Positions 1 to 64,000 of a stretch of 64,000 bases of DNA are shown one piece after another. The notes beneath the pieces were generated by a model. That model saw nothing but the letters and a program-made list of their open reading frames with translations. It was not told where the DNA came from and ran no database searches. Source of the stretch: an uncultured Acidobacteriota bacterium. GTDB taxonomy: Bacteria; Acidobacteriota; Thermoanaerobaculia; UBA5066; DATFVB01. The stretch's first letter is position 1, and every line of letters begins with the position of its first letter. The stretch is taken from the NCBI GenBank assembly GCA_963813155.1, contig CAWEYG010000001.1, forward strand, positions 736,001 to 800,000, given 5' to 3'. Both the position numbers and the translations under genes were made by a program.

Positions 1-3
1 ACG

Positions 4-1626
4 ATGGCTTCGGCGGAATTCGGCGAAGGGGGCGCGTCCTCCAAGCGGCCGAACGTGCAGGTTGGAGATCCGTTCACCGAAAAACTGCTCCTGGAAGCCT
101 GCCTCGAGATCTTTCGAGGCGACGCAGTCGTCGGCATCCAGGACATGGGCGCGGCGGGGCTGACGTCCTCCTCGTTCGAAATGGCGGGGCGCGGCGGGGC
201 GGGAATGGAGATCGAGCTCTCGCGCGTTCCGACGCGCGAGCCGGGAATGACTCCGTACGAGATCATGCTCTCCGAATCGCAGGAGCGAATGCTCCTGGTC
301 ACGCGCCCGGAGCGACTTGGGGAAGTCCTCGCGGTCTTCCAGAAATGGGAGCTCGACGCCGTCGAGATCGGCACCGTCACTTCGACCGGCCGCATGGTCC
401 TGAAGTTCCACGGCGAAACCGTCGCCGACATGCCGGTCGGGCCGCTTTCGGAGCGAGCGCCCGTTTACGACCGGCCCCGAAAGTCTGCCGCGAAGCCCGC
501 GGGCTCCGCGCGCTGGATGTCAGAGCCCGAGCCGGACTATCTCGATGCGCTCGCGCGCCTGCTCGCCTCGCCGAACATCGCGGAAAAGAGGTGGATCTGG
601 AACCAGTACGACCACATGGTGCGCAGCAACACCGCCGAACGGCCGGGCGGAGACGCCGCGGTGATCCGCCTCAAGGCGACCTCCTGGATCGACGACTCCG
701 GCGCCGGGCAGCCGGGGCGCTCGTCGGAGATTCAGAAGGGACTCGCCCTGAAGACGGACGTCAATCCTTTCTTCTGCGCGCTCGACGCGAAGCGCGGCGC
801 GGCGATCGCCGTCGCGGAGTGCGCCCGCTCGATCGCCGCGACGGGCGCGCGGCCGCTCGCCGTCACCGACTGCCTCAATTTCGGCAGCCCCGAAAAGCCG
901 GAGGTCATGGAGCAGTTCGCGCTCGCCGTGGAAGGAATCACCGAGGCGTGCCGGGCCCTCGCGACTCCCGTGGTTTCGGGGAACGTCTCCTTCTACAACG
1001 AGACCGAAGGACAATCGATTCTGCCGACGCCGACGATCGGCATGATCGGACTCCTCGACGACGTCGATCGCCACGTCTCGATCGCGTTTCGCCGGGAAGG
1101 GGACGTCATCGCCCTTCTCGGGACAACGCGCGACGAGCTCGGCGGATCGGAGTTCCTCCGCACGATCCGGGACCGGGACGAAGGGCCGTGCCCGGCCCTG
1201 GACCTCGCGGCGGAAAAAGCGCTCGTCGAGCTCCTCGTCGAAGGCGCCTCGGCCTCGCTCTTCTCTTCCGCGCACGACGTCTCCGACGGCGGGCTCGCGG
1301 TCGCGCTCTGCGAGAGCGCGTTTCGGGGCGAGCTCGGAGCGCGCCTCGCGTTCGAGAGCCACGGAATCCGCGCGTCGTCGGTTCTCTTCGGGGAGTCGAC
1401 GGGACGCGCGCTCGTGTCCTTCTCGCGCGAGGACGCGGCCACCGTCGAAAAGCTCGCGAAGGCAAAGGGCGTCCCTTGCGCGCCGATCGGGAACGTCTCG
1501 GGAGGCTCGATCCGCATCGACCTGGACGGAAAGACCCTCATCGACGCACCGCTCGACACCCTGAAGGCCCGCTGGGCGACGGCGTTCCGGATCGCCGTCG
1601 AGAGAGATCCCGCCGTCGAACGCTAG
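4..1626 (+). CDS. purL: Phosphoribosylformylglycinamidine synthase subunit PurL (5' part outside the window)
   Basis: Motifs VQVGDPFTEKLLLEACLE, IQDMGAAGLTSSS, MLSESQERML, TDCLNFGSPE, VSGNVSFYNET, HDVSDGGL; the N-terminus is cut by the window edge. Confidence 0.95.
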   Translation: MASAEFGEGGASSKRPNVQVGDPFTEKLLLEACLEIFRGDAVVGIQDMGAAGLTSSSFEMAGRGGAGMEIELSRVPTREPGMTPYEIMLSESQERMLLVTRPERLGEVLAVFQKWELDAVEIGTVTSTGRMVLKFHGETVADMPVGPLSERAPVYDRPRKSAAKPAGSARWMSEPEPDYLDALARLLASPNIAEKRWIWNQYDHMVRSNTAERPGGDAAVIRLKATSWIDDSGAGQPGRSSEIQKGLALKTDVNPFFCALDAKRGAAIAVAECARSIAATGARPLAVTDCLNFGSPEKPEVMEQFALAVEGITEACRALATPVVSGNVSFYNETEGQSILPTPTIGMIGLLDDVDRHVSIAFRREGDVIALLGTTRDELGGSEFLRTIRDRDEGPCPALDLAAEKALVELLVEGASASLFSSAHDVSDGGLAVALCESAFRGELGARLAFESHGIRASSVLFGESTGRALVSFSREDAATVEKLAKAKGVPCAPIGNVSGGSIRIDLDGKTLIDAPLDTLKARWATAFRIAVERDPAVER

Positions 1627-1652
1627 GGGTGAGGAAATTTCCTGCGATCGGT

Positions 1653-1678
1653 GGAACATTTTGCCCGGCCGGGCCGTT
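1653..1678 (+). promoter_or_regulatory. Putative ECF-sigma promoter GGAAC-N17-CGTT
   Basis: GGAAC at 1653-1657, 17-nt spacer, CGTT at 1675-1678; matches the established EcfG/SigT-type consensus and lies just upstream of GGAGG + ATG1706. Confidence 0.5.
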
Positions 1679-1705
1679 ATCCCGGTATCGACGGAGGCCA
1701 AAACG

Positions 1706-1879
1706 ATGCCTGCAAGCGAGCACATGGTGGTGGTCGACAACCCCCGGGCCGAGCGATCTGCGGGCCCGCCGCCTGGAGATCGTGATCGGAAGACCGGCGC
1801 GCGATACCGGCCAGAGGACAGTCGGCCGGGCAAATCCAGGTCGCGGCGCGAAAAGGTCTCCGTCTCGAAAGACTCCTGA
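1706..1879 (+). CDS. Small 57-aa basic hydrophilic hypothetical protein
   Basis: GGAGG at 1693-1697 lies 8 nt before ATG1706; ECF-like promoter upstream; fills the gap after purL. Confidence 0.45.
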   Translation: MPASEHMVVVDNPRAERSAGPPPGDRDRKTGARYRPEDSRPGKSRSRREKVSVSKDS

Positions 1880-1939
1880 TCGCCGGGCCCTCGCCGTACG
1901 CGATGGCCAATGCCCTGACGTTCTGACAGAATCCGAGCC

Positions 1940-2122
1940 ATGAGTTGGCTTCTGATGCTCGGCCTCGCGGCGGCCCTGATCGCGGTTGCCGCGGTCCTCG
2001 GCGCCCAGCCCAAGGGGGCGCGCCCGGTTTCGAACACGAAGCTCATGGGAGTCGCCCGTTTCGTGCTGCTCGTCTTCGGGCTCCTGCTCGCGTTCTTCGC
2101 ATTCCGCTCCCGCGGCCACTGA
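1940..2122 (+). CDS. Small two-helix membrane protein (60 aa)
   Basis: Two hydrophobic segments separated by a basic loop; CAGAAT -10-like box 7 nt before the ATG. Confidence 0.7.
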   Translation: MSWLLMLGLAAALIAVAAVLGAQPKGARPVSNTKLMGVARFVLLVFGLLLAFFAFRSRGH

Positions 2123-2127
2123 TTCCC

Positions 2128-2598
2128 GTGAACATCGACTGGGAGGGAATCGTCGTCGCGTTCGAGAGCCGTTCGCAGCAGATCACTCACTTCTTCGACC
2201 GCGAAACGGGGGAAGTCGTCCAGGTCGTCCGGGACCGCGACCCCGGAAAGCACGACGAGCTGACCGCGTCCGCCCGGTTCCTCGCGCTGCCGAAGGACCA
2301 CGGCGAACGGGGGTTCGGGGAAATGGAGCTCTTCCTGGACGAAGTCGAAAAGGACGGCGTCCGGGCAAAGCTCCGCGCCGCCCTGTCGGCGCCGGAACCC
2401 GCGCTCGCCTACCGCGAGGCTCTCCTTTCCGAACCGCGCGAAGAATCGCGTTTCTTCCAGTTCAAGCAGCGCCGCGCCCGGGAACGGGCGGAGCAGTGGC
2501 TCGCGTCGATGGCCATCCCGTTCGAAAGACGGCCCGCGCCCTCGAAGGCCGAACGCGATTTTCCCGCCGGGGCGCCGGGCGGCCCACGGAAACCGTAG
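2128..2598 (+). CDS. UPF0158-like protein
   Basis: GTG start; the N-terminus NIDWEGIVVAFE..THFFDRETGEVV and C-terminal ERAEQWL resemble the UPF0158 family. Confidence 0.6.
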   Translation: MNIDWEGIVVAFESRSQQITHFFDRETGEVVQVVRDRDPGKHDELTASARFLALPKDHGERGFGEMELFLDEVEKDGVRAKLRAALSAPEPALAYREALLSEPREESRFFQFKQRRARERAEQWLASMAIPFERRPAPSKAERDFPAGAPGGPRKP

Positions 2599-2619
2599 AT
2601 CCGACCCGTTTCTTTTTGC

Positions 2620-2644
2620 GGAACCTCCCCGGTCTCCTTGCGTA
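2620..2644 (+). promoter_or_regulatory. Putative ECF-sigma promoter GGAAC-N16-CGTA for the efflux operon
   Basis: GGAAC at 2620-2624, 16-nt spacer, CGTA at 2641-2644; resembles SigW/SigE-type promoters; GGAGG precedes ATG2704. Confidence 0.4.
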
Positions 2645-2703
2645 CTGACCTGTAAGGAAGTCTCCTGCGCGGGACCCGGAGCGGGGAGACGGGGAGGAAC
2701 CGG

Positions 2704-3813
2704 ATGAAGAAGCTTTTCAAAATGCTGTTTCTGCTGGCGATCCTCGTCGCCGTCGTCGCGGGGCTCTACGCGTGGGCGAGCAACGGCAAGAAGGACGACA
2801 AGAACAAGCTCGTGGAGGTCCTCAAGGGCTCGATCACGGAGAAGGCGCTCGCCGTCGGCCAGATCGAGCCGCGTCAGAAGTTTTCAGTGAAGTCGACGAT
2901 CTCGGGAACCGTGAAGACCTGCCTCGTTCAGGTCGGGGACCGGGTGAAAGCGGGAGACCCGCTGTTCGAAATCAATCCCGAGCCGACGCCGACGGACATT
3001 ACTTCGGTGACGAACTCGGTCTCCTCGAGCGACGCGTCGCTGGAAAAAGCCCGGCTCGACTTCAAACGAACGAACGAGCTCTACCGGCAGGGCCTCGCGT
3101 CGAAGTCCGACTACGACGCCTCGAAAACCCTCCTCGACCTGGCGAAGATCGCGGCGACCAACGCGATGCAGAACCGTGAGCTGACGCTGAGGGGAAAGGT
3201 CAAGGGAGAGGGGCTCCTGATCGAGTCGATCATCCGCGCGCCCGCGGCCGGCACGATCCTGACGCGATCCGTCAATCCCGGCGACCCCGTCGTGCCGCTC
3301 ACGCCCTACCAGCCGGGAACCGAGCTGGCGACGATCGCCGACATGACCGACCTGCTGTTCCGCGGCACGGTCGACGAAATCGACGTCGGCAAGATCGCCG
3401 TCGGCATGGCCGCGCGAATGAAGGTCGGGGCGCTTCCGTCCGATGTCGTCACGGGAAAGGTGACGCGAATCGCCCCGCAGGCGCAGCAGAAGGAAGGCGC
3501 GACGCTGTTCGACGTCTGGATCGAGCTCAAGCGGTCGGGGCCGATCGTCCTGCGGGCCGGCTACTCCGCGAACGCGGAGATCGTCATCAAGGAGAAGAAG
3601 GACGTCCTGACGATCCCCGAGCGCCTCGTCGTCTTCGAGGACAACGGAAACCGCGCGACCGTGGAAGTCTCCGCCGGCAACCCGAAGACTCCTCCGAAGA
3701 AGGTCGACGTCAAGCTCGGGATTTCCGACGGCCTGAACGTGGAAGTGGTCTCGGGGCTCTCGGTCGGCCAAAAGCTCGTCGAGCGGCCGCCGAAGGAGAT
3801 CACGGCCAGTTAA
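2704..3813 (+). CDS. MacA-like periplasmic adaptor (membrane fusion protein)
   Basis: N-terminal TM anchor, lipoyl-like half motifs (VKSTISGTV..VQVGDRVKAGDPL; IRAPAAGTI), VDEIDVGKI and GISDGLNVEVVSGL. Confidence 0.9.
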   Translation: MKKLFKMLFLLAILVAVVAGLYAWASNGKKDDKNKLVEVLKGSITEKALAVGQIEPRQKFSVKSTISGTVKTCLVQVGDRVKAGDPLFEINPEPTPTDITSVTNSVSSSDASLEKARLDFKRTNELYRQGLASKSDYDASKTLLDLAKIAATNAMQNRELTLRGKVKGEGLLIESIIRAPAAGTILTRSVNPGDPVVPLTPYQPGTELATIADMTDLLFRGTVDEIDVGKIAVGMAARMKVGALPSDVVTGKVTRIAPQAQQKEGATLFDVWIELKRSGPIVLRAGYSANAEIVIKEKKDVLTIPERLVVFEDNGNRATVEVSAGNPKTPPKKVDVKLGISDGLNVEVVSGLSVGQKLVERPPKEITAS

Positions 3814-3832
3814 GAGACCTTCGTCCGCATTT

Positions 3833-3904
3833 CCCTCTCCCTGGAGGGCAGCCTTCAGACCGCCGAGTAAACGCGGGAGGGTGGCCGCAGGCCGGGTGAG
3901 GGGG
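3833..3904. repeat. REP-like palindromic element (copy 1)
   Basis: CCCTCTCCCTGGAGGG...GGGAGGGTGGCCGCAGGCCGGGTGAGGGG; the core is shared with the element at 42929-42989. Confidence 0.55.
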
Positions 3905-3946
3905 CACGGAGGATCGAAGCGAGATGCGTGAAAGGAACTGGTTCCG

Positions 3947-5170
3947 GTGAAAGAAGCCTTCCGCCAGCTGTGGCGCGACATGAGGAGCCAGAAGCTCCGA
4001 ACGTTCCTGACGGTTTTCGGAATCGTCTGGGGCACGGCGGCCGTGTCGCTGCTGCTCGCGTTCGGCATCGGGCTGAAGCACCAGCAGATCCGCCGCGTGA
4101 AGGGCCTCGGCGACCGGATCGTGATCACCTGGCCGGGCCTCACGTCGATCCCGTTCAACGGACTGGGCAAAGGGCGGAAGATCCGCGTCTCGGAAGACGA
4201 CATCGCCGCCGTCCAAAGCCAGGCCACGCAGATCACCGGGGTGTCGTCCGAATATCGAAAGGAAATGAAGGTCCGGTACGGACCGAAGACCTACAACGTC
4301 CAGATTTCCGGCGTGAATCCGTATTTCGGAGACGTCCGGAACCTGATCCCGCAGGCGGGGGGCCGCTTCCTCGACGCGCTCGACATCCGGTACCAGCGGC
4401 GCGTCGCGTTCATCGGCGAGAAGCTCGCGACGGACGTCTTCGGGACGGAACCGGCCGTCGGGAAGAGCGTGCTCATCCAGGGAACTCCGTTCCTCGTCGT
4501 CGGAGAGATGCAGAAGAAGATCCAGAATTCCTCCTACGGCGGGCGGGATACGAACAAGATCTACGTTCCGTCCAGCACGATGCAGGTCCTCACGGGCCAG
4601 AAGTACTGCAACAATTTCCTGTTCCAGCCGGCGCCCGACCGTCCCTCCAAGGCCTCGATCGCGGAAGTGCGAGGGATTCTCGCCCGCCGCCTGCAATTCG
4701 ACCCGAACGACAAGGAAGCGCTGTCGACCTGGGACACGACGGAGAACTTCCACTTCTTCGATGTGTTCTTCCTCGCGTTCAACCTGTTTCTCGGGCTCCT
4801 CGGCGTTCTCACGCTCGTGGTCGGCGGAATCGGCGTTTCCAACATCATGAACGTCGTCGTCGACGAGCGGACTCGCGAGATCGGCATCAAGATGGCGCTC
4901 GGCGCGAAGGAGAAATTCATCCTGCGTCAGTTCCTCCTCGAAACGATGCTGTTGACCGGCGTGGGAGGGGCGACCGGCCTCCTCATCGCGTTCTCGATCT
5001 GCGCCGCCGTGCCCGCGAAGGGCCTCGGCGAAGTCGTCGGCCGGCCCGAACTTTCGCCCGCCGTCGCGCTCGTGACGGCGGCCATTCTCGGAGGAATCGG
5101 TTTCGTCGCCGGGTATTTCCCCGCGCGCGAAGCGTCGCGCCTCGACCCCGTGGTCGCGATGAAGCTCTGA
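3947..5170 (+). CDS. MacB/FtsX-family ABC transporter permease
   Basis: RTFLTVFGIVWG, periplasmic domain, VGGIGVSNIMNVVVDERTREIGIKMALGA and PAREASRLDPV. Confidence 0.92.
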   Translation: MKEAFRQLWRDMRSQKLRTFLTVFGIVWGTAAVSLLLAFGIGLKHQQIRRVKGLGDRIVITWPGLTSIPFNGLGKGRKIRVSEDDIAAVQSQATQITGVSSEYRKEMKVRYGPKTYNVQISGVNPYFGDVRNLIPQAGGRFLDALDIRYQRRVAFIGEKLATDVFGTEPAVGKSVLIQGTPFLVVGEMQKKIQNSSYGGRDTNKIYVPSSTMQVLTGQKYCNNFLFQPAPDRPSKASIAEVRGILARRLQFDPNDKEALSTWDTTENFHFFDVFFLAFNLFLGLLGVLTLVVGGIGVSNIMNVVVDERTREIGIKMALGAKEKFILRQFLLETMLLTGVGGATGLLIAFSICAAVPAKGLGEVVGRPELSPAVALVTAAILGGIGFVAGYFPAREASRLDPVVAMKL

Positions 5171-5180
5171 TGAGAAAGCC

Positions 5181-6440
5181 GTGAAGACTTCGTCGCTTTC
5201 CGTCGTTTTTCACCTTTTCCTCCAGACCGCCCGGCTGAAGAAGAAGAGGGCGGTCCTCACCATCGCGTCGATCGCGTGGGGAACCGTGACCGTCCTTCTC
5301 CTTCTGGCCTTCGGACAGGGCTTCCGGGAACAGATCCTGGAAAACTCGCAGGGCATGGGCCGGAACATCTCGATCGTCTGGGCGGGCCAGACCTCGAAGG
5401 CCTATCGGGGCCTGCCTTCCGGCAGAAAGATTTCGTTCTCCGACGACGATGCCTCGTACGCGCAGGAAAGAATGGGCAGTCTCGCGACGGTCATCGGAGA
5501 GATCGAGAAAAACCGCGTTCCGCTCGTCTACGGCAAGACGACCGTCAACGGCAGTGTCGTCGGCGTGGAATGGCCCTACCGCCAATGGCGCAATCAGGTC
5601 CCACAGACGGGGGGACGCTTCGTCGACGCGACCGATCAGAAAGAGCGGCGGCGAACCATCTTTTTCGGCGACAAGATCGTCCGCGACGTCTTTGGCAAGG
5701 AAGACCCCGTCGGGAGGACGCTGCTCGTCAACAACATGCCGTTTCTGGTCGTCGGCGTTCTCAAGCACCGCATCCAGGACAACAGCTACATGAACAACGA
5801 CGAAAACCAGACGTTCATCCCGCGCACGACCTTCGAGGGGATGTTCGGGCACCAGAACCTCGACAACATCGTCGTCGGGGTGACGGATGCCGGCCAGATG
5901 AAGCTCGCCGTCGACCGGCTCCGGCACATCCTGGGCGCGCGGCACGGTTTCGACCCCGAAGACAGCCGCGCGATCAACGTCTGGAACACCATCGACGACA
6001 ACAAGGAAACCGCCGCGATCCTGCTCGGCATGCAGGCCTTCCTTGGAATCGTGGGCGCGCTCACGCTGATCGTCGGCGGGATCGGCGTCGCAAACATCAT
6101 GTTCGCGGTCGTCAAGGAGCGAACCCGGGAAATCGGCGTGAAGATGGCGCTCGGCGCACGCCGCGGGTGGATCACCGGCCCGTTCGTCCTCGAGGCCACG
6201 CTCTACACGTTTCTCGGCGGAGCCACGGGAATCCTGATTTCGCTCATCCTCGTCACTCTTCTCGGGCTCATTCCGCTCGATTCGAGCGAAGTGATGGGAT
6301 ACCTCGGGCATCCCCGGATCTCGATACCCATCGGCTTGATCACGATGACGATTCTGGGAGCGATCGGGCTCGCCGCCGGCTATTTTCCGGCCCGGAGGGC
6401 GGCCGCGATCGATCCCGCGGAGACGCTGCGCTATGAATGA
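5181..6440 (+). CDS. MacB/FtsX-family ABC transporter permease (second paralogue)
   Basis: VGGIGVANIMFAVVKERTREIGVKMALGA and [17 protein letters not shown]. Confidence 0.92.
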   Translation: MKTSSLSVVFHLFLQTARLKKKRAVLTIASIAWGTVTVLLLLAFGQGFREQILENSQGMGRNISIVWAGQTSKAYRGLPSGRKISFSDDDASYAQERMGSLATVIGEIEKNRVPLVYGKTTVNGSVVGVEWPYRQWRNQVPQTGGRFVDATDQKERRRTIFFGDKIVRDVFGKEDPVGRTLLVNNMPFLVVGVLKHRIQDNSYMNNDENQTFIPRTTFEGMFGHQNLDNIVVGVTDAGQMKLAVDRLRHILGARHGFDPEDSRAINVWNTIDDNKETAAILLGMQAFLGIVGALTLIVGGIGVANIMFAVVKERTREIGVKMALGARRGWITGPFVLEATLYTFLGGATGILISLILVTLLGLIPLDSSEVMGYLGHPRISIPIGLITMTILGAIGLAAGYFPARRAAAIDPAETLRYE

Positions 6441-7149
6441 CGCCCCGACAGCCATCAACGGCAACGCGATCATCCGGATGGAGAAGATCCGAAAGCTCTA
6501 CGACACCGGCAAGGTGAAGGTCGAGGCGCTCAAGGGCGTGGACTTCGAAGTTCGGAAGGGAGAATTCGTCGCGGTCGTCGGGCCGTCCGGCTCCGGCAAG
6601 TCCACGCTCATGAACCTGATCGGCTGCCTCGACACCGCGACGGAGGGCGACTATTACCTCAGCGGCGAGCCGGTCTCGGGGATGTCCCGCGACGGCCTCG
6701 CGGACATCCGGAATCGGCGCGTCGGGTTCGTCTTTCAGAGCTTCAATCTGCTGCCGCAGATCACCGCCGCCGAAAACGTCGAGCTCCCGCTCGTCTTCGG
6801 CGGAAGGGCGCCCCGGGAGCGCAAGGAGCGCGTCGAGGAATTGCTCGCCCGCGTCGGCCTCGCGGACCGCATGGAACACCGGCCGACGGAGCTCTCCGGC
6901 GGGCAGATGCAGCGTGTCGCGATCGCCCGCGCGCTCGCGATGGACCCCGACATCCTTCTGGCGGACGAGCCGACCGGGAACCTCGACAGCGGCTCCGGCA
7001 GCGACATCATGAGCCTCTTCGCAGAGCTGTCCCGGCAGGGCCGCACGCTCGTCGTCATCACTCACGACATGGGCCTGGCCCGCCGCTCCGGCCGCATCGT
7101 CGAGATGCGCGACGGCGCGATCATCGCCGACGGGTCCGCGGCGGCCTGA
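6433..7149 (+). CDS. ABC transporter ATP-binding protein (MacB/LolD type)
   Basis: Walker [29 protein letters not shown] and VITHD. Confidence 0.95.
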
Positions 7150-7180
7150 AGATAACCCTTTCCCGACCGGCGAACCCCGG

Positions 7181-7209
7181 TTGACGCTCCGGGCCGCCTC
7201 CCCTACGCT
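7181..7209 (+). promoter_or_regulatory. Sigma70-type promoter TTGACG-N17-TACGCT for the paralogue array
   Basis: -35 at 7181-7186, 17-nt spacer, -10 at 7204-7209, 14 nt upstream of ATG7224. Confidence 0.55.
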
Positions 7210-7223
7210 CTTTCAGGCCAGGA

Positions 7224-8477
7224 ATGCGGATTTCGGATCTTCGCCAGGACTCGGTGGGAAAAGCCATTCGGCTTTCTGCCGCCGTCGTGTGGGAAGACGC
7301 CGATCTTCCCGCCGAGAGGGTCTTCGTCGACGTGGAGGGTGTGGCGCCCGCGGAAGTCTCTCCGAGCGCCGAGTCCTTCGCGATTCGGGCCGCGCTCGCC
7401 GCGCTGCGGCAGCGAGAGAGGCGCCTTCTCGTGGAGGGGTCGCTTTGTCCCCGGCTGCGCGACGGCCTGCGGCAGGCCATGCGGACCCTGAATACCTGGT
7501 ATGACGGAGAGCGGGCCGAACCCGTCCTCGAAGCTTCGCTCGGATTCCGGGCGCTCGCTCCCCGGCCCCGACCGCGCGCCGGGTTGTTCCTCTCGGGCGG
7601 AGCCGACTCGCTGTTCATCCTGCGCTCGAACCGAACGAACTACCCCGCGGATCATCCTTCCTCGTTCCAGACGGCAGTCTTCGTCCCGAATTTCGGCGTG
7701 CCGCTCGAGGCGGTCGGCTCTCCCCGAGCCGCCGATGTTCTCCGCCGCCAGCGGAGCGCGGTCGCGAAGATTGCGGCGGCCGTGGGGCTTCGCCTGGTTT
7801 CGTCCTCGGCGCTCTCGAGCGAGCTCGGCGAGGATTCTCCCTACAGTGCGTCGAGCTCCCACGGGGCGCGGCTGGCGGCTCACGGCCTCCTCTTTGCCGA
7901 TCTCGATTCGATCTCGATCGCGCCGTCCTATGACGCCACCTATCAGCGGCCCTGGGGCAGCCACCCGCTCCTGGATCCCCTCTACAGCAGCAGCTCGCTC
8001 GAAGTGCGTCATGAAGGTTTCGGGTACACGCGGGTCGAGCGTGTCGCCGCCGTCGCGCGATGGAGCGAGGGCCTTCCTCACCTGATCGTCTGCGCTCAGG
8101 GACCGCTCGAGGATGGAAAAGCGAACTGCGGTCGATGCGAGAAATGTATCCGGACGATGATCGAGCTGCTCCTGGCAGATTCTCTCTCGGAAGACGGGCC
8201 GTTCGGGGTCGGCGATCTGGATGCTTCGCTCATCGACCCGTTCTTTCTCGATCCCCTCTCGACTGGCCATTGGAGATCTTTTCCCTCATCGCTTCGGGCG
8301 AAGGGGCGGACGGACCTTGCCGCCGCGGCCGAGCTCACGCTGCGAAACGCGTGTCGCAAGCTCGACTGGCTCGACGACCGCGGTTGGAAGGGCGAGCTCC
8401 GACGATTCGACCGGAAATACCTCGGCGGCCGGCTGCTCGATGCCAGCCGGCGAATTCGCGGCGCCGGGCGAAGCTGA
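7224..8477 (+). CDS. QueC-like PP-loop ATP pyrophosphatase family protein, paralogue P1
   Basis: LFLSGGADS, PWGSHPLLDP, VC..NCGRCEKCIRT and tail GWKGELRRFDRKYLGGRL. Confidence 0.85.
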   Translation: MRISDLRQDSVGKAIRLSAAVVWEDADLPAERVFVDVEGVAPAEVSPSAESFAIRAALAALRQRERRLLVEGSLCPRLRDGLRQAMRTLNTWYDGERAEPVLEASLGFRALAPRPRPRAGLFLSGGADSLFILRSNRTNYPADHPSSFQTAVFVPNFGVPLEAVGSPRAADVLRRQRSAVAKIAAAVGLRLVSSSALSSELGEDSPYSASSSHGARLAAHGLLFADLDSISIAPSYDATYQRPWGSHPLLDPLYSSSSLEVRHEGFGYTRVERVAAVARWSEGLPHLIVCAQGPLEDGKANCGRCEKCIRTMIELLLADSLSEDGPFGVGDLDASLIDPFFLDPLSTGHWRSFPSSLRAKGRTDLAAAAELTLRNACRKLDWLDDRGWKGELRRFDRKYLGGRLLDASRRIRGAGRS

Positions 8478-8479
8478 AA

Positions 8480-9724
8480 GTGCGAATTTCCGAGCCCCGC
8501 CTCGAGAAAACGGAATCGCGAATTCGGGCCGTCGCCCGCGTGGAATGGGAAGACTGCGATCGGCCGTCCGGGGACGTGGTCTTCGAGATGGAGGCGGAGC
8601 TGGCCAGCGAGTTCACCGCCTCGCCCGAGGCCTTCGCCATCGTCTGCGCGCTCCAGGCCCGCCGGGACGGTGAACGCCGCCTCAGAATCGAGGCGCCTCT
8701 CTGCCCCCAGCTCCGCGAGGGCCTATCTCGAATCTTCCTGACCCTGGACTCCTGGTTCCCCCCGCGAGCACGCGCGCCCGGGATCGAGGCCTCCGGGGGC
8801 TTTCGCGTCCTCGCGCCGCCCCCGCCACGGGCCGCGGCGCTCGTCTCCGCGGGAATCGACTCGCTCCGCCTGATCCTCGGAAACCGGAGGACCTTCCCGC
8901 GGGACCACCCGTATTCTTTCCTCGACGGGCTCTTCCTGTACGGCACCGTCAACCGGCAGGGTGTTTCTCCCTCGGCGATCGAAAACCTGGTCGAGCGCCA
9001 GCGGCGCTGCGTGGAGGCGGCTTGTCGCCTCGCCGGGATTCGGCTTCTTCCCGTTTTCATCGACCTCAACGTCCTCGGGGACGAGCGGGAGTTCGTGCTG
9101 TCGCAGGGGCACGGCGCGAGGCTCGCGGCGGCCGGGCATCTCTTCCACACCCTTTCGAGGGTTTCGATCGCGTCGTCCTATTTCGCCGGCGACCTGTTCC
9201 CCTGGGGCAGCCATCCGCTGATCGATCCCTTCTTCGGGAGCAGCTCGCTCGACATCCGGCACGAGGGCATCCACCGGCGGCGTCAGGAAGCCGTCCGCGA
9301 TCTTCTCGACTGGCCCGAACTTCTCCCGCTCGCAATGGTCTGCGGCGAGGCGCCGATCGATCCTCGCCGGATCAACTGCGGTCGATGCGAAAAATGCGTT
9401 CGCACCATGCTGGAGCTGGATCTCGCCGGCGCCCTCGAAGCCGCGACGTCCTTCCCGCGGCGCGCCCTCACGGCCGACGATCTCGATGCAATCTCTCCCA
9501 ACTACTCGGTTTTCACGTTCTGGCGGGACCTCGCCGAAGCTCTGGGAGCGAGCGCGCGAAACGACCTCGCCGCGGCGGCGCACCGTGTCGCCGACCGAGC
9601 GGCGCGCCACCGCGATTGGCTCGAAGAAAGCGGCTGGAAGGGAAGGATCCGCCGTTTCGATCGCGTTTCCCTCGGAGGCCGCCTTGCCGGTGCGAGAAAC
9701 GCGTTTCGCCGGGTTCGAGGATGA
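8480..9724 (+). CDS. QueC-like PP-loop family protein, paralogue P2
   Basis: GTG start 2 nt after the P1 stop; LVSAGIDS, PWGSHPLIDP, NCGRCEKCVRT and GWKGRIRRFDR. Confidence 0.85.
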   Translation: MRISEPRLEKTESRIRAVARVEWEDCDRPSGDVVFEMEAELASEFTASPEAFAIVCALQARRDGERRLRIEAPLCPQLREGLSRIFLTLDSWFPPRARAPGIEASGGFRVLAPPPPRAAALVSAGIDSLRLILGNRRTFPRDHPYSFLDGLFLYGTVNRQGVSPSAIENLVERQRRCVEAACRLAGIRLLPVFIDLNVLGDEREFVLSQGHGARLAAAGHLFHTLSRVSIASSYFAGDLFPWGSHPLIDPFFGSSSLDIRHEGIHRRRQEAVRDLLDWPELLPLAMVCGEAPIDPRRINCGRCEKCVRTMLELDLAGALEAATSFPRRALTADDLDAISPNYSVFTFWRDLAEALGASARNDLAAAAHRVADRAARHRDWLEESGWKGRIRRFDRVSLGGRLAGARNAFRRVRG

Positions 9725-9727
9725 CGC

Positions 9728-10951
9728 GTGCGAATCGTTGACCTTCGGCTCGTGCCGACTTCGACGGGGCGGCGGGCGTCCGCCAGACTCTTGTGGGAGG
9801 ACTCCGGCCTTCAACCCTTCGATGCGTATTTCGAGTCCGACGGAGACGGTAGGTCCGGTCTGCGAGCGGGCGCGAATGCGTTTCTCGCGGCCGCTTTCGT
9901 TCCCGCCATTCGCGCCGGCGAAAAGCGCATTCGGATCGAGGAGCAGGCTGTTTGCCCGATTCTTCGCGACGGATTGCGCGCCGCCGCGGCTTTCCTGCGG
10001 GCCTGGTACGGCCCCGCGATCGAACCCGCGATCGAGGCGCCCGGCGGATTTCGCGCCGACCGGCCGGAAGGACCGGCTGCCCTGTTTTTCTCCGGGGGAG
10101 CGGATTCGCTCCACCTGCTCCGCCTCAACCGTTCGATCTATCCGACTTCTCACCCGAACTCATTCCGCGAGGCGCTCCACTTCCTGGGAATGGCGATGTT
10201 CGAGGACGACCCCGGACAGGGCGCGCGCAACCTCGCGGCGCGCGGTCTTCGAAGCTCGGAACGCATCGCCCGAACGAGCGGATTGACCCTTCGAAGCGTT
10301 CGCTCGAACGTCGCTCGATTGAGCGGAGACAATCATTTCTGGGCCACGCACACTCAGGGCGCGATGCTGGCTTCCGTCGCCCTTGGCCAGACGATTCGCT
10401 CGGCCTCGCTCGCGGCGTCCTGGGACACCCGTGCTCTCCCTCCCTGGGGATCTCATCCCCTGCTCGATCCCGGGTACAGCTCGAGCGCGGTCGAGATCCG
10501 CCATCTCGGCGTCGATTTCACGCGGCTCGAGAAGTTGAGGGCCCTTGCGGACTGGCCCGAAGCGCTCGAGAACCTGATGGTCTGTCATGAAACGCCTCTT
10601 CCCGGTGACGAGATCAATTGCGGCCGATGCGAGAAGTGCGTGCGAACGATGGTCGAGCTTCTCGTCGCGAACGCGCTCGATCGCGCGACGGCCTTTCCCG
10701 TGCGCCGCGTGACCGCGGAGATGATCGACGCGGTCGAGCCCGCCCAGATTCGGACCGAAAGGTTCTGGAGCGACCTGACCGGGCCGCTCGAAGCGGTCGG
10801 ACGAGCCGATCTGGCCCGCGCGACGAACGCGTTCGTTTCCCGCGCCCGCCGCCAGCGACAATGGGAAGACGACAGCGGTTGGAGGGGGCGTCTCCGGCGG
10901 CTCGACCGCCGATACCTCGCAGGCGCGCTTCAGCGACTGAGACGACCGTGA
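9728..10951 (+). CDS. QueC-like PP-loop family protein, paralogue P3
   Basis: LFFSGGADS, PWGSHPLLDP, NCGRCEKCVRT and GWRGRLRRLDR. Confidence 0.85.
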   Translation: MRIVDLRLVPTSTGRRASARLLWEDSGLQPFDAYFESDGDGRSGLRAGANAFLAAAFVPAIRAGEKRIRIEEQAVCPILRDGLRAAAAFLRAWYGPAIEPAIEAPGGFRADRPEGPAALFFSGGADSLHLLRLNRSIYPTSHPNSFREALHFLGMAMFEDDPGQGARNLAARGLRSSERIARTSGLTLRSVRSNVARLSGDNHFWATHTQGAMLASVALGQTIRSASLAASWDTRALPPWGSHPLLDPGYSSSAVEIRHLGVDFTRLEKLRALADWPEALENLMVCHETPLPGDEINCGRCEKCVRTMVELLVANALDRATAFPVRRVTAEMIDAVEPAQIRTERFWSDLTGPLEAVGRADLARATNAFVSRARRQRQWEDDSGWRGRLRRLDRRYLAGALQRLRRP

Positions 10952-12213
10952 GAATCGAGGCGATTCGAAAGGAGACGCGGGAGGACCGCTCGGCCGTCCA
11001 CGCGCGAGTCGTCTGGGAGGAGTCGAGCCGGCCGCCCCTCGACCTTCGATTCGAAACGACGGCGCCGCCGGACGGTCTTGGGGAGATCGGAGGCAATCCG
11101 TTCCTCGTCGCATGCGCGCATTCCGCTCGATCCGAGGGCGAGCGCCGGATCCGCTTAGAAGACTCCGTTTGCCCTTTGCTCCACGACGGCGTACGGACCG
11201 CGATGAGGATCCTGGCCGGCTGGTACGGAGGCCGCTCGGAAGTCGTCCTCGAGGCCGCGAAGGGCCTCCGCGCCTTTCCGACGCGCTCCCCGCGCGCGGG
11301 ACTCTTCCTCTCCTGCGGCGTCGATTCCCTCCATGCGCTGCTGACGAACCGCCGGATCTTTTCCGCCGATCATCCCTCCGCGTTTCTCGACGCCGTCCAC
11401 GTGCCCTTCTTTTCCTTCCCCGACCCGTCCCCCGACGAGCGCGCCCGGGACATCGCCTCCCGGCAGAGGATTGCGCTCGAAACGCTTCGGAAACGGACCA
11501 ACCTGGAGCTCTGCGTCGTCGAAACGAACGCGGGCGCGGTCGAACCCGATTTCGACCTTCACGTCCTCCAGTCGCATGGCGCGTCGCTGATCGCCGCCGC
11601 ACACGTCCTCCCGGCTCGCGTCGGGACGGTTTCGATCGCTTCGAGTTTCGACGCGCCTCGAGCCCTGCGGCCCTACGGCTCGCACCCCGTGCTCGATTCG
11701 GCGTATGGCAGCAGCGGGCTCGCGGTGTCGCACGAAGGTATCGGCTACACCCGGCTCGAGAAGGTCCGCGAACTGGCCGGCTGGGAGCCCGCTCGGGACT
11801 CGCTGATGGTGTGCTTCGAGGGACCGCTTCCGGACGGGCGCCTCAACTGCGGACGGTGTGAAAAATGCCTTCGCACGATGACGGCGCTCTCGATCGCGGG
11901 CGGCCTCGAGCGCTTCACGGTTTTTGGAACAGCCCGACCGGACGTCGAGTTGATCGAAAAAATGCCGATCGGATACCATCCGCACGCCTTCGCGCACTAC
12001 TGGGAGCCCATGGAGCGGATTCTCCTCGATCAGGGCCGCCGCGATCTCTCGCGGGCTGTCGCCCGCCGGGTCGCCGAAGCGCGCCGCCTGAACGACTGGC
12101 TTTCGGAACGGGATTGGAAGGGCCGGCTCCGGCGGTTCGACCGCCGTTTCCTGGGCGAACGCCTCTCGTCCCTCGCGCGTGGCTGGCGCTCCCGGCACTC
12201 GAGAGAGCCGTGA
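10948..12213 (+). CDS. QueC-like PP-loop family protein, paralogue P4
   Basis: GTGA overlap with P3; LFLSCGVDS, PYGSHPVLDS, VCFEGP..NCGRCEKCLRT and DWKGRLRRFDR. Confidence 0.85.
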   Translation: MRIEAIRKETREDRSAVHARVVWEESSRPPLDLRFETTAPPDGLGEIGGNPFLVACAHSARSEGERRIRLEDSVCPLLHDGVRTAMRILAGWYGGRSEVVLEAAKGLRAFPTRSPRAGLFLSCGVDSLHALLTNRRIFSADHPSAFLDAVHVPFFSFPDPSPDERARDIASRQRIALETLRKRTNLELCVVETNAGAVEPDFDLHVLQSHGASLIAAAHVLPARVGTVSIASSFDAPRALRPYGSHPVLDSAYGSSGLAVSHEGIGYTRLEKVRELAGWEPARDSLMVCFEGPLPDGRLNCGRCEKCLRTMTALSIAGGLERFTVFGTARPDVELIEKMPIGYHPHAFAHYWEPMERILLDQGRRDLSRAVARRVAEARRLNDWLSERDWKGRLRRFDRRFLGERLSSLARGWRSRHSREP

Positions 12214-12238
12214 GCGGGCGCCGGCTGGAGGTTTCGGC

Positions 12239-13483
12239 GTGAGAATTCGGGATCTGCGCCTGGAATCGGCGGGCAATGCCCTTCGCGCTTCCGCCGCGAT
12301 CGAGTGGGAAGACACACCCCGACCTTCCCGCCGCCTCGCCTTTTCGGCGAAAGGCGCGCTCGCCTCCGCATTCGAGCCCGCGCCCGAGGCATTCGTTCTT
12401 TCCACCGCGTTGGCGGCCAACCGCGCCGGGGAAAGGAGGCTTCGCGTCGAAGCTCGCCTCTGTTCGGTGTTCGCGGACGGCCTCCGCGGCGCCTTCGCGC
12501 TCCTCGATTCCTGGTACGGAGGATCCCGCGTCGCGATGACGATCGAGGCGGCGGGGGGTTTTCGCGCCCGCGCGCGGGGCGCGCCGGTCGCCGCGATGTT
12601 CCTCTCGGGCGGCGTCGATTCGCTCCACATGCTTCGGCTCAACCGCCGCGCGATTCCGCGGCGGCACCCCGAGTCTTTTCGCGTGGCCATTCATGCCCCT
12701 TCTTTTGGATACACGGGCGACGCCGGGGACAGAGAGGCGCGGAACCTCCGGGAGCGAGCGTCGCACAGCGTGGAACAGATCGCCGCCGAGGAGAACCTCG
12801 ACCTGGCGGTCGTCAGCCTCCCTTCGCATCTTCTCGACCCCGAACGCCGGTTCTTCACCGGCGAGAGCCACGCGAGCCTCCTCGCCGCGACGGCTCACCT
12901 TTTCCCCGGCGCCCTGCGGTCGGCGTCGATCGCCGCCTCGGCGAATCTTCGGGGGCACCCGGGACCCTGGGGCTCGCACCCCCTTCTGGACCCCCTCTAC
13001 GGATCGGGGGCGGTGGCGATCCGGCACACGGGCCACGAATTCTCCCGGCTCGAAAAGGTCAGAGATCTTTCGAATTGGGACCTCGCAATGGCAACGCTGA
13101 TCGTTTGCAACGAGTCTCCTCTTCCGCCCGGCGTGACGAACTGCGGCCGGTGCGAAAAATGCGTGAGAACCCTCTGCGAGCTTCTCGCCGCCGGCTCCCT
13201 GGAGCGAGTCTCTACTTTCCCGGTTCGAGACATTTCCGCCGAATCCGTCCGGCGTCTCCAGCCGGTTCAAGATTTCGAAGGGCACAGCTGGAGGGATCTC
13301 CCTCGCGAGCTCGCGGGCCGGCCGGACCTCGCCGCGGCGATCGAGGACTGGATGACGCGGCTGCGGGCCTCGGCGGACTGGTGGGCGGATTGCGGCTGGA
13401 AGGGCCGTCTGCGAAAACTCGACCGCTCGCTGTTCCAGGGACGTCTCCTCGCGCTAAGGCGCCGATGGAGCGAGCAGCCGTGA
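12239..13483 (+). CDS. QueC-like PP-loop family protein, paralogue P5
   Basis: GGAGG at 12227-12231 then GTG; MFLSGGVDS, PWGSHPLLDP and NCGRCEKCVRT. Confidence 0.85.
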   Translation: MRIRDLRLESAGNALRASAAIEWEDTPRPSRRLAFSAKGALASAFEPAPEAFVLSTALAANRAGERRLRVEARLCSVFADGLRGAFALLDSWYGGSRVAMTIEAAGGFRARARGAPVAAMFLSGGVDSLHMLRLNRRAIPRRHPESFRVAIHAPSFGYTGDAGDREARNLRERASHSVEQIAAEENLDLAVVSLPSHLLDPERRFFTGESHASLLAATAHLFPGALRSASIAASANLRGHPGPWGSHPLLDPLYGSGAVAIRHTGHEFSRLEKVRDLSNWDLAMATLIVCNESPLPPGVTNCGRCEKCVRTLCELLAAGSLERVSTFPVRDISAESVRRLQPVQDFEGHSWRDLPRELAGRPDLAAAIEDWMTRLRASADWWADCGWKGRLRKLDRSLFQGRLLALRRRWSEQP

Positions 13484-14724
13484 GGGTTCAGGATTTCCGG
13501 CTGGAAGCAGACGGCTCCATCCTCCGGGCCTCCGCCGCCGTCGAATGGGAAGATTCCCCGCGGCCTCCCCGGCGGCTCACGTTTTCGACCGAGGGCGCGC
13601 TCGCGAACGCGTTCGAGCCGGCTCCCGAGGCTTTTGCCCTCTCCGTGGCGTCGGCGGCCGCTCGAGCCGGTGAACGCCGCCTCCGTCTGGAGGCTCCCCT
13701 CTGCGCCGTGCTCGCGGACGGTCTTCGCTCGGCGCTCGCGCTCCTCGATTCTTGGAACGGAGGGTCTCGCGCCGCGATGACACTCGAGGCCGCGGGGGGA
13801 TTTCATGCCCGCGCTCGGGGCGCGCCGGTCGCCGCGATGTTTCTTTCGGGGGGCGTCGATTCGCTTCACATGCTGCAGCGGAACCGACTCGTCGTTCCGC
13901 CGTCCTGCCCGGAGTTCTTTCGCGTCGCCATCCACGCCCGCTCTTTCGGGTATGCGGGCGACGCCGCCGACGCCGAGGCCCGCAACCTGTGGGAACGCGC
14001 TTCGATCGCTGCCCGAAGAATCGCCGAAGCCGAGGGACTCGAGTTCGCGGCCGTGCATTCCGACGCGCGCCTTCTCGATCCGGACCGGAAGTTTTTCATC
14101 GCCGAGAGCCACGCCGCCCACCTCGCGGCCGCGGCGCACCTTTTTCCGGGCGCCCTGCGCTCGGCTTCGATCGCCTCCTCGGCCGACCTTCGGCGGCACT
14201 ACCGGCCCTGGGGCTCCCACCCCCTTCTCGATCCGCTCTACGGCTCGGGTGCGATCGCGATCCGGCACTCGGGCCACGAGTTCGCCCGGCTCGAAAAGGT
14301 GAGCGACATCTCGCGCTGGGACCTCGCGATGAGCGAACTGATCGTTTGCAACGAAACGCCCCTTCCGGCCGGCGTCAGGAATTGCGGCCGATGCGAGAAA
14401 TGCATGCGGACCCTGTTCGAGTTCCTGGCGGTGGGCTCTCTCTCCAAGGCGTCGACTTTCGCCGTCCGGGACGTCACGCCGGCCTCGATTCGGCGTCTCC
14501 GCACCGTCGAAGCCTCCGCCGTTCGCCGGTGGATCGACCTGCGGCAGGAACTTCGGGGTCGCTCCGATCTCTCCGCGGCGATCGACGACTGGATCGGGCG
14601 GCTCCTGGCGACGGCGGAGTGGCACGCCGAGGAGAACTGGAAGGGGCGGCTCCGGCGGATCGACCGCGCCTGGTTCGGCGGCCGCTTGCTCGCGCTGAAG
14701 CGCCGAAGGAAGATGGCCTCGTGA
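13480..14724 (+). CDS. QueC-like PP-loop family protein, paralogue P6 (closest to P5)
   Basis: GTGA overlap; shares long runs with P5 (ARARGAPVAAMFLSGGVDSLHML; AHLFPGALRSASIA; PWGSHPLLDPLYGSGA). Confidence 0.85.
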   Translation: MRVQDFRLEADGSILRASAAVEWEDSPRPPRRLTFSTEGALANAFEPAPEAFALSVASAAARAGERRLRLEAPLCAVLADGLRSALALLDSWNGGSRAAMTLEAAGGFHARARGAPVAAMFLSGGVDSLHMLQRNRLVVPPSCPEFFRVAIHARSFGYAGDAADAEARNLWERASIAARRIAEAEGLEFAAVHSDARLLDPDRKFFIAESHAAHLAAAAHLFPGALRSASIASSADLRRHYRPWGSHPLLDPLYGSGAIAIRHSGHEFARLEKVSDISRWDLAMSELIVCNETPLPAGVRNCGRCEKCMRTLFEFLAVGSLSKASTFAVRDVTPASIRRLRTVEASAVRRWIDLRQELRGRSDLSAAIDDWIGRLLATAEWHAEENWKGRLRRIDRAWFGGRLLALKRRRKMAS

Positions 14725-15953
14725 AAATTCGCGACATTCGTCTCGAGTCCGCCGGCGGGCGTGTCTCCGCCCGCGGCCGTTTCGAATGGGAAGACTCCGA
14801 GCGGCCGCCCGTGGAGGTTTATTTTCGGGGGGACGAATCCCTCTCGTTCGGCCTTTCTGCAGCTCCGGAAGCGTTTCTCGTGGCGGGCTTCTTCCCGGCG
14901 ATGCATCACGGCGAACGCCGGATCGCCCTGGACGGCCCCGTTTGCCCGCGCCTGCGCGACGGCCTGCTCGGCGCGGGCCGGTTGTTTCAGCTCTGGTACG
15001 GCCACACGCCGCCTCGAATCGAAGCACAGCATGGCTCGCTCGCTTCCCCGGAACCGCCGCCCGATTCCACCGCCGCTTTCCTGACGGGGGGGATCGATTC
15101 GCTCCACGCGATCTGGAAAAACCACCGTCTCTACCCGGCGGACCACGAAGGCCGCGTTCGCGAAGCCCTGTTCGTCTTCGGGCTAGAAATGCCGGGCCTC
15201 GAGGACACTCCCCGGGCCGCCCGGCGCCTCGCGGCGATCGCGCCCTACCTCAAGCGAGTCGCCGGCGACGCCGGGCTGAAGTTGACCCGGATCGAGACGA
15301 ACGTCCGAACGCTCGAACCCGACACGAGCTTCTGGGCATGGGAGTACATCGCGCCGCCGCTTGCGGCCGTGGCGCACGCGCTGTCGGGGCGGTTCTCGGC
15401 GGTTCTTCTCGGCTCGTCCTACGACTACCGGAACCTCGTCCCCTGGGGGACTCATCCGCTCCTCGATCCGCTGCTCGGATCCGCGTCGATGTCGATCGAG
15501 CATGTCGGCGCCGCGACGCATCGGCTCGAGAAGATTCGGGACCTTCTCGAGTGGCCGCTCGCGATTCGCGGCCTTCTCGTCTGCGGAAATTCGCCGGTGG
15601 ATCGCGTCAATTGCGGGGTCTGCGGAAAATGCCTTCGCGCGATGGCCGAATTGATCTCCGTCGGCGCTCCCCAGCCCGAAACCCTCCCTGCCCTGGAAGC
15701 CCTGCGACCCGATGCGATCGACCGCCTCGAAGTGGGGACAATCGACGTCGGAAACTTCTGGGAAGCCCTGATTCCCGGGCTCACCGCCCATGGACGGAGC
15801 GATCTCGCCGGGGCGGTGGCGCGTTATGCCCGCCGGCTGCAGCTCGCCAAGCACCCGGAGGGCCTTCGAAAGTTGAAACAAGACCTCATCCAGATCGACT
15901 CCCGCCTCTTCGGCGGCGGTCTTCGGTCGCTCCGACGCCGACTCGGCCGCTGA
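14721..15953 (+). CDS. QueC-like PP-loop family protein, paralogue P7
   Basis: GTGA overlap; AFLTGGIDS, PWGTHPLLDP, NCGVCGKCLRA; divergent tail. Confidence 0.85.
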   Translation: MKIRDIRLESAGGRVSARGRFEWEDSERPPVEVYFRGDESLSFGLSAAPEAFLVAGFFPAMHHGERRIALDGPVCPRLRDGLLGAGRLFQLWYGHTPPRIEAQHGSLASPEPPPDSTAAFLTGGIDSLHAIWKNHRLYPADHEGRVREALFVFGLEMPGLEDTPRAARRLAAIAPYLKRVAGDAGLKLTRIETNVRTLEPDTSFWAWEYIAPPLAAVAHALSGRFSAVLLGSSYDYRNLVPWGTHPLLDPLLGSASMSIEHVGAATHRLEKIRDLLEWPLAIRGLLVCGNSPVDRVNCGVCGKCLRAMAELISVGAPQPETLPALEALRPDAIDRLEVGTIDVGNFWEALIPGLTAHGRSDLAGAVARYARRLQLAKHPEGLRKLKQDLIQIDSRLFGGGLRSLRRRLGR

Positions 15954-15978
15954 GTCGGCGCGAACTGGCCCTCCGGCG

Positions 15979-17829
15979 TCACGAATCCGTTTGGAGGCAG
16001 CGGCGAACCCACGCGTCGAGAACCCGCGTGCGAAAACCGAGATCGTGGCCGAGCACCGCGTCCTCCTCGCAGAGCCCGGGGGACGTCCACCCGCCGGCCG
16101 CCAATCGCCGCCACGCGTCGCGGACGAGCTGGGGCGCCTCTCGGGCCTTTCCCTCGAGCGGGCCCGGGAGACCCAGTTTTCGGGGACGGGTCAGAATCGA
16201 AGCCGGGATGAGTCCCCGAAGCGCCGCCCGCAGGACCGCCTTCGTCCACCCGTTTCGAAGAAGGAATCCGTCCTGCAGGGTGCGCGCAAACTCCACGACC
16301 CGGTAGTCGAGAAAAGGCAATCGCGCTTCGATCCCGAAGGCCATGGAATTGCGGTCTTCGAAAGCGAGGAGCGCAGGAAGGTAATCGGCGAGGAGCAGGT
16401 GTCTCTGGTGCGTCTGCAGGGTCCCGTCGATCTCGCAACCGCAGGGCAGAGGCCGGCGCGACGTCCTCACGACCCCAAGCGTGTGCCGGGCTCCCCGAAC
16501 GGAGCCCCAGCGACGACGGCCGGAAAGAAACCCCTCCTTTACGGCCCGAGCGCGCTCGTTTCGGTTCCAGAGCTGCGCCACGTGGACGTCCCACGGCTCG
16601 TATCCGGCGAAGAGCTCGTCGGAGCCCTGCCCGCTCAACATGACCGTCAATCCGAGGCGGCGGGCCTCCCGATAAAGCAGGCGCTCCGCATAGAAGATCG
16701 AGCTGGGAATGAGCTCCTCCAGGGAGTCCACGAGCTCGTCGAGGTCTTCGTCGAATCCGTCCGTCGAAGGCTCGATGAATTCTCCGGAGAAGCCCGTCTC
16801 GCGAAGCGATTCCTCGATATAGAAACTCTCGTCGATTTCAGGCCGCCCCGGGTAGCGGGTCGAAATCGTGCGCCCCGAGAAACTTTCGCGATTTCGGTTG
16901 CTGCGGCCCAGGATGCCCGCAATCGCCGAAGAATCGACTCCGCCGGAGAGAAGCAGCCCGACCGGGACGTCGGCGCGCAGACGAATCGACACTGCGTCCT
17001 CGAGTAGTTCTCTCAACCGTTCCGCCGCGTCCTCGAGGCTGGCCGGAGCGTCGAGCGCGGCGGCGTTCCCGTCCAGGTCGTACCAGCGTTCGACACGGAA
17101 CCCGCGGGAATCGACCCGAAGGGTCGATCCGGCGGGCAACGATTTGTACGACGCGAAACAGGTCGACTCCTGATTGTCCAGCGTCGCGCCGACCTCGAGA
17201 AAGACACGAACGCGCTCGCGGTTGGCTTCCGGGGCTCGCACCGGGCGAAGGGCCTTCGGCTCCGACCCAAACGCGAACCGCGACTCCGTTGACGTGTAAT
17301 AGAAGGGCTTGATCGCGAACCGGTCCCGCGCGCAGAACAGCTCGCGGCGTTCCGCGTCCCAGATCGCGAACGCCCACATTCCGTTGAATCGCTCGAGAGC
17401 CTTCGCCCCCCATCGCACATAGGCCGCGAGCAAAACCTCCGTGTCAGTCGAAGTGGTGAATTCCTCTCCTTCCGACCGAAGCTCGTCCCGCAGCTCCGGC
17501 GCGTTGTAAATCGCGCCATTGAAGACGATCCACCACCGCCCGTTCCCCCGGCTCATCGGCTGCCGCCCCGAATCGGAGAGATCAGTGATCGCGAGCCGCT
17601 GATGCCCGAGCCCGATCCGGGGGCCGGCCGGGAACGGGCCAGCGGGCAGCGGCATCGCGGCGCGTTCCGAGAGACTCTCGCGCGGACCTTCGCGGAGGCA
17701 CGCCCCGTCGTCCTCCAGCCAGCCGCCCCCGTCGGGTCCGCGGTGCTCGATTCGGCGAAGCATCTCCAGGAGCATCCGGCGGTCCACCGGAGCACTCGAG
17801 AGTTCCATCACTCCGGCAATTCCGCACAT
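15979..17829 (-). CDS. AsnB-like class II glutamine amidotransferase (copy 1)
   Basis: Starts MCGIAG; HRGPD, LGHQRLAITDLS..GRQPM, LLSGGVDSS, LSGQGSDELFAGY and EDRNSMAFGIEARLPFLD. Confidence 0.9.
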   Translation of the reverse strand: MCGIAGVMELSSAPVDRRMLLEMLRRIEHRGPDGGGWLEDDGACLREGPRESLSERAAMPLPAGPFPAGPRIGLGHQRLAITDLSDSGRQPMSRGNGRWWIVFNGAIYNAPELRDELRSEGEEFTTSTDTEVLLAAYVRWGAKALERFNGMWAFAIWDAERRELFCARDRFAIKPFYYTSTESRFAFGSEPKALRPVRAPEANRERVRVFLEVGATLDNQESTCFASYKSLPAGSTLRVDSRGFRVERWYDLDGNAAALDAPASLEDAAERLRELLEDAVSIRLRADVPVGLLLSGGVDSSAIAGILGRSNRNRESFSGRTISTRYPGRPEIDESFYIEESLRETGFSGEFIEPSTDGFDEDLDELVDSLEELIPSSIFYAERLLYREARRLGLTVMLSGQGSDELFAGYEPWDVHVAQLWNRNERARAVKEGFLSGRRRWGSVRGARHTLGVVRTSRRPLPCGCEIDGTLQTHQRHLLLADYLPALLAFEDRNSMAFGIEARLPFLDYRVVEFARTLQDGFLLRNGWTKAVLRAALRGLIPASILTRPRKLGLPGPLEGKAREAPQLVRDAWRRLAAGGWTSPGLCEEDAVLGHDLGFRTRVLDAWVRRCLQTDS

Positions 17830-17838
17830 GGGAATCGA

Positions 17839-17887
17839 GATCTTAGCCCCGATCCAACTGCCGCGCTTATACTCTCGCGCGTGCGCG
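17839..17887. promoter_or_regulatory. Duplicated bidirectional promoter (copy 1)
   Basis: GATCTTAGCC..GATC....TGCCGCGCTTATACTC.CGC.CGTGCGCG recurs at 23561-23608; TAAGAT (minus strand) 10 nt before the asnB ATG and TATACT (plus strand) 7 nt before a GTG. Confidence 0.65.
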
Positions 17888-17926
17888 CGGAACGCTCCCG
17901 GTTGATTCCAAGGCGGTCCTTGTAGG

Positions 17927-19192
17927 ATGCGGATCTCGAATTTTCGCCACGAAGTCCGAAAAGACACGGTGCGAGTTTCCGCCGCCGTTCAGTGGGAGGA
18001 TAGCGATCTTCCCGCTGAAGATCTCTGCTTCGAAGCGGAAGGCGTAGCGCCCGGGGAATTCGTTCCGAGTCCGGAGGCCTTTGCGATCCGCGGCGCTCTC
18101 GCGGCGCTCCACCAGAACGAAAAGCGAGTCCTCGTGGAAGGCGCGCTGTGTCCGCGATTGCGGGACGGGCTCCGGGCTGCTCTCCGGACGCTCAGGGCCT
18201 GGTACTCACCGAACCTCGGGGTACCGCTCATCGAAGCGACCGGCGGACTCCGGGCGCTCTACCCGCCCCGGCCGCAGGCGGCCGTGTTTCTCTCCTGCGG
18301 ATTCGACTCGCTCTTCCTGCTGCAATCCAACCGCTCGAGCTTTCCGCTCGACCACCCCGCATCCTACCGAGTCGCGCTTTTTGTCCCCAATTTCGGAGCG
18401 CTTCCGGAGGCCTTCTCTTCGCCCCGGGCCGTCGACTTCCTCGCGAGACAGCGGCGCTCGCTCGAGCGCATCGCGCCTCTGGCAGGCGTCCGCCTGATGT
18501 CCGTATCGGACCATTCGGGAAGGCTTGGCGAAGACGACCACTATTTCACCGTCAGCTCCCATGGTGCCCATCTGGCCGCACTCGCTCACCTTTTCCCCGC
18601 GTTGAGCTCGGCTTCCATCGCGGTCTCGCACGACTGCACCCAGCTGGCCCCCCTGGGGAGCCATCTGCTGCTCGACCCGAACTACAGCAGCAGCTCCCTC
18701 GAAATCCGCCACGAGGGAATCGCGTTCACCCGGCTGGAGCGCGTCGCGTCTGTGGCCCGCTGGAAGGAGATGCTTCCGCACGCCGTGGTCTGTTCGAAGG
18801 GGCCGTTTGCCTCCGGCCGAACCAACTGCGGCCGCTGCGAAAAGTGTCTGCGCACGATGATCGAGCTCTTGCTCTCCGATTCGCTCTCCGCCGAAGGTCC
18901 GTTTTCCGCCACGGACGTCGACCCGTCGTTCGTGGACCGGGCGACCATGCGCGCGGGCTCGATTTTCCACTGGGAGCCTCTCCCTCGGCTTCTCCGGGAG
19001 CGGGGACGGAAGGACCTCGCAGCACCGGCCGAGCGCCTGATTGCCAGGACTCGCGAGCGCGGAGCCTGGTTCAGAGACCGCGGCTGGAAGGGCGCACTGC
19101 GCCGGCTGGATGGCAGATTTCTCGGGGGACGCCTTCTCGAAGCGAGTCGCCGCCTTCGCGGCCAACACCGTGGGCGGGATACCGCACCGTGA
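17927..19192 (+). CDS. QueC-like PP-loop family protein, paralogue P8 (closest to P1)
   Basis: VFLSCGFDS, PLGSHLLLDP, NCGRCEKCLRTMIELLL; shares WED.DLPAE, EGVAP, FAIR.ALAAL and FVPNFG with P1. Confidence 0.85.
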   Translation: MRISNFRHEVRKDTVRVSAAVQWEDSDLPAEDLCFEAEGVAPGEFVPSPEAFAIRGALAALHQNEKRVLVEGALCPRLRDGLRAALRTLRAWYSPNLGVPLIEATGGLRALYPPRPQAAVFLSCGFDSLFLLQSNRSSFPLDHPASYRVALFVPNFGALPEAFSSPRAVDFLARQRRSLERIAPLAGVRLMSVSDHSGRLGEDDHYFTVSSHGAHLAALAHLFPALSSASIAVSHDCTQLAPLGSHLLLDPNYSSSSLEIRHEGIAFTRLERVASVARWKEMLPHAVVCSKGPFASGRTNCGRCEKCLRTMIELLLSDSLSAEGPFSATDVDPSFVDRATMRAGSIFHWEPLPRLLRERGRKDLAAPAERLIARTRERGAWFRDRGWKGALRRLDGRFLGGRLLEASRRLRGQHRGRDTAP

Positions 19193-20436
19193 AAATTACA
19201 GATCTCCAGAAGCGATCGATCGAAGAGCGCGTGCGCGTCTCGGCCCGCGTGGAATGGGAAGACTCCCCCCGAGCGCCCCTGGAGATTTACTACGAAACCG
19301 GCGCCTCGTTCGAGAACGACGTCGCCGCCGATTCCAATGCGTTCCTGACAGCCTGCGTTCTTCCGGCGATGCATCAGGGCGAAAAGAGGATCGCTCTCGA
19401 AGGCCCCGTTTGTCCGCGCCTGTGCGAAGGGCTCTCGACGGCGGGCGCGCTGCTGCGCTCGTGGTGGGGCCCTCCGCGAGGCGAAATCCGGATCGAATCG
19501 GCACGCGGATATCGGGCGCCGGTTCCCCGTCGACCCTCGCGCTCGGCGCTCTTCTTCACCGGAGGGGTCGATTCGCTTCATCTCCTCCGGCGGAACCAGA
19601 TCGACTATCCGCGAGCCCATTCCGAATCGTTCCAGGATGCCATCGCCGTGTTCGGGCTCCTCCGCCCCGATCGGGACGCTCGGGCTGCGCCGGACAAACG
19701 CGACGTCGCCACGCTGGGCGCCCTTTCGAGCATCACAGCCGAGGCGGGACTCCGACTGGTCCCGATCACCACGAACCTCACGCTGCTCGAGCCCGATCTG
19801 GACTTCTTCGCCAAAGAGTTCATCGGCGCGGCCCTGAGCTCCGTGGCTCACCTTCTGTCTTCCACCGTGAGCTCGATCTCGCTGGCATCCGGCCGCAACG
19901 TCCCACTCCTGGTTCCCCTGGGGACGCATCCCCTTCTGGATCCCTGCTTCAGCAGCGGCGCTCTGGATGTTCGCCACGTCGGGCTTCGTTTCTCGCGGAT
20001 TCAACGCATTCGCGAAGTCTGCGAATGGGATGCCGCGATCCGGGGCCTCGTCGTCTGCCTGAATTCTCCGCCGCCGCCGCACCTCAACTGCGGACGCTGC
20101 GAAAAGTGTCTGCGAACGATGACGGCCCTTGCGGCGTTCGGAAAGCTCGCGAGCGCCCGACTGTTTCCCGTCCCCGAGATTTCCGCCGCGATGATCGATT
20201 CGGCCGCTGTGACGCCCCACGTCGCCGGCTACTGGAGAGAGCTCCTGGGCCCTCTTCGAGACGCGCGTCGACCCGATCTCACTGCCGCGGTCGAGCGAAG
20301 ACTCGACGCCGCGAATCAAGCGAGGCGGTGGTTTGAGGAAGAGGGCTGGAAAGGGACGATGCGAAAGATCGATCGGCGATTTCTGGGAGGGGCAGCGCTG
20401 CGAGTCCGGCGAGTCCTGTGGAACGCCGCGAAATGA
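19189..20436 (+). CDS. QueC-like PP-loop family protein, paralogue P9 (closest to P7)
   Basis: GTGA overlap; LFFTGGVDS, PLGTHPLLDP, NCGRCEKCLRT; PAMH.GE.RIAL.GPVCPRL shared with P7. Confidence 0.85.
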   Translation: MKITDLQKRSIEERVRVSARVEWEDSPRAPLEIYYETGASFENDVAADSNAFLTACVLPAMHQGEKRIALEGPVCPRLCEGLSTAGALLRSWWGPPRGEIRIESARGYRAPVPRRPSRSALFFTGGVDSLHLLRRNQIDYPRAHSESFQDAIAVFGLLRPDRDARAAPDKRDVATLGALSSITAEAGLRLVPITTNLTLLEPDLDFFAKEFIGAALSSVAHLLSSTVSSISLASGRNVPLLVPLGTHPLLDPCFSSGALDVRHVGLRFSRIQRIREVCEWDAAIRGLVVCLNSPPPPHLNCGRCEKCLRTMTALAAFGKLASARLFPVPEISAAMIDSAAVTPHVAGYWRELLGPLRDARRPDLTAAVERRLDAANQARRWFEEEGWKGTMRKIDRRFLGGAALRVRRVLWNAAK

Positions 20437-21692
20437 AAGTCACGAACTTTCACCGGGAGGCTGGAACCGAAGACCGCTCCTGCTCGGCCGCGACGATTCA
20501 CTGGGAGGACAACGACCGGCCTCCGTTCGAAATGCGGTTCGAATGGAATGGAGACCCCCGGGAAACTTCACACCGCGAAATCCATCCGTTTCTGCTCGCA
20601 TCGATTCTCCCCGCCTGGCGGCGAGGAGAACGCCGGATCACTCTGGAGGGCGAGATCTGCCCGAGGCTCCGGGATGGTCTGGATACCGCACAGCAGATCC
20701 TTTCGAACTGGTACGGCCCGGAGCGCAAGCCCGTCGCGCTCGAGCCCGCACTCGGCTTTCGCTCCTACGACCGAAGACTCGAGAGCGCGGGCCTTTTCCT
20801 GACCGGCGGAGTCGACTCGCTTCACATGCTCCAGGCCAATCGCAGCGCGTTTCCCCCGGAACACCCCGCCTTTTTTCGCGAGGCGATCTATGTTTCCCGC
20901 CTTTCGTTCGTCGAAGAAATCCCGAGCGCACGGTCGCTGGACCTGGCGCGCCGACAGGCGGTGGCGGTCGAATCGATTTGCGCGCGGAACAATCTCCGGT
21001 TCCGGCGTCTGGAGAGCAATTTTCGCCTTCTCGACCACGAAAACTGGATGGTCGCCCCCCAGGATCAGGGCGCTCTTCTCGCGGCCTGCGGTCACGTCCT
21101 GTCTTCGGAGCTCGGCACGGTCTCGCTGGCCGCGTCTCTCGACATCACGTTTCTTCCGCACTGGGGAACGCACCCCCTTCTCGACACGAACTACAGCAGC
21201 TCGGGCCTCGAGTTCCGCCACGAAGGGATCGGCCGCGGACGCTTCGACAAGCTGGGGGAGATCGCCGACTGGGACACCGCCCATCGAGACCTGCTCGTTT
21301 GCTTCGAAGGCCCCATGCCAGCCGGCCAGCTCAACTGCGGCAGGTGCGAAAAGTGTGTTCGCACGATGACGGGTCTCCTGGTCCTGGGGGCTCTCGGTCG
21401 CTTCGACGTTTTCGGGTCCACCCAGGTGACGGTGTCGATGATCGAGAACATGGGCTACGGATACCATTCGGAGTTCTTCGAATGGCTCTGGCGCCCGATG
21501 GTCGAACCGCTCCGGCGGATCGCCCGCTCCGACCTCGCCCGAGCCGCGGAGGCTCAGCTCGCCTCCGCCCGAAAACACCGAGCCTGGATCGAAGAGCGGG
21601 ATTGGCGAGGGCGAATTCGGCGATTCGACCGGAAGCACCTCCGGGGCGCACTCTTGAAGGCGACTCGCGGAATCCGAAACAAAACGCGCTGA
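20433..21692 (+). CDS. QueC-like PP-loop family protein, paralogue P10
   Basis: ATGA overlap; LFLTGGVDS, HWGTHPLLDT and VCFEGP..NCGRCEKCVRT. Confidence 0.85.
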   Translation: MKVTNFHREAGTEDRSCSAATIHWEDNDRPPFEMRFEWNGDPRETSHREIHPFLLASILPAWRRGERRITLEGEICPRLRDGLDTAQQILSNWYGPERKPVALEPALGFRSYDRRLESAGLFLTGGVDSLHMLQANRSAFPPEHPAFFREAIYVSRLSFVEEIPSARSLDLARRQAVAVESICARNNLRFRRLESNFRLLDHENWMVAPQDQGALLAACGHVLSSELGTVSLAASLDITFLPHWGTHPLLDTNYSSSGLEFRHEGIGRGRFDKLGEIADWDTAHRDLLVCFEGPMPAGQLNCGRCEKCVRTMTGLLVLGALGRFDVFGSTQVTVSMIENMGYGYHSEFFEWLWRPMVEPLRRIARSDLARAAEAQLASARKHRAWIEERDWRGRIRRFDRKHLRGALLKATRGIRNKTR

Positions 21693-21713
21693 CCGTCCCG
21701 CGCGCCCGGAATG

Positions 21714-23552
21714 TCAGGGGTCTCCGCCGAGGCAACGTCGCGTCCACGCGTCGAAGATTCGAATGCGAAGCCGGAATTGGGGATCGAGCGATTCCCCGTC
21801 CGCCGGCGTCGAATCCATCCATCCGCCTTCGACGAGCCTCTGCCTCGCCTCGCGCACGGCGAGCGGCAGGCTTTGAACCCGGCTCTCAAAGGGACCGGGC
21901 AAGCCGAGCTTTCGGGGGCGTCGCAAGACCGAGTCGGGAACGACACCCGCGAGCGCGGCCCGAAGCACGGCTTTCGTCCAGCCGTCTCGGAGGAGAAACT
22001 CCGCGGGCAGGCTCCTCGCAAACTCCACGATCCTGTAATCGAGGAAGGGAAGTCGCGTTTCGATCCCCCACGCCATCGAGTCGCGATCCTCGAAAGCGAG
22101 AAGGCCCGGCAGATAGTCGAAGCAAAGCAGGTGCCTCTGGTGCTGCCGCAAGGAACCGTCGACCGGGCAGCCGCAGGGAAGCGGGCGCCGGGCGGTCCGG
22201 AGGATTCCCACCGTGTGACGGGCCCCCCGGACAAGTCCCCAACGGCGGCGGCCCGAGAGAAACCCTTCGCGAATCGCGGCCAGCGGCCGCCCCCCGTTCC
22301 AGAGCTGCTTCGTGTAAACGTCCCACGGCTCGTACCCGCCAAACAGCTCGTCGGAGCCCTGCCCGGAGAGCATCACCGGGAAACCGAGCTGCTTCGCCCG
22401 CCGGTGAAGCAGCCACTGTGCGAAAAAGAGACTCGACGGAACGAGGGCATCGACCGTCTCGATGAAGCAATCGAGACTCTCGGCGAATTCCTCTGCAGAG
22501 GGCTCGATGAAGTCCCCCGAGAACCGGGTCGCGTCCAGAACGTCTCGAATGTAGGCGCTTTCGTCGATGTCCGGGAGCTTCGGATACCGCGTCGAGATGG
22601 TGCGGCCGGAAAATTCTCCCTGCGAGGCGCGGTGACACAGAATGCCCGCGATTCCCGAAGAGTCGACGCCGCCCGAAAGCAACAACCCGATCGGCACGTC
22701 CGCGCGCAGTCGCAACGCGACGGAGTCCTCGAGCAATCCGCGGAGCCTCGCCGCCGCCTCCGGAAGGGTCGCGGGCGGAGCGATCGCCGCCACCCGTTCG
22801 TCATACCACTTCTCGATCCGAATTCCCGCGCGCCCGACCCGCAGGACATTGCCCGGCGGCAGGCAGCGGTAAGAGTCGTAGCAGGTGACGTCGACGCCGT
22901 CGGTCGTCGAACCCGTTGCGAGGTAGGTTCGCGCGAAGTCGACGTTCGGCGCGGCCGGCCGCACCGGTCGAAGCGCCTTGGGTTCGGAGGCGAACGCGAA
23001 CAGGGAACCCGCGGTCGTGTAGTAGAACGGCTTGATCGCAAATCGATCGCGAGCGCAGAAGAGCTCCCGGCGCTCCGCATCCCAGATCGCGAAGGCCCAC
23101 ATTCCGTTGAATCGGTCGAGAGCCTTCGCCCCCCATCGAACATATGCGGCAAGCAGCACTTCCGTGTCGGTCGAGGTGGTGAATTCCTCCCCTTCCGCCC
23201 GAAGTTCGTCACGCAGCTCGGGCGCGTTGTAGATCGCGCCGTTGAACACGATCCACCAGCGGCCGTTCGCCCGGCTCATCGGCTGGCGACCGAATTCGGA
23301 GAGATCGGTGATTGCCAGCCGCTGATGCCCAAGCGCGACCTCGAGCCCCGGGGCCCCGGCGGCGCCAGGACTCGGCCGCGTCGACGAAGGAAGCGGCGAA
23401 TGTCGGGCGCCCTGGAGAAGCGAAACGCCGTCGTCTTCGAGCCAGGCGCCGCCGTTCGGCCCGCGGTGCTCGATCCGATGGAGCATCCGCAGGAGAACGT
23501 CGCGATCCGCCGCGCCGCCGGAGAGGTCGAGGAGCCCCGCGATTCCGCACAT
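21714..23552 (-). CDS. AsnB-like class II glutamine amidotransferase (copy 2)
   Basis: MCGIAG, HRGPN, LLSGGVDSS and LSGQGSDELFGGY; a 92-aa stretch differs from copy 1 at only 3 positions. Confidence 0.9.
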   Translation of the reverse strand: MCGIAGLLDLSGGAADRDVLLRMLHRIEHRGPNGGAWLEDDGVSLLQGARHSPLPSSTRPSPGAAGAPGLEVALGHQRLAITDLSEFGRQPMSRANGRWWIVFNGAIYNAPELRDELRAEGEEFTTSTDTEVLLAAYVRWGAKALDRFNGMWAFAIWDAERRELFCARDRFAIKPFYYTTAGSLFAFASEPKALRPVRPAAPNVDFARTYLATGSTTDGVDVTCYDSYRCLPPGNVLRVGRAGIRIEKWYDERVAAIAPPATLPEAAARLRGLLEDSVALRLRADVPIGLLLSGGVDSSGIAGILCHRASQGEFSGRTISTRYPKLPDIDESAYIRDVLDATRFSGDFIEPSAEEFAESLDCFIETVDALVPSSLFFAQWLLHRRAKQLGFPVMLSGQGSDELFGGYEPWDVYTKQLWNGGRPLAAIREGFLSGRRRWGLVRGARHTVGILRTARRPLPCGCPVDGSLRQHQRHLLCFDYLPGLLAFEDRDSMAWGIETRLPFLDYRIVEFARSLPAEFLLRDGWTKAVLRAALAGVVPDSVLRRPRKLGLPGPFESRVQSLPLAVREARQRLVEGGWMDSTPADGESLDPQFRLRIRIFDAWTRRCLGGDP

Positions 23553-23560
23553 GGACAGGC

Positions 23561-23608
23561 GATCTTAGCCTGATCGAAATGCCGCGCTTATACTCGCGCC
23601 CGTGCGCG
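23561..23608. promoter_or_regulatory. Duplicated bidirectional promoter (copy 2)
   Basis: TAAGAT (minus strand, 23562-23567) 9 nt before the asnB ATG; TATACT (23589-23594) 7 nt before GTG23602. Confidence 0.65.
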
Positions 23609-24858
23609 TCGAGAATTTCGCTCTGACCCGGACGGGCGAGGCAGTCCGCCTCACCGCCGATATCATCTGGGAGGAGGCGCCGCGAAAGCCTTTTCAGCTC
23701 TATTACGAGATCGATGCGCGCTTCGCGGCGGATCTTCCTGATGACGGCGACGCGTTTCTCTGTTCGATCGCGATATCGGCATCGCGCGACGGAGAACGGC
23801 GCGTCCTCGTGGATCGGCCGGTGTCCCGCCGGCTTGCGGAAGGGGTGACAAGGGCGGTCGCGATTCTCAAGACCTGGTACCCCGGCCCCCGCACGCTCCC
23901 CCGGCTGGAATCTCCCGCCGGGTTCCTCACCCGGAGCAGCGGCGCCGGTTGCGCCTCCCTGTGCCTGACCGGCGGAGTGGATTCGATGCACGCGCTCCGG
24001 CAGAACCGCCGGAATCATTCCGCCTCCGATCCCCGGTCGTTCCGGCGGGCTCTTTACGTGCTTCACCTTTCGTTTCCTGCGGGCGACGCGCTCGCGCGCG
24101 CCCGCGACCTGGCGAAGAGGCAGCTGGCAACGCTCTCCGCAATCTGTGAGGAGACGGACCTTGACCTCTGCGCGGTTCGCACGAACGTTCGCCTGATCGA
24201 GCCCTCTCTGTCTTATTCGCAGGCGGAAGGGCTGGGCTCCCTTCTGAGCGCGTCCGCCCATATCCAGGCGCGCGGGCTCTCGTCCCTCTCGATCGCGTCG
24301 TCGTCCTACGAAGCGGAAGACCTCCGGCCCTGGGGCACCCACCCGTTGCTCGATCCGAACTTTTCGTCCAACTCTCTGGCAGTGATTCACGAAGACGCAG
24401 GCGTGCCGCGAACCGACAAAGTCCGGAACATCGCCCGGTGGAAACCGGCGTCACGGCACCTTCTCGTCTGCTTCGAGGGGCCGCTCGCGGATGGCCGGGC
24501 CAACTGCGGACAGTGCGAGAAGTGCTTGCGAACGATGACGGCTTTGCTCGCCGTTGAAGGCGCCGAAGAGAACGAGGCCTTTGCGGGCGCCAGGGTCACC
24601 GCCGAGGCGATTCGGCAAATGCCTCTCAGTTACGACCCGAACGAATTTCCGTACCTCTGGGAACCGCTCGCGAGATCGATGGACGGGACCGGCCGGGGCG
24701 ATCTCGCTTCCGCAATCCGCCGTCGCGTCGCGGAAGCCCGGAGATATCTGAAATGGCGCGCCGAAAAGGACTGGAAGGGGGTTCTCCGGAGGCTCGATCG
24801 GCGGTTGCTGGGTGGGCGCCTCACCGCGGCGACCCGAAAGCTGCGCGGAATCCGTTGA
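23602..24858 (+). CDS. QueC-like PP-loop family protein, paralogue P11
   Basis: LCLTGGVDS, PWGTHPLLDP, VCFEGP..NCGQCEKCLRT and DWKGVLRRLDRRLLGGRL. Confidence 0.85.
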   Translation: MRVENFALTRTGEAVRLTADIIWEEAPRKPFQLYYEIDARFAADLPDDGDAFLCSIAISASRDGERRVLVDRPVSRRLAEGVTRAVAILKTWYPGPRTLPRLESPAGFLTRSSGAGCASLCLTGGVDSMHALRQNRRNHSASDPRSFRRALYVLHLSFPAGDALARARDLAKRQLATLSAICEETDLDLCAVRTNVRLIEPSLSYSQAEGLGSLLSASAHIQARGLSSLSIASSSYEAEDLRPWGTHPLLDPNFSSNSLAVIHEDAGVPRTDKVRNIARWKPASRHLLVCFEGPLADGRANCGQCEKCLRTMTALLAVEGAEENEAFAGARVTAEAIRQMPLSYDPNEFPYLWEPLARSMDGTGRGDLASAIRRRVAEARRYLKWRAEKDWKGVLRRLDRRLLGGRLTAATRKLRGIR

Positions 24859-24949
24859 TCGTCTTCCTGCATGCGCGGGCCCTCGACAGGCCAACTTTCA
24901 TCCCCACTCCAATCGCGATAGTCTCCTCGGCGGAGAGAAGGGAGAGTCC

Positions 24950-25549
24950 ATGCCCGAAGGTCCCGAGCTCGAACGCGAATTCGATCGCCTACAAGAGTCG
25001 GTTCACGAAGCCGCGGAAGAAGAGAGCGAAGGACGTCGCTTCCTTCGGTTCGTCGCCCTTTCGACCGCGCTCATCGCGGTCGTCGCGGCAATCGCCGCCC
25101 TCGAAGCCGGAAGCACGGTCAACGAGGCGCTCTTGAAGAAAAACGCCTCGATCGCGTCGAGCACGACGGCATTCGACGGCTGGTCTCAATATCAGGCCAA
25201 GGGAATCAAGGCGGCCGTCCTCTCCAGCCAGAAGCAGATCCTCATCTCGATGGATCGAGTGCCCCAGCCGTCGATCGACGCCGACCTCGCCCGCTATCAG
25301 AAAGAACAGGCGGAGATCTCCGAGGCGAATCGGAAGCTCGAGAAGACGTCGCGCGACGAAGAGGAAGAGGCCGATCACCTCATCCACCGCCATCACCGTT
25401 TTGCCGCTTCCGTCGCGCTCCTTCAGATCGCCGTCGCTCTCTCCGCGATCGCCGCCCTCTCCCGCAACCGGGGAATGTGGATGCTTTCGCTCGCGATCGC
25501 AGCCGCCGGAGCGGTGGTCTTCGCCGACGGATTCCTTCTGTTCTTCTGA
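24950..25549 (+). CDS. DUF4337-like membrane protein
   Basis: VALSTALIAVVAAIAAL, A.DGWSQYQAKGIK, coiled coil and HRHHRFAASVALLQIAVALSAIA. Confidence 0.75.
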   Translation: MPEGPELEREFDRLQESVHEAAEEESEGRRFLRFVALSTALIAVVAAIAALEAGSTVNEALLKKNASIASSTTAFDGWSQYQAKGIKAAVLSSQKQILISMDRVPQPSIDADLARYQKEQAEISEANRKLEKTSRDEEEEADHLIHRHHRFAASVALLQIAVALSAIAALSRNRGMWMLSLAIAAAGAVVFADGFLLFF

Positions 25550-25561
25550 GCGGCGGCGGGC

Positions 25562-26431
25562 GTGAGGCGGCCGCGAGAGATTCTCACCGACTGGATCATT
25601 TCCGTCGTCACGAAGCCCCGCCGGGTTTATCGGCGCTACGGCTCGAACGACGTCGCAAACCTGAAAAAGCACGTGCGCAAGTGCGACGTCATCCTCGTCG
25701 ACGGCGATCAGCGCGTTTCGCAGGCGATCAAGACGCTTACGATGTCTTCCTGGTCCCACAATTGCGTCTATATCGGCGACGAGCTCGTCCGCCGAAACCA
25801 TCCGATGCGGGACGAAGTCGAGCGTCGTTTCGGAAAAGAAGCTCGGCATCTCGTGATCGAGGCCCTCGTCAGCACGGGTGTCGTCGTCTCTCCCCTGATC
25901 AAGTACCTCGACTTCAACCTTCGAGTCTGCAGGGCTTTCGGTCTTCGGGGCGACGATGCCCAGACGATCCTCGACGACCTGATCTCCCAGATCGGGAATC
26001 GCTACGACGTCAAGAATTTCACGGATCTGATGCGATACCTGCTTCCGTTCCACTGGATTCCGGCCCGCTTTCGCGAGGACGCGCTGCACCTCGGAAGCGG
26101 CGTGGCAACCGAAACGATCTGCTCCTCGATGACGGCGGCCGCGTTCCAGAAGGTCGGGTTTCCGATCCTCGCCGACTTCCGTCCCGAGAAGCCCCAGACG
26201 GCCTCGGAAAGGCTCAAAGCGGCGCTCTTCGGGCGCCGGGCGAGACGCGCGTACACGGGCCTTTTCCATTCGCGCCACCCGACGCTCATCGTCCCGAGGG
26301 ACTTCGACCTTTCCCCCTATTTCGAGATCGTGAAATTCAACGCGATCGCGGACGGATCCCTCGACTATCGAAAGATCCGGTGGGCGAGAATGAACGTTTT
26401 TCCCGAGGCGAAGGGCAGGCCCCGCCGATAG
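25562..26431 (+). CDS. Permuted papain-like (YiiX/YebB, NlpC/P60) protein
   Basis: DVILVDG..SQAIK.LT.SSWSH (His) and C-terminal ICSS (Cys); PRDFDLSPYFEIVK. Confidence 0.75.
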   Translation: MRRPREILTDWIISVVTKPRRVYRRYGSNDVANLKKHVRKCDVILVDGDQRVSQAIKTLTMSSWSHNCVYIGDELVRRNHPMRDEVERRFGKEARHLVIEALVSTGVVVSPLIKYLDFNLRVCRAFGLRGDDAQTILDDLISQIGNRYDVKNFTDLMRYLLPFHWIPARFREDALHLGSGVATETICSSMTAAAFQKVGFPILADFRPEKPQTASERLKAALFGRRARRAYTGLFHSRHPTLIVPRDFDLSPYFEIVKFNAIADGSLDYRKIRWARMNVFPEAKGRPRR

Positions 26432-26440
26432 CCGCCGGTC

Positions 26441-26809
26441 TCACCGGGCCGGCGGAGCCGCTCCCGCGGCGCTTAGGCCTTCCTCAGTTTTCCGGCCAAG
26501 TTCGAAAGCCGCCTTGTAGCCCTTCGACTGTTTGATCTTTTTCACCTGGGCCTTTTGCGCCTTATTGAGACTGCGAACGAGGCCCATGTACTTGCCCTGC
26601 AGCTTGCGCATGTTCTTGACCTGGACCGACGACTCTTTGCGCGCCCGGGACACAGCTTTCTTGACGACCGAGCGCGTTCGGCGCGTGCCTCGATCGATCT
26701 CCCGCGACGCCGTCCGCCCGAATGCCTTTTGAAGGCCCGAAAGCTGTTTCTGAAGGTCTTCGATTCCCTGCCTGAGATTGTCCACAGTCTTGAAGATGTC
26801 GTTTGCCAT
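26441..26809 (-). CDS. Small, very basic coiled-coil hypothetical protein
   Basis: GGAGG RBS upstream; K/R-rich, with RKLQGKYMGLVRSL..AQKAQVKKIKQSKG; the C-terminus may be affected by an extra A near 26490. Confidence 0.7.
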   Translation of the reverse strand: MANDIFKTVDNLRQGIEDLQKQLSGLQKAFGRTASREIDRGTRRTRSVVKKAVSRARKESSVQVKNMRKLQGKYMGLVRSLNKAQKAQVKKIKQSKGYKAAFELGRKTEEGLSAAGAAPPAR

Positions 26810-26888
26810 TATTCCTCCTGGAGCGGGAGTCTATAGCGAATCTCGCCGAAACGTTGCACATTGTTGCATAGTGGGGCGCGCTCGCGGG

Positions 26889-26927
26889 ATGACAATAATG
26901 ACAGCTCCTGTCATTGTCACAATGACT
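26889..26927. promoter_or_regulatory. Cluster of TGACA/TGTCA motifs with an inverted repeat (operator-like)
   Basis: ATGACAATAATGACAG-CTC-CTGTCATTGTCACAATGACT; AT-rich, upstream of the small basic protein gene. Confidence 0.45.
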
Positions 26928-26934
26928 ATAGGGC

Positions 26935-28209
26935 TTAGAGATCTCCGGCGGCGACTTCGACGAGCTCTCCGGGGCGAACGTGCTTGCGAACTCCTGCGTC
27001 GATCTCGTCTTTCGTGAGGGCGTCGACCAGGGCGGGAAATCCGTCGAGGTAGTCGATGCCGAGGCCGTAGCATTCCGCCATGTCGAGGGAGCCCGCGATT
27101 CCGGAATTCGACGCGAGATCGACCTTGAACTTCCCGACCCGCGAGCGCTTCTCGTCCTCGACCTCCCGGGGAGTGATGCCCCCGGAGACGAACTCTTCCA
27201 GCACCGCCCGGGCGGACGCGACCGCCCGGCCGAGGTTTGCGGGGGCGACGGTGAGCGAGACGGAGAAAGGCCCCGAATACCGCCCCGCCGAAACGCGGGC
27301 GTTGATGCCGTAGGTCAGGCCCTCCGTGTCCCGAACGCGCAGGCCGAGCCGGGAGGACAGGGTCGACTGTCCGAGCGCCGCGACGCCGAGCGTTGTCGCG
27401 AGATAGTCGGGATCGGTCCGCAGGAGGCGCGAGTCGTGCGCGAGGAGCACGTCCGCATTCACTTTGTCCTTCATCGAAACGATTTCCGAGGCCGATCGCG
27501 CCGGCCCGACCGGGGGCACGTCGAGCCGCGGCTCCGAACCGGCCGGCGCTCCCGACAGGAGCTCGGCGAACTGCTCGACGGTTGCCTGCGCTTCCAGGTC
27601 TCCGACGGCCACGAGAATCATCGTTGCCGTGCCATAGCGCGATTCGTGAAACGCGAACAGGTCCCTGGCAGTCGACCGCTCGATCGCCCCGATGATCTCT
27701 TCCGGCGTGTCCGCGCAATAGGGATGGCCCGGCGGGTAGAGCAGCCGCGAAGCCGCCGTGGAAGATCGCCAGCCGGTTTGATCCGAAAGCTGCCGGATCC
27801 CTCCGATGAGCCTTTCTTTTTCGCGCGACAGCTCGTCCTCGGGGAACGCCGGTTCGGTCAACATTTCCACGAGCGCTTCGAAAGCGAGGATTCGGTCGCG
27901 CGAGAGGCAGGACAGCGAGATGTCGGCGGTGTCCGGATCGCCCCCCGAGGCCGAAAACGAGATGGAGATTCCCCGGCTCTCGAGCTCCGCCGCCATCTGC
28001 ATCTTCGTCCGGCGCCGGGTTCCTTTTTCGAGCATCTGCGCCGTCAGCGACGCGAGCACCGGATTCGAATCGGGCGAATAGGCCGATCCCGCGCGCAGCG
28101 TTCCCGACAGGGCGATCGTGGGGTTGAAGTGGTTTTCGAGCGAAAGGAAGCGCGCCCCCGAGGCATCGAGCAGGCGGGCAGTCCTTTCGCGAAACGACAG
28201 CTTCGTCAT
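26935..28209 (-). CDS. M16 family peptidase, non-catalytic (C-terminal type) subunit
   Basis: LASLTAQMLEKGT (no HxxEH), SSRLGLRVRDTEGLTYGI; ATGA overlap with the upstream M16 gene. Confidence 0.85.
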   Translation of the reverse strand: MTKLSFRERTARLLDASGARFLSLENHFNPTIALSGTLRAGSAYSPDSNPVLASLTAQMLEKGTRRRTKMQMAAELESRGISISFSASGGDPDTADISLSCLSRDRILAFEALVEMLTEPAFPEDELSREKERLIGGIRQLSDQTGWRSSTAASRLLYPPGHPYCADTPEEIIGAIERSTARDLFAFHESRYGTATMILVAVGDLEAQATVEQFAELLSGAPAGSEPRLDVPPVGPARSASEIVSMKDKVNADVLLAHDSRLLRTDPDYLATTLGVAALGQSTLSSRLGLRVRDTEGLTYGINARVSAGRYSGPFSVSLTVAPANLGRAVASARAVLEEFVSGGITPREVEDEKRSRVGKFKVDLASNSGIAGSLDMAECYGLGIDYLDGFPALVDALTKDEIDAGVRKHVRPGELVEVAAGDL

Positions 28210-29510
28210 GCCGGCTCCTTCGGGACGAACCACCCGACGGTCGCGAAATCGTCCTGGAAGCACGCGCCGGCCGCGCGCGCGATGTCTTCTCGCGTCACTG
28301 CCTGGATTTTCGGGAGGTAATCGACGTACCAGTCCCAGTCGGCCACGGCGATGGCCTCCGTCAGGCTGCCCGCGACCTGGTCCGTCGTATCGCGCTCGAA
28401 GATCACGTCCGCTTCGATCTGGGTTTTCGCCTTTCGGAGCTCGTTCTCGGTCACGCCCTCGCTCACGACTCGCCGGATCTCGGCGCGAAGGATGTCCTCC
28501 GCGCGCTGGTGCTCGGTTCCCGGAGCGAGGGTCGTGAAAAAAGAGAAGAGCGACGGATCGTGCAGCTGCCAGGCGATGGCCGACACCGAGATCGAAAGCG
28601 AGGGCTCGACGAGGGCCTGGTACAACCGCGAGGTGACGCCAACGCCAAGGATGTTGGCAAGCACGGCGAGAGGGAACGTGTCGGGGTCCGACGCGGCGAC
28701 GGAGCGAAAGGAGACGGCGACCCAGCCAAGCTGGCCCGCGCGTCGAACCGTGAACCGCCGTTCGCCTTCCTGGCGCGGCTCCTCCGTGTAGATCCGCGGA
28801 ATCGGCGTCTCCGATCGGGGAATCGAGCCGAAATGCCGGGCCAGGAGCGCGAGCGCCTCCGGTTCCTCGAAGTCCCCGAGCGCGATCGCGGTGGCGTTCT
28901 CGGGATGGTAGAACGTGTCGTAGAACTCCTTGAGGCGCGACGTCGGCATTCCTTCGATATCGCTCTTCCACCCGATCGTCGGATGATGGTACGGATGCTC
29001 CCGAAACGCGATCGCGAACGTGTCCTTGTACAGGACCTGGAACGGGCTGTTCTCTCCCCGCTCGAACTCGTTGCGGACGACCGTCATCTCCGGCACGCGG
29101 TCGCCGTCGCGAATGAAAGATCCGCGCATGCGGGACGCCTCGATTCGCATCGCCAGCTCGAGCTGATCGGAGGGAACGGTCTCGAAGTAGTTCGTCCGGT
29201 CGAACCAGGTCGTCGCGTTGAACCGCGCGCCGACGGCTTCGAGCGTCGCGGCGATCTGCGTTCCCGCCTCGCGGTTGAACTCGGGCGTGCCCTTGAACAT
29301 CAGGTGCTCGAGGAGATGCGTCGCTCCCGTGTGGCCGACCGCCTCGTGCCGGGAACCCACCCGGTAGACCACGCAGAACGTCGCGACGGGAGCGACGGAA
29401 TTTCGCAGCAGGAGAACCTGCATCCCGTTGGAGCGCAGGCGCCATTCGCGAATTCCCTCTCGCTCCTTGACGAAGTCAAAAACCGGGACAGGCGAGCTCG
29501 AGGCCGCCAT
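28206..29510 (-). CDS. M16 family zinc peptidase (PqqL/insulinase-like), catalytic subunit
   Basis: GATHLLEHLMFKGT (HxxEH), FNATTWFDRTNYF and HPYHHPTIGW. Confidence 0.9.
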   Translation of the reverse strand: MAASSSPVPVFDFVKEREGIREWRLRSNGMQVLLLRNSVAPVATFCVVYRVGSRHEAVGHTGATHLLEHLMFKGTPEFNREAGTQIAATLEAVGARFNATTWFDRTNYFETVPSDQLELAMRIEASRMRGSFIRDGDRVPEMTVVRNEFERGENSPFQVLYKDTFAIAFREHPYHHPTIGWKSDIEGMPTSRLKEFYDTFYHPENATAIALGDFEEPEALALLARHFGSIPRSETPIPRIYTEEPRQEGERRFTVRRAGQLGWVAVSFRSVAASDPDTFPLAVLANILGVGVTSRLYQALVEPSLSISVSAIAWQLHDPSLFSFFTTLAPGTEHQRAEDILRAEIRRVVSEGVTENELRKAKTQIEADVIFERDTTDQVAGSLTEAIAVADWDWYVDYLPKIQAVTREDIARAAGACFQDDFATVGWFVPKEPA

Positions 29511-29534
29511 CGAGTCCTCCGTTCGAGATTTGAT

Positions 29535-30347
29535 TCAGCCGCCGCCGGCGATGTCTTCGGCTCCGTCCACGCCGATCACGTTTCCCGAAATCCAGCGTGT
29601 TCGTCCCGAAGCGAGGGCGACGAGGGCGCCCGCCACGTCCCCGGGCGTCGTGAGCCGGCGCGCCGGATGAAGGGCGAGAACCCGTTCGATCATGGCTTCG
29701 TTCCCCGGAATCTTTCGCAGAGCCGGCGTGTCGGTCACTCCGGCTCGAATCGCGTTCGCCGTGATGTTGCGCGGAGCCAGCTCCACGGCGATCTGGCGGA
29801 TGTGGGACTCGAGCGCGCTCTTTGCCGACGACACGGCGCCGTACGCCGGCCACACGATGTGGTCGCCGGCAGAAGTCATCGCGAAGATCTTCGCCTCGTC
29901 GGCGAAGAGATCGGAAAAATAGAGGTCCTGGGTCCAGTAGACGAGCGAGTGCGCCATGACGTCGAGCGTCATCTCGATCTGCGTCTTCGCGAGGGAACCC
30001 TCTCGGGTCTCGCCGAACATGGGCTTGAGGGTCCCGAACGCGAGGGTGTGGAGCATCACCGAGACCCGCTCCGATTTCGGAGCGTCCGCGAGGGCCTCCC
30101 GCATCCGGCCGACGACTTCCTGGCGCTTGGCCTCGTCGGCCGCGTTGACGTTGAAGAACTCCGCTCGCCGGTTCGCCGCCCGAATACGGCCGACGATTTC
30201 CTCGACCTTCGGCAGCGTCGATTTGCGGTCGAGGTGGACGCCGAAGATGTCCCATCCGGCGTCGGCCAGGGCCAGCGAACACGCTTCCCCGAACCCCGAA
30301 GAGGCGCCCAGAACGAGCGCCCACCCCCGCCTGTTGTCTCCGCCCAT
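29535..30347 (-). CDS. SDR oxidoreductase, FabL-like enoyl-ACP reductase
   Basis: LGASSGFG, YGAVSSAKSALE, ITANAIRAGVTDTPAL and ISGNVIGVDG. Confidence 0.75.
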   Translation of the reverse strand: MGGDNRRGWALVLGASSGFGEACSLALADAGWDIFGVHLDRKSTLPKVEEIVGRIRAANRRAEFFNVNAADEAKRQEVVGRMREALADAPKSERVSVMLHTLAFGTLKPMFGETREGSLAKTQIEMTLDVMAHSLVYWTQDLYFSDLFADEAKIFAMTSAGDHIVWPAYGAVSSAKSALESHIRQIAVELAPRNITANAIRAGVTDTPALRKIPGNEAMIERVLALHPARRLTTPGDVAGALVALASGRTRWISGNVIGVDGAEDIAGGG

Positions 30348-30378
30348 CGCGGCGGAGTTTAGCATAGGGTTTCCGGCG

Positions 30379-32295
30379 CTACGGGACGTAGCCCCGCATC
30401 GTCCGCAGGCGCACGTCGGGCTTTTTGCACACGACCGCGACGGACCGAAATTCTTCGTCCCCCTTCGTCGAGTCGGTGCGGTAGGAGAGGATGTACTGCG
30501 ATCTCAGCTCGGTCTCGATCTGGTGAACGATGTCGGGGATTTTCCGGGCGTCCGACGTGAAGAAGATCTCGCCGCCGGTGTCGGCGGCGATTTCCTTCAG
30601 TTTCGAGCGGATCGCGAATTCCGCCACCGAGAGGTCGACCCCGATCACGTAGACCGGGACGCCGATCGACCGCAGGTAGCGCAGCATCGTCGGATAGTCG
30701 ACCCAGGAGTGGTTGTCGCCTCCGTCGGAGATCACGACGAGCGCCTTTCGCCCCGTCGTCGCCCGAAACTGGTACAGGCCGAGCACGATCGAATCGAAGA
30801 GCGCCGTCTGGCCCGATGCCGTCGTGTTGAGAACGGCTTTCACGAGCTCGGGGACGTCGGAAGAAGGAGAGGCGACGAGGGTCGGCACCTCGTTGAACTC
30901 GATCACGAAGCCGCGGTCCTTCTCGTGGATCATGTCCTTGAACAGGGAGCTGCCCGCCTCGTGGACGAACTCCATCGCCTTGCGCATCGATCCGGATCCG
31001 TCGATCACGAGCCCGATGTTGAGCGGTAAATTCTGCGCAATCTCGAACGAGAGGAGCTTCTGCGGCCGGCCATCCTCCGAGACGGCGAAATCCGGCTCGG
31101 CCAGGCCCTTGACGAAATGGCCCTCCCGATCCAGCGCGGAAACGTGGAGCTGAACGACGTCCACCTTGACGTTCTCGACCGCCGTTCCCTGCCCGCGCAG
31201 AAATCGGATGTCGTTGGCCTCCTGCCCCTCCGGGGTGAGCGCCGTCGCCCGCAGGTAGCTCGCTTTCGAGTACTGCGCAGCCGGAATGATCGCCACGTAA
31301 GGAGGACCCGCGAAGGTCTGGAACTTCTTGTCGTCGACGAAGAGGTCCACGGTCTTCGCCGTTCCGCCGTTGATCGATTGAACCGCGAGCCGCACCGTCA
31401 CGCCGGACGAGGCGGCGCGGGCGGGAATCGGAAGGATCCGGACGGCCACTTTCGCGTCGCCCTCGTTGATCGCCCAGGCGTCCTCGTCGACGAGGTTTCC
31501 GAGAGCGTCGAAGCCCACCGCGCGGACCGTCTGGCGCCTCGGAATCTTCCCCAGGTCGATCTCGACCGTGTACGGAGGACGCGTGCGCGCGAGGATGAGC
31601 TTCTCGTCGAGGTAGAACTCGACCTTCGTCACGGGAGGCTCGACGGTGGCAGAGAGCCGCATGAGGCCGACGGGAGCCTCCCGGTCCGGGGGCAGGATCT
31701 TGACCCGCGGGGCGGCGGCCGCGAGAGCCCCCGCGTCGAGCCGGGACGGGATTCCCTCCGGCGCGGTCAGGACGACCCCTTCGGCTGACGGAAGCGTCGA
31801 CCCGTCGTTCGGCGCCATTTCGGGGCGGAACGGCTGACCGACTTCCGGAACGTCGATGGGAAACTTGAGGGACGCGTAAGTCTTGAGGGAATCGCCCAGG
31901 TCGATCTCGACCTCGTAGGCGCCCGGGGCGAGCGACCGAAGGAAGGAAAACGAGAGCGGCTCTCCGTCGCTGAGTTTCCCGGAGAAGGGGTAGCTCAGCG
32001 CCTCGGTCGCTCCGTTGAGCTTGCCGCGGATCGAGCCCCGCAGCGTCATCGAGTACTGGTGGATGCCCTTGCCGAGAATGGCGGCCGCGATCTCGGGGGA
32101 AGTGAGGCGAATCCGCACGACCGTCTTGTCGCCGATCGAGCCCAGATACGCGGCCGACGTCTCCACCTTGAAGTTCTTGACGGGGGTTTTCAGCTTCGTC
32201 TCGGCCGACTGGACCTGGCCTCGGACGGGCATCGCGAAGAGCACCGCCGCGAGGGCGGCCGGGAGCACCGTCGAAGGGATTTTCATGAACGCCAT
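30379..32295 (-). CDS. Secreted VWA-domain protein (Acidobacterial VWFA type) with Ig-like repeats
   Basis: Signal peptide; two PPY-ending Ig-like units; MIDAS DGSGS, TALFDSI, VISDGGDN and ELRSQYILSY. Confidence 0.8.
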   Translation of the reverse strand: MAFMKIPSTVLPAALAAVLFAMPVRGQVQSAETKLKTPVKNFKVETSAAYLGSIGDKTVVRIRLTSPEIAAAILGKGIHQYSMTLRGSIRGKLNGATEALSYPFSGKLSDGEPLSFSFLRSLAPGAYEVEIDLGDSLKTYASLKFPIDVPEVGQPFRPEMAPNDGSTLPSAEGVVLTAPEGIPSRLDAGALAAAAPRVKILPPDREAPVGLMRLSATVEPPVTKVEFYLDEKLILARTRPPYTVEIDLGKIPRRQTVRAVGFDALGNLVDEDAWAINEGDAKVAVRILPIPARAASSGVTVRLAVQSINGGTAKTVDLFVDDKKFQTFAGPPYVAIIPAAQYSKASYLRATALTPEGQEANDIRFLRGQGTAVENVKVDVVQLHVSALDREGHFVKGLAEPDFAVSEDGRPQKLLSFEIAQNLPLNIGLVIDGSGSMRKAMEFVHEAGSSLFKDMIHEKDRGFVIEFNEVPTLVASPSSDVPELVKAVLNTTASGQTALFDSIVLGLYQFRATTGRKALVVISDGGDNHSWVDYPTMLRYLRSIGVPVYVIGVDLSVAEFAIRSKLKEIAADTGGEIFFTSDARKIPDIVHQIETELRSQYILSYRTDSTKGDEEFRSVAVVCKKPDVRLRTMRGYVP

Positions 32296-32326
32296 AATCG
32301 CCCGGCCGCGGTCGATATTCCCGTCG

Positions 32327-33307
32327 TCAGGCCGCAATCGCGTCGACGGCGAAGAATTCTTCGACCGCCCGGCGGAAGTCTTCCGGAGTCTGCAGCTGCG
32401 AGATGCGCACGCGCAGCGCCCGGCCGTTCGGCAGGCCGTGGGTGTACCAGCCCGTCATCGTTCGCAACCGGTGGAGCGCGTGAATGGAGCTTTCGGAATC
32501 CGCTTCGATCTCCGTGAAGTGCCAGAGCATCAGATCCCGGCGCTCATCCAGGGTCGCCGGAGTCGGCAGTCTTCCCGCCAGCAGGTCCGCCGTCTGCCGG
32601 AAAATCCACGGGTTCTTCATCGTCGCGCGGCCCGCCATGACGGCGTCGCAGCCCGTCTCGCGAAGCATCCGGGCGGCGTCTTCCGGCGTTTCGACGTCCC
32701 CGTTTCCGACAACCGGAATCGAGACCGCGGCCTTGAGCTCCGCGATCGCCGACCAATCCGCTTTTCCCGTGTACATCTGTCGCGCGGTCCTTCCGTGCAT
32801 CGCGACGGCCGAGACCCCTTCTCCTTCGCAGACCCTTCCGATCTCGAGAAAATTCTTCCGGTCCGAATCGAGGCCGAGACGAAACTTGACGGTCAACGGA
32901 ATCGAGAGGCGTTTCTTCACCTCGCGGATCATCGCTCCCGCGAGCGCCGGATCTCCCATCAGCGCCGCGCCGGCGCACCCCTTCAGCACTTTGTTCGCCG
33001 GGCAGCCCATGTTGATGTCGCAGACGTCGGGGTGAAGTTGCTCGACGATGTCGGCGGCAGCGGCCATGCGCTCGACGCTCGCGCCGTAGATCTGGATCGA
33101 GAGCGGACGCTCCTCTTCGTCGAAGACGAGCTTCCGGAGCTGCCGCGCGTTGCCCCGCGTGATCGCCTCCGACGAGATGAACTCCATCGTGACGAGGCCG
33201 ACGCCGCCGATGCGGCGAAGCATCCGGCGGTAGAGCCGGTCCGTGATGCCCGCCATGGGGGCGAGCACGAGCGGCGGGTCGATCGGGACGGGGCCGTAGT
33301 ACAGCAC
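32327..33307 (-). CDS. dusB: tRNA-dihydrouridine synthase B
   Basis: LAPMAGITD, DINMGCP, TVKFRLG, MHGRT and VVGNGDV; TATAAT 7 nt before the GTG start. Confidence 0.88.
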   Translation of the reverse strand: MLYYGPVPIDPPLVLAPMAGITDRLYRRMLRRIGGVGLVTMEFISSEAITRGNARQLRKLVFDEEERPLSIQIYGASVERMAAAADIVEQLHPDVCDINMGCPANKVLKGCAGAALMGDPALAGAMIREVKKRLSIPLTVKFRLGLDSDRKNFLEIGRVCEGEGVSAVAMHGRTARQMYTGKADWSAIAELKAAVSIPVVGNGDVETPEDAARMLRETGCDAVMAGRATMKNPWIFRQTADLLAGRLPTPATLDERRDLMLWHFTEIEADSESSIHALHRLRTMTGWYTHGLPNGRALRVRISQLQTPEDFRRAVEEFFAVDAIAA

Positions 33308-33343
33308 GAGGCGAATTATAAGGCCCGCTCGGCCCACTCCGGT

Positions 33344-33493
33344 CCAACCCCAGCGCCGGCTCGGCAAGCGGGTCCTGTCGCGGGACTCGCCCCGCTTTTC
33401 CGCTCGCTGCAGACTTTGCTACGACTCCGCGCCGCGAACGGCAAAAGGGGTCTTGCCCCGCGCCACCCGCTCTCCTTGGCGCCGGCGCGTTGG
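33344..33493. repeat. 150-bp imperfect hairpin (REP/MITE-like or structured RNA)
   Basis: Nested complementary blocks CCAAC/GTTGG, GCGCC/GGCGC, AGCGGG/CCCGCT, CGCGGG/CCCGCG and CTTTT.CCG.TCGC/GCGA.CGG.AAAAG. Confidence 0.5.
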
Positions 33494-33539
33494 CCCCGAC
33501 CGTCGCGGACCTTCGCTCAGCGGGGCGGGGCCGCCACCC

Positions 33540-34367
33540 TCACTGCCGCTGCCCGGGAAAGACGTACGTGTCCCCCGTGCGCACGTCGAGCACGGACGCG
33601 ACTGCGAAGCAGGCCGCGGAGGCGCTCGCCGTCTCCGGAATCGCGACGGTCACGCGCAGACCCGGCGCGTTCTGGTACCCCGCGGCCAGGTTCGACAGCA
33701 CGTCGGAGAAGCGATGGTTCGAGAACGGAAGGACGGTCGCGGTCACTCCCGCTCCCCCGTTGTTGACGATCAGCGAATGCTCCGGCTCGACGACGTTCAG
33801 AATCACCGTGACGGGCGCGGCCGACGTGTTCGTCACGTCCACGTTCGTGCGGAACCCCACGTCGTTCGCGAGGCCGTACATCTGCCACAGCGTCGCCGTG
33901 TCGTCGGCCGCGAGCCTTCGCCCGAGCGCTTCGGAAGCGGGAATTCCGGACTCGAACACTCCGTAAGTCCCCGTCGGCTGGCTCAGATAGATGTGGGCGG
34001 ACACGAGGACCGGCACGGCGTCCGAAACGTACCGAAGGTTGCCGATCAGGCTTCCGTTCAGGGAGAGCAAGCCCGGCAGGAAATCGGGAAAGAAGCGCGT
34101 CTCGCGCGGCGCGACGACGACGGTCGCCGAATTCCCGACCGTCCCGTCGGCCTCCGAGTTGTGAAACGTGACCGTGACGTCGGTCGGCGTGTCGGTCGAG
34201 GGGTTGTAGATCCAGAGGTCGGTCAGGAACGTTCCGATCGAGCCGGGCGCGTGCCCGACGCCCGGCACCCAGCCGTCCATCGCCGAGGGGGAATACGCCG
34301 CGGAGGCGGAAAGCGGGCAGAATGCAGCCGCTGCCGAGATCATCAGAGCCATGCGGAGCACCTTCAT
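33540..34367 (-). CDS. Secreted hypothetical protein (two beta-rich repeats typical of Thermoanaerobaculia)
   Basis: Signal peptide; VPGVGHAPGSIGTFLTDLWIYNP and FRTNVDVTNTS..ASVLDVRTGD; GGGGG RBS-like run. Confidence 0.7.
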   Translation of the reverse strand: MKVLRMALMISAAAAFCPLSASAAYSPSAMDGWVPGVGHAPGSIGTFLTDLWIYNPSTDTPTDVTVTFHNSEADGTVGNSATVVVAPRETRFFPDFLPGLLSLNGSLIGNLRYVSDAVPVLVSAHIYLSQPTGTYGVFESGIPASEALGRRLAADDTATLWQMYGLANDVGFRTNVDVTNTSAAPVTVILNVVEPEHSLIVNNGGAGVTATVLPFSNHRFSDVLSNLAAGYQNAPGLRVTVAIPETASASAACFAVASVLDVRTGDTYVFPGQRQ

Positions 34368-34446
34368 AGAACGTCCCCCTGCGGGATGGACGAGCGGCAG
34401 CGAGAAAGGTTGGCGCAGTGGACCGTGTTAAGATTTCGTCCCCGAC

Positions 34447-34539
34447 GGAGAGGTGGGTGAGTGGCTGAAACCAGCGGTTTGCTAAACCGCCGTAGGGCTT
34501 AAAACTCTACCACGGGTTCGAATCCCGTCCTCTCCGCCA
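34447..34539 (+). tRNA. tRNA-Ser(GCT), copy A
   Basis: GGAGAGG acceptor stem, anticodon arm GCGGT-TTGCTAA-ACCGC, long variable arm, GGTTCGAATCC and encoded CCA. Confidence 0.97.
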
Positions 34540-34672
34540 GATTTCGCTCCACTTCGTTTCGCTGGCGCTGCGCGCGTCCTCGCGAAGCTCGGACAAATCT
34601 GGACGTCGACCTGGGGAAGGAATTCCCCAGGCCCCTTCTGCTTCCTTCGTTCGCTTCGCTCCGAGTCGCCTA

Positions 34673-35047
34673 TCAGCGCGGCGGCGCGCCCGACCCTTTC
34701 CGGTTCGTCCCGTCGCCTCCCTCGAGCGTTGTCGTGACGTCGGCGTGCTCGACGAGCAGATTGACGGTCCGGCCCGACGGGATCGTCCGGTGAACGGCGC
34801 CCGACTCGACGACAATTCCGTCTCCGACGTTCAGGATCACCGTCCCGCCGTCGCGGAACTCGACGACGAGCGAGCCCTCCAGCGTGAGAAAGAATTCGTC
34901 CGAATTGGGATGAGAGTGCCATTCGGACGCATCCTCGTTGACTGCAATCTTGATTTCGTGGTCATTCATTCGACCCACGACGACGTGCTTGTGGCGTTTC
35001 TGAACCGCATTCCAAATGACGGGCAATTGCGCTACGGTTGGATTCAA
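34673..35047 (-). CDS. Cupin domain protein
   Basis: WHSHPNSDEFFLTLEG and GDGIVVESGAVHRT cupin motifs. Confidence 0.8.
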   Translation of the reverse strand: MNPTVAQLPVIWNAVQKRHKHVVVGRMNDHEIKIAVNEDASEWHSHPNSDEFFLTLEGSLVVEFRDGGTVILNVGDGIVVESGAVHRTIPSGRTVNLLVEHADVTTTLEGGDGTNRKGSGAPPR

Positions 35048-35048
35048 C

Positions 35049-35687
35049 TTACGCGTCCCGGGTCAGAAGTTTGAGGGCCACTCCGGCGGGAGATCGTCCC
35101 TGAACGCGAACGAGTTGCACCATCAGGGCCGCCGCCGGCTCGAGCAGGCGGGCGTTCTCGAGGCCTCCCGAGTCGACCGGCTCGAAACCCGCCTCCTCGA
35201 TGAGGCGAGCCGTCACGCTCTTCGCGTCGGGATCGTCTCCGCAGAAGAGAATCGACGCCCGGTCTCGCCGAAGCCTCCGCCGGCGTCGAGCGCTTCCGCG
35301 TAAATACCGTTGAACGCCTTGACGACCCGCGCGTCCCGCGCCCAGCGCGCGATCTTTTCCGCCCCGGAGGTCGTATGTCCGACCGCGAGGGCGTACCCGT
35401 CGGACGCCTCCGGATTCGTGGCGTCGATGAGGACCTTGCCGGCAAAGCCTCCCGCGTGCTCGAGCATTTCTTCGGTGTCCGACCATCGCGTCGCGAGGAC
35501 CAGGAACGTCGCAGGAAGAAACCGCCTCGGCGGGCAGCGCCGCCTCGACCCCGAGAGCCGCGCGCGCCGCGGCGGCGAGGGCTCGCGGCCGATCCCGCGA
35601 GGCGAGAAAAACACGGTGCGAGTTGCGCGCGAACGCGCGAGCCAGCGAGCTCCCCATCTTCCCCGTTCCCAGGACGCCGATTTTCAC
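35049..35687 (-). pseudogene. NADPH-dependent F420 reductase-like oxidoreductase with two frameshifts
   Basis: MKIGVLGTGKMG and CGDDPDAK..GFEPVDSGGL are in one frame, while GKVLIDATNP..SGAEKIA..VVKAFN is in another; shifts near 35505 and 35260. Confidence 0.75.
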
Positions 35688-35997
35688 CGGCCTGCGTCCC
35701 CGGGCCGTTCGAATCGGCTTTCCCTCAGGACCTCGGCGACCTCCATTGCATAGTACTCATACCAGCGCTCTCGCCCCTTCTCCTGCGCGGCGCGGTGGCG
35801 GAGATCCTCGCGCCACGCCTGGAGCGTCTTCAGGTCCTCCCAACGGACGACCGGCTCGCCGCCCTCTTCCTCTTGTAAAAGCGAATGTCGACGAAACCCG
35901 GAGCGGAGTGCGCGAGATCGAGCATCCGCTTCGACATCGCGTCGTCGTCCTCTCCCGCCGCGGCGGTGAGCTTCGACCGGAACAGGATCACGATCAT
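35684..35997 (-). pseudogene. Antibiotic biosynthesis monooxygenase-like protein, frameshifted
   Basis: MIVILFRSKL...PGFVDIRFYK then, in another frame, WEDLKTLQAWREDLRHRAAQEKGRERWYEYY; shift near 35870. Confidence 0.7.
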
Positions 35998-36369
35998 GCG
36001 GCCTCGCTGCGGCCGATCCGCTCAACGTCGTCGAGGAGCGCGACAACGTCCGACTCGGTCGTTCGGAAGTTGACGATGCAGACACGAATCGAGGTCTTGC
36101 CCTTCAGCACCGTCGGGTAGACGAAGGCCGAGCCGTCCTCGACGATCCGATGGATGATCCGGCGGTTGAGGTCGCGGAGCTTCGCCTCGTCGAGCTTCGC
36201 CTTCGCGGGCCGAAAACGGAAATTCGCGATCGAAAGGACAGGGTCGCTCAGGCGCTCGAGGTCGTTGCGCCGATCGACTTCGGCGGAGAGGAATTTCGCG
36301 AGCTCGACGTTCCTCTCGATCATCTCCGCGTAGGCGCGGCGTCCCTACTACTCCAAGTACATCTTCCAA
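35994..36369 (-). pseudogene. C-terminal remnant of a group II PLP-dependent decarboxylase
   Basis: WKMYLE**GRRAYAEMIERNVELAK...LSIANFRF...IRVCIVNFRTT; two in-frame TAG codons; the PLP-binding N-terminal part is absent. Confidence 0.75.
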
Positions 36370-36767
36370 TGACAGATCCGTGCGGTGATCAGCGGAACGA
36401 CCTCGCCCGCGGCGTCAGCTCGCTCCTGGTTTGGTGCATCCCCGCGGCGATTTTGATGGTCACTGCGCTCACCAATAGCTATCAGGGAGTGATCTGGCCG
36501 ATCGTGCTGACGTGGATGGGCGGAGCCTGCCTCGTCAACGCGAAGCGCTGCGGCCGACGGCACTGCTATTTCACCGGACCGTTCTTCCTCGTGCTTGCGG
36601 CGGCTTCGCTCCTTTACGGGCTCGGTATTCTCCGCCTCGGCCCGCATGGATGGTCCACGCTCGCATCGATCCTTCTCGCCGGCGCGCTTCTGCTCACGTG
36701 CCTACCCGAATGGATCTGGGGCAGGTATACGAATTCATCTCGACACTCTACGGAGGGACGACTATGA
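36369..36767 (+). CDS. Small Cys/His-motif membrane protein
   Basis: Four hydrophobic segments with ACLVNAKRCGRRHCYFTGPFF; GGAGG + ATG for a following, apparently truncated gene at 36764. Confidence 0.7.
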   Translation: MTDPCGDQRNDLARGVSSLLVWCIPAAILMVTALTNSYQGVIWPIVLTWMGGACLVNAKRCGRRHCYFTGPFFLVLAAASLLYGLGILRLGPHGWSTLASILLAGALLLTCLPEWIWGRYTNSSRHSTEGRL

Positions 36768-36901
36768 AAACGGGACCCGCAGAAGGCGGGACCGCTCCCC
36801 GGCAATCGCCTCGGCAGCGAGGAGTCCGTATCGCTTCGCCTCCTCGGAAGAGACGTCGAATCCGAGGCCCGGCGGCACAGCGACGGACTCGATCCTGCCG
36901 C

Positions 36902-37285
36902 TCATCGCGACTCCGCGATCGCCAGCGAGGGCGAGATGCGCGCCGCGCGCCGGGCCGCGAACCAGGTCGAGGCCATGCACAGGACGCCGAGCGTCGCCGC
37001 GACGCCGGCGAGCAGGGACGGACCGGGCCGAGGCGTTCCCGGAAGGGCTCCGGCGAGAACCGTCGAACACGCGGCGACCGCGAGCCCCCCGGCGACGAGG
37101 CCCGCGCCCGCCAGCGCGACGCCGCGACGCAGGACGAAGATGACCACGCGCCCCGCGGTCGCGCCGAGCGCCATCCGGATCGATAGCTCGCGCGTCTGCT
37201 GCGAAACGGAATAGGAGATCAGCCCGAAGAGCCCGACGCCGGCGAGCAGGGTCGCCGAGGCGGAAAGCAGGCCCATCAGGAGCAT
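36902..37285 (-). pseudogene. C-terminal fragment of an FtsX/ADOP-type ABC permease
   Basis: GLFGLISYSVSQQTRELSIRMALGA and AARRAARISP; only the last three TM helices are present. Confidence 0.7.
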
Positions 37286-37299
37286 CTGGGCCGGACGGG

Positions 37300-37757
37300 T
37301 TGTTCGTGGGTAATTGCAGTGCTGTGGTACAGTTGCCGAGTTGTATTGCCAACGCCACCACTCTCTGCTTGGACGATAAGCCCAATGACAAACGGTTCCA
37401 GATTTCGGTACAGTACAACACTACGGAAGGGGGAGGATCTTTTGGCGCCGGGCAAGCTATCGCTTTGGGCACAGATGGTGTGACACAGGGAGAACAGACG
37501 GGTCGTGGAAGCTGTGTAGATACGGCCTGTTTTGGCTCTTTTCCAGCTCTAATCCAGAAATCCTGGTTAAGGTTTTGAATGCGTGTTCTGTCAACAATCA
37601 TATCTGGGTTTTCGCCTCCGGCACTACTAATGTGGGGCTTGATCTGACGGTTTATAAACTGGATACAACGACCAAATTCAGCCAGACCTATATTAATCCT
37701 GATGTTCACGCGATGGATACGGTGCAGGATACAACGACCTTCCCCTGCAGTAACTAA
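37300..37757 (+). pseudogene. AT-richer, frameshifted fragment of a secreted-protein C-terminal domain
   Basis: TTLCLDD..KRFQISVQY, then in another frame LFWLFSSSNPEILVKVLNACSVNNHIWVFASGTTNV..QDTTTFPC; recalled as a recurrent Thermoanaerobaculia domain. Confidence 0.55.
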
Positions 37758-37901
37758 CTCAGGGGCAGCATTGAGCAGACAAGCTGATAAAGAGCTAGGA
37801 GTTCCTGCCACGAACCTGCCAGGCGAAGAATCTGCTCGTTAGAGAACGACGGACCGCCGCCGGGAGAATGCCCGGCGGCAATCCAAAGAAAAGAAAGAAG
37901 T

Positions 37902-37994
37902 TGGCGGAGAGGACGAGATTCGAACTCGTGGTAGAGCTATTCACCCTACGGCGGTTTAGCAAACCGCTGGTTTCAGCCACTCACCCACCTCTCC
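37902..37994 (-). tRNA. tRNA-Ser(GCT), copy B
   Basis: Reverse complement GGAGAGGTGGGTGAGTGGCTGAAACCAGCGGTTTGCTAAACCGCCGTAGGGTGAATAGCTCTACCACGAGTTCGAATCTCGTCCTCTCCGCCA. Confidence 0.96.
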
Positions 37995-38036
37995 GTCAGG
38001 GACGGAAATCTTAGCACGGCTGATCCTTCGAGAGTT

Positions 38037-38909
38037 TCACCGTCCGGCGTCTCGAAATCTCTCCCCGTGCCACGCCGCGATCTCGAGCATGGCCTTCGAC
38101 CAGTACGGCCAATCGTGGACTCCCGGCTCAAGGCGGGCGGTCGCCCGGATGCCGCGGCGATTCAGAACGTCCGCGTAGACGGCGGCGACGTGATCGAGGT
38201 GATACTTGTCTTCAGTTCCCGCGAGGAGAAACACGTCGAACGGATCGTGCCAGTCTTCCCGGCTCTGCGCGATCTTCCAGACGTCGTTTTCGGCGAGCGA
38301 GTTGTCGGCCGGCGAGCCGCCGAAAACCCGGTGAAGCTGCCGCCGCGCGAGGAAGAAGACTTTTTCGATGTCGTCCCATCCCATGGGAATGATCGCCCCG
38401 GAAAGCGCGGAGACCGACCCGTACTCCGCGGCGTGGCGCAGGGCGATCTTGACCGAGCCGTAGCCGCCCATCGAAATCCCCGTGATTCCGCGGTTTTGCC
38501 GCCCCGGCAGCACGCGGAAGCGGCGCTCGATCTCGCCCGGGAGCTCGTCCGCGACGAGATCCTCGTACCGGTTCGACCCGTCGTGGAAATTCGAAAACCA
38601 CGAGCGTCCCCCTTCGGGACAGACGACGAGAAACTCGGGGATCGCGCCGCTGCGCATGGCCCGGTCGAGGCGAGCCGCGACGCCCTCGCGCCAGAGCACG
38701 TCGTGGTCGCCGAATCCGTCGTGGAGAAAATAGAGAACCGGGTACTTCCGCGTTTCCGAGGCATAACCGGGAGGCAGAAAGACCGAGTAGACGGCTTTCC
38801 GGGCAAGAGCCGCGCTCGCGAACGATTCCTCGCGCCCGCCGGGTTGTTCGGCGCCGCAGCGAAACGCAAAGGCGAGCGCAAGACCGATTCCGATCCCCTT
38901 CCGGGTCAT
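38037..38909 (-). CDS. Exported alpha/beta-hydrolase esterase (FrmB/antigen-85-like)
   Basis: YPVLYFLHD, nucleophile elbow GISMGGYG, GTED and PGVHDWPYW. Confidence 0.85.
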   Translation of the reverse strand: MTRKGIGIGLALAFAFRCGAEQPGGREESFASAALARKAVYSVFLPPGYASETRKYPVLYFLHDGFGDHDVLWREGVAARLDRAMRSGAIPEFLVVCPEGGRSWFSNFHDGSNRYEDLVADELPGEIERRFRVLPGRQNRGITGISMGGYGSVKIALRHAAEYGSVSALSGAIIPMGWDDIEKVFFLARRQLHRVFGGSPADNSLAENDVWKIAQSREDWHDPFDVFLLAGTEDKYHLDHVAAVYADVLNRRGIRATARLEPGVHDWPYWSKAMLEIAAWHGERFRDAGR

Positions 38910-38929
38910 CGGGAAAGTCTAGCAGCCTG

Positions 38930-39082
38930 CTAGCGGACGGCGATGCTTCTCGTGTCGCCGCGAAGGACACGGCGGGGCGGCCGGCTCGCGGCCAGCAACG
39001 TCGCCGCCAGCGCGGCGGCGACCAACACGATGGCGACGGCGATCACCTCGCCGGTTCGCCGCCGAAAGCCGGATTGCCTCAC
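38930..39082 (-). CDS. Possible 50-aa single-TM peptide
   Basis: Basic N-terminus followed by VIAVAIVLVAAALAATLLAA; fills the intergenic gap; no other support. Confidence 0.3.
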   Translation of the reverse strand: MRQSGFRRRTGEVIAVAIVLVAAALAATLLAASRPPRRVLRGDTRSIAVR

Positions 39083-39228
39083 CGGATAGAAGACCAGCTT
39101 CCGTCCGTCCTTGAGGTGAAACTTTGCACAGGACCCGGGAAGAGAACTCTGCATTTTCCGTCCGCGGGGATGCAATCGGCATGCCCCCTGGATCTGTGTA
39201 CGGAGCCGGCAGGGCCGGCGTCGGCCCT

Positions 39229-39978
39229 CTACTTTGGCGGTGTCAAGGCAGCGTCGTCGGGAGTCTCGGAGACCGAGACATTCTCGAACCGGATCTCGAC
39301 CGGCTTTGCGGCCAGCGGTTTCGACGTCGACAACTGGATCGGGCCGAAGCGGCGCCAGTCTTTCCAGGCGACCACGGTCGGCGGGTCGGTCGCGCCGTTC
39401 AGAACGTACTTCCACTGGTCGAGAAGATGCGTCGACCGGTCGATGTCCATCCAGTAGACGTCTTTGGGCGTCAACCCCACGTTCTCGAAGGAAAGCTTGA
39501 TCTCATCGCAGTCCTGGCCTCCGGCCGCTTTGACTTCGCCGACGTACTCGAGGTTGACACCCGGATCGAAAACTTTCCACGGCGCGAGGAGCCAGTACGT
39601 GTCGTTGATGAACCTGCCGTACGCGTTTTCGAGCCCCTTCGCTTTCACGTCCCCTTCCGCGCGCGTGCCGTTCACGAAGTACTCCCCCTGCTTCGTCGCG
39701 ACGTTGAAATACGCCTTCCAGGGGCCGTTCTTGGGATCGTTGCCCTCGACTCGATAACGCCCGTCATAGCGGTCCCACCAGTGGGAAAAGGAAGCGATCG
39801 GTTTCCCGTCGCGAACCACGGTGAAGTCGAACCGGAGAAACCGGGCTTTGTCCCAACCGCTCTTGCCCCCCATCGCGGAGATCATCGACTCCGCCACGGA
39901 GACGGCCTTCGGATCCTGCGCCGCGGCCAGAAGGGCCGCCGCGCCCGAAAACACCACCGCGAAAACGAGCTTCTTCAT
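39229..39978 (-). CDS. Secreted LolA-like/DUF6503-like hypothetical protein
   Basis: Signal peptide, AMGGKSGWDKARFLRFDF, FINDTYWLLAPWK..DPGVNL and VGLTPKDVY; TAGAAT 6 nt before the ATG. Confidence 0.65.
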   Translation of the reverse strand: MKKLVFAVVFSGAAALLAAAQDPKAVSVAESMISAMGGKSGWDKARFLRFDFTVVRDGKPIASFSHWWDRYDGRYRVEGNDPKNGPWKAYFNVATKQGEYFVNGTRAEGDVKAKGLENAYGRFINDTYWLLAPWKVFDPGVNLEYVGEVKAAGGQDCDEIKLSFENVGLTPKDVYWMDIDRSTHLLDQWKYVLNGATDPPTVVAWKDWRRFGPIQLSTSKPLAAKPVEIRFENVSVSETPDDAALTPPK

Positions 39979-40032
39979 GCTCCGATTCTAGACCTGAACG
40001 GAGACCCCGAATCGCCGTGATAAGGTTTTTTC

Positions 40033-40503
40033 GTGGAGAAGCCCGGAAGGATTCCCGACCATCTGTCCCGGCTCCTCGGAGGAGCGGGATTCCGCCTGCG
40101 CCGCAGGCTGATCCTTCCGCTGCTGACCTGCGATCCCGAGGGAACCCCGCGCGCCGCCCTGTTGACGCTTTCGGAGGTTCGGGCCCTCTCGCGGAGCCGG
40201 TTCGCCGTGGCCGTTTCCGGCGGATCGATGACCGAAGCGAACCTGATCCGCCGGCAGGGAGCGACCCTGTTGTACCTCGACGCCGGGGCCTCCGTTTCGA
40301 TCCAGGCCCGCGCCGGAAAAGCGCTCGTCTCGCGCAGCTCTCCGGACAAGAGAATCTTTCCGCTTCAGGTCGTCCGCGTGAAGGAAGACCGGCCCCTCCC
40401 CGGCGAAGTCTCGTTCTCGATTTCGAGTGGTCCGCGTTTCTCGGGGCGGGGCGCCTCGGCGCTTTTTTCCCCGGCGCTTTTCCGAGAGCTGAGCCGCGCT
40501 TGA
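40033..40503 (+). CDS. Pyridoxamine 5'-phosphate oxidase-like (split-barrel) protein
   Basis: LLTCDPEGTPRAALLT..EV, S.TEANL.R.G.ATL and VKED; overlaps the next gene at TTGA. Confidence 0.55.
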   Translation: MEKPGRIPDHLSRLLGGAGFRLRRRLILPLLTCDPEGTPRAALLTLSEVRALSRSRFAVAVSGGSMTEANLIRRQGATLLYLDAGASVSIQARAGKALVSRSSPDKRIFPLQVVRVKEDRPLPGEVSFSISSGPRFSGRGASALFSPALFRELSRA

Positions 40504-41216
40504 CTCGCTTCGTCGGAAAGCATGTCCTCGTCACGGGCGGAGGGCGCGGAATCGGGCGCTCGATCGCCCTCGCGTTCGCTTCGGAGGGCGCCCGCGTGTC
40601 CGTCTTCTCTCGCTCGCCTCAACGTCAGGCGGAAGGGACCGAACCCCTCTCGGTCTTTGCGTGCGACGTCACGGACCGGGACCAGGTCGAAACCGCGGTC
40701 GCGAAGGCGCGCGACGATTCCGGCCCCGTCGACGCGCTCGTCAACAACGCGGGCGTCTTTCTCTGGAAGCCGTTTCTGAGCCTCACTCCCGAAGAGTGGG
40801 ATCGGGTGATCGCGACGAACCTGACGGGCGCGTTCAATTTCTGCCGGACCGTGGTCCCCGAAATGGCGGCGAGGATGACCGGGCGGATCGTCAACGTCTC
40901 CTCCATCCACGGGTTGCACGGCGATGCGAACCTCTCCGCTCACTGCGCTGCGAAGTTCGGCCTGATCGGGCTGACCCAATCGCTCGCGAAGGAGCTGCGC
41001 GGGCACAACATCACGGTCAACGCGGTTTGCCCCGGAACCACGAACAACAGGGAACCGGAGGAGGAGTCTCTCCCGCGCAAGGCTCCCCTGGCCGAAAAGC
41101 TCCGCCCCCGCGACGTCGCCTCGGCCGTGCTCTGGCTCGCGTCGGACGAGGCGGCGGGAATCACGGGCGCGTCGATCGAGATCTACGGCGGCACGCACGT
41201 GACGATCCAACCGTAG
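40500..41216 (+). CDS. SDR oxidoreductase (FabG-like)
   Basis: VTGGGRGIG, LVNNAG, IVNVSS, HCAAK (YxxxK with Tyr replaced by His) and VNAVCPG. Confidence 0.85.
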   Translation: MTRFVGKHVLVTGGGRGIGRSIALAFASEGARVSVFSRSPQRQAEGTEPLSVFACDVTDRDQVETAVAKARDDSGPVDALVNNAGVFLWKPFLSLTPEEWDRVIATNLTGAFNFCRTVVPEMAARMTGRIVNVSSIHGLHGDANLSAHCAAKFGLIGLTQSLAKELRGHNITVNAVCPGTTNNREPEEESLPRKAPLAEKLRPRDVASAVLWLASDEAAGITGASIEIYGGTHVTIQP

Positions 41217-41227
41217 AGTTTCGCTCG

Positions 41228-41977
41228 CTACAGCGCCTGCAGCACCCGGTCCGCGATCATCTCGTAGGCCTTGCGGTTCGGGTGAAAGCGATCCGGCGAG
41301 AGGCGTTCGGGGCGGTCCTCGAAGAGGTCGAACACCGGAATCGTCCGAACGCGATATCGCAGTGCGATCTTGTCGATCGCCGCATTCCAATCGACGACGA
41401 TCGCCGAAGCGGCGTCTCCCGAAACGGTGGAAGAGAACGGGTTGTAGAGGCCCAGCATCACGATGCGCGCAGACGGGTTCGCCGAGCGCAGAGCCGAAAG
41501 GATTTCGTCGAGATTCTTTTCCAGCCGCTCGCGGGACCGGGCAATCTCGTCGGGAAGGCTCGCCCGAAAATCTCTCGGCGCCGAATGCGACAGGTCGTTG
41601 CCCCCGATCGAGAGGAGGATCAGGCTGGCCGCGGAGGCGAGGGCCCGCGCGTTCGGATGGGAGAGAACTTCCCGAAGGCCCTCCGTCTCGAGGCCGTCGA
41701 CGGCGAGGTTCTCCAGTCGGAGGCTCGGGTGCGAAGCCTTCAGGCGTTCCACGACGTCGGCCGCGTAGCCCGGGCCCTCTCCGGCGCCGCGCGTCAACGA
41801 ATCGCCGAGAGCAAGCACCAGGAACTCTCCCGGCCGCGCAACCTCCGCCGGAGCGACCGCCGCTTCCGAAATCGGGCTTCCACCCGCCGGCCGCAGGGCC
41901 TCGCGGAATCCCCAGAGCAGAATTGCCGCGGGCAGAATCGAGACGAACAGCGGCACGCGCCGCCAAAACACTCTCAT
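41228..41977 (-). CDS. SGNH/GDSL hydrolase
   Basis: ALGDSLT, SIGGNDL and DRFHPN; N-terminal TM segment. Confidence 0.9.
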   Translation of the reverse strand: MRVFWRRVPLFVSILPAAILLWGFREALRPAGGSPISEAAVAPAEVARPGEFLVLALGDSLTRGAGEGPGYAADVVERLKASHPSLRLENLAVDGLETEGLREVLSHPNARALASAASLILLSIGGNDLSHSAPRDFRASLPDEIARSRERLEKNLDEILSALRSANPSARIVMLGLYNPFSSTVSGDAASAIVVDWNAAIDKIALRYRVRTIPVFDLFEDRPERLSPDRFHPNRKAYEMIADRVLQAL

Positions 41978-42001
41978 GCGCTTCCGGTAACATTATCGGC
42001 G

Positions 42002-42910
42002 ATGGTTCCTCTTTCCGCGAAACACCTCACGAAAACGCTCGGTCGGCGAATCGTCGTCAGCGACGTCAGCTTCGACCTGGAGCCGTCGGAAGTCTTCGGG
42101 TTCCTCGGTCCGAACGGCGCCGGCAAGACGACGACGATCCGGATGTTGACCGGGTTGATCCGCCCCGATTCGGGCAGCGTCGTAATCTGCGGAGTCGACC
42201 TCTCGCGCCATTTCGAAGCCGCGATGCGAAACGTCGGGGCGATCATCGAATCGCCCGACCTCTACCGCTCGCTGACGGGCCGCGAGAACCTCGAGGTGTT
42301 CGCCGCGATGGTCGGCCGCGAGGCCCATTCCCAGATCGAAGATCTCGCGCGACTCGTCCGCATCGACGGACGGCTCGAAGATCGCGTCTCGACGTATTCG
42401 CTGGGCATGCGCCAGCGACTCGGAATCGCCCAGGCCCTCCTCGGCGAGCCCCGGGTGTTGATCCTCGACGAGCCCGCCAACGGCCTGGATCCCGCGGGCA
42501 TCCGGGAAATGCGCGAGCTCCTGAAGCGGCTGGCCCGTGAACGGGGCCTCGCGGTTTTCGTCTCCAGCCACCTGCTCGCAGAAGTCGAGCTCATGTGCGA
42601 CCGCGTCGCGATTCTGCACCGCGGAAGGATTCTCGCGGTCGAAAACGTGGAGGCGCTCCTCTCGCGCGGATCGCGCGTGCGCTTCCGGACTCCGATGCCG
42701 ACCGCGGCGCAGCGGGCGCTCCGGCGCCACACTTCCGAGGAGCCCTCGCTCCTGGGAGAGGAAGCGGTGCGCGCGGACATGCCCGACGACGAAATTCCGC
42801 GCGCCCTCACGACCCTATCCGCCGAGGGCATTCCCGTCTTCGAGGTCGTTCGCGAGCGCCCGCAGCTCGAGGAGATGTTTCTCGAGCTCACGCACGGGGA
42901 GACGGTTTGA
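42002..42910 (+). CDS. ABC-2 type transporter ATP-binding protein (BcrA/YhcH-like)
   Basis: GPNGAGKT, YSLGMRQRLGIA, LILDEPANGLDP and VSSHLL. Confidence 0.92.
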   Translation: MVPLSAKHLTKTLGRRIVVSDVSFDLEPSEVFGFLGPNGAGKTTTIRMLTGLIRPDSGSVVICGVDLSRHFEAAMRNVGAIIESPDLYRSLTGRENLEVFAAMVGREAHSQIEDLARLVRIDGRLEDRVSTYSLGMRQRLGIAQALLGEPRVLILDEPANGLDPAGIREMRELLKRLARERGLAVFVSSHLLAEVELMCDRVAILHRGRILAVENVEALLSRGSRVRFRTPMPTAAQRALRRHTSEEPSLLGEEAVRADMPDDEIPRALTTLSAEGIPVFEVVRERPQLEEMFLELTHGETV

Positions 42911-43028
42911 TCGCCGCCTGCAGGACCAACCTCACCCCCCGTCCCCCTCTCCAGTTGGAGAGGGGGTGGCCGAAGGCCGGGGGTGAGGTCCAAAGCGAAC
43001 ATCACGGGGAGACGGTTTGATCGCCGCC
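42893..43028. repeat. REP-like cruciform element flanked by a 26-bp direct repeat
   Basis: CACGGGGAGACGGTTTGATCGCCGCC at 42893-42918 and 43003-43028; between them ACCTCACCCCC..CCCCTCTCCA-GT-TGGAGAGGGG..GGCC-GAA-GGCC-GGGGGTGAGGT. Confidence 0.85.
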
Positions 43029-44003
43029 CTCGTCGAGAACGAGATGCTGAAGATCTTCCGGCGGAAGCGATTCCGCGTCGTTCTGATCATTCTCTTCTTC
43101 CTCACGGCGCTCGTCGTCTTCGCCCAATGGAAGACACGGACGCGGGAGACCGCGCGCCAGGGCCCGCGTCAGTGGACGGTCGAAACGCAGCGGCGGATCG
43201 TGGGCTTCCAGAACCGTCTTCGCGACCCGGGTCTCCCCCCGTCGATGCGGCGATGGATGGGTTTCGAGGTGAAGCGCCTGCAGTACTCGCTGGACCACGG
43301 CTTCGACCCCAACGCGCTCAACGGACCCGTTTTCTGCCGCAATTTCATCAACGCCTCGTCGTTTCTGCTCCTTCCCCTCCTCGTCACGCTGTTCGCGTCG
43401 GACCTCGTTTCGTCCGAGCTCGCGGAAGGCACGATCAAGATTCTGCTCACTCGGCCCGCCCGGCGATGGAAGATCCTGGCGGCGAAGACGCTCGCCCTGT
43501 TCTCATGCGTGACCCTCACGGTGGCCGCCTGCGCGATCTTTTCCTACCTGATTTCCGGAATCGCGTTCGGGTACCGGGGCTGGGGCGCGCCGGTTCTCTC
43601 CGGCTTCCGCTTCGCGGCCGGCTCGCTCGACGTGGCCGGAGTGCGGGAAACTCCCCTGTGGCGGGACGCCCTTCACGTTTACGGCCTCGGATGGTTCGCG
43701 GCGCTCGTCGTGGGCTCTCTCGCCCTGCTGCTCTCGGTGCTGTTCCGCACGACCGCCGCCGCGATGGGCACGATGCTCGCCTGCCTCGTCGCGGGAACGA
43801 TTCTGCCCCGGGTGGCGGAAGGCTGGGATTTTTCGAAATACATCTTCGTGACGAATCTTCCGCTGCCGGACTACTTCTCCGGTTCGCCCCCTCCCGTCGA
43901 GGGAATGACGCTCGCGTTTTCGGTCTGGAATCTCGCGGCGTGGGGAGCGGCGGCGCTCGCCGCGGCTTTTGTTGTTTTCACCCGGAAAGACATCACCGTT
44001 TGA
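43017..44003 (+). CDS. ABC-2 type transporter permease (YhcI-like)
   Basis: LVENEMLKIFRRK, SDLVSSELAEGTIKILLTRP.RRWKILAAK and FTRKDI. Confidence 0.88.
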   Translation: MIAALVENEMLKIFRRKRFRVVLIILFFLTALVVFAQWKTRTRETARQGPRQWTVETQRRIVGFQNRLRDPGLPPSMRRWMGFEVKRLQYSLDHGFDPNALNGPVFCRNFINASSFLLLPLLVTLFASDLVSSELAEGTIKILLTRPARRWKILAAKTLALFSCVTLTVAACAIFSYLISGIAFGYRGWGAPVLSGFRFAAGSLDVAGVRETPLWRDALHVYGLGWFAALVVGSLALLLSVLFRTTAAAMGTMLACLVAGTILPRVAEGWDFSKYIFVTNLPLPDYFSGSPPPVEGMTLAFSVWNLAAWGAAALAAAFVVFTRKDITV

Positions 44004-44024
44004 AACTCGTTATGATCCGTTGCC

Positions 44025-44708
44025 ATGTCGCGACTGGTCCTTTTCGACATCGACGGAACGCTCCTTTCGGCCGGGCGAGCCTCCCGCGAGGCCCTGTCCG
44101 AAGCCTTTCTGCAGGCGTGCTGCGGCGACATCCTCCTGGACGGCTACGAATTTTCGGGCAAGACCGACCCTCAGATCATCCGCGAGCTGCTCGCCGGCCG
44201 GGCGCCGGCCGCCGAGATCGAGCGGATGGCGAACCTCGCGCTCGCGTTCTACCTCGACAGCCTCGAGCGCCGGATCAGCCCCGACGCCGTGACGCCGAAG
44301 CCGGGGGCGGGGGCCCTCCTGCGGCGCCTCGCCGCGGCGCCCGGCGTGACGCTCGCCCTTCTCACGGGAAATCACGAGCGGGGAGCGCGCGTCAAGCTCG
44401 CCCCCGTCGGTTTCAACGAATTCTTCGCCTTCGGCGCCTTTGGCAGCGACCACGCGGACCGCTACGAGCTGCCAACGATCGCCGTGACACGGGCCCGGGA
44501 GCACACGGGGCGTGATTTCGGCGGCAAGGAAGTCGTGATCGTCGGCGACTCGATTCACGACGTCGCCTGCGGCCGAACGATCAACGTGAAATCGGTCGCC
44601 GTCGCGTCCGGCCTCACCCCTTCCGAGCGTCTCGCCCGGGAAGGCCCCGACTACCTGTTCGAAGACTTCGGCGACACCGAACGGGTCGCGGAGGCGATTC
44701 TCGCGTGA
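44025..44708 (+). CDS. HAD-superfamily hydrolase
   Basis: LFDIDGTLL, GKTD, LLTGN and IVGDSIHDV; TATGAT 8 nt before the ATG. Confidence 0.9.
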   Translation: MSRLVLFDIDGTLLSAGRASREALSEAFLQACCGDILLDGYEFSGKTDPQIIRELLAGRAPAAEIERMANLALAFYLDSLERRISPDAVTPKPGAGALLRRLAAAPGVTLALLTGNHERGARVKLAPVGFNEFFAFGAFGSDHADRYELPTIAVTRAREHTGRDFGGKEVVIVGDSIHDVACGRTINVKSVAVASGLTPSERLAREGPDYLFEDFGDTERVAEAILA

Positions 44709-45832
44709 GGCGCCCGGTTTCGGCCCTGCTCGCTCTTCTCGTCGGCGCCGTGGCGTCCGCGGCGCCGCCCGCGGCGCCGCCCGACGCGGGCCCGGCCTTC
44801 GGAAACGCCCCCTACGAGGCGGAGCCCGCGGCGCCGGAGAGAATCCGGGTCGCGCTCGATTTCTCGGCCGCGGAACAGGTCCTCGACGCGCTTTCGCAGG
44901 ACAAGCCGAAACCGGGCGACGCGTCCGCCCTGAGGGCCCTTTCCGCCGTTCGCGACCAGATCGCCGAGTCGGGGAAGGACCCGACCGACTGGGACAGGGA
45001 TTTCGCCTCGGCGTTCCTGGAAGAGAGCCGGCCATCGGTCTTCGACCTGCGATCGATCCGGCTCGAGAAGGACCGGTGGGGAGTCGCGCTGGCCGGGCTC
45101 AAGGCCGACGCCGACGCGATCGCCCGTCTCGCCGCGCGCCGGGCGGCGGCGCTTCTGCCGACGGACGCGCCCGTGAAGCTCGCCTGCAGCGTCGAGCTCA
45201 CTTTCGCGATGGCGGGCCTCGAAGACCACGCGGTTTCGCGCGAAGGTGACGACCGCATCCGGATTCTCGTCGACCTGGGGCACACCGTGAGCACCTCGAC
45301 CGGAGACACGCGGGAAGAGCGCTCGGACGCCATCGCGCGCCTGATCGCCGGCGAAACCTTTCGAGCGGCGTGGGACCGGTATCGCGCCGTCGCGCCCGGC
45401 TGGCAGAAGGCGACGACTCTCGGAACTCTGGAGCCGCTCGCCCGGGCAGTCGCCGTGATCGCCCCGGTCGCTCTCTACGCATTCGATCGGAATTTCTTCC
45501 CGCTCGCCCGGTGGCTTCACGACCCGATGCTTCACGGGATCGACGCGCTGAACCACGAGGCGACGCTCCTGTCCGACCCGAAGACCGAGCTCGCCCAGCG
45601 CGCGGAGATCCTTTCCTCGCTTCGCCGGCCGGGTCTTCGCGGCGATCCGGCGCTCGGCGCGGCGGCATTCCTCGCCGACGGGATCTTCCAGCGGCTCGGC
45701 CGGCAGGAATTGATCCTTGCGCTCGCGGCCGGCCCCTCCGGCCTCTTCGAGGCGTACGCGCGCGCTTCGGGAAAGGGAAGCAATCTCCCGCCCCTTTCCG
45801 ACGCCCTCCGGAAGCACGCAGCCGCGAAATGA
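44705..45832 (+). CDS. Secreted hypothetical protein (possible degenerate zincin-like fold)
   Basis: Signal peptide; GTGA-coupled to the HAD gene; LIAGETFRAAW lies where an HExxH motif might be expected (inference). Confidence 0.6.
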   Translation: MRRPVSALLALLVGAVASAAPPAAPPDAGPAFGNAPYEAEPAAPERIRVALDFSAAEQVLDALSQDKPKPGDASALRALSAVRDQIAESGKDPTDWDRDFASAFLEESRPSVFDLRSIRLEKDRWGVALAGLKADADAIARLAARRAAALLPTDAPVKLACSVELTFAMAGLEDHAVSREGDDRIRILVDLGHTVSTSTGDTREERSDAIARLIAGETFRAAWDRYRAVAPGWQKATTLGTLEPLARAVAVIAPVALYAFDRNFFPLARWLHDPMLHGIDALNHEATLLSDPKTELAQRAEILSSLRRPGLRGDPALGAAAFLADGIFQRLGRQELILALAAGPSGLFEAYARASGKGSNLPPLSDALRKHAAAK

Positions 45833-45836
45833 CGCC

Positions 45837-47150
45837 GTGAACCCGCCGGAGATTCTCGAGGCGATCGGCCGGGCCTCGGCGAGCTTCGAGGCCACCCGCG
45901 CCCTTCCGGGCTGGAAGCGGGCCGAGATCCTCCTGCAGATTCGCGAGGGGATCTCGCGGCGGCGGGCCGAGTTCACCGAAGCGATCGTGCGCGAGGCGCG
46001 CAAGCCCGTTCGGTTCGCCTCCGGAGAAGTCGACCGCTGCCTCGTGACGTTCCGCCTCGCCGCGGAAGAGGCGACCCGCCGGCCCGGCGAGGTGCTCCCG
46101 GTCGACCTCGATCCGCGGTCCGAGCGCTCGTGGTGCGTCGTCGAGAGGTTTCCGCGGGGCGTCGTCTCGGCGCTCACGCCTTTCAACTTTCCCCTCAACC
46201 TGCTCGCCCACAAGGTCGCGCCGGCGATCGCCTGCGGGTGCCCGGTCGTCGCGAAACCGTCGCCGCGCACGCCCGCGGCGGCCGTGCTCCTCGCCGAAGA
46301 GATCGCGCGCACCGAATGGCCCGCGGGAGGTTTCGAGCTCGTCCTCTGCGACAACGCGGACTCCTTTCCGCTGTGGAAAGACGACCGGATCGCGGTCGTC
46401 TCGTTCACGGGCTCTGACGCCGTCGGGTGGAAGATCAAGGAGGAGTCGCCCCGCAAGAGCGTCGTCCTCGAGCTCGGCGGAAATGCCGGCGCGATCGTCC
46501 ACGACGACGCGGATCTGCCCGCCGCCGCGGAGAAGCTCGCGCTGTCCGCGTTCGCCTATTCGGGGCAGGTGTGCATCAAGGCGCAGAGGATTTTCGCGCG
46601 GCGCGGCGTCTTCGAGGAGTTCCTGCGGCTTTTCGCGCGCGCTACCGACGCTCTCCCGGCCGGCCCGCTCGAAGACGCCCGCACGGTTCTTTCCCCGATG
46701 ATCGACGAGGATGCGGCGCGCCGGGTCGAGACGTGGGTGGGAGAAGCGGCAGCCGCCGGGGCGAAAGCCGTCCGGTCGGGCAAGCGCGAAGGCGCGTACC
46801 ATTCGCCGGCAATCCTGACGTCCGTTCCGGATTCTGCGAAGGTCTCGTGCCGCGAAGTCTTCGGCCCGGTCGCCGTCGTCGAGCCGTACGACGAGTTCGA
46901 GGAAGCCATCCGTCGCGTCAACGCGTCTCCGTACGGGCTCCAGTCAGCCGTTTTCACGCGCGACATCGGCCGGATCCGCCAGGCCTACGCGAGCCTCGAC
47001 GTGGGGGGCGTGCTCGTCAACGAGCCCCCGTCGACCCGCATCGACAACTTCCCCTACGGCGGGGTCAAGGCCTCCGGCACGGGCCGCGAGGGCGTCCGCT
47101 CCGCGATTCTCGAGTACACCGAGCCGCGGGTGCTTTTGATATCCTCCTGA
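45837..47150 (+). CDS. Aldehyde dehydrogenase family protein
   Basis: TPFNFPLNL, SFTGSD, LELGGNA, catalytic GQVCI, EVFGPV and PYGGVKASG.GREG. Confidence 0.92.
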   Translation: MNPPEILEAIGRASASFEATRALPGWKRAEILLQIREGISRRRAEFTEAIVREARKPVRFASGEVDRCLVTFRLAAEEATRRPGEVLPVDLDPRSERSWCVVERFPRGVVSALTPFNFPLNLLAHKVAPAIACGCPVVAKPSPRTPAAAVLLAEEIARTEWPAGGFELVLCDNADSFPLWKDDRIAVVSFTGSDAVGWKIKEESPRKSVVLELGGNAGAIVHDDADLPAAAEKLALSAFAYSGQVCIKAQRIFARRGVFEEFLRLFARATDALPAGPLEDARTVLSPMIDEDAARRVETWVGEAAAAGAKAVRSGKREGAYHSPAILTSVPDSAKVSCREVFGPVAVVEPYDEFEEAIRRVNASPYGLQSAVFTRDIGRIRQAYASLDVGGVLVNEPPSTRIDNFPYGGVKASGTGREGVRSAILEYTEPRVLLISS

Positions 47151-47152
47151 CG

Positions 47153-47526
47153 ATGCCCGACGAGCCCGCACCCCCTCCCCCGGCGGAGCCCCCGTCCCCG
47201 CCGCCCGATTCCAACCGCACGATCATGCTCGTGCTCGCGTATCTCGGAGCTCTCTCCCTCGTGCCGCTCCTCGTCGAAAAGAACGACAAGGAGGTTCAGT
47301 GGCATGCGAAGAACGGCCTCCTGCTGTTCGGCGTCGTGGGTCGTCCTCTTCATGATCGACGTGTTCGTCGTGTCGGTCATCCCGTTTCTCGGCTGCCTCT
47401 ATTCGATGTTCATGCCGATGGTCGGGCTTGCTCTACCTCGTTCTCATCGTCCTCGGAATCGTGAAGGCGCTCAACGGTCAGAGGCTCCGGATTCCCTACC
47501 TCTCCGGACTTGCCGACAAGTTCTAG
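47153..47526 (+). pseudogene. DUF4870-like membrane protein with two frameshifts
   Basis: LAYLGALSLVPLLVEKNDKEVQWHAKNGL, then WVVLFMIDV..IPFLGC, then IVKALNGQRLRIPYLSGLADKF, each in a different frame; length 374 nt (net +2). Confidence 0.7.
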
Positions 47527-47542
47527 CGGGCTGTGCTGAGCG

Positions 47543-47899
47543 ATGAGGGCCGCGCCCGTTCTCGCGCTCGGTCTCCTCTGCGCCTGCCTGGGAGATTCCT
47601 TGAACCCTCCGCGAGACCAGTGGAGCGCTCGAGCGGCGCTGCTCGCGATCGACGCGTACCGCTCGTCCGCTTCGCCGATTCTCGCGAGAACCCGACTCGT
47701 CGCGTGCCGTTTCCGGCCGAGCTGCTCGGCCTACGGTCGGACGGCGATCGAGAGGTTCGGGTTGTTTCGGGGCGGCGCGCTCGCGGCCTGGAGGATCGCC
47801 CGTTGCAATCCGTTCGGGAAGGGCGGCTTCGACCCGGTTCCGCCCGTCGCCGTCAGCCGCGCAGGACCTGCGCCGCCAGCTCGCACTCGTTCGTCGTGA
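47543..47899 (+). CDS. yidD: Membrane protein insertion efficiency factor YidD-like
   Basis: CRFRPSCSAYG..AIERFG..RG..LAAWRIARCNPF.KGGFDPVP; extra hydrophobic N-terminus; not in the rnpA-yidC context. Confidence 0.75.
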   Translation: MRAAPVLALGLLCACLGDSLNPPRDQWSARAALLAIDAYRSSASPILARTRLVACRFRPSCSAYGRTAIERFGLFRGGALAAWRIARCNPFGKGGFDPVPPVAVSRAGPAPPARTRSS

Positions 47900-48581
47900 T
47901 CGACGCGACGCCGAGCGACGCGAGGCGCTCGATTTCCTCGGGAGAATCCGCCGTCCAGGGGTGAACCGACCGTCCCGTCGCCGACATCCGCTCCACGAAC
48001 CCGGCGTCCACGAGGTCGAAGCGCGGCCCGATCGCCTCGCACGGCGGGATCTCCCCTTCCGCCGCGGGGAGCGGGCGGTCGATCAGGAACGAGAGCGCGA
48101 CACCCGCCTCCCGCTCCCGGATGCGGCGAAGCACGTCGGGATCGAACGAGGCCACGAGCGCGCGGGAGAGACAGCCAAACGCCCCGAGCAGATTCACGAC
48201 GCGGGCGGCAACGCGAACCCGGTCGGTCGATGAGCTCGTCTTGATCTCGACGACGTAGCGCATCGACGCGCCGTACCTCTGGAGGACCTGCTCGAACGTG
48301 GGAACGCGGTACTCCCCGAGCGGCGAATCGAGAAGGAGCTCGCGCACGTCGTGCGTCGGCATTCCGCGGACCGGGTGCAGCTCCGTGCCGATCGGGATCT
48401 GCTCGTCGTGGAAGACGACGAGATCGAAATCGCGCGTTTGACGCAGATCGAGCTCGATCGCGTCGGCCCCGAGGGATTCGGCGAAGTCGAAGCTGTCGAG
48501 CGTGTTCTCGCGCGCCCTGCGGGGCGCGCCGCGGTGCCCGACGATCCACAGGGGGTGCGGTTCGGTCCAGATGCTTTCCAA
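47853..48581 (-). CDS. Glycerophosphodiester phosphodiesterase
   Basis: GHRGA..ENTL.SF, IELDL..T.D..LVVFHD, VEIK, WTAD and ITTN. Confidence 0.9.
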   Translation of the reverse strand: MESIWTEPHPLWIVGHRGAPRRARENTLDSFDFAESLGADAIELDLRQTRDFDLVVFHDEQIPIGTELHPVRGMPTHDVRELLLDSPLGEYRVPTFEQVLQRYGASMRYVVEIKTSSSTDRVRVAARVVNLLGAFGCLSRALVASFDPDVLRRIREREAGVALSFLIDRPLPAAEGEIPPCEAIGPRFDLVDAGFVERMSATGRSVHPWTADSPEEIERLASLGVASITTNECELAAQVLRG

Positions 48582-48905
48582 GGCAGGCGCATGTTATCGC
48601 AGGAGAGGGGCGACCCTCGTTCGTTCGAAAATCGCCCGTTTCGTTCTAAACTTGGACGTTGCTTTCGATCATCGTTTCGATGTTTCTCTACCAGGCCGCC
48701 GTTTCCGCGCCGGCTCCGGCTCCGGAGCTCGTCTCGCTCGAAATCGAAGTCGTCGCGGACTCGTCGCTCGACGCTCTCCCTCGCCGCCTGGCCCCCCTGA
48801 CGAGATGCCCGCCCCAACCCGCCGGAAGCGTGGGGGCCGCGCAAGACGTTTTACGGCGACCATTTCGAGATTCCCGCGGTTCCGCTCGACTGCTACCTCG
48901 TCTCC

Positions 48906-50036
48906 TTGACGATCGGCGGCGAGACACGCGTGGAGTATGGCTTTCCCTCTGTTCGAGCCGTCCGTTTCGATTTCCGCAAAATTTCCCTTCGCGGCCGGGT
49001 CACTCGCGCCGGCGAGGGAGTCGCCGCGACGCTCGATTTCGATCCCAATAACGGACCGTCCGTGCCGGGCGTGAAGTCGACGTCCACGTCGGCTGAGTCC
49101 AATACGTCCGGCGACTACGAAGCTCGCGTCTGGCCGGGAGCGCTCTACCGCGTCCGGGTCGCTCCGTCGGAAGGAAGCTCGTCTCCTTCCCGGTTTCAAC
49201 TCGTCACCGAGACTGGTACGGAGCAGGAGAAAGACTTTGCGCTGAGCTCGAACGCCCTGAGGGTCATCATTCGCGACGCGAAATCCCATGACCCGATTCC
49301 CGGCGCAAAGCTCGTTTATTTCGATTCGGAGGGCACCCAGAATCCCGTTGCGGACCAGAACGGCGAGTTGACTGTCGAATCGGTTCCCGCGGGCCCGTTT
49401 CACGGTACGGCCGTCGCAAAGGAGTACGTGAACGCGAAAGCCGACTGGACGATCGAGGACCGGGACGAGCCCCAGCCATTCGAGATCGACCTCTCCCCGA
49501 AGACCCAGGGCAACGACTTCCAGGCCTTCCTTTCGGACGGCTCCCCGGCGGCGAGCGCGGTCGGATACTACCGGTTCGACCCCTCGACGAGCGCCAGAAT
49601 TCTCTTCTGGTGCGATGAGGCGGGGATCTGCCACCCGGCCGAGAGACCGGGAGACGAGGAGCTCGTTTACCTGTCCCACGCCGCCGCCGGCCTGACGATC
49701 CTGCCGGCGGGGCGGATCTACGAATCCAACAGCGCCATCCTGCTGCCGGCAGGCGGACCGCTCGTCGTCCGCGTCAAGCCCGAACCGAAGCTCTCGGAGA
49801 AATGCGAGTTCGGCATCATCACGATTCGAGGCATCCCGATCGAGCAAACCGGGAACTTCACGTGCGGGGCGGAACCGTGGCCCCTCGAGTTCCAGGGACT
49901 GCCCGCGGGGCAGGTCGAAGTGACAATCGTGTCCCGGGAGCTCGACGATCACGGCCGATTTTCGGGAGATACGGTTCTTGCGGGCCCCGTCGCGGTCGTC
50001 CTGCCCTCCGACCCAATCGAGATCGCGATCCCCTGA
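48906..50036 (+). CDS. Carboxypeptidase-regulatory-like (beta-sandwich repeat) protein, probably the 3' part of a disrupted gene
   Basis: LRGRVTRAG, SNTSGDY, DPIPGAKL and ADQNGEL repeats; a signal-like N-terminus starts at 48659/48680 in a different frame. Confidence 0.55.
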   Translation: MTIGGETRVEYGFPSVRAVRFDFRKISLRGRVTRAGEGVAATLDFDPNNGPSVPGVKSTSTSAESNTSGDYEARVWPGALYRVRVAPSEGSSSPSRFQLVTETGTEQEKDFALSSNALRVIIRDAKSHDPIPGAKLVYFDSEGTQNPVADQNGELTVESVPAGPFHGTAVAKEYVNAKADWTIEDRDEPQPFEIDLSPKTQGNDFQAFLSDGSPAASAVGYYRFDPSTSARILFWCDEAGICHPAERPGDEELVYLSHAAAGLTILPAGRIYESNSAILLPAGGPLVVRVKPEPKLSEKCEFGIITIRGIPIEQTGNFTCGAEPWPLEFQGLPAGQVEVTIVSRELDDHGRFSGDTVLAGPVAVVLPSDPIEIAIP

Positions 50037-50768
50037 TCAGGCCCCCGCGGCTTCGATTTCGCGCGTGATCTCTGCGAGCGCCTTCTCCGGGTCGGCCGCG
50101 CCCGTAACCGGCCTTCCGATGACGAGCAGCGACGCGCCGGCGGCGATCGCGGCGCCGGGAGTCGCGATCCGCTTCTGATCGCCCGCCTCCGCCGACGCGG
50201 GACGGATTCCCGGCACGACGGTCAGAAACTTCGCTCCGCATTCGCGGCGGACGACATCCAGATCCCCCGCCGAGCACACGACGCCGTCGAGGCCCGACGC
50301 CGCCGCGAGCCGGGCCAGCTGCGCGACGATCTCAACCGGAATCCCGCGGAACGGAAGGCCCTGCAGGGAAGACTCGTCGAGCGAGGTGAGCAGCGTGACG
50401 GCGATCAGCTTCGGAAGGGCGACTCCTGTCCGGGACGCCTCGTTCGCGACGGCCTCGCGGGCCGCGATCAGCATCTCCCGGCCGCCCGAGGCATGGACGT
50501 TGAGCATCGCGGCGCCGCTGCGAACGGCTGAGGCGGCCGCGCGGGCGACCGTGTTCGGGATGTCGTGCAGCTTCAGGTCGAGAAAGACCTTTCCATGCCG
50601 GGCGACACGGGAAACGACGGCGGGGCCCTCGGCGACGAACAGCTCGAGGCCGATCTTGAACCAGCCGGCCTTTCCTTCGAATCGCCTCGCGAAGCCGGCC
50701 GCTTCTTCGGCGCCCGGAAAATCGAGAGCCAGGCAGATCCGGTCCGCCGCGCCGGTTCGCCCGCTCAC
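50037..50768 (-). CDS. pyrF: Orotidine-5'-phosphate decarboxylase
   Basis: LALD, FKIGLEL, FLDLKLHDIPNTV, VPGIRP, DQKR and VIGRP. Confidence 0.95.
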   Translation of the reverse strand: MSGRTGAADRICLALDFPGAEEAAGFARRFEGKAGWFKIGLELFVAEGPAVVSRVARHGKVFLDLKLHDIPNTVARAAASAVRSGAAMLNVHASGGREMLIAAREAVANEASRTGVALPKLIAVTLLTSLDESSLQGLPFRGIPVEIVAQLARLAAASGLDGVVCSAGDLDVVRRECGAKFLTVVPGIRPASAEAGDQKRIATPGAAIAAGASLLVIGRPVTGAADPEKALAEITREIEAAGA

Positions 50769-51670
50769 GGGGTCCGCCCGACGAGGTCGCGCGCGTTCAT
50801 CTTCCTCGCTTCGCAATAGGCCTCGAGCTCGCGAACGAGCCTCTCGGAAACGCCCGGCTCGCGAAAGTTCGCCGTCCCCACCTGTACCGCGGAGGCGCCG
50901 GCCGACAGGAACTCCAGGACGTCCGACAGCTCCGAGATGCCTCCGATTCCCCACAGGGGCATGTCCGGCATCGCGCGATGCACCTGGTAGACCATCCGGA
51001 CGGCGAGCGGACGGATCGCCGGGCCCGAGAGGCCGCCCGTTCCGAAGGAGATCCGCGGCCGGCCCGTCTCGGGATCGATCGCCATGCCGACGAACGTGTT
51101 GACGAGAGAGATCACGTCGGCCCCCGCTTCGCGCGCGGCGCGCGCCGACTCGACGAGATCCGGCGCGTTCGGGGACAGCTTGACGACGAGCGGCAGGCGC
51201 GTCGCGGCGCGGACTTTCGAAACGAGAGATTTCGTGAGCGCGGGCGAGTTGCCGAACAGCATGCCGCCCTTCGAAACGTTCGGGCACGAGATGTTGAGCT
51301 CGACGCCCGCGAGCCCCGCGCTCCCCTCGAGGCGCCGGACGAGCGCGACGTAATCCTCTTCTTCGTCCCCCCAGACGTTCGCGAACACGCACGCGCCCGC
51401 CTCGCGCAGCTTCGGGAGCTTTTCGAGGACGAACGCCTCCACCCCCACGTTCTGAAGCCCGATCGCGTTGAGCATGCCCGACGGCGTCTCGCAGATCCGG
51501 GGCGGAGGGTTGCCCTCGTGCGGACGCAGCGAGAGCCCCTTCGTGAAGAGCGCGCCGATCCGGGACAGGTCGACGACGCCGGAGAACTCGAGCCCGTACC
51601 CGAACGTTCCGGACGCGGTCGCGACCGGGTTCTTCAGGCGAATCGGGCCGAGGGCGACGGAGAGGTCCAT
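50765..51670 (-). CDS. pyrD: Dihydroorotate dehydrogenase 1B, catalytic subunit
   Basis: KNPVATASGTFGYG, GMLNAIGLQN, ELNISCPNV, VKLSPN and GGLSGPAIRP. Confidence 0.95.
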   Translation of the reverse strand: MDLSVALGPIRLKNPVATASGTFGYGLEFSGVVDLSRIGALFTKGLSLRPHEGNPPPRICETPSGMLNAIGLQNVGVEAFVLEKLPKLREAGACVFANVWGDEEEDYVALVRRLEGSAGLAGVELNISCPNVSKGGMLFGNSPALTKSLVSKVRAATRLPLVVKLSPNAPDLVESARAAREAGADVISLVNTFVGMAIDPETGRPRISFGTGGLSGPAIRPLAVRMVYQVHRAMPDMPLWGIGGISELSDVLEFLSAGASAVQVGTANFREPGVSERLVRELEAYCEARKMNARDLVGRTP

Positions 51671-52473
51671 CAGCACTTCTCCCACGCGACGCGATCCGGG
51701 GGAAGGATCGGGCCCTCTTTGCACGAGACGAGATAGCCGCCTTCCGGCTTCGGCAGGACGCACGCGAGGCAGACCCCGAACCCGCAGCCCATCGCGGCTT
51801 CGGTCGAGAACTCCGCAACCAGGGAGAAGCGCTCGACGATCGGCGCGAGCGCGCGGAACATCGGGGTCGGCCCGCACGCGAAAAGCCGCGCATATCGCGC
51901 GCCCCCTTCCAGCCGGCGGACGAGGAGCTCGGTCACGCGCCCCTTTTCCCCGAAGGACCCGTCTTCGGTCGCCGCGAGAACGTCGCCTTCGGTCCCGTCG
52001 ACGAGAGGAGCGATCTTCCGCCGATACTCGAGATCCGCCGACGTCCGGCCGCCGAAGAAGAGGTCGGCCGCGATGCCCCGCTCCCGGAGCGCGCGGAGAA
52101 GGAGCGGAAACGGGGCCACGCCGACGCCTCCCGCGACGATCGCAACGCGGTCGGCCCGCGAAAGGCCGTCGGTCCCGAAACGGTTGCCGAGCGGCGCGAG
52201 GATCTCGACGTCGTCGCCGGGCGCGAGGCCCTCGAGACAGGAGGTGCCGACCCCAACGGTCTTGACGAGGAATTCGATCGTTCCGGCCGAAGGATCGGCG
52301 TCCGCGACCGAAAAGGCGCGCCGAAGGAACGGCCGGCTGCGATCCGGCACGCCGAGCATCGCGAATTGTCCCGGCTGAATGGAGGAGGCGAGTTCCGGCG
52401 CGTCGAACCCGATCGAAAAAAGCCCGGGCGCGTAACTCTCCCGGCGCCGGAGGGGGACCCGAAAGTCGCGCAT
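51670..52473 (-). CDS. pyrK: Dihydroorotate dehydrogenase electron transfer subunit
   Basis: PGQF, LRRAFS, GGVGVAP, CGPTPM and the [2Fe-2S] motif MGCGFGVCLAC..CKEGP. Confidence 0.93.
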   Translation of the reverse strand: MRDFRVPLRRRESYAPGLFSIGFDAPELASSIQPGQFAMLGVPDRSRPFLRRAFSVADADPSAGTIEFLVKTVGVGTSCLEGLAPGDDVEILAPLGNRFGTDGLSRADRVAIVAGGVGVAPFPLLLRALRERGIAADLFFGGRTSADLEYRRKIAPLVDGTEGDVLAATEDGSFGEKGRVTELLVRRLEGGARYARLFACGPTPMFRALAPIVERFSLVAEFSTEAAMGCGFGVCLACVLPKPEGGYLVSCKEGPILPPDRVAWEKC

Positions 52474-52484
52474 TGCCGCGCGGA

Positions 52485-53177
52485 TTATACGGGGGATCGC
52501 TCGCAGATGCGCCGGGCGCGCCGGAAGACCGACGAAAGCATCGCCGGCGTCAGCTTCCCGGTGAAGGTGTTCTGCTGGCTCGGGTGATACGAGCCGAGAA
52601 GCGCCACTCCCCCGAGCGAGACCTCGCACCCATGGCCGAACCGCGGCCGGGGCCGCGGCACCTCGCGACCGAGGGCCTTCCAGGTCTCGAGGACCGCCGA
52701 GAAGGCAAGCGCCCCGAGCGCGACGATCGCGGCCAGGCCGGGAAGGAGCGCAATTTCCCTCTCGAGATAAGGGCGGCAGTTTCGAAACTCCTCCGGCGTC
52801 GGGCGATTGTCGGGCGGGGCGCATCGAACGGCCGCGCTGACGAGGGCGCCGGAAATCCGGAGCCCGTCGTGTCGCGAGGCCGAGAGGGGCTGATTCGCGA
52901 AGCCCGTTCGCCAGAGGCTCCGGAAGAGAAAGTCGCCCGAGGCGTCGCCGGTGAAGACCCGCCCGGTGCGGTTTCCGCCGTTCGCGGCCGGGGCGAGACC
53001 GACGATCAGAAGCCTCGCGTCTGGATCTCCGAAGGGCGGGAGGGGCCGCGCCCAGTAATGCTCGCCGCGGAAACGCGCGGGCGCCTGCCGGGCCGCCTCC
53101 TCGCGCCAGGCGACCAGTCGCGGGCAGCGCCGGCAGCCGACGATCTCGCGCGACAGCTTCGCGAGGGAGTCCCTCAC
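52485..53177 (-). CDS. Uracil-DNA glycosylase, family 5 (UdgB-like)
   Basis: CRRCPRLVAWRE, GLAPAANGGNRTGRVFTGD.SG, CAPPDNRP and HPSQQNT. Confidence 0.9.
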   Translation of the reverse strand: MRDSLAKLSREIVGCRRCPRLVAWREEAARQAPARFRGEHYWARPLPPFGDPDARLLIVGLAPAANGGNRTGRVFTGDASGDFLFRSLWRTGFANQPLSASRHDGLRISGALVSAAVRCAPPDNRPTPEEFRNCRPYLEREIALLPGLAAIVALGALAFSAVLETWKALGREVPRPRPRFGHGCEVSLGGVALLGSYHPSQQNTFTGKLTPAMLSSVFRRARRICERSPV

Positions 53178-53806
53178 ATCCGGGTGGATGCGCTCTGAAG
53201 AGAGGCGAGAAGCGATTCGAACCCGGCCTTCGAGCGCTCGAGAGTTGCCTTCGGGCCGGTGGCCTTGAAGAAGACGTTTCCCTGAGGGCCCTCGACGATC
53301 GCGCCCCAGAGCTCGGAATTCGGCTCGGGAGTGGACGGGCCCATCGGCAGGCCCGAGGAGTACGTTCCTTGCGCCGTCACGATCGTGACCGCGAGACCGT
53401 TCCTCCGGCCGGAGCTCACGTTCCCGGCCGCGGGCTTGCCGGACGCGTCGAGGAACTGTCCCTTCCATCGCTCGATGTTCTCCCCGACGCCGCCCCCCTG
53501 GCCGCTGCCGAAGAAATAGGCGACGAACAGAGCGTCCTTTTCGTTCCCGGTTCCCGGGATCGCGAACTGCGCGGCGCGCATCGGCGAAGAAGGAGACTCC
53601 CGGCGCCATTCCGCGGGAGCAGAGAAAGAGACACCCGCGACTTCGACGCTCCCCCCGGGGCTGACCACCGCCGGGGAAGATCCTCCGGCCGGAGAGGTCT
53701 CCGCGTGCGAGGGGATCATCAGGATGTCCGGCGCCGGTTGCCTCTTCCGGCAGGAGAACGACGCCACAGCCGCCGCGAACACGAGAAACCCGCGCGAGCT
53801 TTTCAC
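53174..53806 (-). CDS. Hypothetical lipoprotein
   Basis: Lipobox-like ASFSC; MRAAQF, FG.GQGGG..ENIERWKGQF and FFKATGP. Confidence 0.75.
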   Translation of the reverse strand: MKSSRGFLVFAAAVASFSCRKRQPAPDILMIPSHAETSPAGGSSPAVVSPGGSVEVAGVSFSAPAEWRRESPSSPMRAAQFAIPGTGNEKDALFVAYFFGSGQGGGVGENIERWKGQFLDASGKPAAGNVSSGRRNGLAVTIVTAQGTYSSGLPMGPSTPEPNSELWGAIVEGPQGNVFFKATGPKATLERSKAGFESLLASLQSASTRM

Positions 53807-55473
53807 GGCGCCGACTCTACCTCAGTCCGCAGATGATTCGAAGCGCAGCGGTACCCGCCGTTGCGGACGATGCTCGCGACGAGCGGAGGATAGAGAACGA
53901 GGCGGCAGCCGGCGGCCTCGAACTCGCGGCGGGCGATCTCGTCGCCGCCGCGGAGGAGGCTCGCGAACCCTTCCGCCCGGCAGCCCGAGCCCTCGCTCTC
54001 CAGGACGACGTTGTTCCAGTTGATCGAAAAGCTCGCGGCCGCAGGGGGACCGGAGGAGCCGGCGAGCGCCTCGTCGGGGACGAGAAAGAGCGGCAGTCTC
54101 CTCACCGAAAGGCCCTGCCGGCGAAGGTGCTCGGCGCAAAGATCGAGAAAACGGCCGAGGCCCGCCGGCCGTCCCGAGGCGTTGTACGAGACGAGCGCCG
54201 TTCGCAGGGACGACGTGGATCCCGCCAGGCCGAAGCCCCTCCGGAACTCGTCGAGATCCTTCTCGTCCGCGCTTCGAAGGAGATCGCGGCCGGAAGCAAC
54301 GTCTCCCACGAACGCCTCCGTCTTTGCGCCGCGGGAGACGAGAGTCACGATCGAATCGAGGTCGAACCCCGCGCCGCCGCCGATTGCGCCCATGAGCTGG
54401 CTCTGCTCGCGCGCGCTTTCGGAACCGGGGAGCGGGTGAATGAACCGGACGGGGCGGCCGTACAGTGCCGAAAGCTCCGCGGCCGCGCGCCGGGCCGCGC
54501 CGACATAGCGGGAGACGCCCTTCGGCGACGCAAAGGATTCGACCGGGACCCGCCGCGCGCCGAGCATCTGGAGAATCCTCGGCTCGATCGTGTGAATCGA
54601 GATCCACGCGGCCGCGGGCAACTGGAGGACCTGGCCGTTGTGGAACGGCACGGGCGAAACGGCCCACCGGGGACGCCCCCACGCCCGGTCGAGGGCGTCC
54701 GGCAGATCCTTGACGAGCTCGCGCCCCATCGCGTTGTCGTCCCGGCGGGCCTCCTGGAGGATGGCGAGCGGGCGGACGAGGATGCGGACCGCGCCCGCCG
54801 GACCGCGCAGGAGACTGAACGTGTCCCGGGGCCACGGCGTGTAATCCCGGCCGACGGTGTCGAGCAGGACGACGCCGTGGTCTCGCGAGAACGCCTCGAG
54901 CTCGATTCGCCGGGCCGGGTCGACGAACGCGAGGGTCGCGCGATTCGGAGCGGATTCCCGGACGGCCTGGAGAAAAGCCTCGACCGGGGCGAGCTCCAGA
55001 TAGTCGCTCGGCAGGCTGTAGATCGAAGCCTCGATGCGTCCGGCGTCGTCCGCGGGGAACCGCCACTGTCCCGCCGCGAAGCGCTCCCGCCGCTCGGCGC
55101 TGCGGCGCGGAACGGCGCCCCAGTCGGACTCCAGGCGCTCCAGGTCGTCGTACGGCATCTCGCCGTCGCTCGCGAAGCGAAAGAGAAGCATTTCGCGCAG
55201 CAGCGGCGGGCCGTCCGCCGGAAACGCGCGGGATAGGCCCTCGAGCGCGCGCCGCCGGTACCCGGAATCGCGGTAAAAACGCCGCGGGTCCCCCTCAAGA
55301 CGCCGCGCGAGCTCGTTGACCGAATCGGCGGACCAGGGAGGCCCGGTCCGCGCGACGGCCGCGATCTGTTCCGACGCCGAAGCCCGCGCCGCCTTCGGAA
55401 GGGAATTTGCCGGCGCGGCGGCCAGGATCGCCGAAGACAGGGCGAGCCCCGCCCTCCGGAGCCCGGGACTCAC
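53803..55473 (-). CDS. Exported amidinotransferase (pentein) superfamily-like protein
   Basis: Signal-like N-terminus; WPRD, FHNGQV, FDLDS, NWNNV and C-terminal GGYRCAS, as in deiminase/amidinotransferase folds. Confidence 0.6.
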   Translation of the reverse strand: MSPGLRRAGLALSSAILAAAPANSLPKAARASASEQIAAVARTGPPWSADSVNELARRLEGDPRRFYRDSGYRRRALEGLSRAFPADGPPLLREMLLFRFASDGEMPYDDLERLESDWGAVPRRSAERRERFAAGQWRFPADDAGRIEASIYSLPSDYLELAPVEAFLQAVRESAPNRATLAFVDPARRIELEAFSRDHGVVLLDTVGRDYTPWPRDTFSLLRGPAGAVRILVRPLAILQEARRDDNAMGRELVKDLPDALDRAWGRPRWAVSPVPFHNGQVLQLPAAAWISIHTIEPRILQMLGARRVPVESFASPKGVSRYVGAARRAAAELSALYGRPVRFIHPLPGSESAREQSQLMGAIGGGAGFDLDSIVTLVSRGAKTEAFVGDVASGRDLLRSADEKDLDEFRRGFGLAGSTSSLRTALVSYNASGRPAGLGRFLDLCAEHLRRQGLSVRRLPLFLVPDEALAGSSGPPAAASFSINWNNVVLESEGSGCRAEGFASLLRGGDEIARREFEAAGCRLVLYPPLVASIVRNGGYRCASNHLRTEVESAP

Positions 55474-56687
55474 GGTTGCCGAACCGCGGAGAGCCACTCC
55501 GATTCGACCTTGAAAATGTCGGCGCCGAGATTGCCCAGCGAAGCGGCGGCGAGCGCGTCTCCGCTGCCCAGGTCCTTCACGAGACAGACGAGGGCCGACT
55601 GGCCGAATCGGCGAACCAGAAATTGCACGAATGAGAGAGAGAGGACGTAGGCTCGCCGCGCGCGGTCGCGATCCAGGCGCTGGTGAAAATCCCCGTCGGA
55701 GTCGAAGATCCACGACCCCTCGCGGGGCGCCACGGCGGCGGCGAGCGCCCGGTCCACCCGCCGCCCTTCGACGAACTGCGCGAGGCCCTCCTGGAGCCAC
55801 GCCGGAGCGCGATGGGCCCCCACCTCCTGCAGGAATGCGTGCGCGAGCTCGTGCGAAAGGAGCGCGAGGAACGCTTCCGAAACTCCCCCCGCCTCGTCGA
55901 GGGGCACGTGGATCTTGCCGTCGAAGAACCCGGCGACCCAGTCCGGCGTTTCCACGAGCCGAAAATAGCTCCGGTCGCGATAGAGAATCACGACCTGGGG
56001 GACCCGGAGGGGAACCATGAAGAAATCGGCCTGGGACGCGGCGTTCTGGCGGAGATACTGGTCGATCGCCTCGACCGAGGCGACGTCGATCGACGGATCG
56101 AAATAAAACTCGAACTCGTCCCCGGAGAAAAACCGCTGGCCGTGGCCGTACGCCCACTCGCGTCGAGTGTGCTCGATCTTCGCGTTGAGCGCGGCGTCGT
56201 TGGCCATGAGGCGGCGGGCCTGTTCCCAGGCCTCGAGCGCGTCGTCGAGACGCCCCCTCTTCTCGCACAGGTTCCCGATCTCTTCCCAGACCCGCCCGGC
56301 CCCTTCGACGCGCGCGGAGGAGTGCAGCGCCTGGTCGAGATAGAAGGCCGCGAACTCGAAGTCCCCGTTCCGCAGGTACGCGAGGGTCAGCCACGCGAGC
56401 GCGTCTCCATTCTCGGGATCGCGGGCCACGGCCTCCTCGAGCAACTCGATCGCGCGGGGCGCTTCGCCGCGCGAGAGAATCTGCGCTCCAATGCCCGTCA
56501 GCTCGCGCGACGCGTCGGCGGGAGCGGGCGGGTGACGGGAGGCATCGCTCGCGCGGAAAGCTTCCAGCCGCGATTCCGGCGTCCGAGGGCTCGACGGCGT
56601 CGCCGCCCGAGCGAGCGCGGTTGCGAACAGAACCGCAATCATCGCCGCAACCCGGAGCCGGCCGCGGCCGGAACCGACGAGAGTCAC
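55470..56687 (-). CDS. TPR + gluzincin (peptidase MA-like) protein
   Basis: TPR helices; W..GFFDGKI, LSHELAHAF (HExxH) and WLQEGLAQ. Confidence 0.85.
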   Translation of the reverse strand: MTLVGSGRGRLRVAAMIAVLFATALARAATPSSPRTPESRLEAFRASDASRHPPAPADASRELTGIGAQILSRGEAPRAIELLEEAVARDPENGDALAWLTLAYLRNGDFEFAAFYLDQALHSSARVEGAGRVWEEIGNLCEKRGRLDDALEAWEQARRLMANDAALNAKIEHTRREWAYGHGQRFFSGDEFEFYFDPSIDVASVEAIDQYLRQNAASQADFFMVPLRVPQVVILYRDRSYFRLVETPDWVAGFFDGKIHVPLDEAGGVSEAFLALLSHELAHAFLQEVGAHRAPAWLQEGLAQFVEGRRVDRALAAAVAPREGSWIFDSDGDFHQRLDRDRARRAYVLSLSFVQFLVRRFGQSALVCLVKDLGSGDALAAASLGNLGADIFKVESEWLSAVRQP

Positions 56688-58816
56688 GAAACTCGAAACT
56701 TCGTTTCGCTCTGGGAAGAGAGTCGCTCGCCGGCGGAATCCGAGATCCTGACCCGCAGGGAATACGCGCCTTCCGGAAGGCCGGCGGCGGAAAATTCGAG
56801 GAGAACCTTCGTCAGGCCGCGCGCGTCGGGAGCGCTCCGCCCGATCAACGTCACCTGCGCGGGGCTTCGGTCGCGGCCGTCGGAGCCGAGGACTTCCGCC
56901 GAGATCTGATACGGCGACTCGGCGGCGCCGGGTCGGCCATGGTAGAGGAAAACGCAGATGCGGGCGTGCCCGTCGCGCTCGAGCACGGGCGCGGGCGTCG
57001 GCGTCACGACTTCGCCGCCGATCTGGAAAGGTTCCGGGTCCGCGCCTCCCGCCGACGGGTCCCGCATGAAGAGCCCGCGCGCCGCCGTTTCGAGAAACAC
57101 GGGGGGCAGCACCTCGGGACCCGCGGCGCCGGGCGCGGTGATCGTGATCGGCACCACGCGAAACGCGAACAGTCCCGTCGTCTCGTCGCGGACGTAGACG
57201 CGGGCGCGATACGAGCCCGGCAGGGCGCGGCACGTGCCGTAGAAAGTGACGCCGCCGCGGGAACGGCCGCCGTCGCGCGACGGGTCGATCGTGGCCAACC
57301 GCGTGAAGTAATCCGTGAGCTTGCCGGTCTCGTCCGTCAGGTAAACGTAGATGCCGAGGCGCCGGACGCCGCCCGCGGCGCCCTTCGCGTCGATCGAGCC
57401 GGGCAGCCGCACGAAAATCGGAATCCGGCTGACCGGACCCTCCACGAGAGGGACCGCGAGCACGTCGATCGGGAAATCCCCCTTCGATTTTTCGTGGGTG
57501 ATCACGTCGGCCGCCGCGAGAGAACGCTCCAGCGGCGACAGCCGGCTGAACCCCCGCGTCTCGTAGTACCCGGCGCGCGCCGACACCCGAACGCCCTTCC
57601 GGCGGACCTTCACGCTGAGCTTGTGAAATTTCCCCTCCCCCAGGACTTTCTTCGGACTGTAGGAGAGCACATACGTGACGCTCGTCATCTCCTGGACGCG
57701 CCGCATCTGGGCGTCGAGATCGTTCGCGTGCTGGATCAATTCTCCACCCGTGCCGTTCGCGAAAGCGAACAAAGCGGCCTCTCCGCGCGCAGCCGCCGAA
57801 GACAGGCTGACGTCGCCGTCCGCCTTCAACCCGGCGATGTCGATCGCGTAGATCGCGCAGTCGGAACGCCGAAAGAGAGTCAGCGTGTCGTCGAGTTGAC
57901 GCTGCAGGGAATTGTTCGAATAGCGTTTGTCGACGTCGGTCAACCAGTAGAGGCCGTGAAACATCGCCTCGTTGTCGGAGGCCGCGTGCTCCACGCTCTG
58001 GTCGATGTTGCCGGTGAGAAGGCTTCCGTCGAAGCCGTCCGAAAAGTAGATGACGGTCTTGTGGCCTTCGATCGTGTCGAGCGCCGCCGCGAGCGAGCTC
58101 ATCTCCCCGAGGTGACGCGTCACGCGGCTGATCGAATATTGGTCGGCGTCCTTCTGAGCGGCGATCGACAGGGTCTTCATGGTGAGCGCGAACTCGGCGG
58201 CGTTGCCGGGCGCGTTGTCGGTGATCGTCGCCAGATCCTGTAAATAGGGGTTGCCGCCCGTGGGAAGGTCGAAGGCGAACTGAAGCGGGTCCCGAACCTG
58301 GTCCATCGCGCCGGGAAGCCCGACGTTCTTGATCGCGCTTTGAAGCTGCTTCCGGTCCGACGTGAAAGTGAGGAGCAGCCGGGCTCCGGTCTCGACCGAC
58401 GTGAACGCGACCGCGGCGAGATCCGACGGGGCCATCGCATTCACGACGAACCGCAGGGCGGCTTCGCGCGACCGCACGAGCTCCATCGGCTTCGCGAAAG
58501 ACAAATCGAAAAGGAGCACGAAATGGCGGCGGCCGGCCGCGGGCAGATCTTCGGGCAGGCCCGACCGTTCGGCCAGGCGGGAAAGGTCGACGACGTCGAC
58601 GGCCGTGACTTCCTGTTCCTTGCCTTCGTCCTCGATCGTGAAATCGGAGGCGGTCAGGCCTCGAACGGGCTTGCCGTCGCGTCCCGTCACATTCACGGGA
58701 ACTTCCACGAGCGAGACCGACGAGTATTCGCGGACCGTGTCGTCGGCCCGCCGGGCGATCGCCCATGCCGCGGCCAACGTCGAAAGAAGAGCGAAGATCC
58801 CAATCCTTTTCATCAT
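56684..58816 (-). CDS. Secreted VWA-domain protein (Acidobacterial VWFA type)
   Basis: LVEVPVNVT.RDGKPVRGLTASDF, KTVIYFSDGF, ANGTGG and YVLSYSP..GKFHKLSVKV..VSARAGYY. Confidence 0.85.
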   Translation of the reverse strand: MMKRIGIFALLSTLAAAWAIARRADDTVREYSSVSLVEVPVNVTGRDGKPVRGLTASDFTIEDEGKEQEVTAVDVVDLSRLAERSGLPEDLPAAGRRHFVLLFDLSFAKPMELVRSREAALRFVVNAMAPSDLAAVAFTSVETGARLLLTFTSDRKQLQSAIKNVGLPGAMDQVRDPLQFAFDLPTGGNPYLQDLATITDNAPGNAAEFALTMKTLSIAAQKDADQYSISRVTRHLGEMSSLAAALDTIEGHKTVIYFSDGFDGSLLTGNIDQSVEHAASDNEAMFHGLYWLTDVDKRYSNNSLQRQLDDTLTLFRRSDCAIYAIDIAGLKADGDVSLSSAAARGEAALFAFANGTGGELIQHANDLDAQMRRVQEMTSVTYVLSYSPKKVLGEGKFHKLSVKVRRKGVRVSARAGYYETRGFSRLSPLERSLAAADVITHEKSKGDFPIDVLAVPLVEGPVSRIPIFVRLPGSIDAKGAAGGVRRLGIYVYLTDETGKLTDYFTRLATIDPSRDGGRSRGGVTFYGTCRALPGSYRARVYVRDETTGLFAFRVVPITITAPGAAGPEVLPPVFLETAARGLFMRDPSAGGADPEPFQIGGEVVTPTPAPVLERDGHARICVFLYHGRPGAAESPYQISAEVLGSDGRDRSPAQVTLIGRSAPDARGLTKVLLEFSAAGLPEGAYSLRVRISDSAGERLSSQSETKFRVS

Positions 58817-58898
58817 GCCGGCGCCGCCTCGGGGGCTACCCATAATCTACACCTATTTCCGCCCGCGGTGCCGCGGACGAGACTTCTTTATCTCTTCC

Positions 58899-61019
58899 TC
58901 ATTTTCCGCCGACCGACCGGGCTCGCGCCAGCATCCGCTTCGCGTCCGCCGGGTCCCCCAGCACCTGGTACGCCTGAGCCGCGGCCTCGAGGGTGCGGGG
59001 CGTCGGCGAGCCCTGGATCATCTGCTCGAGGGTGGCGCGCGCCTGCGCTCCCTGCCCCTCGCTCGCGTAAAGGATTGCGAGTCCCGTCCATGCCCTCGGG
59101 TTGTTCGCGAAATAGCGAATCTCCTCCCGAAAGGCCTCTTCGGCGTCGCGATTGCGCCCCATCCGGGCCAGGATGTCCCCGCGGAAGGCCGCCACGTCGC
59201 TGATGGGACCCTGTCCGGCGGCGCGGCGGTCGGCTTCGATCGAATCGAGGATCTGCAGAGCTCCGGGCAGGTCCCCGCGGGCCCTCCGAACCTGGGCGAG
59301 GATGACGTCGGGCATGCGGCGGCTCCGGTAGCCCCCCTTCGCTTTCTCGGCCTCCTGCTCCGCGGCGTCGTATTTCTTCTGCGCCAGGTACACCGTCGCG
59401 AGCACCTGGTGCGCCTCCGCGGGGCCGTGAATCGCGATCGACCTTTCCGCGTACAGCGCGGCCTGCGACGTGTCGCCGAGCTCGAGATACTCGGTTGCGA
59501 AGCTGGCGAGAATGTTCGGGTCTCCCGGCTGGAGAGCGTCCTGACGGCGCAGCGCTTCGATCGCCTCGCGATTCTTTCCGAGCTTGTGCAGCGAATTCGC
59601 GAGCGCTCCCCACCCGTCGCTCATCTGCGGATGGCGCAGGAGGGTTTCCCGCAGGGCGGTCACGGCCTCCGCGTGCTTGCGCTCCGCGTCGAGCTTCATG
59701 GCGCTCTTGAGCTCGCGAATCTCCCCGATGTGGTCCCGCGGATCGGGAAGCGGCCCGGACGCGGCCGGCGCGCGCCCCGCGCCGAGGTAGCCCAGGGACG
59801 CGAGCTTCTGCACCTGCTCGGCGTCCGCGGCCCCTGGCGCCTGCTCGGGCCGGTCCATGGCCGTCAGCTCGTTGTGCATCGATCGAAACGCCGGGGGCAG
59901 TCCGGACGCGAGGTCGCGCCGCTCGCCCGGATCGGACACGAAGTCGAAGAGCTCGTCCCGGCCGCCGTGAATGTACTGGAACTGACTGTCCGTCAGCGAC
60001 GCGAGGTCGCTCCAGCCGAAATGGTACCGGGGGTAGAACGTCTCGCCGTAGATCCGGCGGACCGGACCGGACGAGAGCAACGAGCGGCCGGAAAGGCCGT
60101 CCGGTTTTCCGGTTCCGGTCAAATCGAGAATGGTCGGAGCGACGTCCACGAGGCCGACGGGCGCGTCGACCCGCTCACCGGCCCGGCGCTCCCGCGGGAG
60201 CTTCACGAGAAGCGGCACGTGCAGCTCCTCCCGGTAGAGCAGCAATCCGTGTTCGTCCTCGCCGTGATCGCCGAGACCCTCGCCGTGGTCGGCGAGCAGG
60301 ATGACGAGCGAAGGCGAGTACACGCCGCGCGCGCGAAGGAACCGGAAAAACTGGCCGACGACGTCGTCGGCGGTCGCAATCTCGCCGTCGTACGGCGAAG
60401 AAGCGTAGCGGGATTTGAACGGCTCCGGCGGATCGTACGGGGTGTGCGGCTCGTAGAGGTGGAGGAAGTAGAAGAACGGGGCGCTGTCGTGCGCGGCGAT
60501 CCACGCTTCGGCGATCTTCTCGCTCTCGTAGCCCGAGCGCTGGATCTCGCCGATCGACAGGGACGTCGAGCCCGTCACCATCTTGTCGTCGAAGTCGTCG
60601 AACCCCTGCGAAACGCCCGTCGCCGCCATGAGAACGACCGCGGACACCGCCGCGCCCGTCGAGTATCCACGCGCCTTCAGGAGAGTCGCGAGCGTCGCGT
60701 GCGAGGGGGAAAGGACGTACCCGAGGTTGTCGCGGACGCCGTTGCGGGGAGGCAGCAGCCCCGTGAGAAGCGACACGTGCGAGGGAAGGGTGAGCGGGAC
60801 GTGGCTGTACGCCTCGGAGAAGAGAATCGCGTCGCGCCGCAGCCCGTCGATCGCGGGCGTCGCGACCTTGCCGTACCCGTAGGCGGGCAGATGATCCGCG
60901 CGAAGCGTGTCGATCGAAATCAGGATGACCGACGGCTGCCGGCTCTCCCTCCGGCAGGCCGCGGACGCCCCGAGGAGCGCCGCGAGGACCGCGAGGGAGG
61001 CGATTGCCCGCGTCTTCAT
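58899..61019 (-). CDS. Sulfatase-like (alkaline phosphatase superfamily) + TPR lipoprotein
   Basis: Lipobox ASAAC; LISIDTLRADHL, PLTLPSH.SLLTG, HLYEPHTPY, ADHGEGL.DHGE and KLASLGY, then TPRs. Confidence 0.88.
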   Translation of the reverse strand: MKTRAIASLAVLAALLGASAACRRESRQPSVILISIDTLRADHLPAYGYGKVATPAIDGLRRDAILFSEAYSHVPLTLPSHVSLLTGLLPPRNGVRDNLGYVLSPSHATLATLLKARGYSTGAAVSAVVLMAATGVSQGFDDFDDKMVTGSTSLSIGEIQRSGYESEKIAEAWIAAHDSAPFFYFLHLYEPHTPYDPPEPFKSRYASSPYDGEIATADDVVGQFFRFLRARGVYSPSLVILLADHGEGLGDHGEDEHGLLLYREELHVPLLVKLPRERRAGERVDAPVGLVDVAPTILDLTGTGKPDGLSGRSLLSSGPVRRIYGETFYPRYHFGWSDLASLTDSQFQYIHGGRDELFDFVSDPGERRDLASGLPPAFRSMHNELTAMDRPEQAPGAADAEQVQKLASLGYLGAGRAPAASGPLPDPRDHIGEIRELKSAMKLDAERKHAEAVTALRETLLRHPQMSDGWGALANSLHKLGKNREAIEALRRQDALQPGDPNILASFATEYLELGDTSQAALYAERSIAIHGPAEAHQVLATVYLAQKKYDAAEQEAEKAKGGYRSRRMPDVILAQVRRARGDLPGALQILDSIEADRRAAGQGPISDVAAFRGDILARMGRNRDAEEAFREEIRYFANNPRAWTGLAILYASEGQGAQARATLEQMIQGSPTPRTLEAAAQAYQVLGDPADAKRMLARARSVGGK

Positions 61020-63082
61020 CGGCCGGCCCCGAAAAGCATCCGGCGCGTCTCGTTCGCCGCGGCGGCCGCTCGCGGGTTCGCGTTCGACCTCGCCATGTCG
61101 TCGAGCACCCGGAGAGATTCCTCCGGCCGCTTCTCGTCGTGGAGCAGCGCCGCGAGCCCGCGCCACGCGACGAGCGACGCGGGGAAGTCGTGAATCTCGC
61201 GGCGAAACGCCGCCTCGGCTTCCGCATATCGGCCCATGCGGTACAAGACGTCCCCGCGTTGAAATTCGACGCCGCTCATCGGCGGGACGCCCTCGCCCGC
61301 CCTCACGGTATCGAGCAGCGCGAGAGAACCGGCCAGGTCTCCCCGAGCTTTCTTCACGAGCGCGAGGACGACGCGCGGAAGGCGCCGGCCCTCGTTTCCG
61401 CGGAGCGCGGCGTTAGCCTCCGCTTCCGCGCCGTCGAGGTCCTTCGCGACGAACAGGACGTGCGCGAGAGTCACGTGCGTGGCCGGGGTGTCGGCCGCCG
61501 CGACCGCCTTCTCGGCGAAGGATTTCGCCTCGGCAACATCGCCCATCTCGAGGCACATGTTCGCGAACGAAATCAGGACGAACGGAGAGCCGGGGTTCAG
61601 GCGGTCGACTTCGTGCAGCGCCGCGAGAGCTTCGCGATCCCGCCCGCCCTGGTGGAGCATCGTCGCGAGCTGGGCCCAGGCGTCAGACATCTTCGGGTTC
61701 TGCTTCAGGAGCGCCCTCAGCGCGGAGACGCCCGCGTCGATTCCCCGCGTGTGCGAGAGCGCCACGGCGGCCTTCATCTCTTCGATCTCGCCGATATGGT
61801 CGCGCGGGTTCGGTAGATTCGCGGCGTCGGCCGGCGCCGCGCTCATCCCGATGTAGCCCAGCGCGGCGAGCTTCTTGAGTCTCTCCGGATCGGTCGTTCC
61901 CGGCTGTTGGGCCGGGCGGTCCATGCCGAGCAGCGCGTTCCGGAGGGCCCGGAAGCCCGCGGGAAGCGACGGCGCGAGGTCGCGCGCTTCCTGCGGGTCC
62001 GCGCGGTAGTCGTAGAACTCGTCTTTCGGGGCATGGATGTACTGGGCCGTCCCGGTCGAGAGAGACGCGAGCTCGCTCCATCCGTAGTGGAACCGGGGAT
62101 AGTACGTCTCGCTGTAGATCTCCCCTTCCGCCGGCGCGCCGGCGGCGAGCATCGCTTCGCCGGAGAGCTTCGTCTTCGGCGTCAGGCCGACGAGTTGAGC
62201 GACCGTGGGAAAGACGTCGACGAGCCCGACCGGCCTTCCCACCGTTTGTCCCCGGCGCCGATTCCCCGGAAGCTTGATGAAAAGCGGCACGTGCAGCTCT
62301 TCGCGGTACAGAAGCACTCCGTGCTCGTCTTCGCCGTGCTGACCGAGGCCCTCTCCGTGATCCGAGAGCAGAACGATCACGCTGCGATCGTACGCGCCAC
62401 TCTGTTTCAGGAACGAAACGAATTTGCCGACGATCGCGTCGGCCGTCGCGATCTCGCCGTCGTACGGCCGTTCGCGATACCGCTCCCGGAACGGCTCGGC
62501 CGGCTCGTACGGCGTGTGCGGCTCGTAGAGATGGAGAAAGAAGAAAAACGGACGTTCCGATTTTCCCGCGAGCCATTTCTCCGCGAGGGCCTCGGTCTCG
62601 AAGCCCGATCGCTGGATCTCGCCGATGGCCTCCCCGGGGGCAACCGATTCCATCGTGTCGTCGTAGAAATCGAATCCCGCGGCGATGCCGGTGCTTCGCG
62701 CGAGCACGACGCTCGAAACGGCGGCCCCCGTCGCGTAGCCGTTGCCCCGAAGGAGGCCCGGGAGGGTCTCGATCTCCGGGCGCAGCGTGAAACCGACGTT
62801 GTCGCGAATCCCGCTGCGGAACGGAAGCAGCCCGGTCAGGATCGTCGTGTGCGACGGCAGCGTCAGCGGAACGTGGCTGATCGCGTTGTCGAAGAGGACC
62901 GAGTCTCCCCGCAGCGAGTCGAGGGCCGGGGTCGCCACGTCCTTGTAGCCGTAGGCGGGAAGGTGATCCGCGCGAAGCGTGTCGATCGAGATCAGAACGA
63001 CCGGCGCGCCGGGAAACCGGTCCGAGCTCTTCCGGCAGCCCACGGCCGCCAGGATGGCGACGACCGCCAGAAGCCGCCTCAC
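61016..63082 (-). CDS. Sulfatase-like + TPR lipoprotein (second paralogue)
   Basis: Lipobox AAVGC; LISIDTLRADHL, PLTLPSHTTILTG, SDHGEGL and KLAALGY, then TPRs. Confidence 0.88.
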   Translation of the reverse strand: MRRLLAVVAILAAVGCRKSSDRFPGAPVVLISIDTLRADHLPAYGYKDVATPALDSLRGDSVLFDNAISHVPLTLPSHTTILTGLLPFRSGIRDNVGFTLRPEIETLPGLLRGNGYATGAAVSSVVLARSTGIAAGFDFYDDTMESVAPGEAIGEIQRSGFETEALAEKWLAGKSERPFFFFLHLYEPHTPYEPAEPFRERYRERPYDGEIATADAIVGKFVSFLKQSGAYDRSVIVLLSDHGEGLGQHGEDEHGVLLYREELHVPLFIKLPGNRRRGQTVGRPVGLVDVFPTVAQLVGLTPKTKLSGEAMLAAGAPAEGEIYSETYYPRFHYGWSELASLSTGTAQYIHAPKDEFYDYRADPQEARDLAPSLPAGFRALRNALLGMDRPAQQPGTTDPERLKKLAALGYIGMSAAPADAANLPNPRDHIGEIEEMKAAVALSHTRGIDAGVSALRALLKQNPKMSDAWAQLATMLHQGGRDREALAALHEVDRLNPGSPFVLISFANMCLEMGDVAEAKSFAEKAVAAADTPATHVTLAHVLFVAKDLDGAEAEANAALRGNEGRRLPRVVLALVKKARGDLAGSLALLDTVRAGEGVPPMSGVEFQRGDVLYRMGRYAEAEAAFRREIHDFPASLVAWRGLAALLHDEKRPEESLRVLDDMARSNANPRAAAAANETRRMLFGAGR

Positions 63083-64000
63083 GGCGACACTCCCGCGAGC
63101 AGCCGGCGCGCGCGCTCCAGCTCCGCTCCATAGCGCAAGGACGGCGCGCGCTCGACAAATTTCTCCAGGGCGTCGCGTTCGGTCGCCCGATCGCCCGAGC
63201 GGGCGGCGACGAGCGCGATGTTGTACAGCGCGTCGAACTGCTCGGGATCGAGGACGTACGCCTTCCTCCACGCGTCGATCGCGGCAGCTCCCCTTCCCGA
63301 GCGGTCCAGGGCGACGCCGTACGCGTTCCACGCCCTCGGGAGTTTCTCGTCGAGGGCGAACGCCTTCTCGAAAGCATCGATCGCCTCCCGCGTGCGGCCG
63401 GCCTGCAGCAGCGCGATCCCCATGTTCTGGTACGCCTCGCTGTTCTTCGGGTCCACCGCGAGCGCGCCGCGGAAGGCTTCGAGGGCCCCTGGCAGGTCGC
63501 CGCCGCTCGCCCGCGCGATCCCGAGCGAATTCCAGATCTCCGGGTCCGTCTTGTCGAGCAGCGGCTTCAGCAGAGCGACCGCGGCGGCCGGCTTTCCGTT
63601 CGAGGCTTCGAGCAGCGCCAGCCGGTTCGCGAGGGGCCGGCCGAGCACGCCGTGCTTTTTCGCCTCCTCGAGAGTCGCGATCGCGGAGCGGTCGTCGCCG
63701 GCCTGCGACTGGAGAAAAGAAAGGAAGTCGTAACCCACGCCCATGCTCGGACGCGCGCGGACGATCTCGATCGCCAGCGCGGACGCTTCCGCAAGCTGCT
63801 TTCGCTGGTAGAGATCCACGACCCGGTGAAGTTTCTGGTCGATCGGAAGGAGCGCCTTCGGATCGTCCTCCCGATCGTAGTGCTCCCGGGCGGGCGCGCT
63901 CCCGGCGAGGTATCCCAGGCTCGCGAGCTTCGCCGCCTCCTCGGAGCCGGGATCCTTCCGGGCCGCGCGCGAATCGGCCGGCAGGGCCCTCCGGAGGGAG
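63079..64000 (-). CDS. C-terminal part of a third sulfatase-like + TPR protein (5' part outside the window)
   Basis: Open frame to the window edge with EEAAKLASLGYLAG..DPK, followed by multiple TPRs. Confidence 0.75.
   Translation of the reverse strand, partial: SLRRALPADSRAARKDPGSEEAAKLASLGYLAGSAPAREHYDREDDPKALLPIDQKLHRVVDLYQRKQLAEASALAIEIVRARPSMGVGYDFLSFLQSQAGDDRSAIATLEEAKKHGVLGRPLANRLALLEASNGKPAAAVALLKPLLDKTDPEIWNSLGIARASGGDLPGALEAFRGALAVDPKNSEAYQNMGIALLQAGRTREAIDAFEKAFALDEKLPRAWNAYGVALDRSGRGAAAIDAWRKAYVLDPEQFDALYNIALVAARSGDRATERDALEKFVERAPSLRYGAELERARRLLAGVSP

Follow-up and report, generated by a model that had tools for sequence, protein, structure and literature searches.

What might eleven related PP-loop proteins and two asparagine-synthetase-like enzymes do when their genes lie side by side in a single locus? 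The question is raised by a window of 64,000 nt from an uncultured Acidobacteriota bacterium, in which eleven QueC-like paralogues (P1–P11) of 407–421 aa each are arranged in the order P1–P7, asnB(-), P8–P10, asnB(-), P11.

Layout and integrity of the array

A scan of the window for the motif C[GA]xCxxC gave exactly 11 matches, every one in the interval from 8127 to 24505 and on the + strand, and no internal stop was present in any of the 11 frames that hold them; the starts of P1–P11 were chosen from the alignment (Table 1). Five junctions (P3/P4, P5/P6, P6/P7, P8/P9 and P9/P10) have 4-nt overlaps, and the remaining same-strand junctions are gaps of 2–3 nt (two) or 25 nt (one). The asnB1 gene converges on P7 and diverges from P8; its open frame runs from 15979 to 17967, and the protein most likely starts with the MCGIAG at 17829. 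In the alignment, the copies were 30–58% identical to P1, P8 being the closest (58%) and P7 the most divergent (30%). The PP-loop [ST]-[GCA]-G-x-D-S, the cysteine cluster C-x9/10/11-CGxCxKC and a basic, Arg/Lys-rich C-terminal tail are kept in 11/11 copies. Residues invariant in all of them include G126, D128, S129, G245, H247, D251, C290, C302, C305, K307 and C308, and G126, C290, C302, C305, K307 and C308 are also invariant across 51 diverse family members. The first-pass annotation had described eleven intact, diversified and mostly translationally coupled paralogues in this order and with these motifs, and the motif scan, the frames and the alignment bear it out.

Table 1. Features of the array and of the exporter genes upstream of it
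Feature	Coordinates	Strand	Description
Adaptor	2704..3813	+	HlyD/MacA-like periplasmic adaptor of MacB-type tripartite exporter; HlyD_3, HlyD_D23 (Pfam)
MacB-like permease 1	3947..5170	+	MacB_PCD + FtsX
MacB-like permease 2	5181..6440	+	MacB_PCD + FtsX
ABC ATPase	6433..7149	+	MacB/LolD/DevA type; stops 75 nt before P1 start
P1	7224-8477	+	417 aa, QueC-like paralogue
P2	8480-9724	+	414 aa; PP-loop SAGIDS
P3	9728-10951	+	407 aa
P4	10948-12213	+	421 aa; PP-loop SCGVDS; start overlaps P3 stop by 4 nt
P5	12239-13483	+	414 aa; P6 is its sister in the tree
P6	13480-14724	+	414 aa
P7	14721-15953	+	410 aa; Cys cluster CGVCGKC, C-x9 spacing
asnB1	15979..17829	-	Glutamine-hydrolysing asparagine-synthetase-type amidotransferase; GATase_7 + Asn_synthase (Pfam)
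P8	17927-19192	+	421 aa
P9	19189-20436	+	415 aa
P10	20433-21692	+	419 aa
asnB2	21714..23552	-	AsnB-type amidotransferase, 612 aa, N-terminus MCGIAG
P11	23602-24858	+	418 aa

That the array is an assembly artefact, or that its genes are pseudogenes in decay, has two points in its favour: the source is a MAG of 23 contigs with 3.76% contamination, and one ortholog in a sister MAG, that of P5 in L052, is a frameshift read-through into the next gene. However, in the public run X1 the read depth was even across the array (5.5–11.5 in 30/30 bins) and contigs from the run span several of its gene junctions, while public contigs of a second study cover positions 8375–16639 at 95–99% identity. Relatives have tandem arrays of 7–10 copies; arrays are present in four further assemblies, one of which is a single-contig genome of 3.84 Mb. 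All frames are intact (11/11), and dN/dS was 0.13–0.24 in 6/6 ortholog pairs compared with a congeneric MAG; the ortholog of P1 in L052 is 90% identical, with a dN/dS of 0.16. The artefact, which the first-pass annotation itself had named as fatal to its proposal, is thus effectively refuted, and the probability that the copies are artefactual or decaying is virtually nil.

In a tree of the copies, the stems were long (0.5–0.9) and the tips short, with 1:1 syntenic orthologs inside each genus. The paralogues are old, separately conserved and under purifying selection. The host genome holds 13 copies in total, the 11 in the array and singletons on contigs C5 and C3. The family as a whole comprises 8220 clusters at 50% identity; most lineages have a single copy, and large arrays with AsnB are limited to one Thermoanaerobaculia family. 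The array arose by tandem expansion, specific to its lineage, of a family that is large, unnamed and usually single-copy, so the high copy number claimed for it is real here (11) but is not a family trait. Literature searches turned up no description of such a system, in agreement with the earlier claim that none with such a copy number is known.

Relation to QueC and other PP-loop enzymes

Searches with P1–P11 against Pfam, NCBIfam, PADLOC and PDB sequences gave no match. None of the 11 copies matched the Pfam QueC family at E<=0.01, the PF06508 search gave no array match at E<=10, and neither TIGR03573 (WbpG/WbuX/PseA type) nor the PADLOC models matched any copy at E<=1. Kinship with QatC/Cap9 or WbpG, both put forward for comparison in the first-pass annotation, is not upheld by these models.

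A profile of 137 family sequences was compared by hhalign with 27 sequences of QueC (7-cyano-7-deazaguanine synthase, PF06508), and here a match was obtained (Prob 89%, P 2.2e-6, 176 columns). It spans nearly the whole QueC length, family residues 115–317 aligning to QueC 6–221, with SGGxDS placed on SGGxDS early in the core and VC..NCGRCEKC on CY..CGxCdsC, a four-Cys site of the CxxCxxC type, near its end; the order of PP-loop and cysteines is the same and their distance about equal. The separate halves matched QueC in the same order (PP-loop half, P 4.2e-6; Cys cluster, P 3.6e-4), and the control with reversed QueC gave P 0.05–0.17. In the same set-up, QueC against NASAT gave 6.4e-7 and QueC against AsnB 2.4e-5, so the link between the family and QueC (P about 3e-6) is as strong as those between QueC and NASAT or AsnB.

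The family nevertheless differs from QueC. Its members are about twice as long, fall below the Pfam threshold and have a Cys spacing of C-x9-11-C instead of C-x8-C. The canonical QueC substrate motifs YxQxHxxE, VPxRN and YPDC (PMC13329287, section 6) were not found in the family, which makes it a QueC-like relative and not a QueC. There are no que genes near the array of 11 tandem copies, and the host's canonical QueC (240 bits), like a TilS-type gene, lies elsewhere in the genome. The QueC architecture proposed earlier thus holds at the profile–profile level, in two ordered segments, but not as membership of the Pfam family. From profile–profile P-values near 1e-6 together with the motifs, P1–P11 are assigned as QueC-like relatives with a predicted PP-loop. 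They consist of an N-terminal domain of ~115 aa that only this family has and whose E65 and R67 are invariant; a core (residues ~115–317) that appears to be a distant QueC relative, where a PP-loop for ATP is followed by a four-Cys site, presumably for zinc; and a helical basic tail of ~100 aa.

N-acetyl sugar amidotransferases of the WbpG/WbuX/PseA type (TIGR03573; cluster 5, PMC13329287) are PP-loop enzymes of 300–400 aa from polysaccharide loci which convert sugar groups to amidines or amides, and as a functional analogy they come closest to the glycan contexts of the family. However, hhalign gave only P 1e-3 to 3e-4 against a comparison profile of only 3 sequences, and their order of Cys motif and P-loop is reported to be the reverse of that in QueC (PMC13329287, section 8), whereas the array family has the QueC order. 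QatC/Cap9 (qatABCD, type IV CBASS defence) likewise put a QueC-derived scaffold to a new use, described in the published abstracts as protein-nucleobase conjugation; the array family differs from them in lacking a PADLOC match and partner genes and in its housekeeping syntenic setting.

The AsnB genes and the genomic contexts of the family

Both AsnB-like genes score above the TIGR01536 cut-off of 267.1 bits (asnB1, 391.5; asnB2, 383.2), which confirms them as genuine glutamine-dependent enzymes of the asparagine-synthetase type. This general cut-off is the only one they pass among the models compared: they fall below those of TIGR03108 (297 vs 817), TIGR03104, the N-acetylglutaminylglutamine amidotransferase type (274.8 and 269.7 bits vs 570), and the lasso cyclase NF033535 (292 vs 525). 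An N-terminal Cys glutaminase and a PP-loop synthetase domain are shared with the AsnB amidotransferases of surface-polysaccharide and NAGGN pathways; AsnB paralogues of these pathways amidate carboxylates other than aspartate. An AsnB was near the family gene in only 6/78 loci.

Once arrays and RimK-type loci are set aside, 38 loci remain; glycan-type genes were present at most three genes away in 16 of them (4/6 and 12/32), namely glycosyltransferases, pyruvyl transferases, Wzm/Wzt exporters, PGA_cap, DegT and deacetylases; the rest, including most cyanobacterial loci, had no such gene within 3 genes. Long forms were fused to PS_pyruv_trans (2) or GT2 (4) in 6/8 cases, and further fusions among 20 representatives were with PS_pyruv_trans, Sulfotransfer_1 and Acetyltransf_6. 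Partners recurring with the family are a pyruvyl transferase, UDP-glucose dehydrogenase (L060), a GMC oxidoreductase, a RimK glutamate ligase and AsnB, and we read in them a carboxylate theme, as they make or carry carboxylates.

The genes of a MacB-type exporter precede the array in the same orientation, and the adaptor scores 139.2 bits against TIGR01730 (cut-off 94.9). The adaptor-exporter order upstream of the array is also found in the relatives G080 and G060, and the order purL-UPF0158-HlyD-MacB-MacB-ABC-array-AsnB is shared by G080, L052, L061 and L065. This synteny is seen in close relatives only and could be an inherited order without a common function. A SLATT-like DUF4337-family protein is encoded just downstream of the array. 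As noted before, the window contains no queD/E/F, glycosyltransferase or defence partner.

Possible functions of the array

The array probably modifies acidic groups that belong to a polysaccharide of the cell surface or to an exported molecule. If the copies work as QueC and other PP-loop enzymes do, each would use ATP to adenylate a carboxylate, with release of PPi, and the activated acyl group would pass to ammonia or an amine; the result would be an amide, or perhaps a nitrile or amidine. The eleven copies might differ in the acidic group or in the amine that they handle on one complex product, for which an envelope or exported glycoconjugate is the likeliest candidate; the two AsnBs within the array would use ammonia from glutamine to amidate additional carboxylates, and the upstream pump may export the product. 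We give this specific scheme, ATP-dependent carboxylate activation and amidation on a glycoconjugate by the diversified copies and the AsnBs, a little less than an even chance. The P-loops of P2, P4 and P8, which read SAG or SCG instead of SGG, count against it. The glycan link is borrowed from distant relatives (~30–35% identity), as no glycosyltransferase was found in the rest of the locus and no pyruvyl transferase in the host genome (90.8% complete). Among the targets first listed (glycan, lipid, peptide or small molecule), glycans are favoured by the contexts and fusions elsewhere, and the peptide or RimK context is the main rival.

According to this rival, the substrates of the family are peptides or small acidic metabolites, and the array and its AsnBs build or amidate a glutamate-rich peptide, a lipopeptide or an osmolyte-like compound that the pump exports. 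A GNAT-RimK operon, which suggests peptides or small molecules, accompanies the family gene in 37/78 loci, all from Desulfobacterales, and an ATP-grasp homologue lies within 6 kb in 36/78 loci (BLAST cluster). Where Desulfobacterales loci were inspected, the family gene comes directly after that of a RimK-family alpha-L-glutamate ligase in 8/8, and the ligase is itself preceded by or fused to a ~600-aa protein that matches GNAT weakly. Peptides and lipopeptides are common cargo of MacB-type pumps with HlyD adaptors, the pump ATPase resembles those of bacteriocin and darobactin exporters, although below their cut-offs, and the relatives of the AsnBs include the N-acetylglutaminylglutamine amidotransferase. 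However, these Desulfobacterales members are a short form (~375 aa) without the C-terminal tail, the window has no RimK or GNAT gene, and every domain fusion seen is to a glycan enzyme. In addition, the gaps within the array are 0–49 nt, except for 97 nt between the divergent asnB1 and P8, so there is no space for a precursor-peptide gene. We consider the peptide reading unlikely, but deserving of serious attention.

It is improbable that the number of copies reflects dosage or structure, the copies being consumed stoichiometrically or forming a hetero-oligomer, and not substrate diversity. LarE, assigned to the QueC superfamily, has one form that is consumed in its reaction (PMC13329287, section 8), and the same residues are invariant in all copies here; but dosage amplification predicts near-identical copies, in contrast to the divergence seen and to the conserved orthologs that each copy has of its own, and a single copy suffices in most lineages. 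One apparent two-copy fusion (P0261) was rejected as a true fusion of neighbouring copies, being a frameshift read-through.

Less probable again is that the copies modify nucleic acid (tRNA, rRNA or DNA) as QueC, TilS and TtcA do, with the basic tails binding RNA and each paralogue having its own target. The resemblance to the PP-loops of QueC and TilS and the tail kept in every copy are in its favour, but the host already has its own QueC and TilS-type genes, the QueC substrate motifs are missing, and the contexts and fusions involve glycan enzymes or the RimK ligase, not genes of RNA modification or deazaguanine synthesis. Finally, an anti-phage or conflict system of the QatC/Cap9 type is very doubtful, for despite the QueC-like core, the SLATT-like neighbour and the tandem diversified paralogues typical of conflict loci, PADLOC matched no copy, nearby QatA/B/D, CD-NTase, Cap10 and nuclease genes were not found, the surroundings are housekeeping genes in synteny across genera, and selection on the copies is purifying, not diversifying.

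Eleven paralogues and two asparagine synthase genes

A six-frame scan of the 64-kb window for the motif C[GA]xCxxC returned exactly 11 matches, all on the forward strand between 8127 and 24505 and each in an uninterrupted frame. They belong to the QueC-like paralogues P1–P11, whose gene starts were fixed by aligning the copies with one another (see table); at five gene junctions of the array the genes overlap by 4 nt. The proteins are 407–421 aa long, identity to P1 ranges from 30 to 58% and column identity averages 54%. All eleven carry a PP-loop-like [ST]-[GCA]-G-x-D-S, a WG[ST]HPLLD motif (which P8 and P9 start as LG[ST]H), the signature V-C-x9-11-CGxCxKCxR and a tail rich in arginine and lysine. 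The description given in the first-pass annotation was right in every particular that we checked.

Features of the array and of other parts of the window
Feature	Coordinates	Strand	Description
P1	7224-8477	+	QueC-like paralogue
P2	8480-9724	+	QueC-like paralogue
P3	9728-10951	+	QueC-like paralogue
P4	10948-12213	+	QueC-like paralogue
P5	12239-13483	+	QueC-like paralogue
P6	13480-14724	+	QueC-like paralogue
P7	14721-15953	+	QueC-like paralogue
asnB1	15979-17829/17967	-	GATase + Asn_synthase domains; N-terminus MCGIAG
P8	17927-19192	+	QueC-like paralogue
P9	19189-20436	+	QueC-like paralogue
P10	20433-21692	+	QueC-like paralogue
asnB2	21714-23552	-	GATase + Asn_synthase domains; N-terminus MCGIAG
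P11	23602-24858	+	QueC-like paralogue
DUF4337 protein	24812-25549		directly after P11; weak SLATT-domain match (E 1e-5, under cut-off)
C92-like protein	25562-26431		sub-threshold match to permuted papain-like C92 amidases (24.7 bits, cut-off 27)
FtsX-domain frame	36905-37285	-	127 aa, C-terminal FtsX permease domain only
Sulfatase-TPR paralogues	58902-61166 and 61019-63331	-	N-terminal sulfatase domain + C-terminal TPR repeats

It had also been proposed that sequencing reads could expose the array as an assembly artefact. Contigs from the public soil run X1, which may be the source sample of the MAG, covered positions 7000-25000 in 30 of 30 bins at a depth of 5.5-11.5 and spanned the junctions P1/P2, P5/P6, P6/P7, asnB1/P8/P9, P9/P10 and P10/asnB2/P11. 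Run X2, from a different study, covered 8375-16639 at 95-99% identity. The source genome (3.81 Mb in 23 contigs, 90.8% complete) holds 13 copies, the 11 of the array and two singletons, and a match to the family was found in 16 of 151 sampled genomes of the class. All three other genomes of the same taxonomic family are multi-copy: seven copies stand in tandem in the single-contig genome G080, ten in tandem plus one more in G060, and at least 12 matches were found in the unpublished genome G104. For six ortholog pairs between the window and a congeneric MAG (locus L052), dN/dS was 0.13-0.24. The even coverage and bridged junctions in X1, the arrays in relatives and these ratios uphold the array; an assembly artefact or a pseudogene graveyard is excluded. 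Two further runs, X3 and X7, gave short pieces at 95-99% identity with 'joints' having sides of 21-26 letters, which we took as noise from other organisms. Among the runs listed as covering the stretch, none was of RNA.

The two minus-strand genes within the array scored 391.5 (asnB1) and 383.2 bits (asnB2) with TIGR01536, the model for glutamine-hydrolysing asparagine synthase, against a cut-off of 267.1; with both domains and an N-terminal Cys as nucleophile they are assigned to it. With the lasso-peptide cyclase model NF033535 they reached 291.9 and 271.3 bits, under its cut-off of 525. In an X1 contig asnB2 has an in-frame insertion of 6 nt behind position 22799, with a depth of 8.15 of 12.6, which is a strain variant. 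A third Asn_synthase locus of the source genome, G000:C6:7675-8819, matched the model in three pieces lying in different frames, perhaps through a frameshift in the gene or a fault of assembly, and C4:30181-30615 gives a fourth, partial match.

Directly upstream of the array, on the same strand, an adaptor, MacB_PCD/FtsX permease(s) and an ABC ATPase are encoded together, which identifies a MacB-type tripartite ABC exporter; no outer-membrane factor for it was found within the window. In G080 a second HlyD-MacB pump, this one accompanied by an outer-membrane factor (OEP), lies beyond the AsnB gene at the array end (L007:9511-13539), so that this array is bordered by exporters on either side.

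The DUF4337 and C92-like genes downstream of P11 did not adjoin the family in the 78 other loci listed. Farther along the window, the frames of the two adjacent sulfatase-TPR paralogues, as called, overlap by ~150 nt, and the frame with an FtsX domain may come from a larger permease gene that crude gene calling split.

Relation to QueC and other PP-loop enzymes

None of the 11 copies matched Pfam at E≤0.01 or NCBIfam at E≤1, and profiles of 11 and 51 rows found chance-level matches among PDB chains (best E 0.24). Even so, it is a large family. Searched with a profile, 1.84 billion cluster representatives yielded 8220 proteins at E≤1e-3, of which 5925 reached E≤1e-10 and 2650 E≤1e-30, and the named matches in a set of 5.8 billion proteins were all called 'hypothetical protein' and had no Pfam domain. 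Across 51 members C290, C302, C305 and C308 are invariant; in the PP-loop the same holds for G126 and almost for D128 and S129. The N-terminal domain has invariant E65 and R67. Two residues of the core, H247 and D251, are invariant in the 11 copies and kept in at least 90% of the 51 members.

We compared a family profile of 137 rows with a profile of 27 QueC sequences from Acidobacteriota genomes, one row of which came from the unpublished genome G004. Family positions 115-317 aligned with QueC 6-221 (Prob 89%, P 2.2e-6), SGGxDS on SGGxDS and the family's Cys cluster on the zinc cluster of QueC. The middle piece (105-265) alone matched the N-terminal part of QueC with P 4.2e-6 and the Cys piece (266-330) alone matched QueC 186-225 with P 3.6e-4, whereas the reversed-QueC control gave P 0.05-0.17. 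Nothing in this comparison matched the family's first 112 residues or its C-terminal 100. TilS, NASAT (the N-acetyl sugar amidotransferases, a profile of 3 rows) and AsnB matched the family with P 1e-4 to 1e-3. On the scale of the same procedure, QueC matched NASAT (3-sequence profile) at 6.4e-7 and AsnB at 2.4e-5; since the P-value of the family against QueC is comparable to these, its core is as QueC-like as recognised PP-loop families are to each other. We consider it probable that the family consists of ATP-dependent, QueC-like PP-loop enzymes.

The QueC-like architecture proposed in the first-pass annotation stood in its profile-profile match and PP-loop, but not in PF06508, the QueC model, or in the substrate motifs. 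PF06508 (gathering score 22 bits) matched none of the 11 copies at E≤0.01, and a whole-genome search with it at E≤10 picked up the canonical QueC and five further places, all outside the array. Of 20 distant representatives, 3 reached 11.9-18.0 bits, sub-threshold, on the C-terminal Cys region. The four cysteines of the family align to the QueC zinc motif C(x)8CxxCxxC with a first spacer of 9-11 instead of 8, and zinc binding is a prediction. YxQxHxxE, VPxRN and YPDC, which according to a survey of PF06508 proteins are needed for preQ0 synthesis (PMC13329287, section 6), do not occur in the aligned family columns, and a canonical QueC (240 bits) is encoded outside the array in the same genome. 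Judged by these sequence features, the family falls outside QueC in the strict sense.

The survey covers QatC, Cap9, LarE, a PfkB-linked cluster, WbpG-type amidotransferases and GMP synthase, and its sections 6 and 8 describe nothing like the architecture of P1–P11 (PMC13329287). TIGR03573, the model for N-acetyl sugar amidotransferases, matched none of the 11 copies at E≤1, and hhalign gave P 1.1e-3 and 2.7e-4 with a profile of 3 sequences. DUF6395 (PF19932), on which our literature search found no paper, matched three array copies (E 0.008-0.6) and 5 of 20 representatives weakly, over the Cys motif and the stretch just after it. No copy matched a PADLOC model at E≤1, those of the QatC/Cap9 defence proteins included, and the partner genes of these systems are absent from the window; a defence role of the array is very improbable. 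Scans of the window bore out the earlier statement that queD/queE/queF (to which we add other deazaguanine genes), glycosyltransferases and defence partners are missing from it.

Genomic neighbourhoods of the family

We scanned one genome per species by pattern and obtained at least 597 stretches. Of those listed, 578 could be confirmed, and the 78 loci retained belong to Acidobacteriota, Chloroflexota, Cyanobacteria, Verrucomicrobiota, Planctomycetota, Desulfobacterota, Actinomycetota, Nitrospirota and Pseudomonadota. Among these 78 loci, counted within +/-10 kb, 7-8 copies were present in three and four copies on one 6.6-kb contig, all four being relatives within Acidobacteriota/Thermoanaerobaculia; four loci had three copies and the remaining 70 had one or two. 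AsnB stood near a family gene in 6 of the 78 (L052, L053, L060, L061, L065 and L122), and the order purL-UPF0158-HlyD-MacB-MacB-ABC-array-AsnB was shared by the window, G080, L052, L061 and L065.

Genes that we classified as glycan-type lay no more than three genes away in 16 of the 38 loci that were of neither the array nor the RimK type (4 of 6 and 12 of 32, the latter from 146 scanned out of 150 chosen neighbours). They encode GT2/GT4 glycosyltransferases, polysaccharide pyruvyl transferases, Wzm/Wzt-type ABC-2 exporters, PGA_cap proteins, DegT aminotransferases, deacetylases, UDP-galactopyranose mutase, UDP-glucose dehydrogenase and sulfotransferases. The remaining loci, including most cyanobacterial ones, had no glycan-type gene within three genes, and in the source genome no pyruvyl transferase was detectable. 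Fusions agree with the polysaccharide-locus context: among eight long relatives (E≤1e-10) two carry PS_pyruv_trans and four GT2, and among 20 representatives P0223 is fused to PS_pyruv_trans, P0230 to Sulfotransfer_1 and P0238 to Acetyltransf_6. A PS_pyruv_trans match in P0168 was sub-threshold.

In four loci from four phyla (L064, L070, L073 and L089) we noticed a GMC oxidoreductase and a 4Fe-4S dicluster protein downstream of the family gene, with an NrfD-like membrane protein in L073 and often a hexapeptide acyltransferase or PGA_cap alongside. This group may serve as a module that oxidises sugars and so provides the carboxylate.

A different arrangement was found in Desulfobacterales, where a shorter, tail-less form (~375 aa) directly follows a RimK-family alpha-L-glutamate ligase in all eight loci inspected; in each of them a protein of ~600 aa that matches GNAT weakly stands before the ligase or is fused to it. 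These loci are L085, L090, L104, L129, L091, L111, L087 and L082, with the family gene at ~10001, and the GNAT-RimK fusions measure 695-916 aa. The layout of the unit resembles that of the N-acetylglutaminylglutamine amide pathway, except that a QueC-like protein takes the position of the AsnB-type amidotransferase. TIGR03103 matched weakly (25-44 bits, cut-off 569). By BLAST clustering, an ATP-grasp homologue lay within 6 kb in 36 of the 78 loci listed.

Possible function and history of the array

The partners that recur elsewhere (pyruvyl transferase, UDP-glucose dehydrogenase, GMC oxidoreductase, RimK and AsnB) all make or carry carboxylates, so carboxylate amidation is their most economical common denominator. 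Each copy would adenylate a carboxylate and pass it to ammonia or an amine, as QueC and AsnB do, and together the eleven copies and the two AsnBs would act on many acidic positions of a single product, either exported or bound to the envelope. We put this proposal forward tentatively as a whole. The tailoring of a surface or exported product is the likely role, and as a function it is unsurprising. More doubtful is the fuller picture of a new major branch of the QueC-like PP-loop superfamily that would act on glycan carboxylates (uronic acids, pyruvate ketals, acidic side groups) and yield amides, nitriles or amidines. In one Thermoanaerobaculia family it would have grown into a battery of 7-13 specialised enzymes which, with AsnB, would mask charges of an exported envelope polymer in a combinatorial pattern. 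Glycans would thereby be diversified in a way that has not yet been described.

Peptides or small molecules are the main alternative to glycans as substrates, suggested by the RimK operons and the MacB-type pump; we consider this unlikely. Nucleic-acid modification by the family, or a sacrificial or hetero-oligomeric role of the copies, is highly improbable.

In the literature searched, the relevant part of which was partly accessible, we found no description of the family or of such arrays, and a search for Thermoanaerobaculia with tandem asparagine synthase gave nothing relevant among the papers listed. What we rate as new is a large PP-loop/QueC-like branch with its own architecture and a lineage-specific expansion to 7-13 copies, the superfamily itself being known. 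The branch comprises thousands of sequence clusters in at least eight phyla, yet it has no Pfam or NCBIfam model, no solved relative by sequence and no paper that we could find. If its members amidate carboxylates of glycans or peptides, this would be new chemistry for the tailoring of surface polysaccharides; many 'hypothetical proteins' of polysaccharide loci would gain a name and a function that can be tested, and it would widen the recent picture of the QueC scaffold being reused for new ends. An array of 11-13 copies is also a natural experiment on how substrate specificity diversifies in one scaffold.

We calculated a maximum-likelihood tree of 67 copies by a quick IQ-TREE search, leaving out the G104 locus, the two half-loci of G080 (L065 was used instead) and rows with fewer than 330 profile positions. 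The copies of the window and L052 formed 1:1 syntenic orthologs and those of G060, L061 and L065 formed 1:1:1 triplets, whereas the copies of the two genera were mostly without 1:1 pairing; the stems were long (0.5-0.9 changes per site) and the tips short. P5 and P6 were sisters, and L052 had one additional copy adjoining P1. By this pattern the paralogues are old, individually conserved and slowly turning over, a history that fits functional specialisation and not dosage. In L052 the P5 ortholog is frameshifted after the Cys motif and runs on into the P6 ortholog. The resulting protein P0261 (L052:16319-18820, 826 aa), which at first suggested a Rosetta-stone fusion of adjacent copies, was rejected as a frameshift read-through, the frameshift being either a decaying copy or a sequencing error.
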